Virus record (IMG/VR): IMGVR_UViG_3300022856_000003
From: a virus
Direction: 5' to 3' (one strand)
DNA length: 64,000 bases
Shown: in pieces, positions 1 to 64,000 of the stretch
How positions within the stretch are numbered: position 1 is the stretch's first letter
How the letters are laid out: the number at the start of each line of letters is the position of its first letter
Position numbers and translations under genes: made by a program
The notes under the pieces: model-generated
The model's database searches: none
What the model saw: the letters and a program-made list of their open reading frames with translations, nothing else
What the model was told of the DNA's origin: nothing

Positions 1-365
1 GCTACAACAACGACGAGGAGTACCGCGAGCGCGTGAAGCAGGACTCGAAGGCCCGTCGAAAGTCAGCGACCGGAACCAACGGCGCAGTGCTGGTTGAGGT
101 CCTCAAGGTCATGGTGGAGGCGTTCCAACCTCGTCGTCTCGCTGAGGGCTGCAATCGCAGCATCAGCACGATCAACTACTGGCAGACCCACAACACGATC
201 CCAGAGACGCCGTTCCGAACCCCTGGTGGATATCGCCTCTACACTCAGGCGATGATCGATGGTGTGGTCCTCGCTCTGACCCAGGTTCCGAAGCCGAAGA
301 AGGGCGAGGATGCGTTCCGAACGGTCGTCGTCAACGCATGGCGCAGAGCCGGTGTTCCTGTCTGA
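1..365 (+). CDS. MerR-type HTH DNA-binding protein (5' end probably beyond window edge)
   Basis: Frame is open from the window start; contains a MerR-like wing motif (STINYW...RTPGGYRLYT). Confidence 0.6.
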   Translation, partial: YNNDEEYRERVKQDSKARRKSATGTNGAVLVEVLKVMVEAFQPRRLAEGCNRSISTINYWQTHNTIPETPFRTPGGYRLYTQAMIDGVVLALTQVPKPKKGEDAFRTVVVNAWRRAGVPV

Positions 366-457
366 ACAATCGTCAAACCCTTGCAACGGGTGACGTAGAA
401 TGATACTGTGATCTCCAATGGGTACGAGGGTGTGATGCCCCGACGAGGAGGTTCCAG

Positions 458-1072
458 ATGATGGACGACAGTGTCGTAGACGACCTGATCAGTGAGACGA
501 TTTCCGCTCAGGCGGGCCACAACTGGGAGAGCCATACGGTCACCCACGGCAAGGAACTCAACCTTGTCGACGGTTCGACACATCTCAAGAATCTGCCGCC
601 GCTGGTGATCAACGTCGATGACCCGTATGTGTTGGTCAGCGTCGGAGTCAATCGCACCACAGACCTCGGGAAGAGCGAGATGGCGAAGGTCGGAATCCGA
701 CTGAGCGCCCTTGTCCCACGTAGCGAGCGCGGAGAACTCTTCTCCTGGCTCGAGGATCTCGCCAACGACATGCACGCCCGTGAGATGGCTGGCCTCAAGG
801 CGCAGGATCAGCCGAGCATCGACGAGTTCGTCAACGGGTTGAAGTGGTACCAAGGAACCATGCCCCGTATGAGCCTCTACATGGAATATGGGCTCACCCT
901 GAACCTGGGCGACTGGCAGTTCGACAAGCCGTCGGTCGGCGTCAACGAGACGTTCAACCCTGACGACTTCGCGGTGATCTGGAAGGACATCAGCAACTTC
1001 CTCGGGGCACGCATCCAGAAGGCCGTGGCAAAGGCGAGGGCTCCGAAGTCCGCTGCCCCTGCCGGTCTGTGA
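458..1072 (+). CDS. hypothetical protein
   Basis: 204-aa ORF, GAGGAGG SD upstream, typical codon usage. Confidence 0.7.
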   Translation: MMDDSVVDDLISETISAQAGHNWESHTVTHGKELNLVDGSTHLKNLPPLVINVDDPYVLVSVGVNRTTDLGKSEMAKVGIRLSALVPRSERGELFSWLEDLANDMHAREMAGLKAQDQPSIDEFVNGLKWYQGTMPRMSLYMEYGLTLNLGDWQFDKPSVGVNETFNPDDFAVIWKDISNFLGARIQKAVAKARAPKSAAPAGL

Positions 1073-1083
1073 AATCGATTTCG
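1070..1083. repeat. dispersed 14-bp palindrome copy (TGAAATCGATTTCG), overlaps stop codon
   Basis: Read directly; one of 19 copies. Confidence 0.9.
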
Positions 1084-1096
1084 TAGAGGAGTACAG

Positions 1097-2503
1097 ATGA
1101 GCATCGACAAGCTGGCCCTGTTGCGCGCACAGCACACGAAGGTGAACGAAACCTACGGCGAAGAGATCGTCCGCAAGGGCATCATCGTCGACATCCCGCG
1201 AATCCCCACGGGGTCGCTATCTCAAGATGTGATCTGTGGCTGCAACAGTGCTGGCTATGGCGGTTGGGCCGTCGGGCACATGAACTGCGTCGTCGGCTGG
1301 GAATCCAGCGGGAAAACGACCGCCTGTCTCAAGGCAATCGGCAACCTCCAGAAGATGTGCGTTCGCTGCTACCGCGAGGCTGTCAACGTAGGAGTTACCC
1401 GACTTCTCGACGATGAAGGAGCGCCGGTACTCTCAGTCATCGGCAAGAAGCTCGGACCAGAAGGTGAGCCGATCGACAACCTCGTCCCGTATTACACGGT
1501 TGTGGGGAAGTGCTCCTGTTTCAAGGAGGGTCTTTGGACTCCCGACTTCCCGGAGTTCACAGGGAACGTCAAGCAGAAGAAGGAGCAGAAGGCTGAGTGG
1601 GCGCTCGAACAAGAATCCCTGCTCGCCAACAGCTTTGAGGCCGCGACCATCGTCTACGCGGACTGCGAGAACACGCTCGACCTCAAGTGGGGCAAGCGAC
1701 ACGGCGTCCATGCCTACGTCTGGGACGAGGAGTACCAGTCTCACTGCCCCGTTGCTCAGTTCCAACAGGTGGTCCCCGGGTATGCCGAACAGTGCATCGA
1801 CCTCGTGGATGAGTACATCATCGGTGGAGCCGTCGACATGATCGTCGTGGACTCGATCCCGGCAATGGTCCCGAAGATCGAACGCGATGCTTCCGCAGAG
1901 GACCTCCAGCGAGGGATCCAGGCGCAGCTCATCAACAAGGCTGTGCGTCGATGGGTGGGTTCTGTTGCCGACATGCGAGCGAGAACGGTTGGTCGTCGAC
2001 TCGTCACGATGATGATCGTCCAGCAGTGGCGTCACTCGATGAGCGCCTTCGCCGGTAACACGATGCCGGGAGGCAACGGACAGAGGTTCGCTTACTCGAT
2101 CATCAACGAGTACTACACGAACGACAAGGAGGAGAGGAAGGACGGCACGATGAACGCGGGCAAGGATTCCGAGGCCATCAAGACGACCTACACCCTCCGA
2201 GTCAACGTGAAGAACCGGAAGAACAAGACCTCGCCTCCGTTCCGCACCAGCAGCTTCCGAATGGCCCTGGTGGATGATGAGGACATCAAGGCGGGTGCTG
2301 TGCTCGACCTCGACTACATCTTCAAGACGGCGATGGCCCTGGGGATGGTTGAGAAGGTCGGCTCGAAGTACAAGTTCCTGGGCAAGGACTACACGGCGCA
2401 GTCACACATCGTCTCGCTTCTCTCGATCAAGCCCTCGATCAAGCGAAGGACGGTCAAGAAGATCCGCCAGATCGTCTACTCCAACACCGAAGGACAGACT
2501 TGA
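1097..2503 (+). CDS. recA: RecA/UvsX-like recombinase with a Cys-containing insertion
   Basis: IPTGSLSQD, Walker A GWESSGKTT, YADCENTLD, Walker B IVVDSIPAM, PGGNGQRF, KNKTSPPFR. Confidence 0.9.
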   Translation: MSIDKLALLRAQHTKVNETYGEEIVRKGIIVDIPRIPTGSLSQDVICGCNSAGYGGWAVGHMNCVVGWESSGKTTACLKAIGNLQKMCVRCYREAVNVGVTRLLDDEGAPVLSVIGKKLGPEGEPIDNLVPYYTVVGKCSCFKEGLWTPDFPEFTGNVKQKKEQKAEWALEQESLLANSFEAATIVYADCENTLDLKWGKRHGVHAYVWDEEYQSHCPVAQFQQVVPGYAEQCIDLVDEYIIGGAVDMIVVDSIPAMVPKIERDASAEDLQRGIQAQLINKAVRRWVGSVADMRARTVGRRLVTMMIVQQWRHSMSAFAGNTMPGGNGQRFAYSIINEYYTNDKEERKDGTMNAGKDSEAIKTTYTLRVNVKNRKNKTSPPFRTSSFRMALVDDEDIKAGAVLDLDYIFKTAMALGMVEKVGSKYKFLGKDYTAQSHIVSLLSIKPSIKRRTVKKIRQIVYSNTEGQT

Positions 2504-2811
2504 GCGGATTGCGACGATGTCCGAAGTGTGAGGCTCCCATCGAGCTAGTGCATCTTCAAGGGACCGGTCAACGCCTGTACGTGAACCCTGGGTTCGTCAT
2601 GGTGTTTCAAGGACCCGATAGTGGTGGAGGAGTGTCGATGGGCCGCATCCTCCACGCGAAGACCTGCCCTAGCTCGGGTGGACTCGCAATCGACCAGGAT
2701 GGATGTAGGAGGATCACCACCGATGGCGCTTGGAAGTCAGAAGACGAAAAACGATCCGAGGCAGAAGCGCGGAGGTCGGTCCCTCGACCGAAAAAGAAGC
2801 GGCGTCGATGA
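2500..2811 (+). CDS. small putative zinc-ribbon protein
   Basis: CPKC...HxxTC; start overlaps the recA stop codon. Confidence 0.5.
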   Translation: MSGLRRCPKCEAPIELVHLQGTGQRLYVNPGFVMVFQGPDSGGGVSMGRILHAKTCPSSGGLAIDQDGCRRITTDGAWKSEDEKRSEAEARRSVPRPKKKRRR

Positions 2812-3166
2812 GAAAAAGGACGCCAGCGACCGACACGAGGCCCGTACTGCCAAACGCCTCGGAGGTGAAGTCCAGCGAGGGTCAGGCTCCACTGAGAGAC
2901 ACAAGGGCGATGTCAAGACGGCGAATTTCCTGGTCGAGAACAAATGCCGCCTCCCTTCCGCAAAGGATGGCGCGCTCTCTATCCGGGTTACAGCGAAGTG
3001 GCTCGAGAAGATCAGTGGAGAGGCTAAGGCAGTTGGGAAGGACCCTGCATTCGCCTTTGAGATCCCAGGAATCAAGGACCCATTTACGGAGAAGCAGTGG
3101 ATGGCAGTCCCCGAGACCGTCTTCGCCTCATTGCTAGAGGAACTACGGGAGCTGCGTGGTGAATGA
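2723..3166 (+). CDS. PD-(D/E)xK Holliday-junction-resolvase-like endonuclease
   Basis: HEARTAKRLGG...GSGS...KGDV...LVENK motif; AGGAGG SD before ATG 2723. Confidence 0.75.
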   Translation: MALGSQKTKNDPRQKRGGRSLDRKRSGVDEKKDASDRHEARTAKRLGGEVQRGSGSTERHKGDVKTANFLVENKCRLPSAKDGALSIRVTAKWLEKISGEAKAVGKDPAFAFEIPGIKDPFTEKQWMAVPETVFASLLEELRELRGE

Positions 3167-3344
3167 AACCTTGCACCATTGGGGTTTCAAAGTGCTGCAC
3201 ACGCAGTCTGTGTCCGCCTCTCCTGGCTCGACGTATGGAACGCCCACACTCGCGCCCTCAGATATCAAGAAGCGTCACAAAGGCGCACAAGACCTCTCAC
3301 AGGGCATGGTGCCCGCGCAGTTCGCAGGAGAATTAAGATGTTGA
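3156..3344 (+). CDS. small hypothetical protein
   Basis: 62-aa ORF filling the gap between coupled genes. Confidence 0.35.
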   Translation: MVNETLHHWGFKVLHTQSVSASPGSTYGTPTLAPSDIKKRHKGAQDLSQGMVPAQFAGELRC

Positions 3345-3904
3345 AGCCCCTCATCCCGTCCATGACAGATCGCCGTCGAGAACTCGCCTCGACCCACATT
3401 CCCGGTGACGAGGTTGATCGTGTCTACGAGGCGTACAAGTCCGTTATGGCCGAGTACATCAGCGTGGCCGACCGAATTTCGCCTCAGCTCATCGAGAACC
3501 CTCCGCAGACAGAGAAGCTGGACGCCTCGATCAAGTCAGCACTGGTGACGATGGCGAAGGCGCGAATCAAGGGCGGGCTCGGCAAGATCGCGTGGATGAG
3601 CTTCGTGGTCTTCGACCCCGATTACACGATGGACTGGCAGGACGAGAAGTTGCTCCCCGCCGCCGTGGTTCACCGTCGTTTGCACCAGAGCGACTTCTAC
3701 CTCTCCGAGTTCCGTTTGCTCAAGTCTCACGCGAAGGATGTAGATTGGACTGTGACAGTCCAGTCACCCGACTCGAAGTCGGTTGTCCAAAAGCGCCGCG
3801 AGTTCCCCATGTGGGGTCTCGAGCACAAGCACAATCTGGACAACCACCCGAAGGCTCAGGCGTGGTACCGAGCCCAACTGCAAGCAAGAGGGATCGTCAA
3901 ATGA
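3338..3904 (+). CDS. hypothetical protein
   Basis: AGGAG SD before ATG 3338; stop overlaps the next ATG. Confidence 0.7.
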   Translation: MLKPLIPSMTDRRRELASTHIPGDEVDRVYEAYKSVMAEYISVADRISPQLIENPPQTEKLDASIKSALVTMAKARIKGGLGKIAWMSFVVFDPDYTMDWQDEKLLPAAVVHRRLHQSDFYLSEFRLLKSHAKDVDWTVTVQSPDSKSVVQKRREFPMWGLEHKHNLDNHPKAQAWYRAQLQARGIVK

Positions 3905-4401
3905 CCGACATCATGACCGTGGAAGATTTTCAAGCACTCATGGCTGGGACTGACACCGAGATCCTTGAGTGCAGCGAGCCTATCGTGCTTGTTCACTCCA
4001 CCGAGTTCCGGCACTGGACCTCTGCCGAGGACCTCGAGTTCATGTCCTCGCTCCCCGAGGTGCCCGACGAGGGCAGCATGCTGGATGTTGAGCCTGACCC
4101 TGACCCGCCGAGCCAGGTGCTCAAGTGCGAGTCGAGGTTGTTCGACAGCATTGAGGAAGTTCGCGACTTCTTCATCGGTAAGCGATTCTTCTACTACGCG
4201 ATCGGCACGGCCCATGCCGCCGTACAGCGTGAGGATCGAGGGGATGACGCGAGGATCCACCTCCGATTCGCCGAGTGGATGCCGAAGGGAACCCCTCGCT
4301 CGATGAAGAGGTTGCTTCGCAAGACCGAGACGTTCTGGCATGAGGAGCCCACCTCTGACGGGGAGTACCCCAGGTCTGAGGAGATCGCCCACCTCCGGTG
4401 A
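3901..4401 (+). CDS. hypothetical protein
   Basis: ATGA coupling to upstream gene; typical codon usage. Confidence 0.65.
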   Translation: MTDIMTVEDFQALMAGTDTEILECSEPIVLVHSTEFRHWTSAEDLEFMSSLPEVPDEGSMLDVEPDPDPPSQVLKCESRLFDSIEEVRDFFIGKRFFYYAIGTAHAAVQREDRGDDARIHLRFAEWMPKGTPRSMKRLLRKTETFWHEEPTSDGEYPRSEEIAHLR

Positions 4402-4406
4402 GTTGA

Positions 4407-4420
4407 CGAAATCGATTTCG
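4407..4420. repeat. dispersed palindrome copy (perfect, extends to ACGAAATCGATTTCGT)
   Basis: Intergenic; extended -10-like TGtTAGAAT at 4436-4444 downstream. Confidence 0.9.
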
Positions 4421-4487
4421 TGACAAGACTGCCTCTGTTAGAATGCTTTCACTGTCCAACAGGTTTTGGACCACCCCGGAGTTCTAG

Positions 4488-4865
4488 ATGTCCCTTTTGA
4501 TGACCAAGCGCGAGATCGTCCTGATCAACACAAAGCAGGCGAAGCTGATCATTCGCGCCCACACCAAGATCCACTATCCGAAGGGTGCGAAGGTTCCGCT
4601 GGTCATCGACAAGACGAACCCGTCTCCGATCTCGGTCCAGGTGATTGGCGCGGTCGAGACCACTCTCCGTGCCATCACCGAGTCGATCGCGAAGGACGCC
4701 GGGTTCAAGAACCTCGCGGACTTCAAGAGCCACTGGAAGAACAAGGTCTACGGTCCGAAGGGCATCGACCCCTCGGGTGGTTCCCGCCACGCGGACGACT
4801 GCAAGGTCGTGCTCTACCGTTACCGGCGCACTGAGCTGGTTCAGAAGCGTCTCAAGGTCTCCTGA
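4488..4865 (+). CDS. ASCH/PUA-like domain protein
   Basis: TLRAITESIAKDAGFKNLADFKSHW resembles the ASCH C-terminal signature. Confidence 0.55.
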   Translation: MSLLMTKREIVLINTKQAKLIIRAHTKIHYPKGAKVPLVIDKTNPSPISVQVIGAVETTLRAITESIAKDAGFKNLADFKSHWKNKVYGPKGIDPSGGSRHADDCKVVLYRYRRTELVQKRLKVS

Positions 4866-4994
4866 CGTAGCGTCGGGATTCGCGTCCTACCTGTAATGGG
4901 CTGAGGTCGAGAGGGTGTTCGATGGGGTTGGTCGCCTCGCGCGGAAAAGACCACCGCTGTGATACGGGGCACGGTGCCTCGACAAGGAGAGAGA

Positions 4995-6017
4995 ATGCTA
5001 GGTGCCTCGATTGGGTACAAACCAGATCATGCGGCCTTCCGGGATCTCATCGACGCTCGATTCAGAGCTGACGAGGAGAAGATCCCATTCGCGCCAGCGA
5101 AGACGGGTGACACGTCGACCTACTTCCGTGCCTCATCGCTCGGAAAGAGATGTGGCCGCAAGGAGGCGCTCAAGATCGTCCACAAGAAGACGAGCATTGA
5201 GGAGATCAAGCCAGAACTCCTGTACCTCTTCGCCAAAGGTCACGCCTATCACTGGATGCACCAGGAGAACATCCTCCCGCTCATTGCGAAGGATGGCCTT
5301 CTCGGCTGGTGGGTAGGCCCAGACTCCATGCTCACAGGAAGCAACGACGACGGAAGTCCGAAGCTCTGGACCATGGCAGAGGCCGCAGAGAAGATGGGCT
5401 GCAAGACCCATCAGCTCCAGTACAAAGAGGTGCATGCCTACGACCACGTCGGGATGATCAAGGGTCACCCTGACGCGATCCTGGACTGGAGCCGCCTCAA
5501 CTTCTCCCACGACGACCACCCAGACGGACTCGAGATTCTCGAGTTCAAGACGCGCCATGACTCCACATGGATGTGGGATGCCATCGACCCCTACCTCGGC
5601 GGTCAGCCTCTCAAGGATCACGTCCTACAGGTCCAGATCTACATGCTGATGACGGGCATCAAGCACGCTCGCATCATCTACATGAAAAAGGGCGACAACG
5701 AGTACACGGACGGGCTCAAGTACAGCTACGTCGAGTGGCGTGTCGAATCCGACCCGAAGGTCCAGGCGAAGATCAGGAAGTTCCTGACCGCGTGGTGGCA
5801 GGTGATCGAGAAGGCTTACGGCCAGGGCTACGTCCCGCCACGTAAGGTCTGTTCGGCCTTCACGAAGGGCAAGGCCACAAGCTGCGCTCTGCGCTACCTC
5901 TGCTTCGACAAGAAGCCATCGAAGAAGAAGGACAACCTTCGCGACTGCACTCCAGACGAGGTGCAGGACATGAAGAAGGCACTCGAAGAGATGCTCGACA
6001 TCGTCTTGGGAGACTGA
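4995..6017 (+). CDS. Cas4/RecB-like PD-(D/E)xK exonuclease
   Basis: RASSL..CGRK, GHPDAILD, LEFKT, QVQIYM and C-terminal Cys cluster. Confidence 0.8.
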   Translation: MLGASIGYKPDHAAFRDLIDARFRADEEKIPFAPAKTGDTSTYFRASSLGKRCGRKEALKIVHKKTSIEEIKPELLYLFAKGHAYHWMHQENILPLIAKDGLLGWWVGPDSMLTGSNDDGSPKLWTMAEAAEKMGCKTHQLQYKEVHAYDHVGMIKGHPDAILDWSRLNFSHDDHPDGLEILEFKTRHDSTWMWDAIDPYLGGQPLKDHVLQVQIYMLMTGIKHARIIYMKKGDNEYTDGLKYSYVEWRVESDPKVQAKIRKFLTAWWQVIEKAYGQGYVPPRKVCSAFTKGKATSCALRYLCFDKKPSKKKDNLRDCTPDEVQDMKKALEEMLDIVLGD

Positions 6018-6020
6018 CTG

Positions 6021-6350
6021 ATGACGACTCGCACAGTGATCGAATGCCAACGACTCGCCAGAGCATGGCTCAGCGGTATGAAGCCCAACCGTGAGATGGT
6101 CCGTGAGGAACTCGGTGGCGAGCCAACGGATCAGTTCCTCAAGGAGTTCGGGGTGCCACTTTCTGCGGCAGAGCGCGAGAAGCTGATGGATCTTTCGTTC
6201 GACGCGACGGTATCTCAGATGCAGCAAGAAGAGGACGAGGAGGTCTTAGCGAAGCTCGAGAAGCTGGCTGCCGATCCGATCTCGCTCAAGCCGTCAAGCC
6301 GTGGCGTGGGTCCGGTCGTGAAGAAGAAGCCCGTCGGGAGGAAACCATGA
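6021..6350 (+). CDS. hypothetical protein
   Basis: ORF in tightly packed operon. Confidence 0.6.
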   Translation: MTTRTVIECQRLARAWLSGMKPNREMVREELGGEPTDQFLKEFGVPLSAAEREKLMDLSFDATVSQMQQEEDEEVLAKLEKLAADPISLKPSSRGVGPVVKKKPVGRKP

Positions 6351-6616
6351 TCATCACCTGGGAAGAGACTGACGATCTCGCTGGCGTGCTCGTCGTGAAC
6401 ACAGACACCGACGCACACAACAACCGGTACGTCATCGCGTACAGGCATGTGATTGGCCAGAAGGGAAACCTCTACGCACTCATCGCGCTGTCCGACGGGA
6501 TGTGTCTTCCGTTCATGAAGAAGGAGCACATGATCGAGAAGCTCAACGACGGGTTCGCCCCGATCTCGCACAAGGAATCCATGATGCTGGCCTGTTTCGG
6601 AAGGAAGACGCCGTGA
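6347..6616 (+). CDS. hypothetical protein
   Basis: GGAGG SD, ATGA overlap. Confidence 0.65.
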   Translation: MIITWEETDDLAGVLVVNTDTDAHNNRYVIAYRHVIGQKGNLYALIALSDGMCLPFMKKEHMIEKLNDGFAPISHKESMMLACFGRKTP

Positions 6617-6837
6617 GCGGTAGGGTCCTCATGACCCTCCATGGTCAGACCTGGGATGACGACTCCAACCCAGAGAATGTGGACGTTTCAGCCTCCATCA
6701 AGCTCAAGACCAGTGGGTGGGGTCTGAACCTGATGGACTCGAGGGATGTCGCTGAGGACATCAAAGCCTCATTGGACAATCTGTCCGTCGAAGACATCGA
6801 GCGCCTCGTCAAGAGGATGCAGGGGGAAGAGGAATGA
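6613..6837 (+). CDS. hypothetical protein
   Basis: GTGA overlap upstream and ATGA overlap downstream. Confidence 0.55.
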   Translation: MSGRVLMTLHGQTWDDDSNPENVDVSASIKLKTSGWGLNLMDSRDVAEDIKASLDNLSVEDIERLVKRMQGEEE

Positions 6838-7367
6838 AGACCGTAGGCATCGACGCATCGCTCGCCAACACCGGATGCCTCGCGTACAAGCACGGACCCA
6901 ACCAGAGGGATTTCGGAAAGATCCTCGGTGAACTCACCGTGGGTCACTCCATCCCCAAGGGCTCCGACGTGAAGGACAGCATCCTGCGGATCATCAAGAT
7001 CTGTCAGGCAGTCAACGAGTTCATCCGAGAGCACGAACCAGACTTCGTCGTTGTCGAAGGCCCGTCCTACGCCTCTAAGTGGAGCCGTCACTACGACCTG
7101 GGTGGGCTCAACTACAGCATCTACATGCAGCTCCATCTGGTCTTCAAGATCACCGCGATCGTCCTGGCACCGAAGAGCGCCAGGAAGAAGGGTCTCGGCA
7201 GAGGAAGTGCGCCGACGACCTTCCCTGGTAAGACGGGAGCTACGCGAACGAAGAAGTGGATCCGAATGACGCTCGAGGAGTTGATCGGCAAGGAGAACGT
7301 GCCGAAGAACGAGCACCTCCGGGATGCTCTGGTTCTATGTCTCGCGCAGCAGGGGTTCCGAGAATGA
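6834..7367 (+). CDS. RuvC-like Holliday junction resolvase
   Basis: VGIDASLANTG, PDFVVVEG, RDALVL: RNase H-fold acidic residues. Confidence 0.8.
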   Translation: MKTVGIDASLANTGCLAYKHGPNQRDFGKILGELTVGHSIPKGSDVKDSILRIIKICQAVNEFIREHEPDFVVVEGPSYASKWSRHYDLGGLNYSIYMQLHLVFKITAIVLAPKSARKKGLGRGSAPTTFPGKTGATRTKKWIRMTLEELIGKENVPKNEHLRDALVLCLAQQGFRE

Positions 7368-7666
7368 AGAAGGGCGTGAACACAGCCCTCTACTCCGGGA
7401 ATGTAGGGAGCCGCTTTGAAGACTCGGACATCGACGGTCGAGATCCGAGGTTTTCCTTCGACATCTGCGGCGATCGTCGAGATGACAAGACGTGGGTGAC
7501 CATCAACGTGTTCCACGTCGAGACCATCTTGGACCTGCGAAATCGATTTCGCGATGGGACATTTAGCCAGGGCAGTTATGTCGTCGCGACAGGCTCTCTG
7601 ATGAAATGGAAGAGGGGACTTGCCATCCGCGTGGAATCCCTGGTTCTTTCTGAGAAAGCAGGTTGA
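7364..7666 (+). CDS. single-stranded DNA-binding (OB-fold)-like protein
   Basis: VNTALYSGNVG...WVTINVF...GSYVVATGSL resembles SSB strands; no acidic tail. Confidence 0.55.
   Translation: MKKGVNTALYSGNVGSRFEDSDIDGRDPRFSFDICGDRRDDKTWVTINVFHVETILDLRNRFRDGTFSQGSYVVATGSLMKWKRGLAIRVESLVLSEKAG
7538..7551. repeat. dispersed palindrome copy (intragenic, encodes RNRF)
   Basis: GCGAAATCGATTTCGC. Confidence 0.9.
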
Positions 7667-7695
7667 ATAACTACGAACCGATCCAGCGTTTAGGA

Positions 7696-7724
7696 TTGAC
7701 TCCCTAGTTGAACCGCGTTAATGT
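7696..7724 (+). promoter_or_regulatory. sigma70-like promoter
   Basis: TTGACT-N17-TAATGT in the intergenic gap. Confidence 0.55.
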
Positions 7725-7808
7725 TCTTTCACGTCACCGCGACTCGTTCTGACTCGACGGTGACTCCGAATACTTCCTGTTTGGGGCTGGTCCCCCGGAG
7801 GCACAGCA

Positions 7809-8744
7809 ATGTCCGATGAATCCCCCCTCGCGTCCGTTGACGCAATCGAAGCGGTCGAGATGACCGAAATCGAGAAGACCGAACTTCGTCAGGCGGTCAT
7901 CGTCGCGAAGGAGGCCGTCGAGAACGGCTACTGGGATCTCGCCAGTCTGCTCCACCGCGTGTGGGACGACAGCCTCTTCACCGAGTGGGGCTACGACGAC
8001 TTCGCCTCGTACATCGACGGCGAGCTGAACTACACGATGCGGACGGCTCAGTACCTCGTTCGCATCGCGGGCTACTTCGGCAAGATGGACGAGGAAATCC
8101 AGGTGTGGGTCAAGGCCCTCGGCTGGAGCAAGGCCAAGGAGCTGGTCAAGCGCGTCACCCCGGAGAACTTCGCCCACTGGAAGAAGATCATCGCGGGCAA
8201 GTCCGTCGCCCAGATTCAGGCGCTCCTCAAGGAGGACACCGGATCCGACACCGTCGCCAAGGAGGCCACGGACGAAGAGAAGCCGAAGCGCATGGGCTTC
8301 TCGCTCTTCGAGGACCAGACCGCGACCGTCAACCAGGCCCTCGAGAAGTGCAAGGACGAAGCGAACAGCGACAAGGACGGCAACGCGCTCACCCTGATCT
8401 GCCAGGACTACCTCTCCAGCGGAGATTCGTCGCTCGACGCGCGACTCCTCGCCATCGAGAAGACCTTCGGCGTGAAGATCATCGCGGTGCGAATCGAAGA
8501 GGGCGGTGTCTCCTATCCCTACGGTGAGGCCAACCTCGACGAGCTGCTCGCTTCGGACGACGAGCCCGACGGCGAAGCGACCATCGATGAGGAGACCGTC
8601 GCCCCCGATGACGAGGCCCCCGTCGAAGGTGATGACCTCGGCGACCTCAACCAGAAGGAGTTGGTCGCTCTCTGCAAGGAGCGCGGGATCGTCTGCAAGA
8701 CGAAGGACTCGAAGCCGACCTTGATCGGCCTGCTCTCGGCGTAG
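7809..8744 (+). CDS. putative DNA-binding protein with C-terminal SAP/HeH(Rho-N)-like motif
   Basis: WGYDDFASYI...RTAQYL HTH-like region; LNQKELVALCKERGI...KPTLIGLL; strongly biased codons. Confidence 0.55.
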   Translation: MSDESPLASVDAIEAVEMTEIEKTELRQAVIVAKEAVENGYWDLASLLHRVWDDSLFTEWGYDDFASYIDGELNYTMRTAQYLVRIAGYFGKMDEEIQVWVKALGWSKAKELVKRVTPENFAHWKKIIAGKSVAQIQALLKEDTGSDTVAKEATDEEKPKRMGFSLFEDQTATVNQALEKCKDEANSDKDGNALTLICQDYLSSGDSSLDARLLAIEKTFGVKIIAVRIEEGGVSYPYGEANLDELLASDDEPDGEATIDEETVAPDDEAPVEGDDLGDLNQKELVALCKERGIVCKTKDSKPTLIGLLSA

Positions 8745-8778
8745 ACCGAATGACCCCGGATTGACGGGATGATGACCT

Positions 8779-8818
8779 CGGAGGGCGGTGCAGGTTTAGC
8801 GACTTGCGCCGCCCTTCG
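8779..8818 (+). terminator. GC-rich hairpin, possible terminator
   Basis: CGGAGGGCGGTGCAGGT / ACTTGCGCCGCCCTTCG stem; weak U-tract. Confidence 0.4.
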
Positions 8819-8892
8819 CGTTGTCTGAACAACGCAATAGTGCTACCATAGGTCTACGAGCGACGACGCACCGTTGCCGATCAGAGGGCTTC

Positions 8893-9954
8893 ATGAATCA
8901 AGCGACACTAGGGTTCGAGCGTAAAGACCGCATCGAACTTGCGGACGGCCGAATCATCCTGGGAGGTCCGCAGTCTTGGACGGACAACGGCAAGAAGGTC
9001 CCGCCACGAGTCCTCCAGTTTTACAACCCCCATCGCGGCACGAGCTACCTTGTCCGCTCTGCGCTCCACAAGGAGATAAGGCGAGGCAACATCAAGCGTT
9101 CCATCGCGTTCGCCGCCTGGGCCGACAAGTGCAAAAAGGGAAGCGGACGAACCTACCTCCGTCGAATCCTGTTTGAGGAGACTCGGAACGTCCGCATCCT
9201 CCAGATGTTCCGAGACAAGGCCGAGACCCGTGACATCGTCATCGCCATGTGTCGGTCGGCGAAGGACTGGGAAGTCGACCAGGGTCACGGCATCTGTTTC
9301 CCTAAGTGGTACAAGGTCGTCGCAAGCCATAACTGGTATGGCAAATACGATTCCTGGTCCTCCGAGTTCCAGTGGCCAGACGACCCGGAACAAGTGATCA
9401 AGGATGCCGCCGCTGCCGGAGACCATGAGACGCTCATGGATCTGGTCGTGATGACGAGCGGTCCTTGCCTGCCCCGCTCTGAGGAGGTCCGCGACCTCAT
9501 CCGACCTCTGCTCTCGAAGATCGCGAGCGAGCGAGTTGATCCGAAGTGGCGTGACGCTGTGCGATCACTGCGGACGAAGAAGCATCACGAGGAAGTCCTG
9601 TTGCTCGCGCAGATCATCACAGGCGAGTGGGACGAGGACGCTTCCAACCACCTCCACCCCGCCCAGCATGGGCGGCGCGTAGATATCCCGATTTTCGAGA
9701 CCTACGTCTTCGATCCTCACACGATGCAGGGGAACAGGATCTTCAAGGCGAGGAAGGCGGCTGGTGAACTGGACTGGCACCTGCCGATGCCGCCCGACTT
9801 CGACATGCGATGGTCGGGACGTGACGCAGGGACGCTATGGCGGTACCTTGCGATGGAGCAGCACGGAACCACTGATCTCCTGTGGGAGGACGTGAAGCTC
9901 GAAGGCCAGCTCAAGGTGAACTGGGACCACTGCTACAAGGGAGAGTTCGAGTGA
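8893..9954 (+). CDS. stand-alone RarA/MgsA C-terminal-like helical protein
   Basis: SALHKEIRRG...YLRRILFEE...YVFDPHT..G; no Walker A motif. Confidence 0.5.
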   Translation: MNQATLGFERKDRIELADGRIILGGPQSWTDNGKKVPPRVLQFYNPHRGTSYLVRSALHKEIRRGNIKRSIAFAAWADKCKKGSGRTYLRRILFEETRNVRILQMFRDKAETRDIVIAMCRSAKDWEVDQGHGICFPKWYKVVASHNWYGKYDSWSSEFQWPDDPEQVIKDAAAAGDHETLMDLVVMTSGPCLPRSEEVRDLIRPLLSKIASERVDPKWRDAVRSLRTKKHHEEVLLLAQIITGEWDEDASNHLHPAQHGRRVDIPIFETYVFDPHTMQGNRIFKARKAAGELDWHLPMPPDFDMRWSGRDAGTLWRYLAMEQHGTTDLLWEDVKLEGQLKVNWDHCYKGEFE

Positions 9955-10670
9955 CCACTCCGAAGATCCGTGGAAACCCATGCACGGTGAATCAGCCGTG
10001 TCTGTTTCCTCGACTCCACATCATGAACCGAGCAGCCAGGGTGAAGACATTCATCGTCCTGTCGTCTGCCCAGTTCATGAGGAAATCTGACCAGGCACTC
10101 CTGTGGGTGACTCTGCGCGGAGTGCCAACGTCCATACGGATTCCGACCACTTCCGGTCGCGTGCCGCTGCGCGAGAAGTTCGTCCAACTCGATGAACGCG
10201 CCATGGGCAAGATCCTGCGACGCATCAAGAGCGAGTGGCCGAAGACCGCCGATGCCGAGGGTGCCCTTGCACTACTCGAGGTGGAGCTGAGAGCAACAAA
10301 CGGGCGCTCTATGGCTCAATGCGGGCTCCACTCGATGCGACACCGCTCCAACATCCTCGGTCTCACAGGCACGACCTTCGTCGACGATGTCGATGTGGCA
10401 CCGCCGATCCCTGGTGATCCAAGTGGGTGGATGCTCGACCAGTGCTTGAACATCGGGGCCAGTTCCTACTATGCTGGTGGCACAGCCATCAACGCTTACA
10501 TCGACCACGACAAGTGGAAGAGAAGGGGCGTGAGGCTTCTGGAACAGGACTGGAAAGTTCCGAAGGAAATCGTTGATCTCCTCGGACACGAAGTCTCAAC
10601 CAGCGTGCTGGATGTCATAGCCCACGGTGGGCTGGATGCACTTCGGAGAGAACTTGCCAGTCACCCTTGA
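9951..10670 (+). CDS. WbqC-like protein
   Basis: NQPCLFP...FIVLSSAQF...GASSYYAG...YID...SVLDVI matches the WbqC family pattern. Confidence 0.7.
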   Translation: MTTPKIRGNPCTVNQPCLFPRLHIMNRAARVKTFIVLSSAQFMRKSDQALLWVTLRGVPTSIRIPTTSGRVPLREKFVQLDERAMGKILRRIKSEWPKTADAEGALALLEVELRATNGRSMAQCGLHSMRHRSNILGLTGTTFVDDVDVAPPIPGDPSGWMLDQCLNIGASSYYAGGTAINAYIDHDKWKRRGVRLLEQDWKVPKEIVDLLGHEVSTSVLDVIAHGGLDALRRELASHP

Positions 10671-11241
10671 GACCTATCTCGAAAAAGCAGCCAGTGGGGA
10701 CAAGACCCTCGACGCTCTCTGCTGGCCCAGCCTCGACCGCGTGGAATCGCTCTACATCGAGTGGTTCGAGACCTGCCGAGAACGTGGAGTCCAGGTAGAC
10801 GGCTGCGACCTCCTAGACGTAGGTGAGGGTCTTGGCCTGTTCCAGGAGTGGCTCAAGAAGGAGTGGATCACCATGAAGGTGACCGGCGTTGAGGCTGCAA
10901 AGGAGTTCCACGAACACTGCGTCGAGAACTACCCGGAGCACACGCATGTCCACGGTGTTTTTCCTCATCATGCGCTGGGATCGTTGTACGACCATGTGGT
11001 CATGTTCGGGACACTGACGTGGATGAGCGAGGAGATGGCCAACGAGGTCGTCGTCGCTGGAGCTTTGAGGGCGAAGCGTTCTCTGGCATTCAACCTCATG
11101 GATCCTGCTCTGTACTCAGGAGCGTTCGAGGCGTTCCACCCTGCCCGCCTGCTCGAATCGCTCAAGGTCCTGGGATTCGACGTGATCATCCTGCACAAGC
11201 CGAAAGAGCAAGAGAACCTCTACGTCGCGGTGAGGAAATGA
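10654..11241 (+). CDS. class I SAM-dependent methyltransferase-like protein
   Basis: LLDVGEGLG motif I, VTGVE motif II, YDHVVMFG; GGAGAG SD before TTG. Confidence 0.7.
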   Translation: MPVTLETYLEKAASGDKTLDALCWPSLDRVESLYIEWFETCRERGVQVDGCDLLDVGEGLGLFQEWLKKEWITMKVTGVEAAKEFHEHCVENYPEHTHVHGVFPHHALGSLYDHVVMFGTLTWMSEEMANEVVVAGALRAKRSLAFNLMDPALYSGAFEAFHPARLLESLKVLGFDVIILHKPKEQENLYVAVRK

Positions 11242-12680
11242 GAATCCTCTACGTCCCGTTCTTCAGCAACATCAACTACGAGGGGTGCAGCATCTTCAAT
11301 GCGATGCGCGTCCTGTTGATGAACATGGTGAAGCAGCACAACGACGTGTTCATTCACTGGCCGGTACCTGCCCCGCCGTTCTCGACGAAGAACCTGGGCT
11401 ACATCGACCACCCTCGCGTCGAGACCTTCCCGGTGAAGGCGATCAGACTCCAGGGAAACGACGCGGTCTTCGTGCCGTCCGACCTGTTCGAGCGGTTCAA
11501 CTCCCATTGGGGTGACACCCCCATCGACCTCATCCTCTGCGACAAGCCCCGTGTGGCGTTCTGGGTGAAGATGCTCATGAACCAGCATCTCAGGCACCAC
11601 GAGACAGAGATCCCCATCATGACCTTCTCCCAGTACGCACTGGTGAGGAGCCGTGAGTCGGACCAGGATTCCTCGGAGGACTTCGAGCTTGCTCAGGTGC
11701 TCGGGTGGTTCTCGGCTCAAAAGACGGTCTGGCCGTCCTCGCGTGATCGTCGGATCGGACTCCAGGCTGCTCGTCGCTACCTGCGACCGAGCGCGGTGAA
11801 CCGGATCATCGAGCGTTCCATCGACGACGTTCCGAACAGCATCGATACGGACCGGATCACGGGTCACATGAGTGTCCGATCCAAGGACGAGATGCTCATC
11901 AACTATGGCTCGCGCTTCGCTCACGGGTACCGACCCGCGAAGGTGTTCGAGGAGATGGAGAGCGTTTTCAAGGGTGGACGCCAGGTCAAGTTCGTCATCA
12001 CTTCACCAAGCAAACCAGCGAAGTTCAGCAGCGTCCTCTTGGGTGAACTGACAGAGCGCGGAGTGCCTTATGAGGCGCACATTCCCTGTGGTCAGACGAA
12101 GTTCTACCGCGAGGCGTCCCGATGCCATGTCGTGCTCAGGATGGAGCCGGGGTACGAATCCAGTCTCTCACTCCGTGAGCACATGTTCATGAAGCTCGCT
12201 GTGGTGATGCCGAGGGGCAAGGTCATCGAACCTCTGCTCGAGGGCTACCCGTGGCAGTACGACACGGTCGCTGAGGCTCGCACCATGCTCCGCTACCTCG
12301 TCGACCACTATTGGGACGAGGACGTGCAGGAGACGCTGGAGACGTTCCGAGACAGGGTAGTTGAGCTGAACAGCGCCTCGACAAGTGGAGAGCGTCTGTA
12401 TCACCACTGCGTCGGCGTCGTGGCTGGTGTACTGCCCGAGCTGTCCAGCGTGAAGCAGACCGTCTCACTGTGCATGGACGCCATCGAGAGATCCGGCAAG
12501 AGAGAGTTCACTTGGACCGAGTTCTGTCTGATGTGCAAGAAGCACACGGACTCCGGGATCGAACCGAAGAAGCACATCTACTTCGGTCGGACGAACATGA
12601 CCTTCAAGCACGCTCTCATCCATGCCGGGTGGGTGGACGACTGCCAGGGGCCGGAACCGCACTTCGTAGAAGTCAAATGA
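11238..12680 (+). CDS. GT-B fold glycosyltransferase (GT4-like)
   Basis: MRILYV start, PNSID, YGSRF, FYREASRCHVV, ESSLSLREHM (ExnE-like motif). Confidence 0.7.
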   Translation: MRILYVPFFSNINYEGCSIFNAMRVLLMNMVKQHNDVFIHWPVPAPPFSTKNLGYIDHPRVETFPVKAIRLQGNDAVFVPSDLFERFNSHWGDTPIDLILCDKPRVAFWVKMLMNQHLRHHETEIPIMTFSQYALVRSRESDQDSSEDFELAQVLGWFSAQKTVWPSSRDRRIGLQAARRYLRPSAVNRIIERSIDDVPNSIDTDRITGHMSVRSKDEMLINYGSRFAHGYRPAKVFEEMESVFKGGRQVKFVITSPSKPAKFSSVLLGELTERGVPYEAHIPCGQTKFYREASRCHVVLRMEPGYESSLSLREHMFMKLAVVMPRGKVIEPLLEGYPWQYDTVAEARTMLRYLVDHYWDEDVQETLETFRDRVVELNSASTSGERLYHHCVGVVAGVLPELSSVKQTVSLCMDAIERSGKREFTWTEFCLMCKKHTDSGIEPKKHIYFGRTNMTFKHALIHAGWVDDCQGPEPHFVEVK

Positions 12681-13345
12681 CCGTCCTGATGGGCGCGAAG
12701 TCCATCCTCGTGGTGGGCGCTCATGCTGACGATATGGAACTCGGCTGCGGAGGCTTCGTCGCCTCCATAATTGCGAAGGGCTCGAGTGTGACCTCTCTGG
12801 TCATGACGGGCTCGCCATCGACGGATCACGAAGGACGAGTCTGGCGCGACAACGACTCAGCGAGTCGCTCGTCAAGGGCCGCAGCTAAAGTCCTTGGTGG
12901 TGTGACAGTCCGGTTTCTCGACTTCGACGATATGGCCGTGCCGTACAACCGGAAGTCGATCCACGATGTGAACAGAGTCATCGACGAGATCCAGCCAGAT
13001 CTCATCATCACCCACTGGGTTGGTGACTCGAACTCTGACCACTCCAACACCTCGCGCACGGTGATCACAGCAGCACGTCGCCACAAGAACGTGCTGTCGA
13101 TGGAGCCTCCACTCTCGAAGCTGAACGTCGGAGGCGTTTTCCCTGGCTGCGTCTTCGCAACTTTTGGTGAAGATGTTCTCGCGATGAAGCTCGAAGCCAT
13201 CCGATGCCACAGTAGTGAGATGCCGCGACTAGCTCTCGGGAACGGCTTCGAGCAGCATGGCCGACGAAATCGATTGCACGGCTCCCAGGCGGGTGCCTAT
13301 GCCGCCGAGCTGTTCACCCCAATCCAGATCACCTGGAGCCCCTGA
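12677..13345 (+). CDS. PIG-L/LmbE family deacetylase
   Basis: VVGAHADDMELGCGG, PDLIITH...SDH, CHSSE. Confidence 0.9.
   Translation: MTVLMGAKSILVVGAHADDMELGCGGFVASIIAKGSSVTSLVMTGSPSTDHEGRVWRDNDSASRSSRAAAKVLGGVTVRFLDFDDMAVPYNRKSIHDVNRVIDEIQPDLIITHWVGDSNSDHSNTSRTVITAARRHKNVLSMEPPLSKLNVGGVFPGCVFATFGEDVLAMKLEAIRCHSSEMPRLALGNGFEQHGRRNRLHGSQAGAYAAELFTPIQITWSP
13265..13278. repeat. dispersed palindrome variant (CGAAATCGATTGCA), intragenic
   Basis: Read directly. Confidence 0.75.
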
Positions 13346-14130
13346 TGGCAAAGCAGTATGAGATCCGCGAACTGGACCTCGACCTGATCGACCCGAACCC
13401 TTGGAACCCCAACGAGCAGAGTGAGTCCACGTTCGACATCCTCGCTGAGGAGCTGGACGACGATGGAGACGGAGTCGGGTACATCGACCTGATCCAGGTG
13501 GTGCCGTGGGGCGAACCAGGGCGCTTCCGCATCATCGGAGGGGAACACCGCTGGCGTGCTCTCCGTGTGAATGGCGAAGAGACGGCTGACGCTCTGGTCC
13601 TGATCGATGAGAAGTGGCAGGACGAGGACCTTCAGAAGTTCGTCACCATGAGGCTCAACTCGCTCAAGGGGAGCATCAATCCTGCGAAGTTCATGGCGCT
13701 CTACAACGACCTGGCCGACAGGCACTCCGCAGACGACATGCAGCGCCATATGGCTGTGACAGACGACGATGCCTGGCACCTGATGACAAAGGACGTTAGG
13801 AAGCAGCTCGAGTCCGCTCTCGACGGTGCTGGCGGTGATGACGCGAAGAAGCAGAAGGCTCTTGAGGAGTTCGACAAGGTCGCGAAGGAGGTCAAGACAG
13901 TCGACGACCTCTCGAACGTGCTCAACAAGATCTTCAACGAGTACGGCGACACGCTCGACTCGAACTTCATGTGGTTCACGTTCGGCGGGAAGAAGCATCT
14001 TCATCTGACGATGGAGGCTTCGGATTGGAAGGCCGCAGAGGCGCTCATCTCGATCGTGAAGAAGAATGGTTTGCAGGCCGACAAGGTGTTTGGGAACTTG
14101 ATGAGCGACTGGGTCGCAAAGAACAAGTGA
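13345..14130 (+). CDS. ParB/Srx N-terminal domain protein
   Basis: IDPNPWNPN, IIGGEHRWRA, RLNSLKG. Confidence 0.85.
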   Translation: MAKQYEIRELDLDLIDPNPWNPNEQSESTFDILAEELDDDGDGVGYIDLIQVVPWGEPGRFRIIGGEHRWRALRVNGEETADALVLIDEKWQDEDLQKFVTMRLNSLKGSINPAKFMALYNDLADRHSADDMQRHMAVTDDDAWHLMTKDVRKQLESALDGAGGDDAKKQKALEEFDKVAKEVKTVDDLSNVLNKIFNEYGDTLDSNFMWFTFGGKKHLHLTMEASDWKAAEALISIVKKNGLQADKVFGNLMSDWVAKNK

Positions 14131-14216
14131 GTGCAAGCCTTTTCGTCCAATAGTCCTGAATTTGGGCAGTCCATGGATATACTGCCCGGGCTGGAGTCCA
14201 TCCAGATGGAGCCACA

Positions 14217-14669
14217 ATGAACCACGACAGAGACGCTCTCTCAAAGCAGCTCCAGCGACACTCCCTACTCGTTCGTGTCGTAGACCAATGTGCTGTCGCT
14301 ATCTGGGCGACTGATCTTGAGGGCGAGGTTCTCATTTCAGAAGGTGGACTTCTTGAGGCCGTGGGTCTCAAGCCTGGAGAGGTCGTCGGCATGAACATCT
14401 CGTCGTTCCCTGGCCATGCTCAATGGGAAGCTGCACTCCTGAAGATCCACGCTGGCGAAGAAAAAGTGAGCTTCGTGTCGAAAGCTGACGAGATTACTCA
14501 GGATTCACCGAGTCCAGGCGAAAGGCCGTCGTCATTCGTCCATGTTGGCGGGTGGTTAGAGACGTACAGCCCTCTACGATCGCCAGCCGGTCGTATTGTC
14601 GGTATTCTTGCCACAGCCATGAGTCTCGTTGGGGCCACGACCGCTATTACGGAGGCGTTGCCTGGCTAG
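14217..14669 (+). CDS. stand-alone PAS-domain protein
   Basis: IWATDLEGEVLISEG...GLKPGEVVGMNI...YSPLRSPAGRIVGI is a PAS/PAC pattern. Confidence 0.7.
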   Translation: MNHDRDALSKQLQRHSLLVRVVDQCAVAIWATDLEGEVLISEGGLLEAVGLKPGEVVGMNISSFPGHAQWEAALLKIHAGEEKVSFVSKADEITQDSPSPGERPSSFVHVGGWLETYSPLRSPAGRIVGILATAMSLVGATTAITEALPG

Positions 14670-14693
14670 GCTCTCTACGACCAAGGAGAGCTA

Positions 14694-15116
14694 ATGTCCC
14701 GCTTGAAGCCGTCGGAAGTTGCAGTTGCCCTTGAGCGTGTGCGTACACATCATCCGGCTGAGGCCGAACGCCTAGCAGGACACATTGAGGCAATCGGCAC
14801 TGAAGACGCGCTCCTGTCTGTCGTTCGTGAGATGATCGAGGCGAAAGAGCAGTCGAAGGCGGCTGAGGAAGTCACCGCGAAGATTCTCGACGCCTGGAAG
14901 CCCATCATGGAGGTTGGCTCGATGGCTATTGGGAAGATGGCGACCGAGGAGAAGCGCGCCAACGACCTGAAACAGAGGGAGCTGGACAGACAGGATCGCC
15001 TCGACGTTCAAGGGCTGGAGGTCACAAGGCTCCGGTACAAGCACATCATCGTCCCTGCCGTCACAGCCTTGGCGGGATTCCTCGCCGCGTGGAGTGCGTT
15101 CAACTTCGCCGGATGA
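14694..15116 (+). CDS. coiled-coil protein with C-terminal transmembrane helix (holin-like?)
   Basis: AAGGAG SD; hydrophobic IIVPAVTALAGFLAAW at the C-terminus. Confidence 0.5.
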   Translation: MSRLKPSEVAVALERVRTHHPAEAERLAGHIEAIGTEDALLSVVREMIEAKEQSKAAEEVTAKILDAWKPIMEVGSMAIGKMATEEKRANDLKQRELDRQDRLDVQGLEVTRLRYKHIIVPAVTALAGFLAAWSAFNFAG

Positions 15117-15127
15117 AATCGATTTCG
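15114..15127. repeat. dispersed palindrome copy overlapping stop codon
   Basis: TGAAATCGATTTCG; TGgTATGTT extended -10 at 15145-15153. Confidence 0.9.
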
Positions 15128-15188
15128 CAGCTCATCGCAGTCCGTGGTATGTTGAACCACGGCGACCCAGACGATGGAGACGAGATAG

Positions 15189-15836
15189 ATGTCCGACACG
15201 AGATTCGAGAAGCGTTCAGGGACGTTTGGCAAGCTCCACGGCTTCGCTAGCTTCCCGGAGGCAAAGCACCGCATTCTCGCTGGTGTGACTCCGACTCGCG
15301 TAGCTCGATGGATGCACGAACAGGGTGACTACACAGACATCCCCGTGAGGAGTCTCGCAGCGACCCTCTGTGCGTACCGTCGGACGCTGTCCGCTCGTGA
15401 GCTAATCGCTACGAGGGAGCCTCAGTTCGTTGCTGAGGCAAAGGATGAGGTCAACTCTGGTCTCGACGAGCTTCAAGAACTTGCCGCCATCTTCGCCATC
15501 CAGAAGAACCGCGTGGTCATGGGCCACGAACTGGAGTCGAAGCTCAAGATCCTCAACAAGAGCCTGGGCAATGAGGTCCGTATCGCCGGAGAACTTCTCC
15601 GCACTTCGATGACCATCAAGCAGTCCTTGGGACTCGCTTCCGGTGGTGACGCCGATCGACGTGGTGACCCGACCTTCAAGCATGACGTTCGCTCCAGATA
15701 CGGTGAGCGCGTCGCACAGGTGCTTGAGAACCCCGGGAAGCGAAACCGCGTGCTCAACGTCGTCTCGAGCTTGCTTGAGGCCGCAGAGGCAAAGAAGGTT
15801 GAAGCGACGGTGCCTGTGAAGACGGCCACTGGATAA
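15189..15836 (+). CDS. putative terminase small subunit
   Basis: N-terminal HTH-like region plus coiled coil, immediately upstream of TerL. Confidence 0.5.
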   Translation: MSDTRFEKRSGTFGKLHGFASFPEAKHRILAGVTPTRVARWMHEQGDYTDIPVRSLAATLCAYRRTLSARELIATREPQFVAEAKDEVNSGLDELQELAAIFAIQKNRVVMGHELESKLKILNKSLGNEVRIAGELLRTSMTIKQSLGLASGGDADRRGDPTFKHDVRSRYGERVAQVLENPGKRNRVLNVVSSLLEAAEAKKVEATVPVKTATG

Positions 15837-15839
15837 CCG

Positions 15840-17852
15840 ATGATCGAGTTCACCGAAGGACGTGCCAACTCAGTTCGCACGGTCCACGAGCTTGAGTCCA
15901 TCGCGCAGCAGCAGTTCGCTGATCTGTCGGCAGATGAACAGAAGACGGTTCTAGCTATCCTCGGCGAGATGGAGGATGGGGAAGACCAGCTCCTCTCCCT
16001 TCTGCATGCCTCCCACTGGGAGCGCGCACCAGTCTCGATGAGGCAGTTCCTCACCGACGACTACTACATGGGGATCCCTGGGAAGTCGCTCTACCCGAAG
16101 CTGCGAGAGGACCTGATTTCGATCTTCGACGACGGGAACTACAGCGAGATCATCCTCGCCGGTTCCATCGGCTGGGGTAAGTCCACTGCCGCATCGTTCA
16201 TCGTGGCTCGAACGCTCTACGAGATCTCATGCCTTCGAGACCCTCAGCGGACATTCGGCCTGAGCCCCGGCAGCGAAATCCATTTCGCTCTCATCTCGAA
16301 GAACCTTGAGCAGACTCGCAAGGTCCTCCGTCAGAAGGTCATCGAGCCACTACGTCTGTCGCCCTACTTCCAGGAGATGTTCCCGTGGAAGGAGCGGGCC
16401 TATGAAGACGTGTTCCCGAAGAACGTCATCATGTTCGTGGCCTCCATCGGGTCGACCGACCGCATCTTGGGCTCCAACCTATTCGGAGCTGCCGTCGATG
16501 AGGTGAACTTTCTCGGCAAGAACAAGGCCGCGAAGCTGGGCACCACCGAGGGTCGGAAGGACCTTGCCGCATTCGACAAGGCCGACAAGCTCTACAGGAC
16601 GCTCGTCCGTCGCATCAAGTCGCGCTTCTCTCATACCGGCAAGCTGCCAGGCAAGCTCTGTCTCATCTCGTCGAAGACAGTGAAGAACAGCTTCACAGAG
16701 AGGCGCGTCCGAGAGTCTCGGATCGACCCGTCGGTGTTCGTGCTCGACTACGCCACCTGGCACGTGAAGCCGAAGGCATCGTTCAGCGGAAAGTGGTTCA
16801 ACGTCCTGGTCGGAGGCACCACGGCTCGGTCGAAAATCCTGGTGGACGACGACATGCCGTCGGAGATCTTCCTCAAGGAGACTGGCAGCTACATCGTCAA
16901 AGTCCCCGAGGAATACCGAGAGGATTTCGACAACGACCTCAATGGTTCTCTGCGGGATGTCGCTGGTGTTTCGGTAGAGGCGATCAGCCAGTTCATCATT
17001 CGACAGGAGAAGATCTACGACGCCTCCGATGAGACGCTCAAGCACCCGTTCACCATCCACGACTGGACCTATGGTGAGCCTGGTGACTTCCGTTGGGGAG
17101 ACATCTGCGAGGCGAAGAAGCGCAAGGTCAAGGGTGGATACGAGGAACTGGTATGGGAACCGAAGACCCGACCCAATGCCCACCGCCATCTGCACATCGA
17201 CGTGGCGCTGTCCGGTGACTCACTGGGTATTGCCATGGGACACATCGTCCGGTGGAAATCCGTCATCAGGCGCGACCCGACCGGCGAGAAGTATTCGGAC
17301 ATCGCTCCCGAGGTTCAGATCGACTTCATGCTCCGCGTGAGGCCACCGGCTGGCGAACAGATCTTCCTGCCCGACATCCGTGCGATGGTCTATGCATTCC
17401 AGGAGCATGGATTCCCGGTCAATAGCTTCTCCTGCGACTCCTTCCAGAGTGCGGAGATGATCCAGCAGATGAAGGCTCGAGGCGTGACCTCTGAGGTCAT
17501 CTCGCTGGACCGAACGTCCGACGGGTACAACGCGCTACGCCAGGCATTCTACGAAGATCGGTTGAAGGTCTACCACTATCAGCCCTTCATTGAGGAGTGC
17601 ATGGCTCTGGAGTATGATGCGTTCAAGGGCAAGGTGGACCATCCACTTGCCGGATCGAAGGATGTGGCGGATGCTGTGGCCGGAGTCATAGAAGGACTCA
17701 AGCGGCACGCAGGTCGAGCACCGCTTCCGATGTTGCCGCAGGCTGGTCCTGGCGTGGAGGATGATGATGCGTCGTGGGTCCTCGATGGAAACAAGAAGCC
17801 TGTCGGCTCCGGTGGTCATCAAAACGTCCCCATGCCTTTCATCTCGGGTTGA
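15840..17852 (+). CDS. terL: terminase large subunit
   Basis: Walker A GSIGWGKST, Walker B AAVDE, ISS coupling motif, nuclease HIDVALSGD and KDVADAVAG. Confidence 0.92.
   Translation: MIEFTEGRANSVRTVHELESIAQQQFADLSADEQKTVLAILGEMEDGEDQLLSLLHASHWERAPVSMRQFLTDDYYMGIPGKSLYPKLREDLISIFDDGNYSEIILAGSIGWGKSTAASFIVARTLYEISCLRDPQRTFGLSPGSEIHFALISKNLEQTRKVLRQKVIEPLRLSPYFQEMFPWKERAYEDVFPKNVIMFVASIGSTDRILGSNLFGAAVDEVNFLGKNKAAKLGTTEGRKDLAAFDKADKLYRTLVRRIKSRFSHTGKLPGKLCLISSKTVKNSFTERRVRESRIDPSVFVLDYATWHVKPKASFSGKWFNVLVGGTTARSKILVDDDMPSEIFLKETGSYIVKVPEEYREDFDNDLNGSLRDVAGVSVEAISQFIIRQEKIYDASDETLKHPFTIHDWTYGEPGDFRWGDICEAKKRKVKGGYEELVWEPKTRPNAHRHLHIDVALSGDSLGIAMGHIVRWKSVIRRDPTGEKYSDIAPEVQIDFMLRVRPPAGEQIFLPDIRAMVYAFQEHGFPVNSFSCDSFQSAEMIQQMKARGVTSEVISLDRTSDGYNALRQAFYEDRLKVYHYQPFIEECMALEYDAFKGKVDHPLAGSKDVADAVAGVIEGLKRHAGRAPLPMLPQAGPGVEDDDASWVLDGNKKPVGSGGHQNVPMPFISG
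16274..16287. repeat. one-mismatch palindrome variant (CGAAATCCATTTCG) in terL
   Basis: Flanks extend the symmetry: AGCGAAATCCATTTCGCT. Confidence 0.55.
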
Positions 17853-17855
17853 TCA

Positions 17856-19721
17856 ATGAGCTGGATCCGAGACCGAATCAACGACATCCGAGAAGGCTTC
17901 TCCGGGGATTCCGGCAAGAAGGTCCGGGACATGCTCGACACGGACAAGGAGCGTGCAGCGGCAGAGATCCGCCGTGCCTCCCGTCCGACGAACGACAGAT
18001 CGTCTCAAGCGTGGAACATGTTCGACGCCCACGGGTATGCGGGGCTCTCGGACCACTTGGTCATCGAGAACGACCTCATGACCCGCTTCCTCGACTACGA
18101 GGAGATGGACGACTTCCCCGAGCTACACACTGCGCTCGACATCTACGCGGATGACGCATCTCAGGAGGATGTTCTTCGGAACAAGTCAGTCTGGATCACG
18201 TCCGAAGACGAGCGGGTCAAAGCGATCGGCACCGAGCTGCTCCACCAGACCCTCCGTATCGAGGAAGATCTCTGGGGCATCTTTCGGACGCTGTCGAAGT
18301 ACGGAAATGCCTACGCCGAACTGCTGGTGTCGGAGGGGAAGGGAGTCATCGGACTCGCCTTCATGCCTCCGGCCACCGTGCGGCGCATGGAGGACTACAA
18401 GAACGGTCTCATGGGATTCATCCAGGACCCGTCCGGTAAGGGGATGTCACCCGAGGAGTTCAAGAAGCTCCTCGACGGTGATGGTCGCCTGAACAAGGAC
18501 GCGGTAAGCCTCGATGCATCGGGAGCGATGAAGTTGGGCCAGGCTACTGAGGCCGGTCGACACATCGTCCCGTTCGAGGACTGGGAAGTGATCCATTGGC
18601 GTCTTCGCGGTAAGTGGATGCGTTCCATTTACGGCCACTCGGTACTTGAATCGGCCCGTTGGGTCTTTCGCCGTCTCGTACTGCTCGAAGACGCTGCGAT
18701 GCTCTACAAGCTGACACGGGCTCCCGCTCGGTACGTCTACTACATCGACACCGGGGATCTGAACCCGAAGCAGGCGCTCTCCTACGTCAACGACGTTCGT
18801 CGTGGACACAAAAAGAAGAAGTACGTCAACGCTCAGGGCAAGCTCGAGTTCAAGGTCAACCCCCTCGCCCAGGATGAGGACTTCTGGGTGCCTACCCGTG
18901 GAGGCAAGGAGTCCACACGAATCGACATCCTGAGTGGAGCTGACTGGCAGTCCATGGAGGACATCAAGTACTTCCGCCAGAAGATCCTCGCTGCCATCAA
19001 GATCCCTGCCGCCTACATCGGCATGTCTGACGCTGGCGATGAGGCTCGAGCTTCGCTGTCGTCTCAAGACGTGCGATTTGCGAAGACCATCCTCCGCATC
19101 CAGCGCGAGATGAAGAACGGTCTCCGCAAAGTGATGAGGGTTCACCTCTCCGCTCTGGGCATCGACCCGTCGTCGGTGGAGTGGGACATCCACATGGCAT
19201 CTCCCAGCTCGATCTTTGAGTTGGCCCAGATTGAAGTGCGGAACGCGCAAGCTGACCTCGCTACCCGTATGGAGCCCTTCGTCGACAAGAACTGGATCCT
19301 GGCGAACATCTTCGACTTCTCTGTTGACGAGATCGAAGACATGAAGCAGGCGAAGAAGGACGACACCGAAGACGATGCAATGCATCAGACAGAGATCCAG
19401 AAGCAGCAGAGTGAGATGCTTGGGCTGAACCCTGACGGTTCCATGCCTGATGAGGAGGGTGGAGCTACCCCACCTCCTGTGGCAAAGCCGAAGCCGCCTT
19501 CTGCCGAATCGGGTGAGTCCTCGAAGGAGAAAGGGACTGGCGACAAGCGACCGAACCCGAAGAAGGGGAAGGCAAAGCCCATCAAGAAGAACACGGCTGA
19601 GAGTCGTCTCGACGCTCTTGATCGTGCGATGAAGGCCCGCCGTGCTCGTCGTCTAGACCTGACAGAAGGTGAAGAGGCAGAAGTCATCCGACCAGTCTTC
19701 CGCAAGCGGTCCGGTTCGTAG
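17856..19721 (+). CDS. gp20: portal protein, T4 gp20-like
   Basis: YEEMD..PE...ALDIYADD, LLEDAAMLYKLTRAPARYVYYIDTGDL, EDFWVPTRGG. Confidence 0.92.
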   Translation: MSWIRDRINDIREGFSGDSGKKVRDMLDTDKERAAAEIRRASRPTNDRSSQAWNMFDAHGYAGLSDHLVIENDLMTRFLDYEEMDDFPELHTALDIYADDASQEDVLRNKSVWITSEDERVKAIGTELLHQTLRIEEDLWGIFRTLSKYGNAYAELLVSEGKGVIGLAFMPPATVRRMEDYKNGLMGFIQDPSGKGMSPEEFKKLLDGDGRLNKDAVSLDASGAMKLGQATEAGRHIVPFEDWEVIHWRLRGKWMRSIYGHSVLESARWVFRRLVLLEDAAMLYKLTRAPARYVYYIDTGDLNPKQALSYVNDVRRGHKKKKYVNAQGKLEFKVNPLAQDEDFWVPTRGGKESTRIDILSGADWQSMEDIKYFRQKILAAIKIPAAYIGMSDAGDEARASLSSQDVRFAKTILRIQREMKNGLRKVMRVHLSALGIDPSSVEWDIHMASPSSIFELAQIEVRNAQADLATRMEPFVDKNWILANIFDFSVDEIEDMKQAKKDDTEDDAMHQTEIQKQQSEMLGLNPDGSMPDEEGGATPPPVAKPKPPSAESGESSKEKGTGDKRPNPKKGKAKPIKKNTAESRLDALDRAMKARRARRLDLTEGEEAEVIRPVFRKRSGS

Positions 19722-19758
19722 TGGTGCTTCCAAATTCCCTCTGTGGTATGAAGTCGAC

Positions 19759-20430
19759 ATGACTCCCGCCCGTGTTCAAGCACTTGACGAGGCCCGTTCC
19801 ATCGCCGCCTCTATGGCTCAAGGTGATGAACTCTCCTCCCAGCGAAATCGATTGCGCCAGCTCGACGAGGCGGTGAGCAAGGGGAATGCCCTCTCAGTCG
19901 ACGGGATGATGCGCCGACTGAACAGCCGACGATCACGTGCTTCGTGGTCTGAGGTTTACACGGAGCATGAACGCGACATCCGAGCCCATCTACATGGCCG
20001 GTTGACCGAGATCGTCGCAGGGCTTCCTGACACACGTTTCCGGGTCCTCGCCTCGAAGCACGCCCCTGACGACCCAGAGCGATATCGCACCGACGTGGTC
20101 GAGTCTCTGGGTGCTGTGCTCGACAAATACGAGGAGCTGGCCAATAAGGCTGGTGCCTTGATCGACGAGGCAATCGCTGCCCCCACTGGGTATCTCGATG
20201 CCGCCAATGGGCTGATCGAGAGCAACATCCGTGGGTTCCTTACCTCGCTCCAGTCCAGCTCGGCCTTCCTTGTAGGGGACGGACGCGCTATCTTGGGCGA
20301 GGAAGCTGCTGGTGGGGCTCTGGCTCGTCTGGCAAGATTCCATGACCTTTTGGCTGACGGCCTTGAGGACTTCACCTTGGCCTTCACCTACGCGAGTGAT
20401 CTCGCGACCGCTTCCAGGAGCCAGACATGA
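19759..20430 (+). CDS. hypothetical head-associated protein
   Basis: Located between portal and prohead core genes. Confidence 0.6.
   Translation: MTPARVQALDEARSIAASMAQGDELSSQRNRLRQLDEAVSKGNALSVDGMMRRLNSRRSRASWSEVYTEHERDIRAHLHGRLTEIVAGLPDTRFRVLASKHAPDDPERYRTDVVESLGAVLDKYEELANKAGALIDEAIAAPTGYLDAANGLIESNIRGFLTSLQSSSAFLVGDGRAILGEEAAGGALARLARFHDLLADGLEDFTLAFTYASDLATASRSQT
19843..19856. repeat. dispersed palindrome variant (CGAAATCGATTGCG), intragenic
   Basis: Read directly. Confidence 0.8.
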
Positions 20431-21398
20431 CTACGCCACAGCGAACCGTTCGCCCGCTCACCGAGGACCTCGACGCACTGGGTCTGGGTGGAATTGACCT
20501 CTCACTTGCGGGAATGACCGAATCCGTCGAGACGCCTGCCACCCCCGTCGATGCTGCTGCGGTCGCTGCCGCCGCCGCTGCGGAAGAGTCCGAGGCTCCG
20601 ACCCTCACCGACGAGCAGGTCACGACCATCGTCGAAGCGGTCTACGCGGATGTCCGCGCCGAGATCAATGACGACGAGATCGACTACACGGAGGATGACG
20701 GCGGCATCACTCAGTTCGAGGCCGACCTCAAGGAGTCGATTCTCGACCTCGTCACCTCGAAGAGCGCGGAACTCGCCGAAACCATCACCGAGGGTGACGA
20801 CCAGCTCGAGGAGCAAACGCGGGTCATCCGCAAGCTCGTCGGCGGCTCGCTCAAGAACGTGCGCCAGAAGCTCATTCCTCGTGCCGAGCGTCGGAAGGCG
20901 TCCATGGAGCGACGCAGGACCCGTGGTGCCTCGAACATGAAGCAGCGCAAGTACCGCAAGACCCACCGGGCTCAGATCGGTCGCCATGCGAAGCGCCGTG
21001 CCCGCGCCGAGTCGGATGAGTCCGGTGGTTCCGCCATCGACCGCATCCGCGCTCTCATCGGTGAGTCCGAGGTCGCACCGGTCGTCGGAGATCTGGATGG
21101 CCATGCTGCCCAGATCGCTGAGGGCTACGAGCGGTTGGCTCGCGCCATGGACACGCTGGCGATCTTCTTCGAGGATCACGGCAACGACGAGGACTGGCCC
21201 ATCTCGGAGGCTCTGACCGAGGGTATGGAGAGCATGGCGGGAGCCTGCGACAACCTCGTCGAAAGTGAGCTGGACCTCGCTGGTCACATCTCCCGACTCC
21301 AGAAGTTCGGTCAGGTCGTCGATGAGGCGCTGACGGTCTTCGAGAGCTACGAGATGGTCCCGGCCGGTGAAGAGGACGACGACCAGGGAAACGACTGA
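20427..21398 (+). CDS. putative prohead core protein
   Basis: Acidic/basic/acidic blocks, many L/I-x-E sites, position upstream of the protease. Confidence 0.55.
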   Translation: MTTPQRTVRPLTEDLDALGLGGIDLSLAGMTESVETPATPVDAAAVAAAAAAEESEAPTLTDEQVTTIVEAVYADVRAEINDDEIDYTEDDGGITQFEADLKESILDLVTSKSAELAETITEGDDQLEEQTRVIRKLVGGSLKNVRQKLIPRAERRKASMERRRTRGASNMKQRKYRKTHRAQIGRHAKRRARAESDESGGSAIDRIRALIGESEVAPVVGDLDGHAAQIAEGYERLARAMDTLAIFFEDHGNDEDWPISEALTEGMESMAGACDNLVESELDLAGHISRLQKFGQVVDEALTVFESYEMVPAGEEDDDQGND

Positions 21399-21418
21399 AC
21401 GGTAGGCCCGGCGCTCCC

Positions 21419-21610
21419 TTGGACGAGGCTCCAAGGAAGCGTCGGACCGCCTACCGGAGTGGGAGGCTGGAGCTAATCGGCTACGACCCGAAGATCCCTG
21501 GGAGGAAGAACAAGACCGCACGGAAGGTCTCTCCCGAGGGCAAGCGCAAAGGTCGTTCCCCGATCAGCAAAACGCCATTCAAAGGCTCCTTCCGCTGGAA
21601 GAAGGGCTGA
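21419..21610 (+). CDS. small highly basic protein
   Basis: 63-aa K/R-rich ORF filling the gap. Confidence 0.4.
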   Translation: MDEAPRKRRTAYRSGRLELIGYDPKIPGRKNKTARKVSPEGKRKGRSPISKTPFKGSFRWKKG

Positions 21611-21637
21611 CCAGATCTCAGCGAGGAACGACACGAC

Positions 21638-23794
21638 ATGACCGCACCGCATCTCCAGGAACTCATTGATGTCTACCCTGTCCGTCTCTCCCTGGAGGAG
21701 AGTACGGGCCGAGTCCTGATCAAGGGTGCGTTCGGCCATTGCAGCGAGCCCACATCGAACAAGCGGCTGTACTCCGAGAAGGTGATGCAGCCCAACTTCG
21801 ATCGGCTCAAGGAGTCGATGGGCAAGCGTCGTCTCTTCGGTGAGCTGGATCACCCCGCCGACGGGAAGACCTCGCTCAAGCGAGTCAGTCACATCGTCAC
21901 CGAACTGTCGATCACCGAGGATGGTGAAGTTCTCGGCTCGCTTGAGCCGTTGCCGACTCCCATGGGAGACATCCTCAAGGCGCTGGCGAAGGCCGGTTGC
22001 GAGCTGGGCGTGTCTAGTCGTGGTCGCGGTTCCGTCGTCACCGTCGAGGGGATCGACGAGGTCCAGAAGGACTACGTCCTAAAGACCTACGACGTGGTCG
22101 ACAATCCCGCCTCGAAGAACGCCTTCCCGACGGTGACCGAATCGGCACAGGTCGAGAGCTTCCTCGAGTCCATCGACGAGGAACACCGCGACGAACTCCG
22201 CACGGCCTTCAACGAGGCAGCGGCCCACATCGACACCTTCACGCTGGAGGACATCAAGGATGACGCTCTGCGTGCCCAGGTGTCTGAGGCTCTTCGTCTG
22301 ACTGAGGACGAGGATGCGCTGGAGGACATCGATCTCGGTGGCTCCGACAACTGGCTCGACGAGAACGAGTGGGCCGTTGCTCTGGAGGAGAAGTCTTCCA
22401 GCAAGCCGAAGAAGATTCAGGGTGGTCACCTCCTGGTGGTTGCTCCTGACGACGACATCAAGACCCTCGCTCGACGACTTGTCCGTATCTCTGTCACGGA
22501 GAAGTACAAGGGAGAGAAGATCTTCCTGTCACCGCCGAAGACTGACCGGAAGAACGCCTTCTGGTTCAACAAGTCGGACAGCAAGTTCCACGGCCTTCAC
22601 GCCAACGGCAAGGTGATGGTCAGTGGCTACAACGGCGAAGTGGTCGCTACCAACGTCCTCAAGGACTGGATGAAGGCTGGAGGTCTGCCCGTGAACGAAT
22701 CCATCGAAGACGTACTCAAGGGAGCCGGGTTCGTGAATCCCGACGCTGCGACCATGACGACGATCCTGGAGGCAGCGGAGCACGATCGTGAGTCTCTCAA
22801 GGAGGCCAAGGTCAATGTCGAGCAGAAGACCGCCGAGGTCGACCGCCTCACTGAGGTTGTCGCCAACGGATTGGTGGACGCACGAGTCGAGCTTCGCACT
22901 GAGCTGACGGAGACCATTCGCGCAGAGATGCTCGCTGATCCCGAGGTGGCTGCTTCTCGACTGGTCCTCGAGCAGGTTGCCACGGCGCTCCGTCCGATCA
23001 TGCCGTCGCTGGGTGTGGACGATCCTGCACTCCAGCAGGCCCGCCGCGACAACCTGGCCCTGTCTGACCTCCTCAAGAGCAAGGACTTCGACCTCGCGTC
23101 GGCGAAGTTCGCACACGAAGAGGCTGAGGCCACGGCAGCTTCCACGGTCCTTGAGGCGCACCTCTCGGAGAAGCTCTCGGGTCACCCGAAGGCTGACTCC
23201 ATCCGCAAGCTCATCGGCCCCCTGGACAAGCTCGAGGGGAAGGTTGATCTCGACGCTCGCTTGGAGGCTGCGTTCGAGGCCATGGGTACGGTCGCCTCGC
23301 ACACGACTGCCGTCGGTGAGGAGCAGGCTGAGCGCATCACGGCCCTCGAATCGGAGCTGGATTCCGCAAATGCAGCTCTGGACAGCAAGTCGAAGAAGCT
23401 GCTGGAGGCTGTCGCCCTGGGTGAGGAGATTGACACCGAGCGCACGATCGCCGTGATTGCCCAGAACATCGCAGAGGTGGCGGTCTACGCTTCCCGCAAG
23501 GTGGCTGGCATGGACAACGCTGTTCAGATGCTCTCGCTCTGCGAGGGTCTCGACAGCGAGGCGAAGGTCGACAAGGTCATCAAGCGGAGCATCCCCGCTA
23601 CCAACGGAAAGAACGAGATCCAGGAACGAATCACTGCACGCAAGCGTCGTTCTGCGGAGGCTCGTCTCGAAGGTGGCGAAATCGATTTCGCTGAGGAAGC
23701 TGGACAGAGGTCCCGTCCGAGTGGTATCAAGATCTCAGAGGGCTTCGAGGTGGACCTGGATGAGGCCGCTTCCCTCGCCGGGGCTTCCGGCTAA
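21638..23794 (+). CDS. gp21: prohead protease (T4 gp21-like) fused to scaffold-like coiled coil
   Basis: NKRLY, FGELDHP (His), LGVSSRGRG (Ser), YDVVDNPA; long helical C-terminus. Confidence 0.9.
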   Translation: MTAPHLQELIDVYPVRLSLEESTGRVLIKGAFGHCSEPTSNKRLYSEKVMQPNFDRLKESMGKRRLFGELDHPADGKTSLKRVSHIVTELSITEDGEVLGSLEPLPTPMGDILKALAKAGCELGVSSRGRGSVVTVEGIDEVQKDYVLKTYDVVDNPASKNAFPTVTESAQVESFLESIDEEHRDELRTAFNEAAAHIDTFTLEDIKDDALRAQVSEALRLTEDEDALEDIDLGGSDNWLDENEWAVALEEKSSSKPKKIQGGHLLVVAPDDDIKTLARRLVRISVTEKYKGEKIFLSPPKTDRKNAFWFNKSDSKFHGLHANGKVMVSGYNGEVVATNVLKDWMKAGGLPVNESIEDVLKGAGFVNPDAATMTTILEAAEHDRESLKEAKVNVEQKTAEVDRLTEVVANGLVDARVELRTELTETIRAEMLADPEVAASRLVLEQVATALRPIMPSLGVDDPALQQARRDNLALSDLLKSKDFDLASAKFAHEEAEATAASTVLEAHLSEKLSGHPKADSIRKLIGPLDKLEGKVDLDARLEAAFEAMGTVASHTTAVGEEQAERITALESELDSANAALDSKSKKLLEAVALGEEIDTERTIAVIAQNIAEVAVYASRKVAGMDNAVQMLSLCEGLDSEAKVDKVIKRSIPATNGKNEIQERITARKRRSAEARLEGGEIDFAEEAGQRSRPSGIKISEGFEVDLDEAASLAGASG
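23677..23690. repeat. dispersed palindrome copy (intragenic, encodes EIDF)
   Basis: GCGAAATCGATTTCGC. Confidence 0.9.
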
Positions 23795-23849
23795 CTCGAA
23801 GTAGTCCAGCCATCAGTCCCTACGGGGCAACACTTCTACGAGGTACGCT

Positions 23850-25328
23850 ATGGAAGCCCGCGAAATGCTCCACGAGAACGGCACCCGCACGGTCGCCGAC
23901 GAGTCCTACACCAAGCAGCTCCGCACCAAGTGGGGCAAGCTTCTCGAGGGCATCACCGACACCTACAAGGCCAACGTGACGGCCGTTCTCTGCGAGAACG
24001 AGACGACTCACCTTCGGACCCTGAACGAAGAGACGCTCCAGTCGGGCGTCGGCAGCTTCACGAAGTACATCTTCCCGATTCTGCGTCGTGTGTTCCCCAA
24101 CCTGATCGCCCACGAGATCATGAGCGTCCAGCCCATGACCGCGCCGATCGGTGCCGTGTTCTTCTACGAGTACGTCCACTCGAACGCCAAGGGCGGCATC
24201 GCCTCGGGTGACAACCTCATCGAGACCTTCTCGGAGTGGTACAGCGCCGAGTACGTGGCCGAGGAGAGCCTGGCTACCGGAGACGGCGTCGACACCAGTT
24301 GGTCCGAGACCCTGGCGTGGACCCCGATTCGCCCACTCGACGCGGACTACGGCTGGTCCGTGACCATCACCGACGGCACCGAGATCTTCACGGACAACGG
24401 CAGCGGTGTCCTGACGGGCGACGCGGGCGGCTCGGGCACGGTCAACTACACGACCGGCGAGGTCTCGGTCACGTTCAACGCTGCGGTGACGAACAACCAG
24501 GCGATCACGGCGAACTACTACTACAACTCCGAGTCGAACTCGCAGATCCCCGAGGTCGAACTGAACCTCACGATGGTCGAGGTTCGTGCTCAGACGCGGA
24601 AGCTGAAGGCTCGCTGGAGTGCCGAGGCCGCTGACGACCTGCGCGCGTTCCACGGCATCGACGCCGAGGCCGAGCTGGTCGCGGGCATCGCCAACGAGAT
24701 CGCCCTGGAGATCGACCGTGAGCTGATCGACATGCTCGTGAGCAACGCGGGCATCTCGACGACCTGGACGTACACGAACCCGACGAACTCGGCTCGTGAG
24801 CTGGACGCGGTCCGCAACCTGCTGACGCTGCTCTCCGGCCTCTCGGCGCGGATTCACCGGGACAGCAAGCGCGCCCCGGCGAACTTCATCGTGACGACCC
24901 CGGAGGTCTGCGCGCTGCTCGAGCAGCTCACCACGCATGGCGACTACCGTCCTGCCTACGTGAGCAACCCGAACAGCCCGTTCGGCCCCGCCGACGCTCA
25001 GCAGGGACCGACCTACGGCCCGCTGACCTCGAACTTCGGCATCCAGCGCGTCGGAACGCTGATGCAGAAGTGGGCCGTCTACCAGGACCCCTTCCTCTCG
25101 GCTGCGACCGCCGCGAAGACGCTGCTCCTGGGACTCAAGGGCCGGAACTTCATGGACGCGGGTGCGGTGTACGCGCCGTACATCCCGCTCCAGGTGACTC
25201 CGACCTTCCTGGACCCGGATGACTTCACGTTCCGCAAGGGAATGCGGACCCGGTACAGCAAGAAGATGCTCCGCACGGAGTACTACGCGACCATCGCGAT
25301 CTCCGGTCTGCCCACCGCTTCCCTGTAA
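23850..25328 (+). CDS. gp23: major capsid protein, T4 gp23-like, with insertion domain
   Basis: RRVFPNLIA..IMSVQPMTAP, TRKLKARWSAEAADDL..FHGIDAEAEL, EIDRE, YAPYIPL, GMRTRY. Confidence 0.95.
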   Translation: MEAREMLHENGTRTVADESYTKQLRTKWGKLLEGITDTYKANVTAVLCENETTHLRTLNEETLQSGVGSFTKYIFPILRRVFPNLIAHEIMSVQPMTAPIGAVFFYEYVHSNAKGGIASGDNLIETFSEWYSAEYVAEESLATGDGVDTSWSETLAWTPIRPLDADYGWSVTITDGTEIFTDNGSGVLTGDAGGSGTVNYTTGEVSVTFNAAVTNNQAITANYYYNSESNSQIPEVELNLTMVEVRAQTRKLKARWSAEAADDLRAFHGIDAEAELVAGIANEIALEIDRELIDMLVSNAGISTTWTYTNPTNSARELDAVRNLLTLLSGLSARIHRDSKRAPANFIVTTPEVCALLEQLTTHGDYRPAYVSNPNSPFGPADAQQGPTYGPLTSNFGIQRVGTLMQKWAVYQDPFLSAATAAKTLLLGLKGRNFMDAGAVYAPYIPLQVTPTFLDPDDFTFRKGMRTRYSKKMLRTEYYATIAISGLPTASL

Positions 25329-25353
25329 GCCGGTGAGCCGGGAGGTGTAATCG

Positions 25354-25367
25354 CGAAATCGATTTCA
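25354..25367. repeat. dispersed palindrome copy nested in a hairpin downstream of the capsid gene
   Basis: CGAAATCGATTTCA flanked by GGGAGGTG / CACCTCCC. Confidence 0.85.
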
Positions 25368-25398
25368 CCTCCCCGGGCCTCGAGAATCAGACCCAGCG

Positions 25399-25433
25399 CA
25401 AGCCGTCCCTTTCCGGGGGCGGCTTGTTGCGTT
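25399..25433 (+). terminator. probable intrinsic terminator after the capsid gene
   Basis: CAAGCCGTCCC-TTTCC-GGGGGCGGCTTG stem followed by TTGCGTT. Confidence 0.55.
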
Positions 25434-25470
25434 ATAGTTCGTCAGATCGAACGACTCCCCAGTTCTGGAG

Positions 25471-26505
25471 ATGACACAGATGTCGCGTTACAAGCTCCTC
25501 GCCCCCGTCTTTCAGCTCACCCCTTCCCAGAAGAGGGCCATGCGAAACGCTCGCAGACCAAAGGTGGTGGGACTCAACCCGACAGGCTTCCCAGCCCTTC
25601 GTGTGACAAAGCCGGATCAGCTCATCGTGGGCGAGCAGTACGCCCAGTTCGATTCCCTGGTATGCCCGGTGCGTCCTCCGTTCCCGCAGGGCATTCGAGA
25701 CGAGCTTCTGGCTCTGGGTGTCCTCGTCGAGCGTGACGAACCGGTGAGCAGGGTCGAGGTGCAGACCGACGTGGATCCCGAAGGCCAGTCTGATCATGTG
25801 GCGAAGGTGGCCGCGAACATCGCCGCGTCACGAGCCCAGGGAGAGCCCACCGTTCGTGGTCTGGACCCGAATGGCGGCGCGGTCGACGAGGTGAACTTCT
25901 CGGATGAGGATGAGGATGAGCCCGCACCGGGTGGTGTCTTCGCGGAGATCGACGCCGATGGTCTTCGTGCCATGTTGGAGTACAACAACCCGCAGGATTC
26001 GCGACGAGTCCTCGAAGAGGCTGGAGTTCCCGGCGAACGAATCGAGGAGCTGTTCGCAGAGCTTCTGGTGGTGGCCGAGGAGAACGACGCCGACGACGGA
26101 TCTCACGTCCTGCCACTGCCCCCGAAGGCGACGGACGACACAGCGGGTGACCCCAGCCCTGCCATGCAGGACGCGCTGGATTCGCTCCAGGCCGATGCTC
26201 GCACCATTGAGTCCGATGAGACACCCGTCGAGGACTCTCCTGAGCCCGACGCAGACCCCGACGCTTCCGACGCCCACGTGCCCCCTGCCGAGGATGAAGT
26301 CCTCTCCGAGGCTCCTGCGGCCTCTGCGGACCCAGACGCCGTGCTGGACATCGACCCCAACTTGTCCGGTTTCCTCCTCGATGAGGGAATCGCAGCGGGT
26401 CGACCCAAGCCCGAGCCCAAGCCCAAGCCTGCCGCGAAGAAGCGCACTCGGAAGCCCCGCAAGAAGCCTGAGTCCGTGAAGCCCACCGACCCCGTCGGGG
26501 AGTGA
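25471..26505 (+). CDS. hypothetical acidic/Pro-rich protein
   Basis: GGAG SD; 344 aa; low complexity. Confidence 0.6.
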   Translation: MTQMSRYKLLAPVFQLTPSQKRAMRNARRPKVVGLNPTGFPALRVTKPDQLIVGEQYAQFDSLVCPVRPPFPQGIRDELLALGVLVERDEPVSRVEVQTDVDPEGQSDHVAKVAANIAASRAQGEPTVRGLDPNGGAVDEVNFSDEDEDEPAPGGVFAEIDADGLRAMLEYNNPQDSRRVLEEAGVPGERIEELFAELLVVAEENDADDGSHVLPLPPKATDDTAGDPSPAMQDALDSLQADARTIESDETPVEDSPEPDADPDASDAHVPPAEDEVLSEAPAASADPDAVLDIDPNLSGFLLDEGIAAGRPKPEPKPKPAAKKRTRKPRKKPESVKPTDPVGE

Positions 26506-26525
26506 TCGACCTGTAGGGAGTACGG

Positions 26526-27260
26526 ATGCCTCAGCGGCTAGAGGTCACACACGCCTCACTCATCAAACACATGAAGGTTCAGCTCGGCTGGCCCACCGCA
26601 TGTGTGGAGCTGAGTGATGATGCTCTGGAAGACGCGGCATTCGACGCGGAGATCTGGATCGCTGTCCACATGGGTATCGAGCGGAGAACCACGCTTGATC
26701 TGTACTCCGGTCAGAGCGAGTACAACATGCCGGATGACTGCGAGATGGTCATCGACATCGCGTTCCCACAGGTCTACTCCGGGTCGCTTCCGCTGGCGAT
26801 GCAGATCGAGGGTCTCGAAGATCTCTACTACGCCCAGTTCTATCAATTCGGCACCAGGGCGGGTGGGTTCAACTCGAACATCATCCAGCACCTCCAGTAC
26901 CTCGACATGACCCAGCGAACCCTGTCTTCGGACAAGGATCGCAGATGGGAGTCGTACCAGCGCAAGCTCATCGTCCAACCGGATGACGTGACGGGGACAG
27001 CCATCGTCTGGTACCTGTCGAATCAGGTGGAGTACGACTATCTTTCGCTGCCAGCCAAGATGCTCATCAGGAGGTACGCTGTGGCGGCGGCGATGCTCAT
27101 CCTTGGTCGGATTCGGTCGAAGTACTCAGAGATTCCTGCCGCTGGTGGGAAGGTGTCCCTCAACGGGGCCGAACTCATCGGTTCAGCAGAAGGTGAAATG
27201 GCGATGCTCGACGAAAAGGTCGGTCGCCTCGTGCCACCTCCTGGATTCATCACTGGTTGA
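26526..27260 (+). CDS. neck/head completion protein (T4 gp13-like)
   Basis: QLGWP..CVEL, ILGRIRSKY..IP..GG.VSLNG.EL. Confidence 0.8.
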   Translation: MPQRLEVTHASLIKHMKVQLGWPTACVELSDDALEDAAFDAEIWIAVHMGIERRTTLDLYSGQSEYNMPDDCEMVIDIAFPQVYSGSLPLAMQIEGLEDLYYAQFYQFGTRAGGFNSNIIQHLQYLDMTQRTLSSDKDRRWESYQRKLIVQPDDVTGTAIVWYLSNQVEYDYLSLPAKMLIRRYAVAAAMLILGRIRSKYSEIPAAGGKVSLNGAELIGSAEGEMAMLDEKVGRLVPPPGFITG

Positions 27261-27319
27261 CCAATAGGGGTCTGAGGGGCTACAACTACCCCTCAAGACC
27301 CTCTTTCGGAGCGCGCAGC

Positions 27320-34835: not shown

Positions 34836-37283
34836 ATGGCTGAGCTGACATACCCCGGCATCTACATCGAAGAGAAGGCTGGAGGCCCCGCGCCCGTCCA
34901 GGGCGTCTCTACGTCCATCCTGGCCCTTGTGGGCTGGACGCCGAAGGGCTTGACCGACGACCCGATCCTCGTGTCTGGCTTCAAGGAGTTCGAGCGCAAG
35001 TTCGGTGGCTTCACGTCCGATGGTCTGGTCCCGACGATGCTGCACTCGTTCTTCAAGAACGGTGGCCAGCTCGCTCGCATCGTCCGGGTTGCTGGTACGG
35101 GCAACGCCAACGGGAAGACCTACATCTCGGAAGAGGTCGAAGAGGAAGACACCGGCTACGACGCCGACGACTCGACGTTGGTCTTCACGGGCCAGGGTCT
35201 CGACGAGGCGCCGGTTGAGCCTGGCTCGATCGCTGGGATTGTGGAGTTCGTGGATGTCGACTCAACCGGCACGACTGGGGTGTCCACTGCCCCTGACGGA
35301 GTCATCGCCATCTGGACCACGGGAACCCCCGTAGGCGGCCAGGGTCAGTTCGTGGACATCTCCGGTCTGATCGGAGACATCGGGATCCAGCCCGGGACCG
35401 TGACCATCGACTGGGCCAGCGGCGGCGCGAAGTCGATGACCGACGACGGTTCTGGTGCCTTCACGGGCGACGGCAACGCGGCGGGGTCGATCATCGACTA
35501 CCTCACGGGTGCCATCATGTTCGACGCCAGTGGCGACATCCCAGACTCGGGCCTCGTCGGGACCATCACCTTCGACCACAAGGGCGTCAGCCGTGGGACG
35601 GTCACTGATGACGGGGCAGGCGCGGTCGAGGGCACGAACGTCGCCAGCGGCACCATCGACTACACGACCGGTGCCATCGCGATCACGTTCACGAAGCCTC
35701 CGGCCCTGACCTTCCCGGACTCGGGCTCCTCGAGCGAGAACTCCGAGACCATCGAAGTCGACTACGGGGGTGTCCTCTGGGAAGTCGACATGCTCTGGCC
35801 TGGCCTGGCCGGGAACAACTTCTCGGTCATGATCTTCGGCTCGCCCGGTTCGGAGAACGATGCGGACGCCAGCTTCACCCTGCACACCTTCCAGGTGCTC
35901 GAGGATGGAGTCGTCATCGAGCAGTGGGACAACATCGATTTCAGCGACAGCAACAGCGTCGACTTCTTCCCGCTGGTGGTGAACGACGAAAAGTCTGGCT
36001 CGAAGCACGTCGCGATCACGGACATCGGGTACGATGGAGTCCCCGCCGTGCTCCATGGCATCGAGGTCAGCGCCGAGAACCAGAGTCAGACTCCGGCCAT
36101 CGACGGTGTCGAGACCGAGTTCACGTTCACGCTCGGTGAGGATAGTTGCTACGCGACCTCGCTCGTGATCACGGCCACTGACACGGGTGCTGCGACCATG
36201 ACGGTCACGGACGACGGAGACGGCAACCTCATCGGTGACGTGAACTCGGCCGGTACCAACACGATCGACTACGAGACCGGCGCAGTGGACGTGACGTTCG
36301 GCACGGCGGTTCAGAACGCATCGGTCATAACGGCCGACTACTTCACGGAGCCCGACTACGAGTCCGTCGAGGACGACATGGCGGGCGGTCTCGACGGCTC
36401 TGCTGTCACCTCGTCGAACCTGATCGCTGCGGCGCTCGAGTCGACCTCCCAGGGGCTCTACGCGCTCAACAAGACCGACGACATGCTCATGGTCATCACC
36501 CCCGACTTCGCGGGTGACGAGACCACTGATCAGGCGGTGCTCGACTACTGCGAGAACCGCATGGATCGCTTCGCGATCCTCACGACGGTCGAGGGCATGA
36601 GCTACGACGATGCCGTGGTCTACAAGCGACGGACGCTCGCCAGGAACAGCAACAACTACGGAGCCATCTACTGGCCGTGGGTTCAGATTCTCGACCCGGT
36701 GACGGAGAAGTCTCTGAACATCCCACCCATCGGTCACGTGGCTGGCGTCTTCGCTCGCACTGACGCGAAGAGGAACATCGGCAAGGCCCCGGCAGGCGCG
36801 GTGGATGGATCGATGCGCTTCATTCTGGGCCTGGCTCAGAGTCCGACGAAGGCAGAGGTCGGAACGCTGACTCGTGGTCGTGTGAACGCTCTGGTGGACT
36901 GGCAACAGGTCGGATCACCCGCCGTCTGGGGTGCTCGCACCCTGGAGTCAAACGGTGAGTTCGGGTACGTCCAGGCTCGCCGCCTGTTCATGTTCCTGGA
37001 GAAGTCGGTCTTCAACGCAACCCACATCTACGCGTTCGAGAACAACGGTTCGGCGCTCTGGGCTCGGATTCGCCTCCAGCTCAACGGCTTCCTGTTCCGC
37101 CTGTTCCAGCAGGGCTACTTCGCGGGCACTACTCCCGAGGAGGCGTACTTCATCACGGTGGACTCCACGAACAACCCCCAGGAGTCCGTGGACGCTGGAG
37201 AGCTGTACGTGGATGTCGGTGTCGCTCCTGGCAAGCCTGCTGAGTTCATCGTCTTCCGTTTCGCCCAGAAGATCCCCGGCTGA
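34836..37283 (+). CDS. gp18: contractile tail sheath protein with inserted repeated beta domains
   Basis: YPGIYIEE, SFFKNGG, IYWPWV, PPIGHVAGVFARTD, VWGARTL, FENN...LW, PAEFIVFRF. Confidence 0.95.
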   Translation: MAELTYPGIYIEEKAGGPAPVQGVSTSILALVGWTPKGLTDDPILVSGFKEFERKFGGFTSDGLVPTMLHSFFKNGGQLARIVRVAGTGNANGKTYISEEVEEEDTGYDADDSTLVFTGQGLDEAPVEPGSIAGIVEFVDVDSTGTTGVSTAPDGVIAIWTTGTPVGGQGQFVDISGLIGDIGIQPGTVTIDWASGGAKSMTDDGSGAFTGDGNAAGSIIDYLTGAIMFDASGDIPDSGLVGTITFDHKGVSRGTVTDDGAGAVEGTNVASGTIDYTTGAIAITFTKPPALTFPDSGSSSENSETIEVDYGGVLWEVDMLWPGLAGNNFSVMIFGSPGSENDADASFTLHTFQVLEDGVVIEQWDNIDFSDSNSVDFFPLVVNDEKSGSKHVAITDIGYDGVPAVLHGIEVSAENQSQTPAIDGVETEFTFTLGEDSCYATSLVITATDTGAATMTVTDDGDGNLIGDVNSAGTNTIDYETGAVDVTFGTAVQNASVITADYFTEPDYESVEDDMAGGLDGSAVTSSNLIAAALESTSQGLYALNKTDDMLMVITPDFAGDETTDQAVLDYCENRMDRFAILTTVEGMSYDDAVVYKRRTLARNSNNYGAIYWPWVQILDPVTEKSLNIPPIGHVAGVFARTDAKRNIGKAPAGAVDGSMRFILGLAQSPTKAEVGTLTRGRVNALVDWQQVGSPAVWGARTLESNGEFGYVQARRLFMFLEKSVFNATHIYAFENNGSALWARIRLQLNGFLFRLFQQGYFAGTTPEEAYFITVDSTNNPQESVDAGELYVDVGVAPGKPAEFIVFRFAQKIPG

Positions 37284-37294
37284 TAGCCCCTGGG

Positions 37295-37308
37295 CGAAAT
37301 CGATTTCA
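37295..37308. repeat. dispersed palindrome copy after the sheath gene
   Basis: CGAAATCGATTTCA. Confidence 0.88.
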
Positions 37309-37383
37309 TTGGACTGGCACTGGTCCATGGCCAGATTCGGCAAGTAGCTGATACACTGGCCGCAGCACCCCTGGAGATTCAGA

Positions 37384-37680
37384 ATGAGCAACCCCACGAA
37401 GAACGTCCGAGGCACTCCCGAGAAGAACCGCAAGGCCAACCATGTGCCGAGTGCGTTCCCATTCGACGGTGGGCTGAACCTGGAAGAGCCCGGATCGGCC
37501 ACGGTCTATCTGGCCAAGTTCAACAAGGCGATGGCCGATGTTGAGGTCGGAATGATGGCTTCTGGTCTTCGTCCCGGCATGGCTGGCTACGATGATGTGA
37601 AGTCGGGCCAGACCGGCTACGGCGTGCCTTCCCCTGGTCTCGATGCAGCTCCCGCTGGCCTCTTCATCAAGAAGGTCTGA
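37384..37680 (+). CDS. hypothetical protein
   Basis: GGAG SD; TGaTACACT -10-like element upstream. Confidence 0.6.
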   Translation: MSNPTKNVRGTPEKNRKANHVPSAFPFDGGLNLEEPGSATVYLAKFNKAMADVEVGMMASGLRPGMAGYDDVKSGQTGYGVPSPGLDAAPAGLFIKKV

Positions 37681-37706
37681 GCGGACCCGCTCGTCGAGGT
37701 AAATAG

Positions 37707-38192
37707 ATGGCCGTCGCAGATCTCATCCCTAGCTACTTCACGCAGATCTTTGCGTCTGGCGACGGCGTGACGGGAATTTCGTACACGGGCGAAGAGACCG
37801 TCCTTCGGACGCACCCCACGATCCCGGCGAGGAATGGACGAATCCATGTCGCGGGGAAGTCAGGGTCCGAGGCCGGTGCCATCGACGGCGGGTTGCTTGA
37901 CCTGGCGACGCTTCGCCTTGGACTCTGGAACCGTCTTCAAGGCGTGTTCATCAAGCTCCCGAACATCAGCAACATCAGCTTGTTCGCCGTGGACGAGGAT
38001 GGGATCACCTACCTCATGGCCACGGTGGCGAGCGACACGATGGTGATGGATGGGTTCTCGTCGAAGTGGCTCCAGCCGGGGTGGAACGTCAAGGTCGTCG
38101 CTACGGGTACGCTCAATGCGGCAGGCAAGATTCATTTCATCTTCGACGAGTGGGCCAACCCGATCGCCGTCGCACAAATCACCACCGGATAG
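37707..38192 (+). CDS. hypothetical (possibly virion) protein
   Basis: GAGGT SD; beta-rich. Confidence 0.6.
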   Translation: MAVADLIPSYFTQIFASGDGVTGISYTGEETVLRTHPTIPARNGRIHVAGKSGSEAGAIDGGLLDLATLRLGLWNRLQGVFIKLPNISNISLFAVDEDGITYLMATVASDTMVMDGFSSKWLQPGWNVKVVATGTLNAAGKIHFIFDEWANPIAVAQITTG

Positions 38193-38203
38193 GGGAGCCT
38201 GAT

Positions 38204-38704
38204 ATGGCGCGTACCGAGTCATCTGATCCTCTGCACGGCTTCCGCTTCCACGTTCGTACTGAGACGGAGGCGGGGCAGTTCTCCGACTCTGAGTTGGGCG
38301 AGGCTGGCTTCCAGTCCTGCACGCTTCCCGAGCTATCGACGGAGTCGGTGGAGTACCGCGAGGGCCACCTCACGTACACGAAGAAGTTCCCTGGAGTCCC
38401 CACGGTCTCGAACCTCACGCTGATGCGTGGAGTGACGAAGACGGACACCAGCTTCTACGACTGGGTCCTCACGGCCATCGAGGGTGGTGAGTACCGCACG
38501 AACCTGACCGTCTACCACTGGCATCGCGATGGGAAGACCAGCGGCCAGATCGCGGACCTCAACGCGGCGCGGAAGTACAACTGCTACGAGTGCTTCCCGA
38601 GTCGTTGCAAGCCCGCTGCGGACCTCGACGCCACCTCGAGTGAGGTGTCGCTGGCCGAGGTCGATGTCGAGGTCGAGTACTTCGAGATCGAAGACGCAAC
38701 CTGA
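38204..38704 (+). CDS. gp19: tail tube protein (T4 gp19/Afp1-like)
   Basis: DPLHGFRFHV, GFQSC, VEYREG, KFPG...NLTLMRG, FYDW. Confidence 0.9.
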   Translation: MARTESSDPLHGFRFHVRTETEAGQFSDSELGEAGFQSCTLPELSTESVEYREGHLTYTKKFPGVPTVSNLTLMRGVTKTDTSFYDWVLTAIEGGEYRTNLTVYHWHRDGKTSGQIADLNAARKYNCYECFPSRCKPAADLDATSSEVSLAEVDVEVEYFEIEDAT

Positions 38705-38721
38705 GATCCTGGGAGTAGTTG

Positions 38722-39279
38722 ATGCACTCTCTCGTCCACCGGGTGAAGACCCTGACGGAGCACAAGTTCCACTTCCTCGGAGGTGGAGCTGTCAGGATCA
38801 CTCGCGCCAGGCTGTCTGCTCACCTGAGCGAGTCTGGACTCGAGTCCGCTGCATTCTTGGACGAAGGCAGCTTGCTTCCTCGATCATTGGCCGAAGACCT
38901 GGCCGAGGATGGTCGAGTGTCAGGCATCGTCCGCTCTGAGCCCTCTGACGACCCTGCGATGGCACTGGTGAAGCGAGCCTTCGCCTATGCCCGTAAGGAG
39001 GCTCGTGGGTGGTCTCAGGCTGAGTTAATCGCCGAGTTCGCAACGGACTACCCGGATGATTACGAGATACGTCTCCGCAAGGCCGTCTCACACATCGCCC
39101 AGTCCTACATCAACGAGGCTGTGGTCAAGACAGCCTATGAGGCGTGTCCCGCGAAGCCTTCGATGGAATGGGCTCTCCCTACCAAAAGCGTGTTCGTCGA
39201 CATCTTGGCTGACATCGTCGAAGAGCGGATGAGCAAGGGGATCTCCAAGTACAAGAGGGGTCTCGACGACGCCGTCTGA
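38722..39279 (+). CDS. hypothetical protein with divergent leader (MHSLVHRVKTLTE)
   Basis: GGAG SD; 185 aa. Confidence 0.6.
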   Translation: MHSLVHRVKTLTEHKFHFLGGGAVRITRARLSAHLSESGLESAAFLDEGSLLPRSLAEDLAEDGRVSGIVRSEPSDDPAMALVKRAFAYARKEARGWSQAELIAEFATDYPDDYEIRLRKAVSHIAQSYINEAVVKTAYEACPAKPSMEWALPTKSVFVDILADIVEERMSKGISKYKRGLDDAV

Positions 39280-39280
39280 G

Positions 39281-39294
39281 CGAAATCGATTTCT
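39281..39294. repeat. dispersed palindrome copy immediately after a stop codon
   Basis: CGAAATCGATTTCT. Confidence 0.88.
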
Positions 39295-39309
39295 AGCCGA
39301 GGTGGCGTA

Positions 39310-39978
39310 GTGCGTTCATTCATTCAAGATCTTCGCGAAGAGGCCGGTGCCATGCACAAGGTCTTCTGGCACTTCCCACTCAGTGGTGAAGCGTTGAAGG
39401 ACTTCGTCCTTCTGCGTGGGCTCGTCAAGGACTTCCTCGGTGAGGATCTGAGCATCCCGACCCTCGACCCCCACCTGACCATCCTCTACATGGGTGAGGT
39501 CTACGAAGGTGACCTGCCCGCGATCATGGAGGCAGGGGCTAGTGCTCTCGCTTCTATGACTGGTCGGCCGTACTTCGAGGGTAGCGAGGTGAGCTTCTTC
39601 CCCATCACCGACAGGAGTGAGGGGAACCAGCCCATCGTCCTCAAGGTCAACGGTGGAGTTGAGGACATCCACAACCGACTGTTGCGTGCGCTCGCCCCCT
39701 GGGTGACGAAGGCGCAGTTTCTCGACTTCCAGATGCACATCACCTTCGGCTACCTGATTGGTCGAAAGCTCACGGCTGAGGAGTACTTCCAGCTCCGAAA
39801 GATGGGACCGCCCCACGACATCAATGGCCCGATCCAGAATGTGCGACTCACTGCTGGAAAGGAGTTCGAGAAGGACTTCCACCTGGGTCCGGTGCCCAAA
39901 AAGAGAGCGCGAAGAGATGGCGAGCGAGCCTATCCAACAGGCGTCAGCGCACTGAGCACGCCGCCATCCAATGGCTAG
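39310..39978 (+). CDS. 2H phosphoesterase (LigT/Acb1-like) with capsid-targeting-like leader
   Basis: Two HxT motifs (PHLTILY, MHITFGY) about 90 aa apart; N-terminus MRSFIQDLREE. Confidence 0.8.
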   Translation: MRSFIQDLREEAGAMHKVFWHFPLSGEALKDFVLLRGLVKDFLGEDLSIPTLDPHLTILYMGEVYEGDLPAIMEAGASALASMTGRPYFEGSEVSFFPITDRSEGNQPIVLKVNGGVEDIHNRLLRALAPWVTKAQFLDFQMHITFGYLIGRKLTAEEYFQLRKMGPPHDINGPIQNVRLTAGKEFEKDFHLGPVPKKRARRDGERAYPTGVSALSTPPSNG

Positions 39979-40516
39979 GCTTCGCCTTCAGGATAGGATG
40001 CAGGCGTATCCATTCTGGCTCGTAGATATCGAGCCGAACCTTTACGCTCCGTTCTTCGCTCTCAATCCACTGCTTGGCTTCCAGTCATGTTCGAGCGTCG
40101 AGATCGGCATCGAGCACACTGAGCATCGAGCCTTGGATAGGATGTTCCCAGTCCATATGCCGTTGGCGGGTACCATCTCCCCCATCACGTTGAGGCGTGG
40201 GGCTCTGCTTGGCGTGTCCGACTTCTACCGATGGGTCGACCGTCACCAGAAGGGCGAGGATCGATCGCGGAGAAATCTGCTCCTGATTCACTTCCTGACA
40301 CTCGGCGTGAACACAGAGATCGATGGCGTGGCACAAGCTATCGCCGGTCCTGCTGCCGAAGTAATTCGACCTCCGGGGCGAGCCTGGGTCCTGTGGAACT
40401 GTGTCCCTACGAGGTATGGCTCTGGTGAGCTTGACGCCTCGAGTGGACAGGTGGTCATTCACGAGGTCGAGGTACAACCTGGCGCTGTCACTCAGGTGGA
40501 TCTCGGGGTCGTTTAA
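39971..40516 (+). CDS. second tail tube-like protein (Afp5-like paralogue)
   Basis: GFQSCS, ITLRRG, DFYRW, RRNLLLI, WVLWNCVPTRY, ELDASS. Confidence 0.8.
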   Translation: MARLRLQDRMQAYPFWLVDIEPNLYAPFFALNPLLGFQSCSSVEIGIEHTEHRALDRMFPVHMPLAGTISPITLRRGALLGVSDFYRWVDRHQKGEDRSRRNLLLIHFLTLGVNTEIDGVAQAIAGPAAEVIRPPGRAWVLWNCVPTRYGSGELDASSGQVVIHEVEVQPGAVTQVDLGVV

Positions 40517-40800
40517 CTCGCACCATTGAGACTCTCAAGTAGGACGCCCGAGTCCTGTGTTGGCTGCTCATGGGTTGCCCTGTCCTATCCCCCACCTGCC
40601 CGTCCGAACAGAGGGAGTCCGCATGCTGGACTACACGGTCTGCACGAGGGATAGGTTGATGTGGTTGTAGTAGCGTGCATCTGACCCCTCTGGTATGTTG
40701 CTCGAACCGCTAAATGCACAGCGATCTCTCCCGTAGCGCGCCCGTCGACACCTCGTCGCGGCCCTCCTGAAAGACACTGAACAATCCAAAGGGGGCGCTG

Positions 40801-42807
40801 ATGAATCAGGCCATAGCCGCGACTCGATTCCCGAATCTACTGAGCGAGTTTGTCTATACGAGGACCTACTCCAGATGGATGAACGAAGAGAGTCGTCGCG
40901 AGAAGTGGCCTGAGACCGTCACCCGGTACGTCAACTACGTCTGTGCGAAGCTCGAGTCTGCACCAGACGTGAGTGAAGCTCTGCTGTCTGAGACGAGGTC
41001 CGAACTCTGGAATGCCATCGTCAACATGGACACGCTCCCGTCGATGCGCGCCATGTGGTCGGCCGGGAAGTCGCTCGAAGCAGACAACTGCTTTGGCTAC
41101 AACTGCGCCTTCCTCCCCATCGATTCGGTAGTCAGCTTCACGGAGGCGCTCTACATCTTGATGTGTGGAACTGGAGTCGGGTTCAGCGTCGAATCCCAGT
41201 TCGTGAACAACCTGCCGAAGGTGTATGAACCCTCAGAGGGCTATGTCTCGACGTGCTTCACGGTTCCTGATTCGACCATCGGATGGAAGGAAGCATTCGA
41301 GTTCGGATTGATGACATGGTGGCAGGGCGGGGATGTGGTCTTTGACTACTCTCTGGTCCGAGAGAAGGGATCCATCCTCAAAACGAAGGGTGGACGAGCC
41401 TCCGGTCCTGAGCCTCTCAAGAAGCTCCTCGACTTTGCCCGGAAGATGATCATGGGTGCCCAGGGTCGACAGCTCCGTCCCATCGAGTGCCACGACCTGA
41501 TGTGCATCGTGGGTGAGGTCGTCGTCGTTGGTGGTGTTCGTCGCGCCGCTCTCATCTCCGTCTCAGATCCGTGGGATGTGGATATGCGCCACGCGAAGGA
41601 CTGGTCTGACGGAAAGACCTTCCCGTCGCTGCGGTACATGAGCAACAACAGCTCGTACTGGGAGGAACGACCGGAGCCGGAACTCTTCTGGCAGGAGTGG
41701 GTTGCACTCCAGAGGTCTGGCTCTGGTGAACGTGGCTTCCTCATCGACAACTTCCATCTGCGGTCCGACAGGCCAAAGGGTTCTTGTCGAACCAACCCCT
41801 GTGGTGAGATCGGGCTCCGCTTCAAGCTCTCCACGAACCCCTGGACGGGTGAAGGCGGTGGTGGCCAGTTCTGCAACCTGACAGCCACGGTGGTGCGCCC
41901 CTGGGACACTCTCGAGACCATGCTCGAGAAGGTGAGGCTCGCAGCCATCCTGGGGACGATCCAGGCGTCCTGGACCCACTTCCCGCACATCCGACCGGGC
42001 TGGGCCGAGACCTGCAACGAGGACCGCCTTCTGGGTGTCGACATCACGGGACAGTGCGACAACCCCACGCTCTGCAACGACCCCGAGTCCATGCGCCAAC
42101 TCAACCGGATGGCCATCGATACGAACATCGAGTGGGCCAGGCGACTCGGAATCAACGAGGCAGCGGCAGTCACCTGTGGCAAGCCAAGTGGGAACAGCTC
42201 TCAGCTTGTGAACTGCGCCAGTGGTTTTCATCACCGGTTCTCCAGCTTCTACTTCCGGCACGTCCGCATCAGCGCAGCCGATCCCCTGTTCTTGCTCGCT
42301 CGGGACTCAGGCATTCCCTACTACAAGGAGAATGGTCAGGAGGATCGCGCCGATGAGGATGTAGAGGTCTGGGTGGTTCGCTTCCCTGTGCGGGCACCAG
42401 AGGGATCTGTCCTTCGGAACTCAGAGACAGCCATCGAGCAGCTCGAGCGTTACCTTCACATCATGCGAACATGGTGCGGTGAGAAGGGTCACAACCAGTC
42501 GGCCACGATCTACGTCAAGGAACACGAGTGGGACGAGGTCGGCGCGTGGGTCTATGAGAACTTCGACGAAATCACCGGGGTCAGCTTCCTGCCATTCGAT
42601 GGCGGCAAGTACAACCTGGCCCCCTACGTCGAGATCACCGAAGCTGAGTACGAGATTGCCCAGGCAGAGATGCCGATCATCGACTTCGACATCCTGACCC
42701 TCTACGAGAAGGAGGACCGAGGGGAAGGTTCCACTGAACTCGCGTGCGTCGGCGGAAGCTGCGAAATCGATTTCGATAAGATGGCTATGGAGGCCACCGC
42801 TCAGTAG
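40801..42807 (+). CDS. nrdJ: class II (adenosylcobalamin-dependent) ribonucleotide reductase
   Basis: RTYSRW, YNCAF, GGRASGP, GGVRRAA, TNPCGEI, KPSGNSS, C-terminal ACVGGSCE; no beta-subunit gene nearby. Confidence 0.9.
   Translation: MNQAIAATRFPNLLSEFVYTRTYSRWMNEESRREKWPETVTRYVNYVCAKLESAPDVSEALLSETRSELWNAIVNMDTLPSMRAMWSAGKSLEADNCFGYNCAFLPIDSVVSFTEALYILMCGTGVGFSVESQFVNNLPKVYEPSEGYVSTCFTVPDSTIGWKEAFEFGLMTWWQGGDVVFDYSLVREKGSILKTKGGRASGPEPLKKLLDFARKMIMGAQGRQLRPIECHDLMCIVGEVVVVGGVRRAALISVSDPWDVDMRHAKDWSDGKTFPSLRYMSNNSSYWEERPEPELFWQEWVALQRSGSGERGFLIDNFHLRSDRPKGSCRTNPCGEIGLRFKLSTNPWTGEGGGGQFCNLTATVVRPWDTLETMLEKVRLAAILGTIQASWTHFPHIRPGWAETCNEDRLLGVDITGQCDNPTLCNDPESMRQLNRMAIDTNIEWARRLGINEAAAVTCGKPSGNSSQLVNCASGFHHRFSSFYFRHVRISAADPLFLLARDSGIPYYKENGQEDRADEDVEVWVVRFPVRAPEGSVLRNSETAIEQLERYLHIMRTWCGEKGHNQSATIYVKEHEWDEVGAWVYENFDEITGVSFLPFDGGKYNLAPYVEITEAEYEIAQAEMPIIDFDILTLYEKEDRGEGSTELACVGGSCEIDFDKMAMEATAQ
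42762..42775. repeat. dispersed palindrome copy inside the 3' end of nrdJ (EIDF)
   Basis: CGAAATCGATTTCG. Confidence 0.9.
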
Positions 42808-42852
42808 CGGTGCTATAGTTGGTCAAACAGCGCAAGGTGCGCGAGGAAACAT

Positions 42853-43548
42853 ATGAGCAAGACTCCCATCGGTGAACGACATGCCCTAGACGCCTACGGA
42901 ACAGATCCGAGGTTTGCTCTAGCAATCTGTCGTCGTCTCGCAGACATCGGCCAGCTCTTCGATGGCGCTCGCGTTCTCGAACCCCATGTGGGTAAGGGGC
43001 CGTTCGTCCGTGCTCTTCGTCAGGTGGCGAGAGAACGCGAGTGGAAGTTCGACATCATGGTCTGTGACATCGACCCGAACGTCCCAGGGATGAAGTACGC
43101 CGACCAGTTCAAAGATGTCACGGCCATGCCCCCATGCGCGTTCCTTGAGTGGGCCGCAGAGTGGGAAGGTGAACCCTGGGATCTGGTTGTCGGCAACCCA
43201 CCCTTCTCTGTAGTGGAGCCGGGAAAGAAGCGAGGTCCTGTCGTGGCCCACCTCCACATCCAGGCAGCTCGAAAGATCGCGAAGGCGACATGCCTTGTCA
43301 CCCGTGTTGGGCTGCTGACGACCTCCGACGACCGGCCCTTCGCCCTTGAGGAGCCTCCGAACCATCGGTTCGATGCTTACCCGCGTCCGAGCTTCACGAT
43401 CCGTGGCACCGATGCCTGTGAGTATCTGGGTGGACTGTGGGATGACCGCATGGACCGAGTTCAGATCGCTGGTGTCGATTGCGCCACCTCTGAGATCCTC
43501 CAATGGAAGGAAATTGGCCGCTGGCCGAGGACTCTTCCGGGCGGGTGA
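42853..43548 (+). CDS. N6-adenine DNA methyltransferase-like protein
   Basis: DAYGT, VLEPHVGKGPF (motif I), VVGNPPF (motif IV), RPSF. Confidence 0.8.
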   Translation: MSKTPIGERHALDAYGTDPRFALAICRRLADIGQLFDGARVLEPHVGKGPFVRALRQVAREREWKFDIMVCDIDPNVPGMKYADQFKDVTAMPPCAFLEWAAEWEGEPWDLVVGNPPFSVVEPGKKRGPVVAHLHIQAARKIAKATCLVTRVGLLTTSDDRPFALEEPPNHRFDAYPRPSFTIRGTDACEYLGGLWDDRMDRVQIAGVDCATSEILQWKEIGRWPRTLPGG

Positions 43549-43559
43549 AATCGATTTCG
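43546..43559. repeat. dispersed palindrome copy overlapping a stop codon, abutting a promoter
   Basis: TGAAATCGATTTCG, 4 bp upstream of TTGACT. Confidence 0.9.
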
Positions 43560-43563
43560 CGTG

Positions 43564-43591
43564 TTGACTTAACAACTGCTTGCGATACAAT
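43564..43591 (+). promoter_or_regulatory. sigma70-like promoter
   Basis: TTGACT-N16-TACAAT. Confidence 0.6.
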
Positions 43592-43608
43592 CTCCGGGTA
43601 CAGGCGAG

Positions 43609-44568
43609 GTGTCTGTCGGAGCAAAGATGACCTCTCTTCTCACTCTCCCATATGACGAAAGAATTGCGAGTCGCAAAGAACTGGGAGGCCAGATCCTCGC
43701 AGTTCTCAAGCTCTTCAAGTTCCAGGAGATGGACGTACCGAACAACCGCGCTTTTAGACGGTCGCGGAATCTCGAAGCTCCTGGACGATGCTTCGTTCTC
43801 CCTCGGTCCTCTGGCTACTGCCACATCGTCTACTCGAACTTGGCCAATAGTGACATTGCCTTGAGACGGAAGGGCAACGGCTTGAACAAGCTTGAGTCGA
43901 AGCTGGAGATTTCTTTTGGGACTGAAACTAGCCCGTCAATGACTCGATCTGGTCCGGTCATCCTGCCTGGGTGGCTAACTCAGGACGGCAAGCTCAAGGA
44001 GGTCGGGACTAAGAAGAACGATCGCTATGTCCGAATGCTCAGTGTTGATCTGCTCCCTGTTTCTGAACAGGTGAAGAAGTTCGTCGAGAACCTCGAAGGT
44101 CACGACTGGCAACTACGCAATGGCTTCACTCACGTGCAAGCCTGCAAGAATTGCGGTTCTCCGATGTTCGTCGCGAAATCGAGTGGCCGTATGACCTGTT
44201 CCGACATCTGCTGGGAGTTCCCGAAGAGGAACGGTCTCGGAGGACCACCGGGTCCGAACCTCTACATGAAGGGTCTGACTGATCAGATTGAGTACGACCA
44301 CGAGGGACGTGTCGTCTACAACGACCATGAGGCGATCAAGCAGCAAAAGATGATGTACCTCGCGATTCGGACCGAGAGCAACATCCACCTCGGCGAGACG
44401 ACGCAGGATTTCCAGACTCGCGCTCTCGGTCTCTACGTCGTTGAGCACAGCAAAACCCCTCTGACGCCAGGCGACTGGCTAGAGGCGGCTCGACTCGCCA
44501 GGAGTCATGTCGCACCCATCACCACCACGGATGTCGAGAACCTTCTCTCAGACATCCTCTTCGATTGA
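43609..44568 (+). CDS. hypothetical protein with CxxC...CxxxC zinc-finger-like motif
   Basis: CKNCGSPM...CSDIC; start 43609 GTG or 43627 ATG. Confidence 0.65.
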   Translation: MSVGAKMTSLLTLPYDERIASRKELGGQILAVLKLFKFQEMDVPNNRAFRRSRNLEAPGRCFVLPRSSGYCHIVYSNLANSDIALRRKGNGLNKLESKLEISFGTETSPSMTRSGPVILPGWLTQDGKLKEVGTKKNDRYVRMLSVDLLPVSEQVKKFVENLEGHDWQLRNGFTHVQACKNCGSPMFVAKSSGRMTCSDICWEFPKRNGLGGPPGPNLYMKGLTDQIEYDHEGRVVYNDHEAIKQQKMMYLAIRTESNIHLGETTQDFQTRALGLYVVEHSKTPLTPGDWLEAARLARSHVAPITTTDVENLLSDILFD

Positions 44569-44582
44569 ATCAGGAGCCTTTC

Positions 44583-45182
44583 ATGTCCGGTATCAACATC
44601 CCCGAGTCCCTCTTTGCCAAGCACATCGCCAACTGCAACGGCAGTCGCACTGGTGCCACCATCCTCCTGTATCGACAGATGTCCGGGATGACGGCGAAGG
44701 ATCTGGGAGCCGCATCCACGCTCTCCCCCTCGACCATCCGTCGGCTCGAGCAAGGCAACGCGGTCAATGCACCCACCGTCGCCGCCGTCGAGGCTGGCCT
44801 GGGAATGGAGCCCGGTTCTATCCTGCGCGAGTACTTCGCCGAGCAGGATCTCAAGGTCACGGACCTCCCTGACGACATCCTCGCGATGGTGCTCGCGGAG
44901 CTGTCAAAGCAGGCGCTCGAATCTGTGAACCCGACCGACGACGCAGGACGCCCGTACAGCGACGAGGCCGTGAAGATCGTCACGTCGGTTCTCGAGCGCG
45001 CTGATCTCGAGGTGACTGAGCACTGGGCCAGTCGTGACGACCAGGAGACCATCTACGCCGACCTCCAGATCCTCATCGACGAGGAGAAGTTCTACAACCA
45101 CGAGTCGATCATCGACATGGTGATGGGGAACGTCACTGTGGTCGAAGCCAACGAGGTCGCTCCCGCCCAATCCCTGGCATAG
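44583..45182 (+). CDS. XRE/Cro-family HTH transcriptional regulator
   Basis: YRQMSGMTAKDLGAASTLSPSTIRRLEQG; AGGAG SD. Confidence 0.8.
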   Translation: MSGINIPESLFAKHIANCNGSRTGATILLYRQMSGMTAKDLGAASTLSPSTIRRLEQGNAVNAPTVAAVEAGLGMEPGSILREYFAEQDLKVTDLPDDILAMVLAELSKQALESVNPTDDAGRPYSDEAVKIVTSVLERADLEVTEHWASRDDQETIYADLQILIDEEKFYNHESIIDMVMGNVTVVEANEVAPAQSLA

Positions 45183-45250
45183 CCAGAGAACCCCCGTCCT
45201 GATACGGTGCCGAGGCCACGGTAGGTGGCAAAGGCAGACACGAGGTAGCC

Positions 45251-46078
45251 ATGAGTGAAGGCAAAGACAGTCCCGCATCTGCGGAGGGTCCTGACGACCC
45301 GAACAACGAACACCATCTCAACCCTCGACCGGCCTCTGGTAGCTATGAGTTGCCGTGCGGCTACGTCGACAGCGATGGCGAGCTTCACACACATGTGATC
45401 GTCAACGAATTGACGGGTGTGGAAGAGGAGCTTCTGGCTGGTCGTGGCGAGATCTTGTTCCGAATGAACAAGGTCATGGCCAACGCGGTACAGAACGTCG
45501 GGCCGCACCCTGCGACGATGGGCATCATCCACAAGCTCACGGTCGTCGACCGGTACTTCCTCCTCATCGCGCTTCGTCGAGCTTCTCTCGGTGACCGCTA
45601 CGAGGTTGAGGTCGTCTGTCCTTCGTGCAAGGTGAAGCACCGTCGCCACGCGGACCTGGGCTCGCTGCCTATCACGCCGATGGCTGATCCGAAGAAGCGC
45701 AACGTCACAGGGACGACGCCGAACGGGGCCGAGTTCACCCTCCACGTCATGACGGGCAAGGATGAGTTGTGGCTCTCGAAGGCGAAGAAGAAGCTCGACG
45801 GTCATGGGCTCATCACGCTCAACATGATCTGCCGCATGGACTCGTTCGACGGTGTGGAGATCTGCCGAGACATCAAGTCGAAGCAGGAGTTCCTCAGCTC
45901 TGTCAACCGCATCGCCCGCCTGGGTCTGCGTGACCGGAACGCTATCCGACAGGTGATCGACGAGGCCGAAGGCGACATCGACCTGAATCTCGAGTTCTCC
46001 TGCGATGAATGTGGAGAGGACTGGGAACGGGAGCTGGACTTGTCCTCGCGGGATTTCTTCTTCCCGTCGGCGACGTAG
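45251..46078 (+). CDS. tail assembly/baseplate hub chaperone (gp26/51-like)
   Basis: ELPCGY, LTVVDR..LL..LRR, CPSC, CDECG, C-terminal FFFP; upstream of the tape measure gene. Confidence 0.7.
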   Translation: MSEGKDSPASAEGPDDPNNEHHLNPRPASGSYELPCGYVDSDGELHTHVIVNELTGVEEELLAGRGEILFRMNKVMANAVQNVGPHPATMGIIHKLTVVDRYFLLIALRRASLGDRYEVEVVCPSCKVKHRRHADLGSLPITPMADPKKRNVTGTTPNGAEFTLHVMTGKDELWLSKAKKKLDGHGLITLNMICRMDSFDGVEICRDIKSKQEFLSSVNRIARLGLRDRNAIRQVIDEAEGDIDLNLEFSCDECGEDWERELDLSSRDFFFPSAT

Positions 46079-46254
46079 TCTCCCTGGAGAGCGACCAGCT
46101 CTACTTGGTGGATCAGCTCCACTTGTCACCGACGGCGATTCGAGAAATGCCCTGGTCTAGGAGAAAGCGTCTCATCAACGAGCACGTCGAACTTGAACAG
46201 CTCAGGGCTCGCAAGCGAGAAGAGGCCATGCGTAAGGCTCGCCGTAGGAGGTAG
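46051..46254 (+). CDS. small tail-assembly chaperone-like ORF, possibly the -1 frameshift partner of the upstream gene
   Basis: LYLVDQLHLSPTAIREMPWSRRKRLI in the -1 frame; no good own start. Confidence 0.55.
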   Translation, partial: GFLLPVGDVVSLESDQLYLVDQLHLSPTAIREMPWSRRKRLINEHVELEQLRARKREEAMRKARRRR

Positions 46255-46263
46255 ACTGCCGAC

Positions 46264-49146
46264 ATGAAGCTAGGGATCGGATATCTCCTCGGAGCTGCGG
46301 ACAAGGGTGTCAAGAAGGCACTCAAGGTGGTCTTTGGTGGTCTGACCGATACCGAGGAAGCTGCCGAGGGTGCCACCCGTGAAAGCGGGAAGCTCCGCGA
46401 CATGCTCCTGGGGCTCCAGAGCCTTCAGCTTCATGACATCCGTGGGTCGCTCGACGACATCCGATCAGGAGCACAGGGCATCGCCTCTAGTGGCCTGGAC
46501 ACCGAGATCGAGTCGATGTTCGTCTCTTTCGATCAGGGCTTCGCATCGGCGGCTGTGCGCTCTGGAATCATGGGTGCTGAGTTGAAGTCGCTTGAGTCTC
46601 AGGTGTTCAGCACAGCCTTCGCGATGAACCGCAGTGCCGACGAGGTCGGGAACAACGTCCTCGCCCTGGAGAGGGCTGGATTGACGCTTGAACAGATTCT
46701 CGGTAAGGGCGGCACGATGGCCGACTACCAGAAGATGTTGGAGGTCACTGGGATGGAGGCTGGTTCCTTCACGTCCGTGTTCAACGACCTCAACAAGTCC
46801 TGGGGCTTCGGTGAGGAGGGCGCTCGCGACTTCTTCGATGCCTTCTCGAACCAGGCGGCAGTGCTCGGAATCGGAGAGGAGGCGTTCGGTGCTCTCCCTG
46901 GCATGATCACGGAGGTCGACAAGGCGTTCGCCCACCTAGACATGAAGCCTGCCGACATCCAGTCAGCGATGCTCGGGATCGCAAAGCTCGGCGCAGGACT
47001 CCAGGAAGCCATCGGTGAGGACCCGCAGGCGTCGATGCAGAAGGCGACTCAGATGTTCGCTGCCATCGCGGGAGAGGCTGCGACGTTCGACAAGATGATG
47101 GTCGGCATGGGCAGTGGCCTGGGCGACCTCACCAGTGAACTGACCTTCCTCGATGGAGGTCTTGACGGGACGCTCCAGCGGCTCTCGGATGGTGCGAAGG
47201 ATCCCGCCGTGTTCATGTCCGAACTCGGGAACACGTTCGCTGCTCTCGAGGCTGACGGCTCGGCGGCATCGAAGACCTTGAAGGACAGGCTGCTGCACAC
47301 GTTGACTGATCTTGACCCGAGCTTCTCGTTCATGGCACAGCAGGGCACAGACCTGACGACGATGTTCTCGACGATGACAAAGCAGGTTGACAAGAGCAGC
47401 GTGTCTTTGCGCGACATGAGCAACCAGGGCTACCGCTCCGGTCTGACTTTAGGCGAAGGTGTTGACCGCGCTCGCATGTCGATGGAACAGGCGTTCGGCG
47501 GTGCAACCCGCAAGGATCGCGAAGCCTTTGCTAGTTCCATGAGGAAGAGCTACGGGCTCGTTGGTACGACGATTCGGAACCTGACCGTAGACACCGAGGA
47601 GGCCAACAAGGCATGGCTGGAACAGGCGGCGGGCATGGGGCTCTCTGTGAAGGCCGCAGAGCGCCTCAAGGGTCCGCTGGGGTCCGTGGTCGAATACATG
47701 GGCATCTTCGCCTCTGCGGGCGTCCACGGCGTGCTGGTGAAGATGTTTGGGGAGGACTCGGCCATCGCTGCGGGGATCGGAGTCATGGCATCTGGATTCG
47801 CGAGTCTGGCGATGACCCTTCTGCCCATCGTGATCCTGCTCCGACCCATCGCCGGGCCAATCATCAAGGGTCTGGTGAAGAGTCTCGGATTCCTCACGAA
47901 GGCACTCATCAGGACCACCTTGCCTATCGGCTGGATCATCACGGCGATTAGCCTCTTGAGTCTGGCCATCAAGGGGAAGCTCGACGACGCCATCATCAGC
48001 GTGAAGGAAACCCTCGAGAACGCCTTCATCTGGATGGCCACGAAGGGAGCTGACCTGCTCAACCGCGTGACCGACTGGTTCTCGAACCTCGACGGAAAGA
48101 AGACCGCGTCGGCTGCGATGACGTGGATCAAGAGCACTATCGCTGGAATTTTCTCCGGGTTCGATCGCGAGATCAAAGGGAACCCGATGGTGAAGAAGGT
48201 GGCTGTCCAGTTCTGGAACGCGCTCAAGGGCGCTGTGATGGCTGGCGGCAGATTCGTCAGGGACTTCGCGTCCTCAGTCATCGGGAAGATGTCCAGTGTC
48301 GACTGGGGTGTCGCTGGCTACGAGATCGGGCAGAAGGTCACCGGGGCCATCATCAACTTCTTTTCCAAAGCCAAGAGCTTCGCGACTGAGATGGCTCCCA
48401 TCGTCTCCGACCTGATTGGGCAAGCCTTTGAGTTCGTGACCACCCCTGAGTACTGGGCCACCGCGTTTGGATACCTCTGGGAGGGTCTCAAGCTGGTCAT
48501 GAGCTACTCGGCTGGCATCGCAGAGTTCGTCGGTGGGATCTTCATGGGTATCGGACAGGCCGCGACCGACGCACTGTTCGGTGAAGGGACCTGGGCCGCA
48601 GGATGGAACGAGTTCTCCTATCAGATAGGCCGCGTGGCTACGTGGTTCACCGATCTGTGGGAGACCATCAAGGAGGGTGCGTTCAACCTGTTCGGGAACA
48701 GCATCAACACCTTCGTCGAACACGACTTCGGCAAGATCTTCGAGATCATCGAGACGGCGAAGGGCTGGTTCGGTGTCCTGGCTGATGTCGTCTCGGCTGT
48801 GTTCCGTGGAGTCGTGTCCGCCATTGGAGGATTCTTCGACCACTTCAAGCTCATCGGTGCGTTGGTCACGAAGTTGGCTGACAAGTTCGGCTTCAAAGCA
48901 GAGGACGCCGCTGTCGTCGTCAACTCGACCCCAGGTCAGAACACCAAGGGCACACAGGCGCTCGTGTCCCGTGCCGGTGACTCTGCACTCATCACGACGA
49001 TCATCGAGCAGCACACCCAGGACCGTCAGGTGCTCAACAAGATCCTGGCTCGTCTGGGAGCTTCTGCGGCTGCTGGTGCCGCTCCATCCGCAACTGTCTC
49101 TGGCTCGGCTAGCCCCTCTGCTCACGTCGCACAAGGTCTGCACTGA
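46264..49146 (+). CDS. tape measure protein
   Basis: 960-aa A/G-rich helical protein with hydrophobic segments and W/F periodicity; position. Confidence 0.85.
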   Translation: MKLGIGYLLGAADKGVKKALKVVFGGLTDTEEAAEGATRESGKLRDMLLGLQSLQLHDIRGSLDDIRSGAQGIASSGLDTEIESMFVSFDQGFASAAVRSGIMGAELKSLESQVFSTAFAMNRSADEVGNNVLALERAGLTLEQILGKGGTMADYQKMLEVTGMEAGSFTSVFNDLNKSWGFGEEGARDFFDAFSNQAAVLGIGEEAFGALPGMITEVDKAFAHLDMKPADIQSAMLGIAKLGAGLQEAIGEDPQASMQKATQMFAAIAGEAATFDKMMVGMGSGLGDLTSELTFLDGGLDGTLQRLSDGAKDPAVFMSELGNTFAALEADGSAASKTLKDRLLHTLTDLDPSFSFMAQQGTDLTTMFSTMTKQVDKSSVSLRDMSNQGYRSGLTLGEGVDRARMSMEQAFGGATRKDREAFASSMRKSYGLVGTTIRNLTVDTEEANKAWLEQAAGMGLSVKAAERLKGPLGSVVEYMGIFASAGVHGVLVKMFGEDSAIAAGIGVMASGFASLAMTLLPIVILLRPIAGPIIKGLVKSLGFLTKALIRTTLPIGWIITAISLLSLAIKGKLDDAIISVKETLENAFIWMATKGADLLNRVTDWFSNLDGKKTASAAMTWIKSTIAGIFSGFDREIKGNPMVKKVAVQFWNALKGAVMAGGRFVRDFASSVIGKMSSVDWGVAGYEIGQKVTGAIINFFSKAKSFATEMAPIVSDLIGQAFEFVTTPEYWATAFGYLWEGLKLVMSYSAGIAEFVGGIFMGIGQAATDALFGEGTWAAGWNEFSYQIGRVATWFTDLWETIKEGAFNLFGNSINTFVEHDFGKIFEIIETAKGWFGVLADVVSAVFRGVVSAIGGFFDHFKLIGALVTKLADKFGFKAEDAAVVVNSTPGQNTKGTQALVSRAGDSALITTIIEQHTQDRQVLNKILARLGASAAAGAAPSATVSGSASPSAHVAQGLH

Positions 49147-49463
49147 TGGCTAAGGTACGAACCAGCAGGCGGTCATTCCTTCGCAACTGCGAAGTGCAGG
49201 AGGAACAGGTTCTCGACACGGTGTTCACCTACTGGGAGATCTTCGAGCCGCCAGCCATCCTGGAGCAGGACGAGGACATCACCCACACCTGCACCGGTCA
49301 GGATCGGATCGACAGTCTCGCGAACAGGTACTACCAGGACTCGAGGCTCTGGTGGGTCATCGCTCAGGCCAATGACCTGGACGATCCCGTGTCATCCATG
49401 AAGGTCGGTCTTGAGCTGACGATTCCAAACCCTCGCTACGTGCTTGAGCGCGTGGCGGTGTGA
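49146..49463 (+). CDS. LysM/gpX-like baseplate protein
   Basis: DRIDSLANRYYQDSRLWWVIAQAN...LTIP. Confidence 0.85.
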   Translation: MAKVRTSRRSFLRNCEVQEEQVLDTVFTYWEIFEPPAILEQDEDITHTCTGQDRIDSLANRYYQDSRLWWVIAQANDLDDPVSSMKVGLELTIPNPRYVLERVAV

Positions 49464-49474
49464 AATCGATTTCG
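49461..49474. repeat. dispersed palindrome copy overlapping a stop codon
   Basis: TGAAATCGATTTCG. Confidence 0.9.
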
Positions 49475-49484
49475 TAGGTATCAG

Positions 49485-49688
49485 ATGGCCATGATCGCAG
49501 GAAAGGTTCTCGCTCGCACCGGTATGGCGGGAGCTATAGCTGACGCTCTTGAGACCACCTTCGGGAAGGGTTTCGACCCGAAGAAGTCAGAGAAGGCTCT
49601 TGAGGCTATCGCCACCGCCATCGTCATTTACATCCAGACAAATGCCGAGGTGGACTTGTCTGGTTCTGACCCGGCTTCGGTGGACTGA
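49485..49688 (+). CDS. small baseplate-associated protein
   Basis: AIATAIV.YI..NAEV; coupled to the next gene. Confidence 0.55.
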   Translation: MAMIAGKVLARTGMAGAIADALETTFGKGFDPKKSEKALEAIATAIVIYIQTNAEVDLSGSDPASVD

Positions 49689-50962
49689 TGCCGTTCATTG
49701 GAGTCCACGCATCCGCGAAGATCGTCTCGGTCGACGGCCAGAGTCTCGACCTCTGGGGTGAGGATCAGTCGTGGGTCACTGGTGTGAGCATTTCCTTCGG
49801 GATCGGCTTCATCACCACCATCACTGCGACCATCGACATGCCCTACAAGCAAGGGTTGGAGCTGTTGGAAAGCGGGTGGATTGACATCAAGAACTTCCTG
49901 CTCGTTCGCGTCGGGTACAGCAAGACGGGGTTCATGAGCCCGTGGTATTCGGGCATCCTCACGGCTCCCAACGTGTCTTTGAGCCCGAACGGACTCCAGG
50001 GCTCGCTGGTGTCTCATGGCGCTGCGGCTGTGGGAATGGTGAACGGAAGTGGGAAGACGTGGTCTGGCACGCCCTACGACGTGATTGAGGCGATGAAATC
50101 CAAATACGGATGGCACATCGACGACCCCCAGGGGAAGGCGAAGGAAATTCTCGAGGCCGAAGGCGACTGGAACGCCAGCCAGGCCAGGATGGATGACTGG
50201 TCGTTCGTCAAGGACATCTGCGAATCTCGTGGTGTACAGATGTGGGGCGGCAACGACAGCAAAGGTCGTGCTGGCTTGTCTCTGCGATCGACGAACGCCC
50301 AGCTCGCCTCTCAGCCTGTACGCACCTTCGTCATGATGGGTGGGTTCGATATCGCGAAGAATCAGTATCCAGTCATCAGCTTCAACGTCGAGACGGACCA
50401 GAAGTCCATCTTCGCCTCTGGCGCTACTCGCGGAACGCGGTTGATGTATCTGGACGACGAGGCAGAAGAGCAAGTCATCGAGTCCTCTCCGTCCGATTCT
50501 GTGGATCAACACTTGGGAGGGTCGACGACCCAAACAGGAACGTCTGACGGTCAGCAGGACCCCGACACTGGCGCGAAGAACGACGCCACCCCTGATGCGG
50601 GCGGTGCTGACGATGAGGGAGCTGGACTCATCCTCGCCGAGGCCCCAAACGGGGATCACCAGGCGTTCGTCGACGCTGTGGTTCAGGACGCTGAGACTGG
50701 GTTCCCTGGCGTGGTCGTATCTGTCACGACGATAGGCGTCCCGGTTCAATACCCAGCGGAGCTTGTGGGTCTTCGTGGTGCCTCGACGATGTTCGACGGG
50801 ACCTACATGGTGAAGAAGGTGGATCATCAGGTGAACGGCGGCGGCTTCGAGACGACCTGGACTGGCATTCGGAATGCTCTGACCTCTGGGTCGCTCCAGG
50901 ATGCCTCGAACCAGAACACGCTCGACCCGCTTGAGGACGGCGAGTCCGAGGAGGTGACGTGA
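49688..50962 (+). CDS. baseplate hub (gpD/gp27-like late control protein)
   Basis: VRVGY, DDWSFV, IGVP...FDGTYMVKKVDH..GGGFET. Confidence 0.8.
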   Translation: MPFIGVHASAKIVSVDGQSLDLWGEDQSWVTGVSISFGIGFITTITATIDMPYKQGLELLESGWIDIKNFLLVRVGYSKTGFMSPWYSGILTAPNVSLSPNGLQGSLVSHGAAAVGMVNGSGKTWSGTPYDVIEAMKSKYGWHIDDPQGKAKEILEAEGDWNASQARMDDWSFVKDICESRGVQMWGGNDSKGRAGLSLRSTNAQLASQPVRTFVMMGGFDIAKNQYPVISFNVETDQKSIFASGATRGTRLMYLDDEAEEQVIESSPSDSVDQHLGGSTTQTGTSDGQQDPDTGAKNDATPDAGGADDEGAGLILAEAPNGDHQAFVDAVVQDAETGFPGVVVSVTTIGVPVQYPAELVGLRGASTMFDGTYMVKKVDHQVNGGGFETTWTGIRNALTSGSLQDASNQNTLDPLEDGESEEVT

Positions 50963-51834
50963 TCGACGCACAGAGCATCATCGACCTCCTGATCTCGCAG
51001 GTCCGACGCTTCGGCTTCGAGCAGATATTCCAGAGGTACTACGGTATCTATCCGGCCATCGTTGATGACGTGGAGGACGATGAGGGTCGTGGCCGCATCC
51101 GAGTTCGTGTCGCCGCTCTAGGCCAGAAGAAGGCTCCAGAGAGCATTTGGGCTCTGCCCGCTGTCTATGGCGGCTCGGAGGGTTCTGGAGTCTTCTTCCC
51201 TCCTGCAAAGGATGACCGAGTCTGGGTGCAGTTCCAGGGTGGAAATCCCTCGAAGCCTGTCTACATGGGAGGGTTCTTGGGCAAGGGGAAGGCTGCTGAC
51301 GAGTTCGGCGACTACTTCAAGCGCGGTATCCGCACCCCTGCTGGACACTGGATTCGGTTCTCGGATGAGGATGGTGACGAGCACATCACCGTGTCTGCCA
51401 TCGGTGGAGGGTTCGCCACACTCGACAAAGACGGGTCGTTCGAGATCAAGAACGGGAACGACTCCATCATCCACCTTGATGCAGTGGATCAAAAGACCAC
51501 CATCACGGACGAGGGCGGGTCCACTGTGGTCATGGACAACGGCGAGGTGGTCGTGACCTCAAAGGATGGAGGAACGAAACTGACGATGACCTCTACCGGT
51601 TTCACGGTCGACGGTGGTGCCTCCGCAGTGATTGAGGTGTCGGGGAACGTCACCTTGAGAGCTGCAACCGTGAACATCGGCAAGGGAGCGAAGGAGTCTG
51701 TGGTATTGGGTGACTCGTTCCTGAGCTACTTCAACACCCACTTTCACTCGGGCAACCTCGGTGTTCCGACAGGTACTCCTATTGTCCCGATGGTCAAGGG
51801 GGTCCACACCTCGCTCGCAGTGAAGACGAAGTGA
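50959..51834 (+). CDS. baseplate spike (gp5/gpV/VgrG OB-fold)
   Basis: YYGIYPAIV..DDEGRGRIRV, FFPP..DDRVWVQF..GNP..PVYMG, C-terminal HxH (THFH). Confidence 0.9.
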   Translation: MIDAQSIIDLLISQVRRFGFEQIFQRYYGIYPAIVDDVEDDEGRGRIRVRVAALGQKKAPESIWALPAVYGGSEGSGVFFPPAKDDRVWVQFQGGNPSKPVYMGGFLGKGKAADEFGDYFKRGIRTPAGHWIRFSDEDGDEHITVSAIGGGFATLDKDGSFEIKNGNDSIIHLDAVDQKTTITDEGGSTVVMDNGEVVVTSKDGGTKLTMTSTGFTVDGGASAVIEVSGNVTLRAATVNIGKGAKESVVLGDSFLSYFNTHFHSGNLGVPTGTPIVPMVKGVHTSLAVKTK

Positions 51835-51889
51835 CCAACGCAGTTCTGGAAACCCTCTCACTCGACTAGACTGATCACGAGGAGTACGC

Positions 51890-52288
51890 TTGGCGAAGAC
51901 GATCCGAGGATTCAAGATGCCGTTCCAGTCTTCTGGTGGGCGTCTACCTGCGTCTGCGGAAACCGATGACTCGGTCAACGCGAGCATTCGTCGTATCATC
52001 CACACTCGAAAGGGTGAGCGTCCGATGCGACCGAACGTGGGATCAAGGGTCTGGGATTACGTCTTCGAGAACGTCAACGCGACGGCAAAGGCTCTCATCC
52101 GCGCTGACGCTCGCAGGTCGGTGCAGGCTCAGGAGCCCAGAATCACTGTGCTGTCTGTGAAGGTCTCGAGCTTCGATGAGTTGATTGGGTTCCCTGGCCG
52201 CACTGGGTACCTGATCGACTTCACTTACCGGTTGTCTGGAAAGACGTACATGACCTCGACAGAACTCGACCCGGAGGCATCGGCATGA
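51890..52288 (+). CDS. gp25: baseplate wedge/sheath initiator (gp25/gpW-like)
   Basis: IIHTRKGERPMRPNVGS..FE, QEPRI. Confidence 0.9.
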   Translation: MAKTIRGFKMPFQSSGGRLPASAETDDSVNASIRRIIHTRKGERPMRPNVGSRVWDYVFENVNATAKALIRADARRSVQAQEPRITVLSVKVSSFDELIGFPGRTGYLIDFTYRLSGKTYMTSTELDPEASA

Positions 52289-54414
52289 CCACTGACGGCA
52301 TCACCGCAGTCAACCGAGCCAGGTACTCAGCCCGGGACTTCGACACGCTCTTCGACGACATGAAGCAGTATCTCGAGGATCGATATCCGACCGAGTTCAC
52401 GGACTTCCAGTCGACCACCCAGGGCGTAATGCTCATGGACATGCTGGCGCACAGCTTGTCCCAGCTTCATTGGTACATCGATCGCCGAGCGTCTGAGGCA
52501 TACCTCGACACGGCACGTAGGACGAAATCCGCCAGCAGACTCACTCGTCAGCAGGGCTACCGGATGCGCCCCTCTGCGTCATCGAGTGTGGAGCTGTCCG
52601 TCTCGCCAGAAGCCGCTCAGTTGTTCGAGTTCCCTGTCAAACAGGGCTTCAAGTTCACTGGACCGGAAGGACTCATCTTCGAGGCAACCGAGACGGTCAC
52701 TTGGGCCGCTGGCGACACGTCAACGAAGACTGTCTCTGTCCGAGAGGGCACCACGCTTCGTGTGACTTCGGCTTCGGATGGCACCGCAAGCCAGGAGGTT
52801 CGCCTTCCGGCTGCGGACAACGACGGCAACTTCCTCCTGAACAGCTCAGTGGTCGTCTATGTCGATGGCGTCCTGTGGAAAGAGGCTGACTTCCTCGACT
52901 TCGGAGAGAACAACCAGTTCGAGGTCCACTATCACGAGGAGCCTGCGCTGATTCGATTCGGGAACGCCATCAGTGGGAAGATCCCCGACATCGGCTCCGA
53001 CATCCGCATCAGTTACGTCGTCCAACACGGTGAAGGTGGCAACGTAGGCAACGGGACCATCGTCGATGTGGACACGTCGCTGGTGTACCGGTTCACGACC
53101 ATCGCGCTGACGATCACCAACGCGGATGCCAGCTCAGGTGGTGCGGACCCTGAAACCATCGAAGAGGCTCGTCGGAACGCTCCGAGGTTCTTCGGGTCCA
53201 GGAAGCGTGCCGTCACCCAAGAGGACTATCAGGTTCTTGCTGGGGTCTTCACGTCTCCTGAATACGGTGCTATCGCCGCCGCGAATGCCTTCGTAGCTCG
53301 GACGGTTGAAGAGGACCTGGAGGCTCAGGGGTACATCACAACCGTGAAGGGTGAGATAGAGACGTATCAGGTGGTCCTGGCGTCCGATGTGACGGCTGGA
53401 GAGGCGTCCGCTGCATCCGCCGTCGTCTCGACCACCACGCTCGCTCTGAGGTCCTCAGAGGTCGCTACGCAGACTGCTGCAATCATCGCTTCTGCCGCCA
53501 CCCTGGCGACACAGGCGAACGAGCTAGGGGCTCAGAGTCCGCAGATGCAAGCTGTGGTTGACCTGTTCGCGATCATGCTCGCCAACGACGGCACGTGGGC
53601 CTACGACATCGACGAGCTGATCACAGCAACTTCGTCGCTCGCTCCGGTCTCGGCTGATCTGACGAACAACTGGAAGCCAGCTATCACCCTCATGGACAGC
53701 ATCAACACGGCTGTGAAGGCTGTGCTCGACGCCAATGCGCCGGGGCTCAGGACGGGTGCGGTCAACATCGACTCCTACGCGGACCTCGCGGACAGCGCCC
53801 TTGCCGACATCGACACCGAGAACGCGGCCATCATCGTCATCGTGGGCACGGACCTGCCAGCGACATTAACGAGCATTGGCTCGATCGTCGCGACACATGA
53901 GGTGACGATCGACGCCACCCTCGACCTGCTCGAGGCCCACCTCACGGACATCCTGGGTGCCGACTGCAAGACCAACGTCATCACGGTCCCGGTACTGAGC
54001 TTCGACGGAGACGGGAACTACCAGGCACCGAGCCAGGCCCTCCGCAATGAGCTGGAGCGATACCTACAAGGCATTGCGGATGTGGCTCACGTCGTCAACG
54101 TGGTCAGTGGAGTCGCGGACATCGTCGTGGTGGACATCAGCGTCAACCTCAAACAGGCCGATTCCTTCGTGTTCTCCGAGGTGTCTTCTGACACGAACTC
54201 AGTCATCGTCACCGAGATGAAGAAGCGAGAGTTCAGTGCTTCGCTGTACCTCAACAAGGCGTACAAGCTCGTAGAAGACGTGACCGGAGTGGAAGACTTC
54301 GATCTGACCCTGTCGGCTGATGCGACCTATGTGGATTCGGCTGGAAACATCATCTGTCCCGAGTCCAAGGTCCTGACCCTCGGCACCCTCACCATCCTCC
54401 CGCTCGTCACATGA
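52285..54414 (+). CDS. baseplate wedge protein (gp6/gpJ-like) with helical insertion
   Basis: YSARDFDT, IRFGN...GKIP, GGADPET, RAVTQEDY. Confidence 0.9.
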   Translation: MTTDGITAVNRARYSARDFDTLFDDMKQYLEDRYPTEFTDFQSTTQGVMLMDMLAHSLSQLHWYIDRRASEAYLDTARRTKSASRLTRQQGYRMRPSASSSVELSVSPEAAQLFEFPVKQGFKFTGPEGLIFEATETVTWAAGDTSTKTVSVREGTTLRVTSASDGTASQEVRLPAADNDGNFLLNSSVVVYVDGVLWKEADFLDFGENNQFEVHYHEEPALIRFGNAISGKIPDIGSDIRISYVVQHGEGGNVGNGTIVDVDTSLVYRFTTIALTITNADASSGGADPETIEEARRNAPRFFGSRKRAVTQEDYQVLAGVFTSPEYGAIAAANAFVARTVEEDLEAQGYITTVKGEIETYQVVLASDVTAGEASAASAVVSTTTLALRSSEVATQTAAIIASAATLATQANELGAQSPQMQAVVDLFAIMLANDGTWAYDIDELITATSSLAPVSADLTNNWKPAITLMDSINTAVKAVLDANAPGLRTGAVNIDSYADLADSALADIDTENAAIIVIVGTDLPATLTSIGSIVATHEVTIDATLDLLEAHLTDILGADCKTNVITVPVLSFDGDGNYQAPSQALRNELERYLQGIADVAHVVNVVSGVADIVVVDISVNLKQADSFVFSEVSSDTNSVIVTEMKKREFSASLYLNKAYKLVEDVTGVEDFDLTLSADATYVDSAGNIICPESKVLTLGTLTILPLVT

Positions 54415-54415
54415 G

Positions 54416-54429
54416 CGCAATCGATTTCG
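54416..54429. repeat. dispersed palindrome variant (CGCAATCGATTTCG) immediately after a stop codon
   Basis: Reverse complement of the CGAAATCGATTGCG variant. Confidence 0.85.
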
Positions 54430-54440
54430 CGGAGTAGTAC

Positions 54441-55124
54441 ATGCCGTCAACACAAAGGATGGGGATCCCGTACCCGTCGGATGGGCAGGAGGATGCCTTC
54501 GACATCATCGTCGACATGGTCGATTCGATGGATGGTCACCACTTCGCCGCATTCGAGGACAGAAATCTGTTCGTATCGGGTGGTGGAGACTGGACGTGGA
54601 ATTCGGGCACGGGCTCGGTGACCTGGGACGCCACCCTGCGACTCAACACGCCGAACACTGGGATCGCTCAAGACCTCGCCGCATCAAGCGCGATTCTGGT
54701 CGATGGCGACATGCTCGTGATTGACATCTCACGAGGAGCAACCAGCACGGTCACTCTGGTGGCGGCGGTTGACAACGCGCTCGAACCTGACGATGCGGTT
54801 CTCGCTCTGGCCTTTTCCTATGGTGGAAAGCTCTACTTCCGCAACGGCGTAGTCCTCACCCATGGGACCACCTACGCGGTGTTCGAGGAAGGTGCCATCA
54901 GCGCCAGGCCGAACGATCAGGAAGACGTGTTCGTCGCTATCGCTTCTCAGACGACGTTTGCCATGAGCGGGACGCCTGACGCGAATAGTGTGGTCAAGGT
55001 GTACGTTCTAGGCGTGCTCCAATGGAACGACGCTGGTGGCGACTACACGATCGTGGGTACCGACGTGATCTTCAACACGGCAGTGACCACGGGATTTCGC
55101 GTGATCATTCACTACTGGACCTGA
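54441..55124 (+). CDS. putative tail/baseplate structural protein
   Basis: GGAG SD; C-terminal QTTF..VYVLGVLQ..DYT beta module typical of virion proteins. Confidence 0.6.
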   Translation: MPSTQRMGIPYPSDGQEDAFDIIVDMVDSMDGHHFAAFEDRNLFVSGGGDWTWNSGTGSVTWDATLRLNTPNTGIAQDLAASSAILVDGDMLVIDISRGATSTVTLVAAVDNALEPDDAVLALAFSYGGKLYFRNGVVLTHGTTYAVFEEGAISARPNDQEDVFVAIASQTTFAMSGTPDANSVVKVYVLGVLQWNDAGGDYTIVGTDVIFNTAVTTGFRVIIHYWT

Positions 55125-55127
55125 TCC

Positions 55128-56516
55128 ATGCCTCGCAACGGAATCGGCTTTGGACGCGACGCATTTGGGCGTGCCCCTTTCGGGCGTGCCTGGTGGAGTC
55201 GTCGCGTCCTGTGGGAGAACATCCCTGAGTACGACAAGTTGCTGGACACCCAGGAAGGTGGAGGAGCACTCGAAGCCTTCACTCGAGTCATGGGCGACAT
55301 GCTCGACATGCCGAGGACGATGGTCCGTGACTTCGAGCACCTTCGAGATGCCCGAGAGCTGAGGACGAAATGGAACGATAGGATCGTTCTGACTGGCGTC
55401 ACGTACCTCTTCTACGGTCCCGAGGACACCGACGACGTTGATGGTCGACCCTATGTCACCGCGATGGTGACGGATGGAAGGGATCTGCTCGCAGCCAACC
55501 CCGAATGGGCGGTTGATGATGGTTCGACGCAATACGAGATCCGCGTCTTCCGAAAGCAGGACGACGAGTTCGACTTCTACGTGGACTCTCTCCCGACCGT
55601 CACCGCGCTCGAATTGAGGCCACCGAGTCTGCTCGGTCACCTGGGCGCAGATTACGGAGTGAAGGTCGACGGGCATGAGCCCGAGATCAACCAGCGAAGC
55701 TCGGTCTACGACTACCACAAGCTCCTGTATTGGAAGGGCACGAAGTTCGGCATTGAGGTTCGCGCTCTGATGGCTGGCTTCACCGCCAACGTACTGAGCC
55801 TGTACCGCATAGACTCGGACGCCTGGATCGCGACCCTGGGCGCTGATCACGTCTTTGAGATCCCTGACGGGTCAGGGCAGTGGTACACGGACACGCCGCC
55901 CTATTCCGTGCTCTACGACTCGACGCCAGCCGACGTGATCCCGACCGACCAGATCGGTGATTGCACCGACGTTGATCTCCAGTTTGCAGACACGATCGAG
56001 TCAGTGACCGGTGTGGTTTCGGCTTGGGACTGCGTGTTCACCGGACCCGTCTCCCAGGTGGGTAGTGGATACTGGTACTTCGTCTCCGACTCCGACACCG
56101 CTGCGGAGCCGACGAGGTACTACGCTGGTGGAGCTGCTGCGTCTTCGACAGAAGTCCAGATCATCTCCGTGACGAGCCCTCCCATAGGGCCTGGAGTGTG
56201 GCACTACTACTGCACCATCGAGACGGACTGCAATTACTGCAAGAGCTACAAGCTCATCATCGAGCTGGAAATTGCCGACTCGGCTCTGCTGAGTGACGCA
56301 AGGGCTCTCGAGTCTGCTTTCGACCGCATGGAATCGAAGGTCAGCAAGATGTTGCCCGCCCACGTGAAGGTGGTTCAGTACACGTTCTCATCCTCGCATT
56401 CAGCCACAATGGCGATGAGTGGTGCAAGTCAGTCGCAGACCCTCACCTTCGACCAGTACGATGCGGTTGCTGCTGATGTGCAGCCTGCTGATCAGTTCAC
56501 GGTCACGGAGCAATGA
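55128..56516 (+). CDS. baseplate wedge protein (gp7/gpI-like)
   Basis: LLGHLGADYG, WKGT..GI, LPAHV. Confidence 0.7.
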   Translation: MPRNGIGFGRDAFGRAPFGRAWWSRRVLWENIPEYDKLLDTQEGGGALEAFTRVMGDMLDMPRTMVRDFEHLRDARELRTKWNDRIVLTGVTYLFYGPEDTDDVDGRPYVTAMVTDGRDLLAANPEWAVDDGSTQYEIRVFRKQDDEFDFYVDSLPTVTALELRPPSLLGHLGADYGVKVDGHEPEINQRSSVYDYHKLLYWKGTKFGIEVRALMAGFTANVLSLYRIDSDAWIATLGADHVFEIPDGSGQWYTDTPPYSVLYDSTPADVIPTDQIGDCTDVDLQFADTIESVTGVVSAWDCVFTGPVSQVGSGYWYFVSDSDTAAEPTRYYAGGAAASSTEVQIISVTSPPIGPGVWHYYCTIETDCNYCKSYKLIIELEIADSALLSDARALESAFDRMESKVSKMLPAHVKVVQYTFSSSHSATMAMSGASQSQTLTFDQYDAVAADVQPADQFTVTEQ

Positions 56517-56517
56517 C

Positions 56518-56979
56518 ATGAGCGACATGACCATCCAGGACGCCTGGCTCGCGAAGGTGATGGACGCAGTCCAGTCAGGGACCTTCCAGTTCGACATCAG
56601 CTACTTTCGTATCGCCGAGGGCGGCTTCCAGCTCGTGGACGCCGTCGCAGTTGTTCGCGACCCTGACTCCACCTTGACCGACGTGGATGTGAATGAGAAT
56701 CCGTCGAGGTATGCAGCCACCCAGCTCTACTCTTTCCAGAAGACCATCGTCCCCACGAAGATCACCGAGGTCACAAGCCAGTCAGTACAGGTAGAGTGCT
56801 TCGTGGATCCGACAGAGGCGAACGACGACGGGAATGGCTTTGCACCAGAGTTCTGGGAGTTGGGCATCTTCGACAGCGAAGACACCATGATGGGGTACTT
56901 GACGTTTTCGAGTCAGCCGAAGACCGACACCGTCGCCCTTCGCCACTACGCCACCTTTACTATCGCCTTCGTGCCCTGA
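56518..56979 (+). CDS. tail collar/fibre-anchor-like protein
   Basis: EAN...FWELGIFD....YLTF...KT. Confidence 0.6.
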   Translation: MSDMTIQDAWLAKVMDAVQSGTFQFDISYFRIAEGGFQLVDAVAVVRDPDSTLTDVDVNENPSRYAATQLYSFQKTIVPTKITEVTSQSVQVECFVDPTEANDDGNGFAPEFWELGIFDSEDTMMGYLTFSSQPKTDTVALRHYATFTIAFVP

Positions 56980-56991
56980 TCAGGAGACTTC

Positions 56992-58950
56992 ATGTCCACG
57001 ACGCTTTCGACCATCGCTGAGGCCAAGCTCAAGATCCGCTGGGAAGAGCCCTATGTCTCCCAGGCGCTCAACATGGTGGTCGGCGCTCTGAACGCCGGGA
57101 TCCTCATGGGATTCGATGTCCACCCTGGTGGAGGACTTTCTGTTGATCTCGAGGTCAACACGGAGACGGGCCTCTCTGCGATGTTCGTCCGCAACAGCAC
57201 TGATGGCCTCTCCGTGCTGTATCGGGACACGGCTACGGTCGCACTCGATCTATCCGCGCACGCCTCTACAACGATCTACATCGGTGTTGCGGTCACTTAC
57301 GTCACAGGTTCATCCACGACGGGGACCATCAAGGCGTACACCCAGTCCGAGTACGACGCTGGGCTCGGAGATGTCGAACTCATCACCATGGTCGAGGTGC
57401 CCGCCTCGGGGAACATCGCGGATGACGAGATCTACCCGGTGTACTCGGACATGGCATGGAGGGAGCCGCACGAGTCAAACTTCGCTCCGATGCGGACGAT
57501 GTCGCTCGAGCCCATCGGGATCTACTTGCCACAGGAGCGAGGTCCCAAGGACGCTGCCGGAAATGTCCAATCGGACTACGTCGCTACGTCTGGCTCGCAC
57601 ACCGGAAAGGCTTGGACATTCACTTACAACGCCGCTCCGTCTAACAAGTCGATGTACCTGGGCACGGTTCCTGTCGACGCTGAGGAATACCTGCATCTGC
57701 ACTGGCGGATGCTGATCGCGAGCAGCGGTGTCGCGGACACGGGAGGCTGGTATCTGGATTGGCTCGACGAGGACTATGCCTCGCTCGGGACTGAGTACAT
57801 CGGCCTCCCCGTCTCTGCTGACGAGGGGTGGACTGAGTACAAGGATGCCGTCATCGCACCATCCGACGCGAAGTGGGTGAAAGTCTCGTTTGCCGTAGAG
57901 AACATGTCCGCTGGCGTGGTCAAGATGGAGCGCCCACGGGTCGCGTACCGTGACGACAACTCGCGGACCTTCCGCGACGACATCGGTATGCGGAATTTCT
58001 CTGGAGTCACGCTCAACGGAGAGGGCTTCGCTGGCCAGGGCATCATGTGGTACGACGACGCCAGTAGCGTCCTGTCCATCAGTGCCATCGAGGGGTCTGG
58101 AACCTCCCACATGGCTCTCAATGGAGGGACTGGTGGTGGCAACCTGACCTTGACTTTCGTGGGCCAGATGTCGGCCAACGTGGGCGATGTCGACTTCGCA
58201 CTCGCGACTGGCGAGTTCGTCATCAGTCAGGGCAAGCTCCAGGTAACGGAGCAGATCGAGGTTGGAGGCGCTTACTCGGGTGGTTCTGGCGTGACTATCA
58301 CGACCACCGGCAACCTGAGCATGAATGGCGACCTCGTGGTCGACGGGACAATCTCTGCGGCGGGTGGCTTTGTCGCCATCGAGTTGGCCTCACCCTATGA
58401 GCGGAAGTTGCGTCGGCACATGACCGGTGATGAGACTGTTGACGGTGTGGTGTGGCAACCGGCTACGACCCCGGCGTGGACTCCCGCATCAGCGACCCAT
58501 TCGGTCTCTGGATTCTCTGTCCCGTCCTTCGTGGGTTGGGACCACCTTCTGATGGACGGGCTAGGTAGCGGAAACATGTGGCGCTTCCTTGTGCCTCCTG
58601 GGGCCACGGTGACCGACATCCGGCTGGGTGTCGGAGAGGGTGACGCGACAGACAACGTCACCTGGACCTGCCGCATCTACGAGACGGACAACGACAACAC
58701 CGATGAGGGCATGGAGTACATCGGCTCCTTCGCTGATGTCACCTCGCCATGGATCGTCGGAGGTCAGGTCTACAATGAGATGACCATGGCGGCTGATGGT
58801 GGCTGGAGTAATTTCGTCTGTGACAACGGCGAGCTTTGGGTCGAGATCCACGTCGCTAAGACGGGTGGCACGCCTCCTGGATCGGCCTGGTTGCTTTACG
58901 CTCTGAGCGTCGAGTACGAGTTCACCAGCATCGAGAACGCTGGCCGCTGA
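56992..58950 (+). CDS. tail fibre / receptor-binding protein
   Basis: G/T/S-rich beta protein; central carbohydrate-binding-like module (WTEY...APSDAKWVKV); last gene of the baseplate operon. Confidence 0.65.
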   Translation: MSTTLSTIAEAKLKIRWEEPYVSQALNMVVGALNAGILMGFDVHPGGGLSVDLEVNTETGLSAMFVRNSTDGLSVLYRDTATVALDLSAHASTTIYIGVAVTYVTGSSTTGTIKAYTQSEYDAGLGDVELITMVEVPASGNIADDEIYPVYSDMAWREPHESNFAPMRTMSLEPIGIYLPQERGPKDAAGNVQSDYVATSGSHTGKAWTFTYNAAPSNKSMYLGTVPVDAEEYLHLHWRMLIASSGVADTGGWYLDWLDEDYASLGTEYIGLPVSADEGWTEYKDAVIAPSDAKWVKVSFAVENMSAGVVKMERPRVAYRDDNSRTFRDDIGMRNFSGVTLNGEGFAGQGIMWYDDASSVLSISAIEGSGTSHMALNGGTGGGNLTLTFVGQMSANVGDVDFALATGEFVISQGKLQVTEQIEVGGAYSGGSGVTITTTGNLSMNGDLVVDGTISAAGGFVAIELASPYERKLRRHMTGDETVDGVVWQPATTPAWTPASATHSVSGFSVPSFVGWDHLLMDGLGSGNMWRFLVPPGATVTDIRLGVGEGDATDNVTWTCRIYETDNDNTDEGMEYIGSFADVTSPWIVGGQVYNEMTMAADGGWSNFVCDNGELWVEIHVAKTGGTPPGSAWLLYALSVEYEFTSIENAGR

Positions 58951-58959
58951 CCCTCTCGC

Positions 58960-58988
58960 TTGCTTGACAACGCGACCGCTGCTATACT
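58960..58988 (+). promoter_or_regulatory. sigma70-like promoter with extended -10
   Basis: TTGCTT-N17-TATACT, with TGc before the -10. Confidence 0.5.
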
Positions 58989-59022
58989 CGCCTCAGTTCA
59001 CTGATGAACACCCGAGGTGGGT

Positions 59023-59820
59023 ATGCTGCGCGTGCTGGATGACGAACTGCGAAATCGATTGCGCGATGCGATCGATGGCTATGAGAAGACATGCCCTGTG
59101 GGTCCTGACGACCTCAAGTCCGGGCAGGCGGAAGCCTTGCTTCCTTTTATTCGACAGGACTATGCGACCGTCGATGAGTTCTTTCAGATCCGCTCGCAGC
59201 AGGTAGAGGAGGCCGGTCACAAGGTTCAGTGCGGCAACTGCAAGACCGCTAACTGCTGCTACGACTACGCGATAGTCACGCCGCCAGAGATGGTCCTGGT
59301 GATCGACGCCTTCCAGAGACTCGATGTCGACGACCAACTCCACGTAGCCAGACAGAACTGGTCATGGTCGAAGGCCCACAAACCCGAGTCTGAGGTGTTC
59401 CCCATCGTCATGGACGAACCGAAACAGGGAGCCGCCTACTACGAGTTGATGGAGGAAGAGGGCCTCAGCGCAGATCGGATGATGATCGGTATGACGACCG
59501 AGCGCAGCTTCCGAGAGAAGACGCCTTGCTCGTTCCTCAAGGACAATCGGTGCATGATCTACGAGGACAGGCCGCTGGCTTGCCGTGGACACAACTCCAT
59601 CGATCCGCGAGGCCCGAAGGTCTGCACGACCGTCTTGTGGGACATGGTCGCTACGAAGGTCAAGCGATTCGACATGGCCGACATCTGCGCTGCGGCTGTC
59701 AGGAACTACATGAGTGCGGGACTGCCGATGCATCCGAATGGCGAGCTGAACGCTGTACTGGCCCGATGGCTACAGCAGCAAGCGACCCTCGCAAACATGG
59801 ACACCGACGACCAACCCTGA
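59023..59820 (+). CDS. YkgJ/FliB-like Cys-cluster (Fe-S/Zn) protein
   Basis: CGNCKTANCC...CSFL...CMIYEDRPLACR. Confidence 0.8.
   Translation: MLRVLDDELRNRLRDAIDGYEKTCPVGPDDLKSGQAEALLPFIRQDYATVDEFFQIRSQQVEEAGHKVQCGNCKTANCCYDYAIVTPPEMVLVIDAFQRLDVDDQLHVARQNWSWSKAHKPESEVFPIVMDEPKQGAAYYELMEEEGLSADRMMIGMTTERSFREKTPCSFLKDNRCMIYEDRPLACRGHNSIDPRGPKVCTTVLWDMVATKVKRFDMADICAAAVRNYMSAGLPMHPNGELNAVLARWLQQQATLANMDTDDQP
59050..59063. repeat. dispersed palindrome variant (CGAAATCGATTGCG), intragenic
   Basis: Encodes ELRNRLR, as does the copy at 61088. Confidence 0.8.
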
Positions 59821-59870
59821 TACAATCAAACCACGTCAATGAGCCCGCTCAAGGTGAGCCTGGAGGGACG

Positions 59871-60683
59871 ATGGATCCAATGACCGCACAGATGGGGATG
59901 ATCCCCAAGTTCGACCCGCTGGGATTCCCGGTGATGGCCGACATCCTCACGCCGATCGAGATCGGTAACGTCCGCGTCGATACGTTCGTGGTCGATGAGC
60001 AAGAGGCGTTTGTCACGTTCATGAAGTGCCAGTTCAGCGGTGAAGGGAGAACCTACGTCGCCCCTGGTCGCTACGCCCGAATGCTGGTCCGCACAGACCA
60101 GGACATGGCTCCTGACGAGTTCGGAGAGACGGAGGCTAAGTGGCGCATCATGATGTCCGACACTATGGCTGAGCGCGTTGAAACGCAGAAGGCTCTCAAG
60201 AACCTGACCGGCAATGTCCTCGTTGCTGGACTAGGGCTCGGGATGCTTGTTCACGCTCTGGTGTTGAAGCCTGATGTGAAGTCGGTGACCGTCATCGAGG
60301 TCAACCCGTTCGTCATCTCCGCTGTGGCTCCGACGCTGCCGAAAAACGTCACGGTCATTCACAAGTCAGTCTTCGACTGGCAACCGGATCCGGGCGTCGT
60401 CTACGACACGTGGTTCTATGACATCTGGCCGACCATCGGTGAGCACATGCTGACGCAGATGAAGCAGCTTCGCTTCCTACATCAGGACGGTCATTCCAAG
60501 GCCACATGGGTCGAGGGGTGGCTTGAACGCGAACTCGAGGCCGTACAGGCTATCGAGGACTCGATTCTGGAGTACGCGAAGCATCACGGTGTCGACCCTG
60601 TCAAGGTCGTCGGGATGGTGAACTCTCGTATCCGACTCGCCCTGGAAAACGAAGAGGTCAAGCGGATGAGGGAGCAAGGATGA
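59871..60683 (+). CDS. spermidine-synthase-like SAM-dependent methyltransferase
   Basis: MMSDT..E, GNVLVAGLGLG, VTVIE, YDIW. Confidence 0.75.
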   Translation: MDPMTAQMGMIPKFDPLGFPVMADILTPIEIGNVRVDTFVVDEQEAFVTFMKCQFSGEGRTYVAPGRYARMLVRTDQDMAPDEFGETEAKWRIMMSDTMAERVETQKALKNLTGNVLVAGLGLGMLVHALVLKPDVKSVTVIEVNPFVISAVAPTLPKNVTVIHKSVFDWQPDPGVVYDTWFYDIWPTIGEHMLTQMKQLRFLHQDGHSKATWVEGWLERELEAVQAIEDSILEYAKHHGVDPVKVVGMVNSRIRLALENEEVKRMREQG

Positions 60684-61225
60684 AACCCTGCAAATCCTGT
60701 CCGTTTCGCAAGGACTCTCGTCACGGCCTCTGGAGCGCAGCCCACTACCTGCTCGTGGCCTACCTCCAAAGCGCCGACATCCCCAGTCTTCCGTCGATGG
60801 GGTGCCATCAGTACAACGGGAAGGTCAAGCCGAGTCTCAAGGCTGAGGTGTCTCCCTACTGCGGAGGCTGGATTCGCGCCGCCAAAGACAACGTGGCCAT
60901 CGGTATTCGTGTCGCCTTCGGGAGAATCGACAACGATGAGATCCACGATGGGTACGACGTGATGAGCCCCGAGGAGATGGCGAAGACCAACGGGATCGAC
61001 ATGACTCGTGTCCCGGCTCTCCGGTTCGACCATCGCAACCAGGACGTGCAGAGTTACGTGGAATGGCTCAACGAGCACACGGAGCTGCGAAATCGATTGC
61101 GCGCCGATCCTGAGTACGCTCGGACCTTTATCGTTCCTGGGAGTCCACTCGCCAACCCTCCGGGACAGGCCGAGGTTGATGAGATCTTTGGCATCGACAA
61201 TGCCTACCAGCAGGATCAACCATGA
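60680..61225 (+). CDS. Cys-rich protein (DUF6283-like)
   Basis: KPCKSCPFRKD..G.W, GCH, CGGW. Confidence 0.6.
   Translation: MKPCKSCPFRKDSRHGLWSAAHYLLVAYLQSADIPSLPSMGCHQYNGKVKPSLKAEVSPYCGGWIRAAKDNVAIGIRVAFGRIDNDEIHDGYDVMSPEEMAKTNGIDMTRVPALRFDHRNQDVQSYVEWLNEHTELRNRLRADPEYARTFIVPGSPLANPPGQAEVDEIFGIDNAYQQDQP
61088..61101. repeat. dispersed palindrome variant (CGAAATCGATTGCG), intragenic
   Basis: Read directly. Confidence 0.8.
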
Positions 61226-61740
61226 TGTGGAAGCCACTGAACTACGACCCGGATACGGGTGAAGACGACGCTCAATGGGTGCGCTGCTGGTTCGCCTGGG
61301 AATACGAGCCGGGTAAATGGGATGTGTGGAACGAGATCGGACTCGACATCGTTGGCGGGCACGCTCCCATCAATGCGCTGGCGACGATGTTCTGGATGCC
61401 GTTCGTCGCTCCAGTCCCCCCAGCGCCTCCTGGTGAGACAGAAGAGCCTCCAGAGGTCTGGCTCAAGGCCGAGTACCAGGCTCATCGTCGCATCGTCCCT
61501 GATGGTGTCGACGGCACATGGTGTGTGGAGGCTGGCGAGTTTCGATGCTCGATCACTGAGGGGTCCAGCTACGGGAAAGATGACTACCGTGGCTATGTGT
61601 CCATCGTCTGGGTAGGTATCGGTTGGAAGGTTCACGCCTGGATGACGCCGATTAAGGATCGTGAGATCAAGGAGTCATGCTTCGATCGTGTGATTGACGC
61701 TTTCGCGTATGCTCATGCAGAGATGGAGAAGACCCGATGA
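61222..61740 (+). CDS. Trp-rich hypothetical protein
   Basis: ATGA coupling. Confidence 0.6.
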   Translation: MMWKPLNYDPDTGEDDAQWVRCWFAWEYEPGKWDVWNEIGLDIVGGHAPINALATMFWMPFVAPVPPAPPGETEEPPEVWLKAEYQAHRRIVPDGVDGTWCVEAGEFRCSITEGSSYGKDDYRGYVSIVWVGIGWKVHAWMTPIKDREIKESCFDRVIDAFAYAHAEMEKTR

Positions 61741-62057
61741 GCTGGCTCCAAACCTTGCCGCTGACCTCAATGGAGGGCGAGTGGTCCCGCGATGACGGCG
61801 TGTCCATCTACATGGACCCGGAGATCGACGACGCCTCATGGTCTGTTCGACTGCCTGACGGCCACAGGATGCGAACACCGGTTCAAGGGAACATGGAAGG
61901 TGTGGGCGACCGTGCCTGCCAGTGGGTAGACAAGTTCATCGTCGATCAGACCGTTCAGTACGAGCACTGTGGCTGCGACCATCACGGGGACAAGGCTGGC
62001 TGCGAGTTCAACGTCTGCGAATGCAAGTGTGAGTGGAAGGTGGAGAAGATCCGATGA
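61737..62057 (+). CDS. hypothetical protein with Cys/His-rich C-terminus
   Basis: CGCDHH...C...CECKC. Confidence 0.6.
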   Translation: MSWLQTLPLTSMEGEWSRDDGVSIYMDPEIDDASWSVRLPDGHRMRTPVQGNMEGVGDRACQWVDKFIVDQTVQYEHCGCDHHGDKAGCEFNVCECKCEWKVEKIR

Positions 62058-62593
62058 GCCTTACCGAGTTCCTTAGCTCCGACACGAAGGCCGGTTGGGT
62101 CCATTTCGAGGGTGGCCAGGTCTATCTGACCCTCGCCCCGGGAAAGATGAACCTCAAGGACTTGAAGGCCACCAGTGGGCTTCACGGGTTCATCACGGAG
62201 GCCGAGTCTGCGTGTCTCGAACGGGGATGGGTGTGCCACGTCACGACGACCCAGGCCAACCACGTCATCACGCTCGAGGAGCGCGGGTTCAAGAAGGGTA
62301 CCGGGTACGGTCACACGACGTTCTCTCGAAGTATGAAGCCGAAGGAGATCGTCGAGGAGAAGACACCCACGAGGTCACAGTGGAGCCGATTGATCAACGT
62401 TCTTCTGGCGAAAGCTCTCGGAGGCGCTCCACGTCGACTGACCGAGGCCGAGGTCTGCAAGCTCGCCCCTGCCGCGCAGGAGCAGCTTCTTCGCGCCCTC
62501 CAGGCTCTCGATCGTCGTGAGCCGACGAACCGCGACCTGCAACGAGCAGTAGCAGGTGGAAAGTTGAGACTGCCAACGGCGAGCAAGGGTTGA
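62054..62593 (+). CDS. hypothetical protein
   Basis: ATGA coupling, GGAG SD. Confidence 0.6.
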   Translation: MSLTEFLSSDTKAGWVHFEGGQVYLTLAPGKMNLKDLKATSGLHGFITEAESACLERGWVCHVTTTQANHVITLEERGFKKGTGYGHTTFSRSMKPKEIVEEKTPTRSQWSRLINVLLAKALGGAPRRLTEAEVCKLAPAAQEQLLRALQALDRREPTNRDLQRAVAGGKLRLPTASKG

Positions 62594-62719
62594 GTCGCGT
62601 CAAAGACTGAGTTAGGGTGCAGTGATTGCGGCGGGGAGATGGTACATTCTCTCTACTGACCTGGCGGGTTGAGCCGATCAGGTCGAAAGATCCCCACTCG
62701 GACACCCGGAGCCACTCGA

Positions 62720-63178
62720 ATGACGGACTTCCTCACGCTGAACCTCTCTGAACTTGATCTCGACGACATCTTCGGCGCGGAGACGAATCGTCCGCCGAGC
62801 TGGCACAAGTTCCGGCTCATCTTCTCGAAGCTGGCCGCCGATCTGAACCTCCACATGTCGACCGACATTGTCGAGATCGACATGGCTGACGCGGCGCACG
62901 CGCTCGTCGTGGGTCCGAACGCCGGAGCGGGTCAGACCCGGATGTCGAGTTTCGTGCTTGTGGTGGACCCGGATTCGTCGGGTGCGAGCGAGATCCTCAC
63001 CCTCGACGAGACCGCGCTGCCTCCTGGCGTCTACTCGATCAAGAACAGCGGTGGCGAGGGCATCGCGGTGCAGGATTCCGCCGCTTCGGCCATCGCGACC
63101 GTGGCCACGGCCACGACGGCGCTGTTCCATCTGAACGAGGACACGGGCGTGACTCTGGTCGGCACCATGGACGCCTAG
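62720..63178 (+). CDS. probable virion structural (decoration-like) protein
   Basis: Codon bias similar to capsid/sheath genes; beta-rich ILTL...YSIKN..G..IAV C-terminus. Confidence 0.5.
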   Translation: MTDFLTLNLSELDLDDIFGAETNRPPSWHKFRLIFSKLAADLNLHMSTDIVEIDMADAAHALVVGPNAGAGQTRMSSFVLVVDPDSSGASEILTLDETALPPGVYSIKNSGGEGIAVQDSAASAIATVATATTALFHLNEDTGVTLVGTMDA

Positions 63179-63416
63179 TAGGCGTCTGGACGACTGTCGT
63201 CCGAAGATTCGGTGATGCCTCGCCACCACGTCGGTGTGCGGGGCATCACCATGTCTGCACCATTAGGTCTTTGAATAGCCCCTGCCGCGCGCTGTGCGGC
63301 CACCTCGTGGGCGAGCGGTTAGTGAACGCCGACTCGCGCCAGTGAAGCCTAAGACCTCTCTATGAGGCTCCTGCGCCCTCTGACGAGGTGTGGGTATAAT
63401 CCTCTCAGGAGCACTT

Positions 63417-64000
63417 ATGAGTCTTATTGGTCTGGCCTCAGCCATCATCGAAGGACCCTTCGGGAGAACCCAGGAGATGGTCCTCACTGGCCTCAACGAG
63501 ATGGGCGACATCATCGTCCCTCGTAGTCCATTCCAGTTCTGGCCAGAGTCCATCAGCATCAGCATGTCTGCCGACTACGCAGACAAACCAATCCTCGGAG
63601 GTAGTCACCCCATCAAGCAATGGGTGAGTACTTCCGGTCGTCAGATCAGCTTCTCGCTTCTCGTAGCTCGAGACATCAAGCCGAAGACTGAACTCCCAGA
63701 GATCGCGTTCCTAGTCGCCCCCCAGGCTGACACGAACAAGGAGTTCAATTACGACATCAAGCGGGAGATCGACCGACTACAGGCTTGCCTGCTGCCGACG
63801 TACAAGGACGGAGACGAGCCGATCATCGTCCGTCCTCCTCCGATCGTGTACATCGAAGCTCCAGGACTCGGGTGGGCTCTGAATGCCGAACCAGACATCC
63901 TCGTAGGCGTCATCACCAGTCTGAACATCGTCTACAAGCGCGTCTTCACGGAGAGTGGAACGCCACGACAGGCCACCATCGACGTGTCTGTGTCCGAGGT
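63417..64000 (+). CDS. CIS/phage tail tube initiator-like protein (gp48/Afp7/gpU-like), truncated by window end
   Basis: Absent from the ORF track (no stop); my translation MSLIGLAS...FQFWPESISIS...Y...ILGGSHPIKQW...RQISFSL; AGGAG SD and TATAAT at 63395-63400. Confidence 0.7.
   Translation, partial: MSLIGLASAIIEGPFGRTQEMVLTGLNEMGDIIVPRSPFQFWPESISISMSADYADKPILGGSHPIKQWVSTSGRQISFSLLVARDIKPKTELPEIAFLVAPQADTNKEFNYDIKREIDRLQACLLPTYKDGDEPIIVRPPPIVYIEAPGLGWALNAEPDILVGVITSLNIVYKRVFTESGTPRQATIDVSVSE

Follow-up and report, generated by a model that had tools for sequence, protein, structure and literature searches.

At the DNA level, the window (the whole 64-kb stretch analysed here, out of a T4-like phage genome of roughly 144 kb) raises one question: why does it carry one 14-16 bp palindrome per ~3 kb, and what reads it? 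A sequence-only reading had listed 19 copies, and all 19 coordinates hold. Six copies of CGAAATCGATTTCG are perfect, 12 have one mismatch, and one has two. In 100 dinucleotide shuffles, the 14-mer was expected 0.27 times (largest count, 2). The core AATCGATT, intact in 17 copies, was expected 0.59 times. We also ran the proposed codon-preserving shuffle, permuting synonymous codons per gene and shuffling intergenic DNA; here the 14-mer averaged 2.5 copies (max 6) and the core 0.5 (max 2). By a wide margin, the palindrome is the most over-represented word of the window. It is really 16 bp long, GCGAAATCGATTTCGC, with a flanking G at -1 in 15/19 copies and C at +1 in 13/19.

The regularity of the sites (Table 1) is real. 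Gaps between neighbours range from 784 to 5915 bp (CV 0.48), in line with the earlier statement that none exceeds about 6 kb, and the spacing is more regular than uniform placement (P = 0.0005) or random gene junctions (P = 0.001). Four sites had correctly been placed on a TGA stop (1070, 15114, 43546, and 49461), and six closely after a stop (4407, 25354, 29462, 37295, 39281, and 54416). Nine copies had been called intragenic; new gene calls leave eight inside ORFs, five of them within the last 17-124 nt of the gene. For sites 19843 and 59050, called intragenic, starts may be mis-called and the true ones further downstream. A site begins -3 to +30 nt from a stop in 10/19 cases (0.7 expected), and the next start codon is at most 160 nt away in 15/19 (3.4 expected). 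Given this marked concentration at gene junctions, calling the sites independent of gene structure goes too far for this phage.

Table 1. Palindrome sites and associated genes in the window (distances in nt, from the site).
Feature	Coordinates	Strand	Context
Site TGAAATCGATTTCG	1070..1083	.	Overlaps TGA stop of upstream gene; RecA/UvsX-like start 13 nt on
Site, perfect	4407..4420	.	Stop 6 nt before; next start 67 nt on
Site, perfect	7538..7551	.	In 441-bp gap upstream of g13
g13, candidate palindrome reader	7809..8744	+	Predicted ParB/Noc/Spo0J-type DNA-binding fold, residues 36-149; SAP-like C-terminus, 274-311
Variable island between g13 and g19	8893..13345	+	Sugar, glycosyltransferase, and modification genes
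Site, 2 mismatches	13265..13278	.	3' end of PIG-L gene; ParB-like g19 start 66 nt on
g19, candidate clamp/partner	13345..14130	+	Predicted ParB N-terminal (CTPase-type) domain, without canonical ParB DNA-binding domain
Site	15114..15127	.	Overlaps TGA stop; TerS-like g21 61 nt on
TerS-like g21 and large terminase g22	15189..17852	+
Site, core mismatch	16274..16287	.	Within large terminase gene; weakest of the 19
Site ...ATTGCG	19843..19856	.	Near 5' end of g24; possibly upstream of true GTG start
Site, perfect	23677..23690	.	104 nt before stop of gp21-like protease/scaffold; gp23 capsid gene 159 nt on
Site	25354..25367	.	Capsid gene stop 26 nt before; enclosed by 8-bp inverted repeat GGGAGGTG/CACCTCCC
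Site, perfect	29462..29475	.	Stop 2 nt before; next start 12 nt on
Site, core mismatch	31784..31797	.	Last 30 nt of topoisomerase IB gene; next start 13 nt on
Site	37295..37308	.	Tail-sheath stop 12 nt before
Site	39281..39294	.	Stop 2 nt before; GTG start at 39310, 15 nt on
Site, perfect	42762..42775	.	32 nt before ribonucleotide reductase stop; methyltransferase g48 77 nt on
Site	43546..43559	.	Overlaps TGA stop of g48
Site	49461..49474	.	Overlaps TGA stop; next start 10 nt on
Site CGCAAT...	54416..54429	.	Stop 2 nt before; next start 11 nt on
Site ...ATTGCG	59050..59063	.	Stop 100 nt before; alternative ATG 59075 11 nt on
Site ...ATTGCG	61088..61101	.	Within g66; next start 120 nt on

The palindrome is conserved by position in diverged T4-like relatives of 31-60% GC. 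As suggested earlier, we checked related phages and found the same or sister motifs at equivalent junctions; the sister variants are CGCAATCGATTGCG in L001/G006 (7 sites in 27.8 kb) and CGAACTCGAGTTCG in L007/L012. The site upstream of the g13 homolog is kept in L033 (between the g12 and g13 homologs), L212, and L215/L216. Other equivalents are found in L172 (same junction as 29462, after the g33 homolog), in L139 (within the g24 homolog, as 19843 in the window), and before the g21 homologs of L212 and L217 (as 15114). Site numbers were four for L212 and three for L215.

Moreover, the same kind of lattice is present in at least seven unrelated phage groups. Unbiased k-mer enrichment retrieved 14-bp palindromes of the form TGCAAx-NN-xTTGCA (TGCAAT-NN-ATTGCA and variants) as even lattices of 19-54 copies in seven unrelated siphovirus lineages: Stenotrophomonas phage DLP_5 (35 sites), Vibrio phage VH2_2019 (34), RcTiptonus (48), JP1 (35), L338C (54), TM16 (19), and RcZahn (19). 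Their spacing CV was 0.41-0.66, and P was <= 0.004 for all but one of them. Across lineages, the two central bases vary most (CG, CA, TA, YT, AT) and the outer half-sites are conserved, as is characteristic of a dimeric helix-turn-helix reader. The earlier idea of a dimeric protein at genome-wide dyad sites thus fits the DNA-level conservation, the half-site-independent variation, the even spacing, and the sister lattices. We found no paper describing the lattice of the window.

The sites could instead be operators of a conventional dimeric transcription factor, from phage or host, controlling junction promoters (early-gene shut-off or a middle/late switch, for example), with even spacing reflecting operon structure and no ParB-type spreading. 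The junction concentration would fit such a plain factor too, as would VH2_2019, where 11/34 sites lie 8-13 nt upstream of a -35 box (TTGACA). Besides, sites 4407, 13265, 15114, and 43546 overlap or precede -35/-10-like hexamers, and the conserved site upstream of g13 suggests autoregulation. However, five sites are only 10-13 nt from a start codon, leaving no room for a downstream promoter, and spacing is evener than that of random gene junctions. About 80% of the DLP_5 and RcTiptonus sites are inside genes by a rough gene call. Site 43546 is 4 nt upstream of the best sigma-70-like promoter of the window (TTGACT-16-TACAAT), but only one strong promoter of this type lies near any site; the motif had been described as no fixed promoter element, and indeed the sites show no tie to sigma-70 promoters. 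Among the regulators proposed as binders, the XRE protein (44583, g50) lacks homologs in the other lattice phages, and the MerR-like HTH (1-365, g1) also occurs in lattice-free relatives such as G005. The resemblance to LacI-family operators led nowhere. Overall, we regard a conventional factor as unlikely.

Another possibility is that the motif acts in RNA at cistron junctions, as a small hairpin or protein-binding element for processing, stability, translational coupling, or repression. All genes are on one strand, many sites lie 10-16 nt upstream of starts, just 5' of the Shine-Dalgarno, and the stop-motif-SD-ATG layout recurs in L172/L032 and L007. Yet the 14-mer hairpin is essentially unstable (-1.1 kcal/mol or weaker), and of 15 variant half-site pairs none was compensated and 11 broke the pairing; we therefore disfavour an RNA hairpin and place selection on DNA, not on RNA or peptide. 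In DLP_5, asymmetric site centres occur in both orientations although nearly all annotated genes share one strand; in other phages, many sites are deep within genes. An RNA role is highly improbable.

To find the reader, we looked at which genes travel with the lattice. The seven lattice phages share few window genes, and iterative searches found the g13 and g19 families in 7/7 of them. We used G005, a complete, lattice-free relative, as control: by tblastn, the only window genes that DLP_5 and VH2_2019 both matched and G005 did not were g13, the PIG-L gene g18, and g19. Both g13 ('SAP-like') and g19 (ParB-like) had been named among four candidate binders, and both genes do travel with the lattices. 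Two lattice-free controls speak for the pair: Arthrobacter phage Kitkat has g19 and the glycosyltransferase but lacks g13, and iterative searches gave G005 a g13 homolog but no g19. On the other hand, g13 in a lattice-free phage may have another primary role. The association is also incomplete, and negative cases are few. In L217, which has g13, g14, g17, and g19, a perfect GCGCAATCGATTGCGC occurs just once in 20 kb; L218 and L219, with g13 and g19, show no repeated palindrome in the 20 kb covered. In mycobacteriophages, tblastn detected no g13 or g19 homologs.

The exceptions L217-L219 and G005 are what could be expected if the lattice were bound by a protein other than g13 and g19, from the host or encoded by the phage outside the window (64 kb of the roughly 144 kb), with the two genes merely riding in the same mobile module. 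Against this, half-sites are similar although hosts differ widely (Vibrio, Stenotrophomonas, Rhizobium, Rhodobacter, and those of the 31-60% GC phages, with no Actinobacteria), which argues for a phage-borne reader. Few other genes are common to all lattice phages, and the shared RecA-like, RuvC-like, exonuclease-like, TerS-like, and TerL genes mostly recur in lattice-free G005. Together with the predicted DNA-binding fold of g13, this makes a different reader rather improbable.

At the structural level, both folds can be assigned from predicted models. In the g13 model (pLDDT 79), residues 36-149 match ParB, Noc, and Spo0J DNA-binding domains in the top seven matches (Z 5.6-7.6, rmsd about 3 A over about 100 residues), a moderate match since Z is below 8 and the fold all-helical. 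An Atlas lead pointed to DUF3102 / ParB-HTH; the family is large and without a Pfam model, and comparison with the PDB gave no support at sequence level. In the g19 model (pLDDT 84), residues 6-138 match KorB 52-180 (Z 13.5, rmsd 2.2 A), and CTP-analogue-bound ParB is matched with Z 12.7. After this N-terminal domain, the model has generic helices where ParB has its DNA-binding domain. The g19 sequence also matches Spo0J and Noc, among other parts at the GERRxRA box, where g19 has GGEHRWRA. Taken together, g13 and g19 look like one ParB chromosome-clamp protein split in two. A fused g13-ParB protein was searched for, and none was found.

In the window, the g13-island-g19 block adjoins the terminase genes, and the order glycosyltransferase-x-ParB-like-g21-TerL is kept in unrelated phages. 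The island contains g14 (SAxHKxxRRGD motif, MgsA_C-like lead), a WbqC-like gene, a methyltransferase, g17 (homologs annotated as glycosyltransferase), and the PIG-L deacetylase g18. Such a variable sugar/modification island separates g13 from the ParB_N gene in the window, L212, L215, and L217; in L218 and L219 just one or two small genes lie between the two.

Since the lattice phages share both genes, we suggest that the palindromes are most likely docking sites for the g13/g19 pair, a parS/OB-like lattice read by a split ParB-type system, a reading to which we give somewhat better than an even chance. The ParB-like helix-turn-helix domain of g13 would recognise each dyad as a dimer. Lacking a DNA-binding domain of its own, g19 would contribute the ParB/KorB-type nucleotide-binding domain and a C-terminal domain; site-bound g13 could recruit or load it, and it might then occupy or slide over flanking DNA. 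With gaps of at most about 6 kb, no part of the genome would be out of reach. A precedent is given by phage ParB-like proteins without a DNA-binding domain, which switch on their cognate DNA thymine dioxygenases and are found together with glycosyltransferases and terminases (PMC13229309). In that system, mutations of the nucleotide-binding residues of ParB had no effect in vivo (PMC13229309), so clamp-like sliding cannot be assumed.

As for the purpose of the g13/g19 lattice, the likeliest may be to direct or switch on the post-replicative DNA-modification enzymes whose genes lie between the two. Since no TET/JBP dioxygenase is recognisable in the island, the published ParB-dependent enzymes are linked to it only by analogy. 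KorB-like long-range transcription control at gene junctions ranks second, and DNA condensation or handover to the adjacent terminase third.

Modification could also involve the palindrome directly, as substrate of a methyltransferase, a glycosylating or other modifying enzyme, or an endonuclease nicking or cutting at TCGA/ATCGAT, for example as entry points for recombination-dependent replication, late transcription, or packaging. Such a role seems very unlikely: conservation lies in the outer half-sites and is lowest at the centre, neither DLP_5 nor VH2_2019 has a g48 homolog, and enzyme targets require neither even spacing nor enrichment. Known nick motifs are asymmetric and strand-specific, unlike the palindrome. 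Still, TCGA/ATCGAT lies within the core, and two sites flank the methyltransferase gene g48 (NPPF motif). The DNA of DLP3, a relative of DLP_5, resists 15 restriction enzymes and is thus modified (PMC7326821), and motif-linked nicks are a precedent in other phages (PMC11780129).

Among known systems, the stoperators of Cluster A mycobacteriophages are asymmetric sites that follow the direction of transcription and are recognised by the immunity repressor of temperate phages. Both kinds of site come as many 13-14 bp copies, often at stops or gene junctions, and stoperators are bound by one phage protein; the window sites are instead palindromic and, where the centre is asymmetric, orientation-free. 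Cluster O mycobacteriophages carry more than 30 copies per genome of a 17-bp dyad repeat, TGTTCGGNNNCCGAACA, of unknown function (PMC4351075). These are also scattered, about one third intragenic, and not promoter-tied, in genomes encoding a ParB-like domain protein and glycosyltransferases (PMC4351075). They differ in sequence and spacer (7-3-7), and crowd towards one end of the genome instead of being evenly spread.

ParB-parS and Noc-NBS share with the lattice a 14-16 bp palindrome and a ParB-type helix-turn-helix reader, here predicted. Noc has about 70 dispersed sites. In the models, g13 36-149 superposes on their DNA-binding domains and g19 on their nucleotide-binding domains, here apparently on separate polypeptides. 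The window site is unrelated in sequence to parS or NBS, and the lattice is not known to serve segregation or nucleoid occlusion.

KorB has its own DNA-binding domain and the clamp-locking partners KorA/TrbA. As in KorB-OB, we find a ParB-family CTPase-fold protein (KorB being the best structural match of the g19 model) and a short palindrome dispersed at kb intervals on a mobile element, and a second small DNA-binding partner is predicted to cooperate with the clamp. In our case, DNA binding apparently resides in the separate g13, a ParA/IncC partner was not seen, and apparently lytic T4-like phages are among the carriers. KorB has 12 dispersed OB palindromes on IncP plasmid RK2 (reference 45 of PMC13229309; PMC13768133), against 19 sites in 64 kb here (dozens per genome).

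Finally, the 5mYOX ParB-like activators (PNAS 2026, PMC13229309) resemble g19 in keeping the nucleotide-binding and C-terminal domains without the DNA-binding domain, and in being encoded beside DNA-hypermodification genes, glycosyltransferases, and terminases. That system has a TET/JBP dioxygenase, of which none is recognisable in the window island, and PMC13229309 reports neither a cognate DNA site nor a separate DNA-binding partner. Should the two systems be related, the 5mYOX ParB-activator picture would gain the lattice and g13.

The sequence-only reading had counted 19 copies of a 14-bp palindrome in the window, and a search for CGAAATCGATTTCG with up to two mismatches recovered exactly these 19, at the same positions. 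Dinucleotide-preserving shuffles of the window predicted 0.27 copies vs. 19 observed, and 0.59 copies of the core AATCGATT vs. 17 observed. The enrichment also held in a codon-preserving check, which that reading had proposed: under this stricter null (synonymous codons permuted per gene, intergenic DNA shuffled), the 14-mer occurred 2.5 times on average (maximum 6) and the core 0.5 times (maximum 2). Over-representation in the window is far stronger for the palindrome than for any other word, the runners-up being ordinary coding words, and its flanking bases widen it to the 16-bp palindrome GCGAAATCGATTTCGC. The 19 sites have a mean spacing of 3.3 kb, and the coefficient of variation (CV) of their gaps is 0.48. 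The claim that they are roughly evenly spaced is statistically upheld, since 0.05% of uniform placements and 0.1% of random choices of gene junctions gave a CV so low.

At the positional level, 11 of the 19 sites are largely non-coding, although non-coding DNA makes up 7% of the window. Ten start between -3 and +30 nt from a stop codon (0.7 expected), and the next start codon lies within 160 nt of 15 (3.4 expected). Some intergenic spacers consist of a stop, the palindrome, a Shine-Dalgarno sequence and an ATG alone (e.g., 1070, 29462, 49461, and 54416). One site is 66 nt upstream of g19, the ParB-like gene, and another is upstream of g13, the candidate palindrome reader. A plain set of transcription-factor operators is a rival explanation for sites placed in this way. 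An association with sigma-70 promoters was rejected, as the 64 kb hold only two strong promoter-like sites, one of them beside a palindrome (43546). In view of the LacI-operator resemblance named in the sequence-only reading, the scanned window proteins were checked, and none had a LacI-type domain. The site after the capsid gene, at 25354, is enclosed by an 8-bp inverted repeat that gives a larger, possibly terminator-like stem-loop.

An RNA element is another rival reading of the dyad. The folding energy of the 14-mer is -1.1 kcal/mol or weaker. None of the 15 off-consensus positions is compensated on the opposite arm (pairing is lost at 11 and becomes a TGA-derived G.U at 4), and the half-sites therefore vary independently. 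Such variation fits a dimeric DNA-binding protein, which tolerates these changes; a hairpin does not.

The window covers 64 kb of a genome of about 144 kb, has 59% GC, and carries all its credible genes on the + strand, as judged from codon-position GC. Its gene products include a portal of the T4 gp20 type, a protease of the gp21 type, a gp23 capsid protein, a tail sheath and a UvsX/RecA-like protein; class II ribonucleotide reductase and topoisomerase IB are encoded too. Thus, it belongs to a distant T4-like myovirus. When the portal was used to scan IMG/VR and JGI metagenomes, the relatives retrieved from these public collections had portals of only 41-59% identity, and neither megablast of 20 kb nor tblastn of a 960-aa protein matched an isolated phage. 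The topoisomerase is of eukaryotic type and lies amid the structural gene block. Elsewhere, g48, a small DNA methyltransferase-like protein (EPHVGKGPF and GNPPF motifs; phrog_799) with a palindrome site on either side, is followed by a 313-aa zinc-ribbon protein without a family and a 199-aa XRE helix-turn-helix protein, a layout that recalls a restriction-modification or controller cassette.

Scanning IMG/VR for the exact motif was useful only because a few of the matches were true relatives: most were single chance matches, and the few came from homologous T4-like contigs that differ widely in base composition. The expectation that the sites would be conserved in relatives was borne out, as three of these contigs (L033, L172, and L139) keep sites at equivalent positions. 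Two closer relatives reached via g13, L212 and L215, carry four and three sites; one is again upstream of g13, and others begin right after TAG stops. Other T4-like contigs carry sister palindromes. The complete 198-kb relative G005 has no palindrome lattice, and a search for hidden or low-copy palindromes in G005 and in the contigs L217, L218, and L219 retrieved a single site, a perfect GCGCAATCGATTGCGC just upstream of the TerS-like gene in the 20 kb read of L217 (a 200-kb T4-like contig). No repeated palindrome was present within the 20 kb read of each of L218 and L219. As a separate observation, the T4-like contig L009 (IMG/VR 3300018080_000645) has no palindrome lattice and holds 7-8 copies of the non-palindromic GGTTGAGCCTGAGAA in 17.5 kb.

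Lattices are also found in unrelated phages. Searches by tblastn with g19 and with g13 matched overlapping sets of 80-110 kb siphoviruses, and unbiased k-mer enrichment in seven of them gave one dominant 14-bp palindrome each. Their mean spacing is 2-5 kb, and for six of these phages the regularity is significant (CV 0.41-0.66, P <= 0.004). In sequence, the half-sites are similar to the window variants CGCAAT/ATTGCG, and the central dinucleotide differs among phages. The sites show enrichment in non-coding DNA; in DLP_5 and RcTiptonus, however, about 80% lie within genes according to a rough gene call. The DLP_5 motif has an asymmetric centre, which is found both ways round (19 and 8 exact copies of the 10-mer). 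In Vibrio phage VH2_2019 (L175+L176), 11 of the 34 palindromes are 8-13 nt upstream of a conserved -35-like TTGACA box, TTGACAAAAC. These -35-proximal palindromes often come directly after a terminator hairpin, a fixed arrangement absent from the window. Besides, RcTiptonus (L184-L188) and JP1 (L201-L205) have in common a second strongly enriched word, the non-palindromic GGACAGTAAATG (6-13 copies), and L338C has 20 copies of TTGACAAAGGAT; both words are probably promoter elements.

Coordinates of window features, and palindromes in the phages compared
Feature or genome	Position in window	Motif	Sites	Remark
g13	7809-8744			candidate palindrome reader
g14	8893-9954			first gene of the island
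Variable island (g14-g18)	8893-13345			between g13 and g19
g19	13345-14130			ParB-like
TerL (g22)	15840-17852			large terminase
Inverted repeat	25329-25479	GGGAGGTG ... CACCTCCC		around site 25354
Topoisomerase IB	30603-31814			PF01028, E 4.6e-10
g48 region	42853-45182			methyltransferase-like, zinc-ribbon, XRE
L033 (31% GC)	as at 7538			site between g12 and g13 homologs
L172 (42% GC)	as at 29462			site after g33 homolog; two more 16 nt before start codons
L139				site within g24 homolog
L001/G006		CGCAATCGATTGCG	7 in 27.8 kb	sister palindrome
L007/L012		CGAACTCGAGTTCG		sister palindrome
L154		CCGCACACGTGTGCGG	4	sister palindrome
DLP_5		TGCAATCAATTGCA	35	siphovirus
VH2_2019		TGCAATTAATTGCA	34	siphovirus
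RcTiptonus		TGCAATCGATTGCA	48	siphovirus
RcZahn		TGCAATCAATTGCA	19	siphovirus
L338C		TGCAACYTGTTGCA	54	siphovirus
JP1		TGCAAACGTTTGCA	35	siphovirus; motif corresponds to GCAAACGTTTGC
TM16		TGCAACATATTGCA	19	siphovirus

In tblastn comparisons of the window genes, three alone were shared by DLP_5 and VH2_2019 but missing from the lattice-free G005: g13, g18 (PIG-L), and g19. With iterative searches, all seven siphoviruses proved to have members of both the g13 and the g19 family, and a g13 homolog was also detected in G005, which has neither g19 nor a lattice. In Arthrobacter phage Kitkat, g19 and a glycosyltransferase are present, with neither g13 nor a lattice. Two binders that had been put forward from the sequence lost ground here: the XRE protein g50 has no homolog in other lattice phages, and the MerR-like g1 is present in G005 too. 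The rule that both families bring a lattice has exceptions in L217 (g13, g14, g17, g19; one site), L218, and L219 (none in 20 kb), so copy number runs from one to dozens. The lattice is well associated with the two families, though short of proof.

For g19, the match to phrog_26387 (annotated 'ParB-like partition nuclease') is strong and that to PF02195 is weak. It aligns to Spo0J and Noc via the GERRxRA box, which reads GGEHRWRA, with one box arginine replaced by His. In its structural model (pLDDT 84), residues 6-138 superpose on KorB 52-180 (Z 13.5, rmsd 2.2 A), and the match to ParB bound to the CTP analogue CTPgammaS reaches Z 12.7. The model thus gives g19 a predicted ParB N-terminal nucleotide-binding fold with a GERRxRA-type box. 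Beyond residue 138, it shows generic helices that matched nothing ParB-like, and no helix-turn-helix DNA-binding domain is predicted in the same polypeptide.

For g13, there is no Pfam family, no match to the PDB by sequence or profile, and no KorA likeness by sequence. In its model (pLDDT 79), residues 36-149 superpose on DNA-binding domains, namely those of ParB, Noc, and Spo0J and, with a weaker match, that of SopB. The seven best matches have Z 5.6-7.6 over about 100 residues (rmsd about 3 A), moderate values for a helical domain; unrelated folds stay at Z <= 4.5. Independently, Atlas points g13 to DUF3102/ParB-HTH clusters, and its C-terminus is a SAP-like domain. Between them, g13 and g19 thus account, by predicted fold, for complementary portions of a canonical ParB. 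With 5630 cluster representatives, the g13 family is large. No fused g13-ParB protein was found; long g13 relatives carry inteins instead, with LAGLIDADG/intein insertions in P0133 (732 aa) and P0176 (691 aa). The large terminases of L217 and L219 likewise carry inteins.

The best-supported reading is that the palindromes are a parS/OB-like docking lattice of a split ParB-type system, in which g13 would read the sites and g19 would act as its clamp-like partner. Some other, unseen reader is a rival to g13. Co-variation of the recognition helix with the motif across 19 g13 homologs, judged by eye, gave no interpretable pattern, and the predicted complex of g19 with g13 scored 0.00, which, as a run without controls, speaks neither for nor against binding. 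No ParA-type ATPase was present among the approximately 45 proteins scanned in these 64 kb of the 144-kb genome.

Modification targeting, long-range transcriptional control, and packaging are candidate purposes for a docking lattice of this kind. Two gene orders recur across lineages: RecA ... RuvC-g13, and glycosyltransferase-x-ParB-like-TerS-like-TerL. One or two small genes separate g13 from the ParB gene in L218 and L219; in the window and in L212, L215, L217, and the P0031 contig, a variable island takes up this position. Its repertoire can include WbqC-like, methyltransferase, PIG-L, radical SAM, ATP-grasp, 2OG oxygenase, formyltransferase, aminotransferase, epimerase, and g17 glycosyltransferase-like proteins. 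The window island has the WbqC-like protein, methyltransferase, PIG-L, and g17 (homologs annotated glycosyltransferase), followed by the TerS-like protein and TerL. The window TerL shares 31-33% identity with the TerL proteins of DLP_5 and VH2_2019 along about 600 residues, and this likeness to siphoviruses with the lattice module means that packaging genes may travel with it.

That the lattice is the substrate site of an enzyme is a rival reading in this setting. DLP3 is closely related to DLP_5, and its DNA withstands 15 restriction enzymes (PMC7326821). A PF13532 2OG-Fe(II) oxygenase is immediately upstream of the ParB gene in L212 and the P0031 contig; in the window island, no TET/JBP-type dioxygenase was recognisable and g14-g18 had no PF12851 match. 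We rejected g14 as the expected dioxygenase: its family keeps SAxHKxxRRGD and DxHT rather than the HxD...H triad, and Pfam, PDB, and Atlas gave this role no support. The g14 family, which has no Pfam model, conserves SAxHKxxRRGD and DxHTxxGK (alignment A1) and resembles the C-terminal helical domain of MgsA/RarA-type proteins (an Atlas lead, PF12002, 11% of one cluster). In the T4-like L212, L215, and L218, it comes after g13, and it has homologs in JP1, RcTiptonus, DLP_5, and RcZahn.

Returning to the split ParB-type system, we consider a more specific version of it rather unlikely, namely that g13 marks sites about every 3 kb and g19 is loaded at these sites, bringing along or activating the DNA-modifying enzymes of the island. 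The lattice would then be the address for post-replication hypermodification of the phage, not the host, chromosome. If this were true, it would supply the missing DNA-targeting component of the ParB-dependent phage DNA-modification enzymes described of late. More generally, lattice-bearing phages occur in at least eight lineages and the g13 family numbers thousands, which points to a common means, as yet unexplained, by which phages organise or label a whole chromosome. The question is directly testable in the culturable phages DLP_5, VH2_2019, RcTiptonus, and JP1.

We found no paper describing the motif family or the split arrangement; searches with the motif strings returned primers only, and those combining WbqC, ParB, and phage returned no paper. 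Cluster A stoperators are asymmetric and oriented with transcription, whereas the window site is a perfect palindrome. Recently, phage ParB homologs without a DNA-binding domain were reported to activate cognate DNA thymine dioxygenases (2026 paper, PMC13229309). They co-occur with glycosyltransferases (31%), ParBs (27%), and terminases (19%), and no cognate DNA site was reported for them (PMC13229309). The model of g19, with nucleotide-binding and C-terminal domains and no DNA-binding domain, resembles these 5mYOX activators, as does its neighbourhood of glycosyltransferase, sugar-tailoring enzymes, and terminase; however, the window island shows no recognisable TET/JBP-type dioxygenase. If g13 and g19 are a split ParB, they would offer these activators a candidate site and adaptor. 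A split ParB would also be a candidate parallel for a decade-old puzzle in Cluster O mycobacteriophages, which have a comparable unexplained dyad-repeat array and a ParB-like protein (PMC4351075).

Like ParB/parS, the window has a cognate-type 14/16-bp palindrome on the same replicon as g19, in 19 copies; it differs in that the predicted ParB-type DNA-binding fold sits in a separate protein, g13. The closest described system is KorB, which has OB operators dispersed on RK2: the window also has 19 dispersed sites, one abutting a strong sigma-70-like promoter and most not.

Follow-up and report, generated by a model that had tools for sequence, protein, structure and literature searches.

A terminase-proximal phage gene cassette with a possible role in ParB-assisted amino-sugar modification of DNA

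What would a phage build with a cluster of sugar-handling enzymes encoded just upstream of its packaging genes? The question is raised by a 64,000-nucleotide (nt) stretch of viral DNA from IMG/VR record IMGVR_UViG_3300022856_000003; we refer to the whole stretch as the window, and all positions are given in it. Six tightly packed genes on the + strand occupy positions 8893–14130, with start and stop codons that overlap at each junction (in gene order, GTGA, about 35–44 nt, ATGA, ATGA and TGATG). The original prediction, made from the DNA letters, had described a same-strand overlapping operon of six genes placed just upstream of the terminase, and the open reading frame (ORF) coordinates and downstream genes agree with it. 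The large terminase subunit (TerL; 15840–17852, +; phrog_2) is followed by the portal protein (17856–19721, +; phrog_213 at 3.8e-61), and the cassette heads the structural block, with terminase, portal, protease and capsid genes coming directly after it. A basic protein directly 5′ of TerL (15189–15836, +; pI 9.6) returned no match in a family search and is termed small-terminase-like (TerS-like) by position homology; it is homologous to the same-position gene in phages JP1, KarBoss and RcZahn and in L012, the closest relative. On the other flank, an acidic protein (7809–8744, +; pI 4.4; phrog_17202 at 3.5e-33) has homologues 5′ of the cassette in the Vibrio phages PG28 and KarBoss and in L012, and is a conserved upstream neighbour that forms context outside the pathway. 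No membrane-span-like segments were found in any of the six cassette proteins.

The conserved core enzyme of the cassette is the product of gene 4 (11238–12680, +). Its AF2 model (pLDDT 82, pTM 0.85) predicts a GT-B/GT4-like glycosyltransferase (GT) in residues 1 to about 395, with the two Rossmann-like domains and inter-domain cleft of the GT-B architecture, followed by a winged-helix-like domain at about 395–480. The model matches the GT4 enzymes MshA, BshA and PglA (Foldseek E 2e-12 to 1e-10) and, at E ≤ 1e-3, finds at least 500 structures in the PDB; among the matches listed, the top ones are GT-B enzymes, mostly GT4 (MshA, PglA, BshA and PimA). At the sequence level, gene 4 gave no Pfam match at E ≤ 0.1 and matched phrog_30253 at 7e-16; its PG28 homologue (L005:11465-12973), which aligns with it over the full length, scored 38.3 bits against Glycos_transf_1 (cut-off 26.4). 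Two residues in the C-terminal Rossmann domain, E314 and H297, are invariant in an alignment of nine divergent members and are candidates for the catalytic or nucleotide-sugar-binding residues of an EX7E-type motif. Structures similar to the C-terminal domain are Cdt1_C, the MCM WHD and PriCT (TM 0.6–0.68); the domain is not consistently basic across the family (pI 5.1–9.4). A search at E ≤ 1e-3 gave 652 representatives of the family, and of the 150 best listed almost all are full length. Gene 4 belongs to a distinct family of glycosyltransferases of about 480 amino acids with an extra C-terminal winged-helix-like domain (GT-WH).

Three further genes are predicted to tailor sugars. Gene 5 (12677–13345, +) belongs to the PIG-L/LmbE family of de-N-acetylases, with a match to PF02585 well above the cut-off (E 5.5e-20; 72.6 versus 28.2 bits) and an N-terminal metal-binding motif of the AHxDD type (AHADD, residues ~14–18 of the translation); homologues lie in the cassettes of PG28, KarBoss and the Stenotrophomonas phage DLP3. 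Its nearest NCBIfam entry is BshB1 (1.4e-18), and its score against TIGR04001 (67.4 bits versus an equivalog cut-off of 182.5) makes it a family relative rather than a BshB1 orthologue. Gene 2 (9951–10670, +) is WbqC-like over essentially the full profile (PF08889 positions 1–216 of 218; E 1.5e-12; 48.3 bits, cut-off 21.3). All 30 of its Atlas neighbours are WbqC proteins, with a top cluster that is 58% viral, and homologues occur in the PG28 cassette, in two copies, and in L002. Its proposed role is that of an N-acyl or aminoacyl transferase acting on amino sugars. For WbqC, glycine transfer is a suggestion that comes with the Pfam entry, and a literature search gave no paper testing that role. 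Gene 3, which ends at 11241 and starts at 10636 (ATG) or 10627 (GTG) on the + strand, encodes a small protein resembling class I SAM-dependent methyltransferases. Its Pfam matches (Methyltransf_25/11/23/12, E 5e-4 to 0.025) all fall below cut-off; in L002, PG28, DLP3 and L012, too, a methyltransferase is encoded at this place in the cassette.

The pairing of genes 4 and 5 has a well-known parallel. Mycothiol, bacillithiol and GPI synthesis each begin with a GT4 GlcNAc transferase, followed by a PIG-L/LmbE de-N-acetylase and then acylation of the amine. The fold and family matches of the cassette point to these enzymes (MshA–MshB, BshA–BshB and PIG-A–PIG-L): a protein whose GT4 fold comes nearest to MshA and BshA, both GlcNAc transferases, adjoins a PIG-L protein closest to BshB, an adjacency that matches the established order of transfer and then deacetylation. 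The cassette differs from these pathways in its distance from the BshB equivalog (67 versus 182 bits), in having no MshC/BshC-type ligase, and in being phage-borne, packaging-proximal and accompanied by a ParB-like partner.

That partner is gene 6 (13345–14130, +; phrog_26387 at 1.3e-46). It is predicted to have an N-terminal ParB/Srx domain of the CTPase fold, in which GEHRWRA takes the place of the GERRxRA box, and to be helical towards its C terminus. Its score against Pfam ParB_N (20.7 bits) is below the 26.3 cut-off; it aligns with Helicobacter pylori ParB (4umk) at 2.8e-5 across the box (GEHRWRA versus GERRLRA). The protein is acidic (pI 4.7). As to the two hallmarks of canonical chromosome or plasmid ParB, profile searches matched no helix–turn–helix (HTH) family that could represent the central parS-binding domain, and no parA turned up in the part of the window that was scanned. 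Members of this subfamily are present in 22 phage records and adjoin the GT-WH gene wherever checked. Gene 6 is the glycosyltransferase's conserved partner.

Gene 1 (8893–9954, +) is a different case. Residues 48–126 match the C-terminal domains of MgsA/RarA proteins in structure comparison (VIA), where 3bge (Z 8.4, r.m.s.d. 1.9 over 79 residues) is followed by 2r9g, 3pvs, 8g28 and 2qw6. These best five span Z 7.1–8.4, with an r.m.s.d. of 1.8–2.3 in four of them and 4.9 for 8g28, and the next, unrelated match has Z 4.8. Gene 1 and the MgsA/RarA domains have a SALHKxIRxGD motif in common; SALHKE.R.G is invariant among gene 1 homologues, some of which carry an N-terminal CxC...CxH motif. Unlike RarA/MgsA, with which it shares the helical domain fold and the SALHK-type motif, gene 1 gave no AAA family match in profile searches, only the C-terminal domain being matched, and its ~220 further residues, including 135–353, have no recognised fold. 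An identity as RarA, MgsA or WRNIP1 proper is ruled out, because no AAA+ ATPase module precedes the MgsA_C domain. Of the six family assignments predicted at the outset, five hold (WbqC, PIG-L, GT-B and ParB-N, and the methyltransferase weakly), and the RarA assignment shrinks to a C-terminal-like domain of about 80 residues. Because relatives of gene 1 lie ~28 kb away from the GT in two complete relatives (G003 and G004), we consider gene 1 probably to be outside the sugar pathway and part of the neighbouring recombination/replication backbone. The predicted amino-sugar pathway retains its gene identities and its chemical logic, and is partly supported overall.

Genes 2–6 are one local form of a phage cassette that is both widespread and uncharacterised, with a fixed GT and ParB core and a variable periphery of amino-sugar tailoring genes. 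The order GT-WH, ParB-like, TerS-like, TerL is kept in almost every lineage examined: in the Vibrio phages PG28, VH2_2019 and V-YDF132, in KarBoss, in DLP3, in Rhizobium phage RHph_TM16, in the Rhodobacter RcF phages and RcZahn (across the genome ends in RcZahn), in Agrobacterium phage JP1 and in two complete IMG/VR genomes. Arthrobacter phages carry the GT-WH/ParB pair as well, and so does an SU10-like contig, the terminase of which has no detectable similarity to that of the window. L012 retains the GT, and the 20 kb examined there holds no ParB of the gene 6 subfamily. Many carriers have related terminases (TerL identity with the window is 30–34% for PG28, RcTiptonus, JP1, DLP3, TM16 and KarBoss, and 47% for L012), so shared ancestry, and not function, may account for some of the synteny. 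The tailoring sets differ, comprising PIG-L/WbqC/methyltransferase in the window and elsewhere PIG-L/WcaG/WecE/methyltransferase, acyltransferase/dehydratase/aminotransferase, or radical SAM/methyltransferase. Tailoring genes that vary around a fixed core are the pattern expected of a glycan that diversifies under selection.

We give about an even chance to the reading that this cassette carries out ParB-assisted amino-sugar hypermodification of the phage's own DNA. The glycosyltransferase would attach a HexNAc to an acceptor in the DNA, probably GlcNAc with UDP-GlcNAc as the donor, and the ParB-like protein would serve as its DNA-loading or activating partner by analogy with the phage thymine dioxygenases that depend on ParB. 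PIG-L would then strip the N-acetyl group to leave a cationic glucosamine, WbqC would re-acylate the freed amine, and the methyltransferase might methylate the amine or the sugar. We infer every element of this scheme, from the DNA target, the acceptor base and the sugar to the order of the steps and whether tailoring precedes or follows transfer. If it is right, the DNA would be shielded from host nucleases and the added positive charge could ease packaging. Such a role fits the fixed position just 5′ of the terminase genes, and gene position is the evidence that suggests a coupling to packaging. Its presence in many sequenced phages, two of which have heavily modified DNA, makes the cassette a good candidate for a DNA modification by an amino sugar that is so far undescribed.

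A DNA target finds indirect support in the core synteny and in two sets of published observations. ParB-like proteins activate phage thymine dioxygenases that modify DNA, and recur in DNA-hypermodification clusters (PMC13229309). The cassette resembles those systems in architecture and gene position: next to a putative DNA-modifying enzyme lies the gene for a dedicated ParB-like protein whose N-terminal fold is predicted to bind nucleotides, whose C-terminal part is helical and in which no DNA-binding domain is obvious; here the partner is a glycosyltransferase, not a dioxygenase. Restriction-resistant DNA is known from two cultured cassette carriers, DLP3, whose DNA resisted 15 of 15 enzymes (PMC7326821), and DLP5, whose DNA was cut by 4 of 36 (PMC5834331); the authors left both modifications undetermined, and the cassette is no more than a candidate source of the resistance.

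Among known DNA-modification systems, the closest are the phage sugar-hypermodification clusters (T-even glucosyl-5hmC, and the 5mYOX/ThyS-associated GT clusters for which HexNAc on DNA is documented; bioRxiv 2023.12.21.572611). As in the cassette, the gene for a soluble phage GT-B enzyme has a ParB-like gene, a methyltransferase gene and the terminase as neighbours there (Pyle et al., bioRxiv 2023.12.21.572611), and the likely role is protection from nucleases. The cassette GT differs in forming a separate ~480-residue family with a winged-helix-like tail, and de-N-acetylation is absent from the text of that study (bioRxiv 2023.12.21.572611). A further difference is that the scanned window ORFs and eight carriers yielded no partner of the hydroxymethylase, C5-methyltransferase or TET/JBP type. 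As originally noted, nothing TET/JBP-like or hydroxymethylase-like is visible: a Pfam scan of ~36 ORFs, about half of those in the window, gave no such hit, and neither ThyA-type (PF00303) nor TET/JBP (PF12851) proteins were matched in eight complete carrier genomes. No TGT was found in the five carriers searched (DLP3, TM16, PG28, RcTiptonus and DanielleIgnace), and a divergent ThyX-like gene occurs only in DLP3. On these scans the cassette does not fall among the known 5hmC/5hmU-dependent pathways, as no enzyme making a hydroxymethylpyrimidine is co-encoded in these ORFs and genomes. We know of no Leloir glycosyltransferase that glycosylates a canonical base, nor of any report of WbqC-type decoration of DNA sugars. 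Counting against a DNA target, besides the lack of an acceptor-making enzyme, are the inconsistent charge of the winged-helix-like domain, the acidic ParB-like protein with no detected HTH, the L012 locus, synteny that may be partly due to descent, and a DLP3/DLP5 resistance not yet linked to the cassette.

The same enzymes could instead act on virion proteins. Some mycobacteriophages glycosylate capsid and tail-tube proteins and encode glycosyltransferases and methyltransferases near structural genes, a likeness that extends to the cassette at the head of its structural block; ParB-like partners and tailoring by PIG-L or WbqC are, to our knowledge, not described from them. A tailored amino sugar would then be added to capsid, sheath or tail proteins during assembly, with ParB as an unrelated packaging or partition accessory. 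The soluble enzymes, the variable tailoring, which also suits surface-glycan diversification, and a winged-helix-like domain that could bind protein would all accord with this. We nevertheless think it unlikely: it gives no reason for one ParB-like subfamily to follow the GT in nearly every lineage, even next to terminases of no detectable similarity, and leaves the resistant DLP3 and DLP5 DNA without a candidate enzyme set. The 92% peptide coverage of the DLP3 major capsid protein in unenriched mass spectrometry (PMC7326821) also speaks weakly against dense glycosylation.

Improbable, in our view, is a host-directed product, either an envelope precursor (LPS, capsule or teichoic-acid-like) or a GlcN-based small molecule akin to mycothiol or bacillithiol, made for superinfection exclusion, lysogenic conversion or counter-defence. 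The closest folds and families are indeed enzymes of small-molecule or lipid-linked glycans (MshA, BshA, PglA, BshB and the WbqC of O-antigen clusters), the PG28 homologue weakly matches a Pfam family for 'GT4 in conflict systems', and the authors of the DLP3 and DLP5 studies take these genes as host-surface-altering morons (PMC7326821, PMC5834331). Against this, the cassette encodes neither a membrane-anchored component nor a flippase or polymerase. In most carriers, which are described as lytic, it lies in the late/packaging region and not as a moron with transcription of its own, and its constant ParB-like partner would have no role.

Just as improbable is that no single pathway exists and that a compact transcription unit joins sugar genes with separate targets to gene 1 and ParB, which would belong to the backbones for replication and packaging: phage genomes commonly have start/stop overlaps along their length, and the distant gene 1 relatives, the L012 locus and shared terminase descent would suit it, but a GT, PIG-L, WbqC or aminotransferase, and methyltransferase block recurs in four differently composed versions, and the GT/ParB adjacency persists outside the terminase lineage, in the Arthrobacter phages and in L001.

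Six overlapping genes occupy positions 8893–14130 on the plus strand, which carries all long open reading frames (ORFs) of the window, and stand ahead of the large terminase gene (TerL; 15840–17852), as the original prediction had it. Gene 1 (8893–9954) overlaps gene 2 (9951–10670) at GTGA, and gene 3 (starting at 10636, or 10627, and ending at 11241) overlaps gene 2 by about 35–44 nt. The start of gene 4 (11238–12680) and that of gene 5 (12677–13345) each overlap the preceding stop at ATGA, and gene 5 runs into gene 6 (13345–14130) at TGATG. Downstream, TerL is followed by a portal gene (17856–19721) and a prohead protease gene, and upstream lie a RecA/UvsX-like gene and a Cas4-like exonuclease gene; the window is therefore phage DNA in which a recombination block meets a packaging and structural block. 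A scan for promoters and terminators gave no signal exceeding shuffled expectation, so the operon boundaries are drawn from gene spacing alone. Megablast of the cassette region against 50,697 phage records returned zero matches. Two small ORFs (14217–14669, with a weak PAS match, and 14694–15116) separate gene 6 from a gene resembling the small terminase (TerS); each has a hydrophobic C-terminal segment (KD19 1.8 and 1.95, respectively), and relatives of the window carry other small ORFs or none at this place.

Most of the enzyme families read from the sequence alone held up in profile searches. Gene 2 is WbqC-like, matching PF08889 at E 1.5e-12, which exceeds the cut-off, and its Atlas neighbours are all WbqC; a literature search found no functional study of WbqC. 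Gene 5 encodes a PIG-L/LmbE deacetylase (E 5.5e-20), the nearest named relative of which is BshB1, at a score far under the equivalog cut-off. The ParB assignment of gene 6 is borne out by phrog_26387 (1.3e-46) and by Helicobacter pylori ParB (2.8e-5, with a GEHRWRA box), although the Pfam ParB score falls under its cut-off. For gene 3, predicted to be an S-adenosylmethionine (SAM) methyltransferase, matches to class I methyltransferases were recovered, but every one is sub-threshold. Segments resembling a membrane span are absent from all six proteins, and we therefore set aside Gtr-type seroconversion, which we had considered.

Gene 1 had been described as RarA-C-like, which stands for one domain of the protein. 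An exhaustive VIA search, the only search to reveal this domain, superposed residues 48–126 on the C-terminal domains of MgsA/RarA (Z 7.1–8.4; rmsd 1.8–2.3 in four of the five top matches), the next unrelated match having a Z of 4.8, and a SALHKxIRxGD motif is common to both. Two thirds of the protein are unassigned and the ATPase module is absent. Gene 1 has no family match; a Foldseek search of the PDB with its model returned no significant structure, and tblastn against cultured phages found no match. Weak profile matches (E 9e-6 to 3e-3) with two collinear motifs in common link it to gp78 of Arthrobacter phage KellEzio, to an ORF in an SU10-like IMG/VR contig (L001) and to an ORF in Vibrio phage KarBoss. 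Relatives of gene 1 head the cassette in KarBoss and in L012, the locus closest to the window by TerL. In two complete RcF-like IMG/VR genomes (G003 and G004) they lie about 28 kb from the glycosyltransferase gene and adjoin RecA, exonuclease and 7809-like genes. On this basis we assign gene 1 and the gene at 7809–8744 to the recombination backbone; in the window they simply adjoin the glyco-cassette, whose pathway probably does not involve gene 1. In the gene 1 alignment (A2), several homologues have an N-terminal CxC...CxH (SWIM-like) Cys/His motif that is absent from the window copy. KellEzio gp78 is a 239-aa protein annotated as an 'AAA-ATPase' and has only the two MgsA_C-like motifs in common with gene 1.

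Gene 4, the proposed GT-B glycosyltransferase, has no Pfam match. It matches phrog_30253 ('glycosyltransferase'), and Foldseek of its AF2 model (pLDDT 82, pTM 0.85) retrieved GT4 enzymes at E about 1e-12, with MshA, PglA and BshA at the top. A word-indexed search recovered only 6 relatives; searching exhaustively with a profile raised the number to 652 representatives at E ≤ 1e-3, of which 135 pass ≤ 1e-30. Among the best 150 of the 652, almost every member is about 465–510 aa long and aligns across the whole profile; clustered at 50% identity, the family makes up several hundred groups. When IMG/VR was scanned for exact peptides of the glycosyltransferase alone, nothing was retrieved; a scan with alignment A1 yielded one locus, and that of one metagenome yielded one short contig. 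In the AF2 model the final ~85 residues form a helix-strand-helix-helix-strand-strand unit that comes closest in structure to winged-helix domains, those of Cdt1, MCM4 and primase C-termini (TM 0.6–0.68). Divergent members in cultured phages retain this tail, and we refer to the family as GT-WH. We considered the tail as a basic DNA-binding module; its charge is not consistently basic (pI 5.1–9.4), so composition does not support DNA binding. KellEzio encodes two full-length GT-WH paralogues, gp84 (annotated hypothetical) and gp90 (at 3198–4703 and 6001–7467 of its locus).

The core of the cassette keeps its gene order. In the neighbourhoods seen, with one exception, a ParB-like gene of the same subfamily comes next after GT-WH, either immediately or with one or two small ORFs in between, and in most cases the pair precedes a basic TerS-like gene and then TerL. 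This order is found in Vibrio phages PG28 (with its relatives VH2_2019 and V-YDF132) and KarBoss, Stenotrophomonas phage DLP3, Rhizobium phage RHph_TM16, the Rhodobacter RcF phages, Agrobacterium phage JP1, two complete 90-kb IMG/VR genomes and the SU10-like contig. In RcZahn the pair is split across the genome ends, with the glycosyltransferase gene at the right end and ParB as gene 1; in Arthrobacter phages KellEzio and DanielleIgnace the pair is close to the right end of the linear genome, and the Arthrobacter loci compared contain no terminase gene. The survey leaves out the neighbourhoods of DLP5, Summit and RHph_Y1_11. By tblastn, the window ParB-like protein matched 22 phage records, from the same phage groups as the GT-WH family. 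The sole exception is L012, in which TerL is 47% identical to that of the window and the glycosyltransferase is present; no ParB of the same subfamily was found in the 20 kb searched. Because TerL of many carriers of GT-WH is 30–34% identical to the window TerL, part of the synteny may be inherited; for the SU10-like contig, similarity between its terminase and that of the window is undetectable. The terminase of RcTiptonus (11987–15127 of its locus) is 1,046 aa long and its match to the window TerL is split (residues ~86–152 and 484–975), which suggests a large insertion, possibly an intein.

Around this pair, the tailoring genes vary. The window has WbqC, methyltransferase and PIG-L genes; PG28 has PIG-L, two WbqC and methyltransferase genes; and a short contig (L002) keeps the order of WbqC-like, methyltransferase and glycosyltransferase genes. 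DLP3 combines PIG-L with a WcaG-type dehydratase/epimerase, a WecE-type aminotransferase and a methyltransferase, and in KarBoss a PIG-L homologue precedes three unannotated ORFs positioned as the latter three genes of DLP3. In RHph_TM16 the set consists of N-acyltransferase, dehydratase and aminotransferase genes. The four richer versions (window, PG28, DLP3 and RHph_TM16) all point to an amino sugar with an exposed or decorated nitrogen. In L012, which has a methyltransferase, a radical SAM/SPASM enzyme (10865–11938) stands in for WbqC/PIG-L, after the homologue of gene 1 and before the glycosyltransferase, and this replacement suggests quite different sugar or base chemistry. In the RcF phages and JP1 the tailoring set is only a small 'DprA-like' gene (Rossmann-type); there and in two IMG/VR relatives it lies directly upstream of GT-WH in place of the tailoring enzymes (8182–8571 in locus L003; 983–1399 in locus L006).

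We propose that the cassette carries out ParB-assisted amino-sugar modification of phage DNA, a mechanism that we regard as evenly poised between right and wrong. The GT4 enzyme would move GlcNAc, like its closest structural relatives, onto phage DNA with the help of the ParB-like protein, and PIG-L would then strip the acetyl group. Characterized PIG-L members act mostly on GlcNAc glycosides, not UDP-GlcNAc, which suggests that deacetylation follows transfer. WbqC and the methyltransferase would next decorate the amine. The resulting cationic sugar could block nucleases and offset phosphate charge in packaging, which would suit the terminase-side position. The chemistry mirrors the MshA/MshB and BshA/BshB steps, although orthology is absent. 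In its workings the cassette most resembles phage DNA sugar-hypermodification clusters, but their defining feature is a co-encoded 5hmC/5hmU maker, and none was found among the ~36 window ORFs scanned or in eight carrier genomes.

The evidence is contextual, with indirect hints from experiment. Experiments have shown that ParB-like proteins activate phage thymine dioxygenases of one subclass on double-stranded DNA (PMC13229309), a parallel to the ParB link described here, and the ParB-CTPase fold is widespread in phages, with frequent fusions to DNA methyltransferases (PMC12704722). By analogy, the constant ParB-like partner favours DNA as the target. So do phage DNA glycosyltransferases reported to adjoin ParB-like and terminase genes, in work that also documents HexNAc on DNA (bioRxiv 2023.12.21.572611). 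DNA of two cultured carriers is heavily modified, which likewise favours DNA: that of DLP3 resisted all 15 enzymes tried (PMC7326821) and that of DLP5 was cut by only 4 of 36 (PMC5834331). Searches returned no TGT/DpdA match in five carriers, DLP3 among them, and no match to a ThyA-type or TET/JBP enzyme in any of the eight, which makes the cassette the obvious candidate for DNA modification. The lack of ThyA-type and TET/JBP matches also counts against DNA, because, to our knowledge, known DNA glycosylations all require a hydroxymethylpyrimidine. DLP3 has a divergent ThyX-like gene directly after TerL (record 73767–74660; DLP3_107; annotated hypothetical) that matches PF02511 at E 1.8e-6 and has a visible RHR...S...SxR-type motif; judged from its sequence, it could be a maker of a modified pyrimidine in this restriction-resistant phage. 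No such gene was found in the other seven carriers, the window or the other loci searched. With no hydroxymethylpyrimidine maker found, the acceptor would be the product of an unrecognized enzyme, host-supplied or a canonical base; we know of no precedent for a sugar on a canonical base.

Glycosylation of the virion instead of DNA is unlikely. Modification of a host glycan or metabolite, put forward by the authors who described DLP3 and DLP5, appears quite improbable. A virion or host-envelope target would still leave the conserved pairing of GT and ParB to be explained. That the genes serve no single pathway appears equally improbable.

A bolder form of the DNA proposal, which we hold at low probability, is that the GT-WH/ParB-like pair represents the first DNA glycosylation without hydroxymethylpyrimidine. 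A ParB-loaded or ParB-activated transferase would place an amino sugar, after replication, on a canonical base or an unrecognized enzyme's acceptor, and interchangeable tailoring (deacetylase, WbqC, aminotransferase, radical SAM or methyltransferase) would give a lineage-specific cationic DNA glycan.

Deposited records of cultured phages already contain the cassette genes, annotated one at a time, and two Vibrio phage papers interpreted PIG-L as an endolysin; our literature search found no paper treating the genes as one system. If the cassette modifies DNA, it would be a new and fairly widespread route to hypermodified phage DNA, in phages infecting Vibrio, Stenotrophomonas, Rhizobium, Rhodobacter, Agrobacterium and Arthrobacter. 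The restriction resistance of the Delepquintavirus phages DLP3 and DLP5 would gain the explanation it has lacked, and glycosyltransferases would join dioxygenases as DNA-modifying enzymes with ParB-like partners. DNA bearing amino sugars with variable N-decoration would be chemically new and relevant to phage escape from restriction and CRISPR, to sequencing artefacts and to enzyme tools for DNA labelling. Because cultured carriers exist, the idea is directly testable.

Other genes recur near the terminase. A few kilobases downstream of TerL in PG28, RHph_TM16 and RcZahn are pyruvate-phosphate-dikinase (PPDK)-like and tyrosine-phosphatase-like genes, which in DLP3 lie elsewhere in the genome (gp135, and gp139/141, respectively); the large window ORFs scanned yielded no PPDK-like gene. 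The same post-terminase area has a dCTP deaminase-like gene in PG28 and a dUTPase gene in KarBoss, and these four kinds of gene might belong to the same pathway, with nucleotides or DNA as substrates.

Follow-up and report, generated by a model that had tools for sequence, protein, structure and literature searches.

A putative LigT/Usb1-like 2H phosphoesterase with a candidate capsid-targeting leader in an uncultured phage with a T4-type head

The ORF 39310–39978 of an uncultured salt-lake phage (144-kb genome, of which a 64-kb stretch, here called the window, was analysed) encodes a genuine, apparently catalytic 2H phosphoesterase, as judged from its sequence and a structural model. By profile searches and model comparison, the protein is nearer to the LigT/ThpR enzymes and Usb1 than to Acb1. 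It begins with a candidate capsid-targeting leader, and carriage of the enzyme in the virion gains considerable comparative support from this leader, from its retention across a diverged clade of homologues, from an S77 protease of the same phage and from the fusions of the nearest relatives to portal, prohead-protease and MuF proteins. That the enzyme is loaded into the capsid, trimmed of its leader and ejected, with immune nucleotide signals as the leading substrates and RNA ends as a close second, we judge to be evenly balanced. The features on which the argument is built are listed in Table 1.

Table 1. Features discussed in the text, with their positions in the window
Feature	Position	Strand	Remarks
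Head-maturation protease, 718 aa	21638..23794	+	N-terminal gp21-type S77; Peptidase_S77 E 5.4e-13, phrog_207 E 5.8e-42
Unrelated protein, 160 aa	28978..29460	+	Leader MRALINSLTE
Topoisomerase IB-like protein, 403 aa	30603..31814	+	Leader MRGLILNITE; Pfam Topoisom_I E 4.6e-10
Unrelated protein, 111 aa	31996..32331	+	Leader MKALISDLEE
Tail tube paralogue 1, gp19-like	38201..38704	+	Pfam PF06841 (Phage_T4_gp19) E 2.8e-20; phrog_4542 tail tube
Orphan gene, 185 aa	38722..39279	+	Variant leader MHSLVHRVKTLTE; shares the insert between the two tube genes with the 2H gene
Palindrome copy GAAATCGATTTC	39282..39293	.	In the 30-nt gap 5' of the 2H gene, 16 nt upstream
Shine-Dalgarno-like GAGGTGG	39300..39306	+	4 nt 5' of the GTG start; read from the sequence
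2H phosphoesterase CDS	39310..39978	+	222 aa, stop included; from ORF list, homologues and AF2 model
Leader MRSFIQDLRE, residues 1-10	39310..39339	+	Candidate capsid-targeting/cleavage tag; predicted cut after Glu10
Catalytic motif 1, H55-L-T57 (PHLTILY)	39472..39480	+	Invariant in alignments A2, A3 and A4
Catalytic motif 2, H143-I-T145 (MHITFGY)	39736..39744	+	Nearly invariant in A2; invariant in A3 and A4
Basic C-terminal tail, residues 195-222	39892..39975	+	pI ~10.9; modelled as disordered, pLDDT 50-56
Tail tube paralogue 2, gp19-like	39971..40516	+	PF06841 E 3.4e-12

The reading frame starts with GTG and carries the H-x-T/S motif of the 2H superfamily in each lobe, as H55-L-T57 and H143-I-T145. 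Two bare HxT triplets in 222 residues lie near chance (~0.6 expected by our own estimate), and the pair is meaningful because it is conserved across the family alignment and the fold is that of 2H proteins. Among 30 stand-alone relatives (alignment A2), H55 and T57 never vary and H143 and T145 hardly do, and all four residues are invariant in an alignment of 72 fused relatives. The bilobed α+β fold with pseudo-twofold symmetry was found in the AF2 model (pLDDT 89, pTM 0.80; an earlier model from two sequences was discarded at pLDDT 54) and in its comparisons by VIA-align and Foldseek, the Foldseek matches having TM 0.70–0.76 and probability 1.00. The originally predicted gene with two HxT motifs is real. 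The protein as a whole is acidic to neutral (pI ~6.2), and its basic C-terminal tail is unconserved among homologues and missing in two of them (P0002 and P0003).

The original prediction had also called the protein Acb1-like and had proposed that a predicted structure be compared with Acb1 and LigT; the analysis lends this specific label no support. The top structural match in VIA-align was human Usb1 (5V1M; Z 18.6, rmsd 2.2, 173 residues aligned). Escherichia coli LigT (5LDI) gave Z 16.5 with rmsd 2.3 over 163 residues, LigT-type enzymes reached Z 16–17.4, and the Usb1 and LigT-type alignments span 155–175 residues. Usb1, LigT-type enzymes, AKAP18 and ns2 (Z 14–18.6) all outranked the Acb1 structures 7T26, 7T27, 9Q2G and 9Q2Y, for which Z was only 11.6–12.3, a gap due in part to the smaller size of Acb1. 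The 2',5'-phosphodiesterase domain of rotavirus VP3 (5AF2, 4YE2) scored Z 12.0. Profile searches also placed LigT-type proteins ahead of Acb1: the closest solved relatives were LigT-type enzymes, with P. horikoshii PH0099 (1VDX) at E 1.6e-12 for A2 and 7e-4 for the tight family profile A3, whereas A3 against solved Acb1 gave E 0.24. The window protein had no match to Pfam Acb1 (PF23474) at E<=1, and BLASTP revealed no pairwise similarity to T4 Acb1 (E 2.8).

At E<=0.01, Pfam 2_5_RNA_ligase2 was matched by all 30 A2 members (best E 3.8e-17), and the Acb1 model by six of the 30. Within the clade, the Acb1 model, with a cut-off of 27 bits, was neared only by P0026 (28.8 bits), P0016 (26.4) and P0058 (19.8); P0026, the syntenic orthologue, just passes it. 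The window protein itself scored 20.1 bits against 2_5_RNA_ligase2 (gathering score 27), 18.5 bits against LigT_PEase (gathering score 23.3) and 17 bits against the NCBIfam ThpR equivalog TIGR02258 (cut-off 65.7). Searching the single window sequence against PDB sequences returned nothing. A PHROG match to head maturation protease (E 0.01) was rejected: the profile is a composite of 861 positions that is matched by the 2H part alone, and the match is no evidence for protease activity.

The nearness to LigT-type enzymes and Usb1, in both profile and structure, favours a reading in which the substrate is RNA, which is compatible with packaging and which we consider possible but rather doubtful. 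The same nearness, the missing Pfam Acb1 match and the absence of pairwise similarity to T4 Acb1 weigh against immune signals as the substrate, and a partner RNA ligase may be encoded elsewhere in the 144-kb genome, of which 64 kb were covered. On the RNA reading, the enzyme would be either a LigT/ThpR-type 2',3'-cyclic phosphodiesterase healing RNA ends left by host anticodon or ribosomal nucleases, or a Usb1-like 3'-exoribonuclease damaging host RNA. For the related 2H domains fused to portal or MuF proteins, two roles have been proposed, RNase or degrader of host nucleotide signals (Iyer, Burroughs, Anand, de Souza and Aravind 2017; PMC5512222), the first of which agrees with an RNA substrate. 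However, according to the same paper, this 2H version and its solo counterparts are never associated with RNA ligases, and healing without sealing would be of little use. The smaller size of Acb1, the clade members that graze the Pfam Acb1 model and the low ThpR equivalog score also tell against a substrate limited to RNA.

The N-terminal leader is shared with other proteins of the phage. Four gene starts on the + strand (28978, 30603, 31996 and 39310), and no start on the - strand, fit the strict pattern M-[RK]-x-[LFIVM]-[ILV]-x-x-[LIVM]-x-E, and the four otherwise unrelated proteins begin M-[RK]-x-[LF]-I-x-x-[LI]-x-E. Amino-acid composition predicts ~0.009 such starts per 100 genes, an expectation that yields an optimistic p-value because the pattern was defined after being seen. 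In T4, the capsid-targeting sequence (CTS) is a tag on the internal proteins IPI-III that is removed by gp21 (Mullaney and Black 1996, reviewed in PMC9026906), and an aliphatic residue 8 and Glu 10 are determinants of its processing (PMC9026906). MRSFIQDLRE fits this rule: relative to the predicted cut, its aliphatic L8 stands at -3 and its E10 at -1. The packaging-like leader noticed in the original prediction is thus borne out, both by its occurrence on four proteins of one phage and by its T4-like signature.

In the AF2 model, the leader forms a helix (residues 2–12, pLDDT 73) before the first strand of the 2H core. Similar leaders precede the core in half of the stand-alone homologues (17 of 34), which are 22–48% identical. 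The leaders are less uniform in G001, the single relative for which a longer sequence (28.8 kb) was available, and this tells against the packaging reading. When a quick ML tree was built with the leader columns trimmed out, 16 of the 17 leader-bearing homologues clustered (2 label changes versus 16.2 when shuffled); since they are nearly one clade, the conservation of the leader reflects about one origin and not many independent ones, which is a further point against. The fused relatives have no leader and align only from about profile position 20–60 onward, which places the leader outside the 2H core.

The same phage has a gp21-type S77 protease and T4-type head genes, with Pfam matches to Portal_T4 (E 3.7e-63) and Gp23 (E 3.9e-66) besides Peptidase_S77. 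The N-terminus of the 718-aa S77 protease itself has L-Q-E ending at residue 8; in the capsid protein, L-N-E is found at residue 60, and the Pfam Gp23 match begins eight residues further on. The 718-aa protease is presumed to be the enzyme that would remove the leader. An S77 protease ORF, of 713 aa, is also present in a low-GC relative (L003/G001).

A profile search returned 132 relatives at E<=1e-3, and their fusions link the family to the head. The 2H domain is fused to a portal protein in 70, to an S78 prohead protease in 8 and to MuF in 1, so that 79 of the 98 longer homologues are head-protein fusions and every identified partner is a head-interior protein. The nearest homologue (P0002) is 49% identical (E 8e-38), and the nearest solo forms are followed at once in the ranking by portal, MuF and S78 fusions, starting at E 4e-20, which indicates a specific kinship of the window protein to portal- and MuF-fused 2H domains. 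The 2017 survey classed such 2H fusions, along with their 'solo counterparts', among the injected polyvalent proteins, and capsid-targeting sequences go unmentioned there (PMC5512222). In the literature searched, we found no experimental test of this prediction.

Neither tblastn with the 2H protein nor megablast with the 10 kb around its gene found a relative among GenBank phages, and tblastn with the leader-bearing P0017 or with the 2H part of L001 found none either. With the portal-2H fusion P0019, cultured phages were matched by the portal half alone, so no cultured example can be named. Scans of IMG/VR and JGI metagenomes with A1, P0002, P0003 and tube protein 1 gave no related loci, and the A3 profile yielded three.

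The leader and the fusions also bear on the alternative that the enzyme is not packaged at all, which we think unlikely. It would be a late enzyme of the cytoplasm, and its N-terminal helix a structural or regulatory element of a 2H subclade that looks like a T4 CTS by chance. The helix could be a structural feature handed down within what is almost a single clade of leader-bearing homologues, and it is modelled with moderate confidence. Moreover, T4 Acb1 is not known to be a virion protein. The literature searched contained no paper on a packaged Acb1 or on a CTS-tagged phosphodiesterase. However, the leader also stands on three unrelated proteins of the phage, it ends in the aliphatic-x-Glu signature of S77 proteases, one of which the phage encodes, and the leaderless fused relatives are covalently tethered to proteins of the capsid interior.

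As originally predicted, the 2H gene lies between two tail-tube genes: both neighbours match Phage_T4_gp19, and the two paralogues are 28% identical to each other. The 2H CDS and the start of tube gene 2 overlap by 8 nt. The 185-aa gene that shares the insert had no family match or homologue in Pfam, PHROGs, the word-index search or the Atlas. In the low-GC relative, the 2H gene is again directly upstream of tube gene 2, and the genes between the tube paralogues differ in number and identity (1 versus 3). That the 2H gene is found among tail genes, not head genes, is a point against packaging.

A palindrome copy does lie just upstream of the 2H gene, as had been noted before, but any relevance to this gene is unsupported. 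The window contains 12 exact copies and 19 at <=1 mismatch versus 0.13 expected, and the copies are members of an array that runs genome-wide with a spacing of ~3 kb; the palindrome is therefore not specific to this gene, and a role as its regulatory element was rejected. A search of 37000–41000 gave neither a sigma-70-like promoter nor an intrinsic terminator, and a stem-loop search near the 2H gene found none.

It is most improbable that the protein serves the tail, either as associated cargo or as an assembly factor, for instance by being loaded into the lumen of the tube in the manner of extracellular contractile injection systems: the site directly 5' of tube gene 2, kept in a distant relative, the overlap with that gene and the N-terminal leaders carried by payloads of PVC-type injection systems speak for it, but the leader fits a head-protease signature and no known tail signal, the identified fusion partners are all from the head interior, and the genes between the tube paralogues are variable.

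The gene, its 2H fold and catalytic motifs, the shared leader, the T4-type head machinery, the fusion partners of the relatives and the conserved gene position are observations of this analysis, and we infer packaging, cleavage, ejection and substrate as follows. The protein would be an active, metal-independent 2H phosphoesterase of a clade that otherwise consists of fusions to portal, prohead-protease or MuF proteins. Here, in a phage whose head is of the T4 type, it stands alone, and it would be expressed late, with the tail genes. The ten-residue leader would most likely draw it into the prohead core, and the gp21-type S77 protease would most likely cut the leader off after Glu10. The mature enzyme would be kept in the filled head and ejected with the DNA. 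Because the leader resembles a T4-style head-loading tag, the enzyme is probably injected with the DNA, and such ejection would make it active in the new host before phage gene expression. It would cleave a 2',3'-cyclic, 2'-5' or 3'-5' phosphodiester beside a free ribose hydroxyl. Among possible substrates, host immune nucleotide signals would come first, namely the cyclic oligonucleotides of CBASS, the cyclic oligoadenylates of type III CRISPR and 2'-5'-linked signals, and RNA ends would be a close second. A wider and tentative proposal is that such pre-loading is common to a whole clade of T4-type-headed phages, in which a 2H enzyme with a cleavable leader would enter the capsid and destroy immune nucleotide signals as soon as the DNA enters the host.

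Signal-degrading anti-defence enzymes such as Acb1 and Apyc1 are treated as made after infection starts. If pre-loading is true, this would be the first known case of an enzymatic anti-signalling effector that reaches the host ready-made, and the 2H domain would enter capsids by at least four routes, namely a leader and fusion to portal, prohead protease or MuF. The gene described here offers a compact, soluble, stand-alone form of the predicted injected 2H proteins, with a recognisable loading tag. If both chemistry and delivery hold, phages could disarm nucleotide-based immunity ahead of any gene expression, and leaders of this kind could be used to predict which proteins uncultured T4-type-headed phages inject.

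Among known systems, the polyvalent 2H proteins (PMC5512222) are those to which the window protein belongs by profile search, and delivery with the DNA is predicted for both. It differs from them in being solo, with an apparently T4-type leader in place of the covalent fusion, and in its conserved position between two tube paralogues. The LigT/ThpR enzymes (5LDI, 1VDX and Thermus thermophilus TT0787, 1IUH) and Usb1 provide the best profile and structure matches and cover the whole core. Unlike LigT/ThpR, the window protein has an N-terminal leader and a basic C-terminal tail, and its scores are under the curated LigT/ThpR cut-offs (Pfam, TIGR02258). Cellular LigT lacks the head-protein fusions of the clade, whereas the context here is viral and structural.

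The phage resembles T4 in its gp20-type portal, gp21-type S77 protease and gp23-type capsid protein, and its leader resembles the T4 CTS in its length of ten residues at the N-terminus, in the aliphatic residue 8 and Glu 10, and in being carried by unrelated proteins of a single phage. The letters of the leader differ, however, from those of the T4 tag, MKTYQEFIAE. The internal proteins of T4 are small and basic, in contrast to the acidic to neutral enzyme described here, whose packaging and cleavage are predicted. With Acb1 (T4 gene 57B, an anti-CBASS 2H nuclease), the window protein shares the superfamily, the catalytic HxT pair and a phage origin, and a counter-defence role is plausible for it as well; its core is larger, with ~175 residues versus ~140–150 in Acb1. 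In function, the nearest precedent for a 2H immune antagonist that travels in the virion is rotavirus VP3, whose C-terminal 2H domain is carried in the virion and destroys the host immune signal 2-5A, although there the carrier is a eukaryotic dsRNA virus and the 2H unit is a domain of a capping enzyme with no near relationship in sequence.

The 2H gene has a GTG start codon, four nucleotides behind the ribosome-binding site GAGGTGG. Its 222-residue product has two HxT motifs, H55-L-T57 (PHLTILY) and H143-I-T145 (MHITFGY). Since two such triplets by themselves are little more than chance would give in a protein of this size, the gene was tested by homologue searches, alignments, profiles and structure prediction. 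A homologue from another contig (P0002, 195 aa; labelled '2'-5' RNA ligase' in one source) shares 49% identity with the window protein, and an exhaustive profile search returned 132 relatives at E<=1e-3. Across 30 aligned stand-alone relatives the first motif never varies at H55 or T57, and the second is almost invariant at H143 and T145; 72 fused relatives keep all four residues without exception. The window protein alone scored below the cut-offs of Pfam 2_5_RNA_ligase2 (20.1 bits, cut-off 27) and LigT_PEase (18.5 bits, cut-off 23.3). The AlphaFold2 model, calculated with the 30-sequence alignment as input (pLDDT 89, pTM 0.80), starts with a helix (residues 2-12), continues into the 2H core (~15-191) and ends in a basic, disordered tail (195-222). 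The motif pair noticed in the original prediction was confirmed by this conservation and by the modelled core, and the protein is almost certainly a real 2H enzyme. Its 28-residue tail (PKKRARRDGER..., pI ~10.9) is missing in the nearest homologues and may serve to bind nucleic acid or to package the protein together with DNA.

The label 'Acb1-like', under which the gene was originally described, was not supported. A 30-member profile, which takes in three canonical LigT-like sequences, matched solved LigT-type structures with E values of 1.6e-12 to 1.2e-9, Acb1 with 4.7e-4 and the penguinpox cGAMP phosphodiesterase with 0.015; a tight 10-member profile gave 7e-4 for PH0099 and 0.24 for Acb1. 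Comparison of the AlphaFold2 model with known structures by VIA-align ranked human Usb1 first (Z 18.6), followed by TT0787, drCPDase, PH0099 and E. coli LigT (16.5-17.4), AKAP18 (14.8), MHV ns2 (14.1), Acb1 (11.6-12.3), rotavirus VP3 (12.0) and the penguinpox phosphodiesterase (9.7), and Foldseek also placed the LigT-type enzymes and Usb1 well ahead of Acb1. Tested directly, the window protein matched neither the Pfam Acb1 model nor, in pairwise comparison, T4 Acb1 itself (E 2.8). Elsewhere in the clade, scores come close to the Acb1 cut-off or just pass it, as for P0026, the syntenic orthologue from a low-GC relative (28.8 vs 27 bits, via fragmentary stretches), and P0016 (26.4 bits, cut-off 27). 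The window protein also falls short of the ThpR equivalog model (TIGR02258, 17 bits, cut-off 65.7), and we class it as a separate 2H clade, neither Acb1 nor ThpR equivalog. Failed Acb1 membership is compatible with Acb1-like chemistry, because several 2H families cleave signalling nucleotides.

Exactly four plus-strand genes in the window, and no minus-strand gene, begin with the strict leader pattern M-[RK]-x-[LFIVM]-[ILV]-x-x-[LIVM]-x-E. About 0.009 would be expected per 100 genes from amino-acid composition, an optimistic figure, as the pattern was defined after being seen. The four starts have separate ribosome-binding sites and diverged DNA, and therefore do not represent a recent DNA repeat. 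The orphan gene and the gene at 20427 open with variants in which L-T-E ends at residue 13, and the head protease N-terminus has L-Q-E ending at residue 8. The capsid protein carries L-N-E at residue 60, eight residues ahead of its Pfam Gp23 match, which would be the expected place of a T4-type propeptide boundary. For T4 IPIII, the 10 N-terminal residues suffice to direct a protein to the capsid; within this capsid-targeting sequence, targeting depends on residues 4 and 7, and processing by gp21 on residues 8 and 10 (PMC9026906). The 2H leader has Leu and Glu at these two processing positions, in keeping with the packaging-like leader first proposed. One of the other leader-bearing proteins has a eukaryotic/poxvirus-type topoisomerase IB catalytic core (403 aa; Pfam Topoisom_I E 4.6e-10) and may, by analogy with poxvirus virions, be a capsid-packaged topoisomerase.

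Features of the window around the 2H gene
Feature	Position	Strand	Remarks
Portal_T4	17856-19721		head gene
Gene with variant leader	20427
Head protease	21638-23794		718 aa; N-terminal Peptidase_S77 (gp21) domain
Gp23 capsid protein	23850-25328
Gene with leader MRALINSLTE	28978	+	strict pattern
Topoisomerase IB-like protein, leader MRGLILNITE	30603-31814	+	strict pattern
Gene with leader MKALISDLEE	31996	+	strict pattern
Sheath	34836-37283		tail module; two small genes follow
Tube paralogue 1	38201-38704
Orphan gene	38722-39279		185 aa; in insert between tube genes; variant leader MHSLVHRVKTLTE
Palindrome GAAATCGATTTC	39282-39293
2H gene, leader MRSFIQDLRE	39310-39978	+	strict pattern
Basic C-terminal tail of 2H protein	39892-39975		overlaps tube 2 start
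Tube paralogue 2	39971-40516		overlaps 2H stop by 8 nt
Non-coding gap (285 nt), then ribonucleotide reductase	40517-42807

Similar leaders, judged by eye, precede the first core strand in 17 of 34 short relatives (MKLLFEELE, MQALIEALD, MRAIIEALVD, MKSLFEVVSE, MRLLRELLE and others); the stand-alone homologues from other contigs share 22-48% identity with the window protein. Canonical LigT-like members begin directly with the first strand and have no leader. A quick maximum-likelihood tree built from 126 2H domains (deep support weak, SH-aLRT 81) clusters 16 of the 17 leader-bearing proteins, and the leader label changes twice, compared with 16.2 times in shuffles. The leader itself should have been trimmed out of this tree, being filled in ~17 of 126 rows where columns were kept if filled in >=30%. 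The pairing of leader and 2H domain is thus old and retained, and it represents roughly one origin rather than many.

In T4 itself, acb1 (gene 57B) immediately precedes ipI (NC_000866, 3592-4411, minus strand), and the two gene starts share TTTAAAGAnTTT. The Acb1 N-terminus, MMEFKDFST, resembles the IPI leader MKTFKEFTST, with Phe at 4 and 7, and has no aliphatic-8/Glu-10 processing site. T4 Acb1 could thus carry a targeting-only leader, or the likeness could be chance over nine residues.

The window is part of a 144,042-bp contig of an uncultured phage (GC ~59%) with almost all window genes on the plus strand. Among GenBank phages we found neither a relative of this phage nor a cultured phage carrying this 2H clade. 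The head, as read from its genes, is T4-type. The head protease resembles a fusion of protease and scaffold: behind its S77 domain (residues 26-169) come ~500 residues, acidic and rich in helix, in which aliphatic-x-Glu sites are numerous. An equivalent 713-aa ORF with an S77 protease is present in the low-GC relative (G001:C1:15624-16067). The 2H gene does lie between two tail-tube genes, as originally stated. The orphan gene yielded no homologue or fold. Downstream of tube 2 and the gap, the tail module gives way abruptly to nucleotide metabolism, in the form of a class II ribonucleotide reductase of the adenosylcobalamin-dependent RTPR type (TIGR02505 E 1.6e-61, below cut-off). In the low-GC relative (an IMG/VR record), where leaders are less uniform, the order is sheath, small gene, tube 1, three small genes, 2H gene (P0026, 28% identity), tube 2. 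Placement of the 2H gene immediately before tube 2 is thus conserved in this lineage; the genes that precede it vary. The upstream palindrome from the original prediction is present but uninformative about the 2H gene specifically, as GAAATCGATTTC has 12 exact copies in the window and 19 at <=1 mismatch (0.13 expected); they span 1071-61100, about every 3 kb, many just ahead of gene starts.

Ninety-eight of the 132 relatives exceed 270 residues. Pfam annotation of 72 of these found Phage_portal_3 in 52, an S78-type prohead protease in 8 and MuF in 1, and an iterative search of all 98 gave 70 portal, 8 S78 and 1 MuF fusions, with the 2H domain usually at the C-terminal end of portal fusions. 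The fused forms align to the profile only from about position 20-60 on, so the leader is absent from them. On an unrelated high-GC viral contig (L001, 7038-11209), a 671-aa ORF with the 2H domain mid-way directly follows a 781-aa ORF resembling, by eye, a portal plus MuF-type protein. Portal- and MuF-fused 2H architectures have been described as 'polyvalent proteins' injected with DNA; that study noted solo 2H counterparts, found no RNA ligase link and proposed roles as RNases or in degrading host nucleotide signals (Iyer et al. 2017, PMC5512222). It does not mention capsid-targeting sequences.

The leader in this phage and in the family, the capsid-tied relatives and the late structural gene context together make it probable that the 2H protein would enter the head by means of its leader, be trimmed there by the S77 protease and leave with the DNA at ejection. 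A protein translated with the tail genes could act at the start of infection only if it travels in the particle, which is how the gene position would tie in with the pre-loading idea. The target of the enzyme is less certain. An immune nucleotide signal and RNA ends or RNA are about equally tentative candidates, the former marginally ahead, and some other substrate takes up the remaining probability.

The 2H superfamily, the T4 tag for capsid targeting and the proposal that 2H domains are injected are each already known. In the literature searched we found no description of them combined as here, and what appears to be new is a T4-type leader on a stand-alone 2H clade, kept across diverged S77 phages at a conserved place between tube paralogues.
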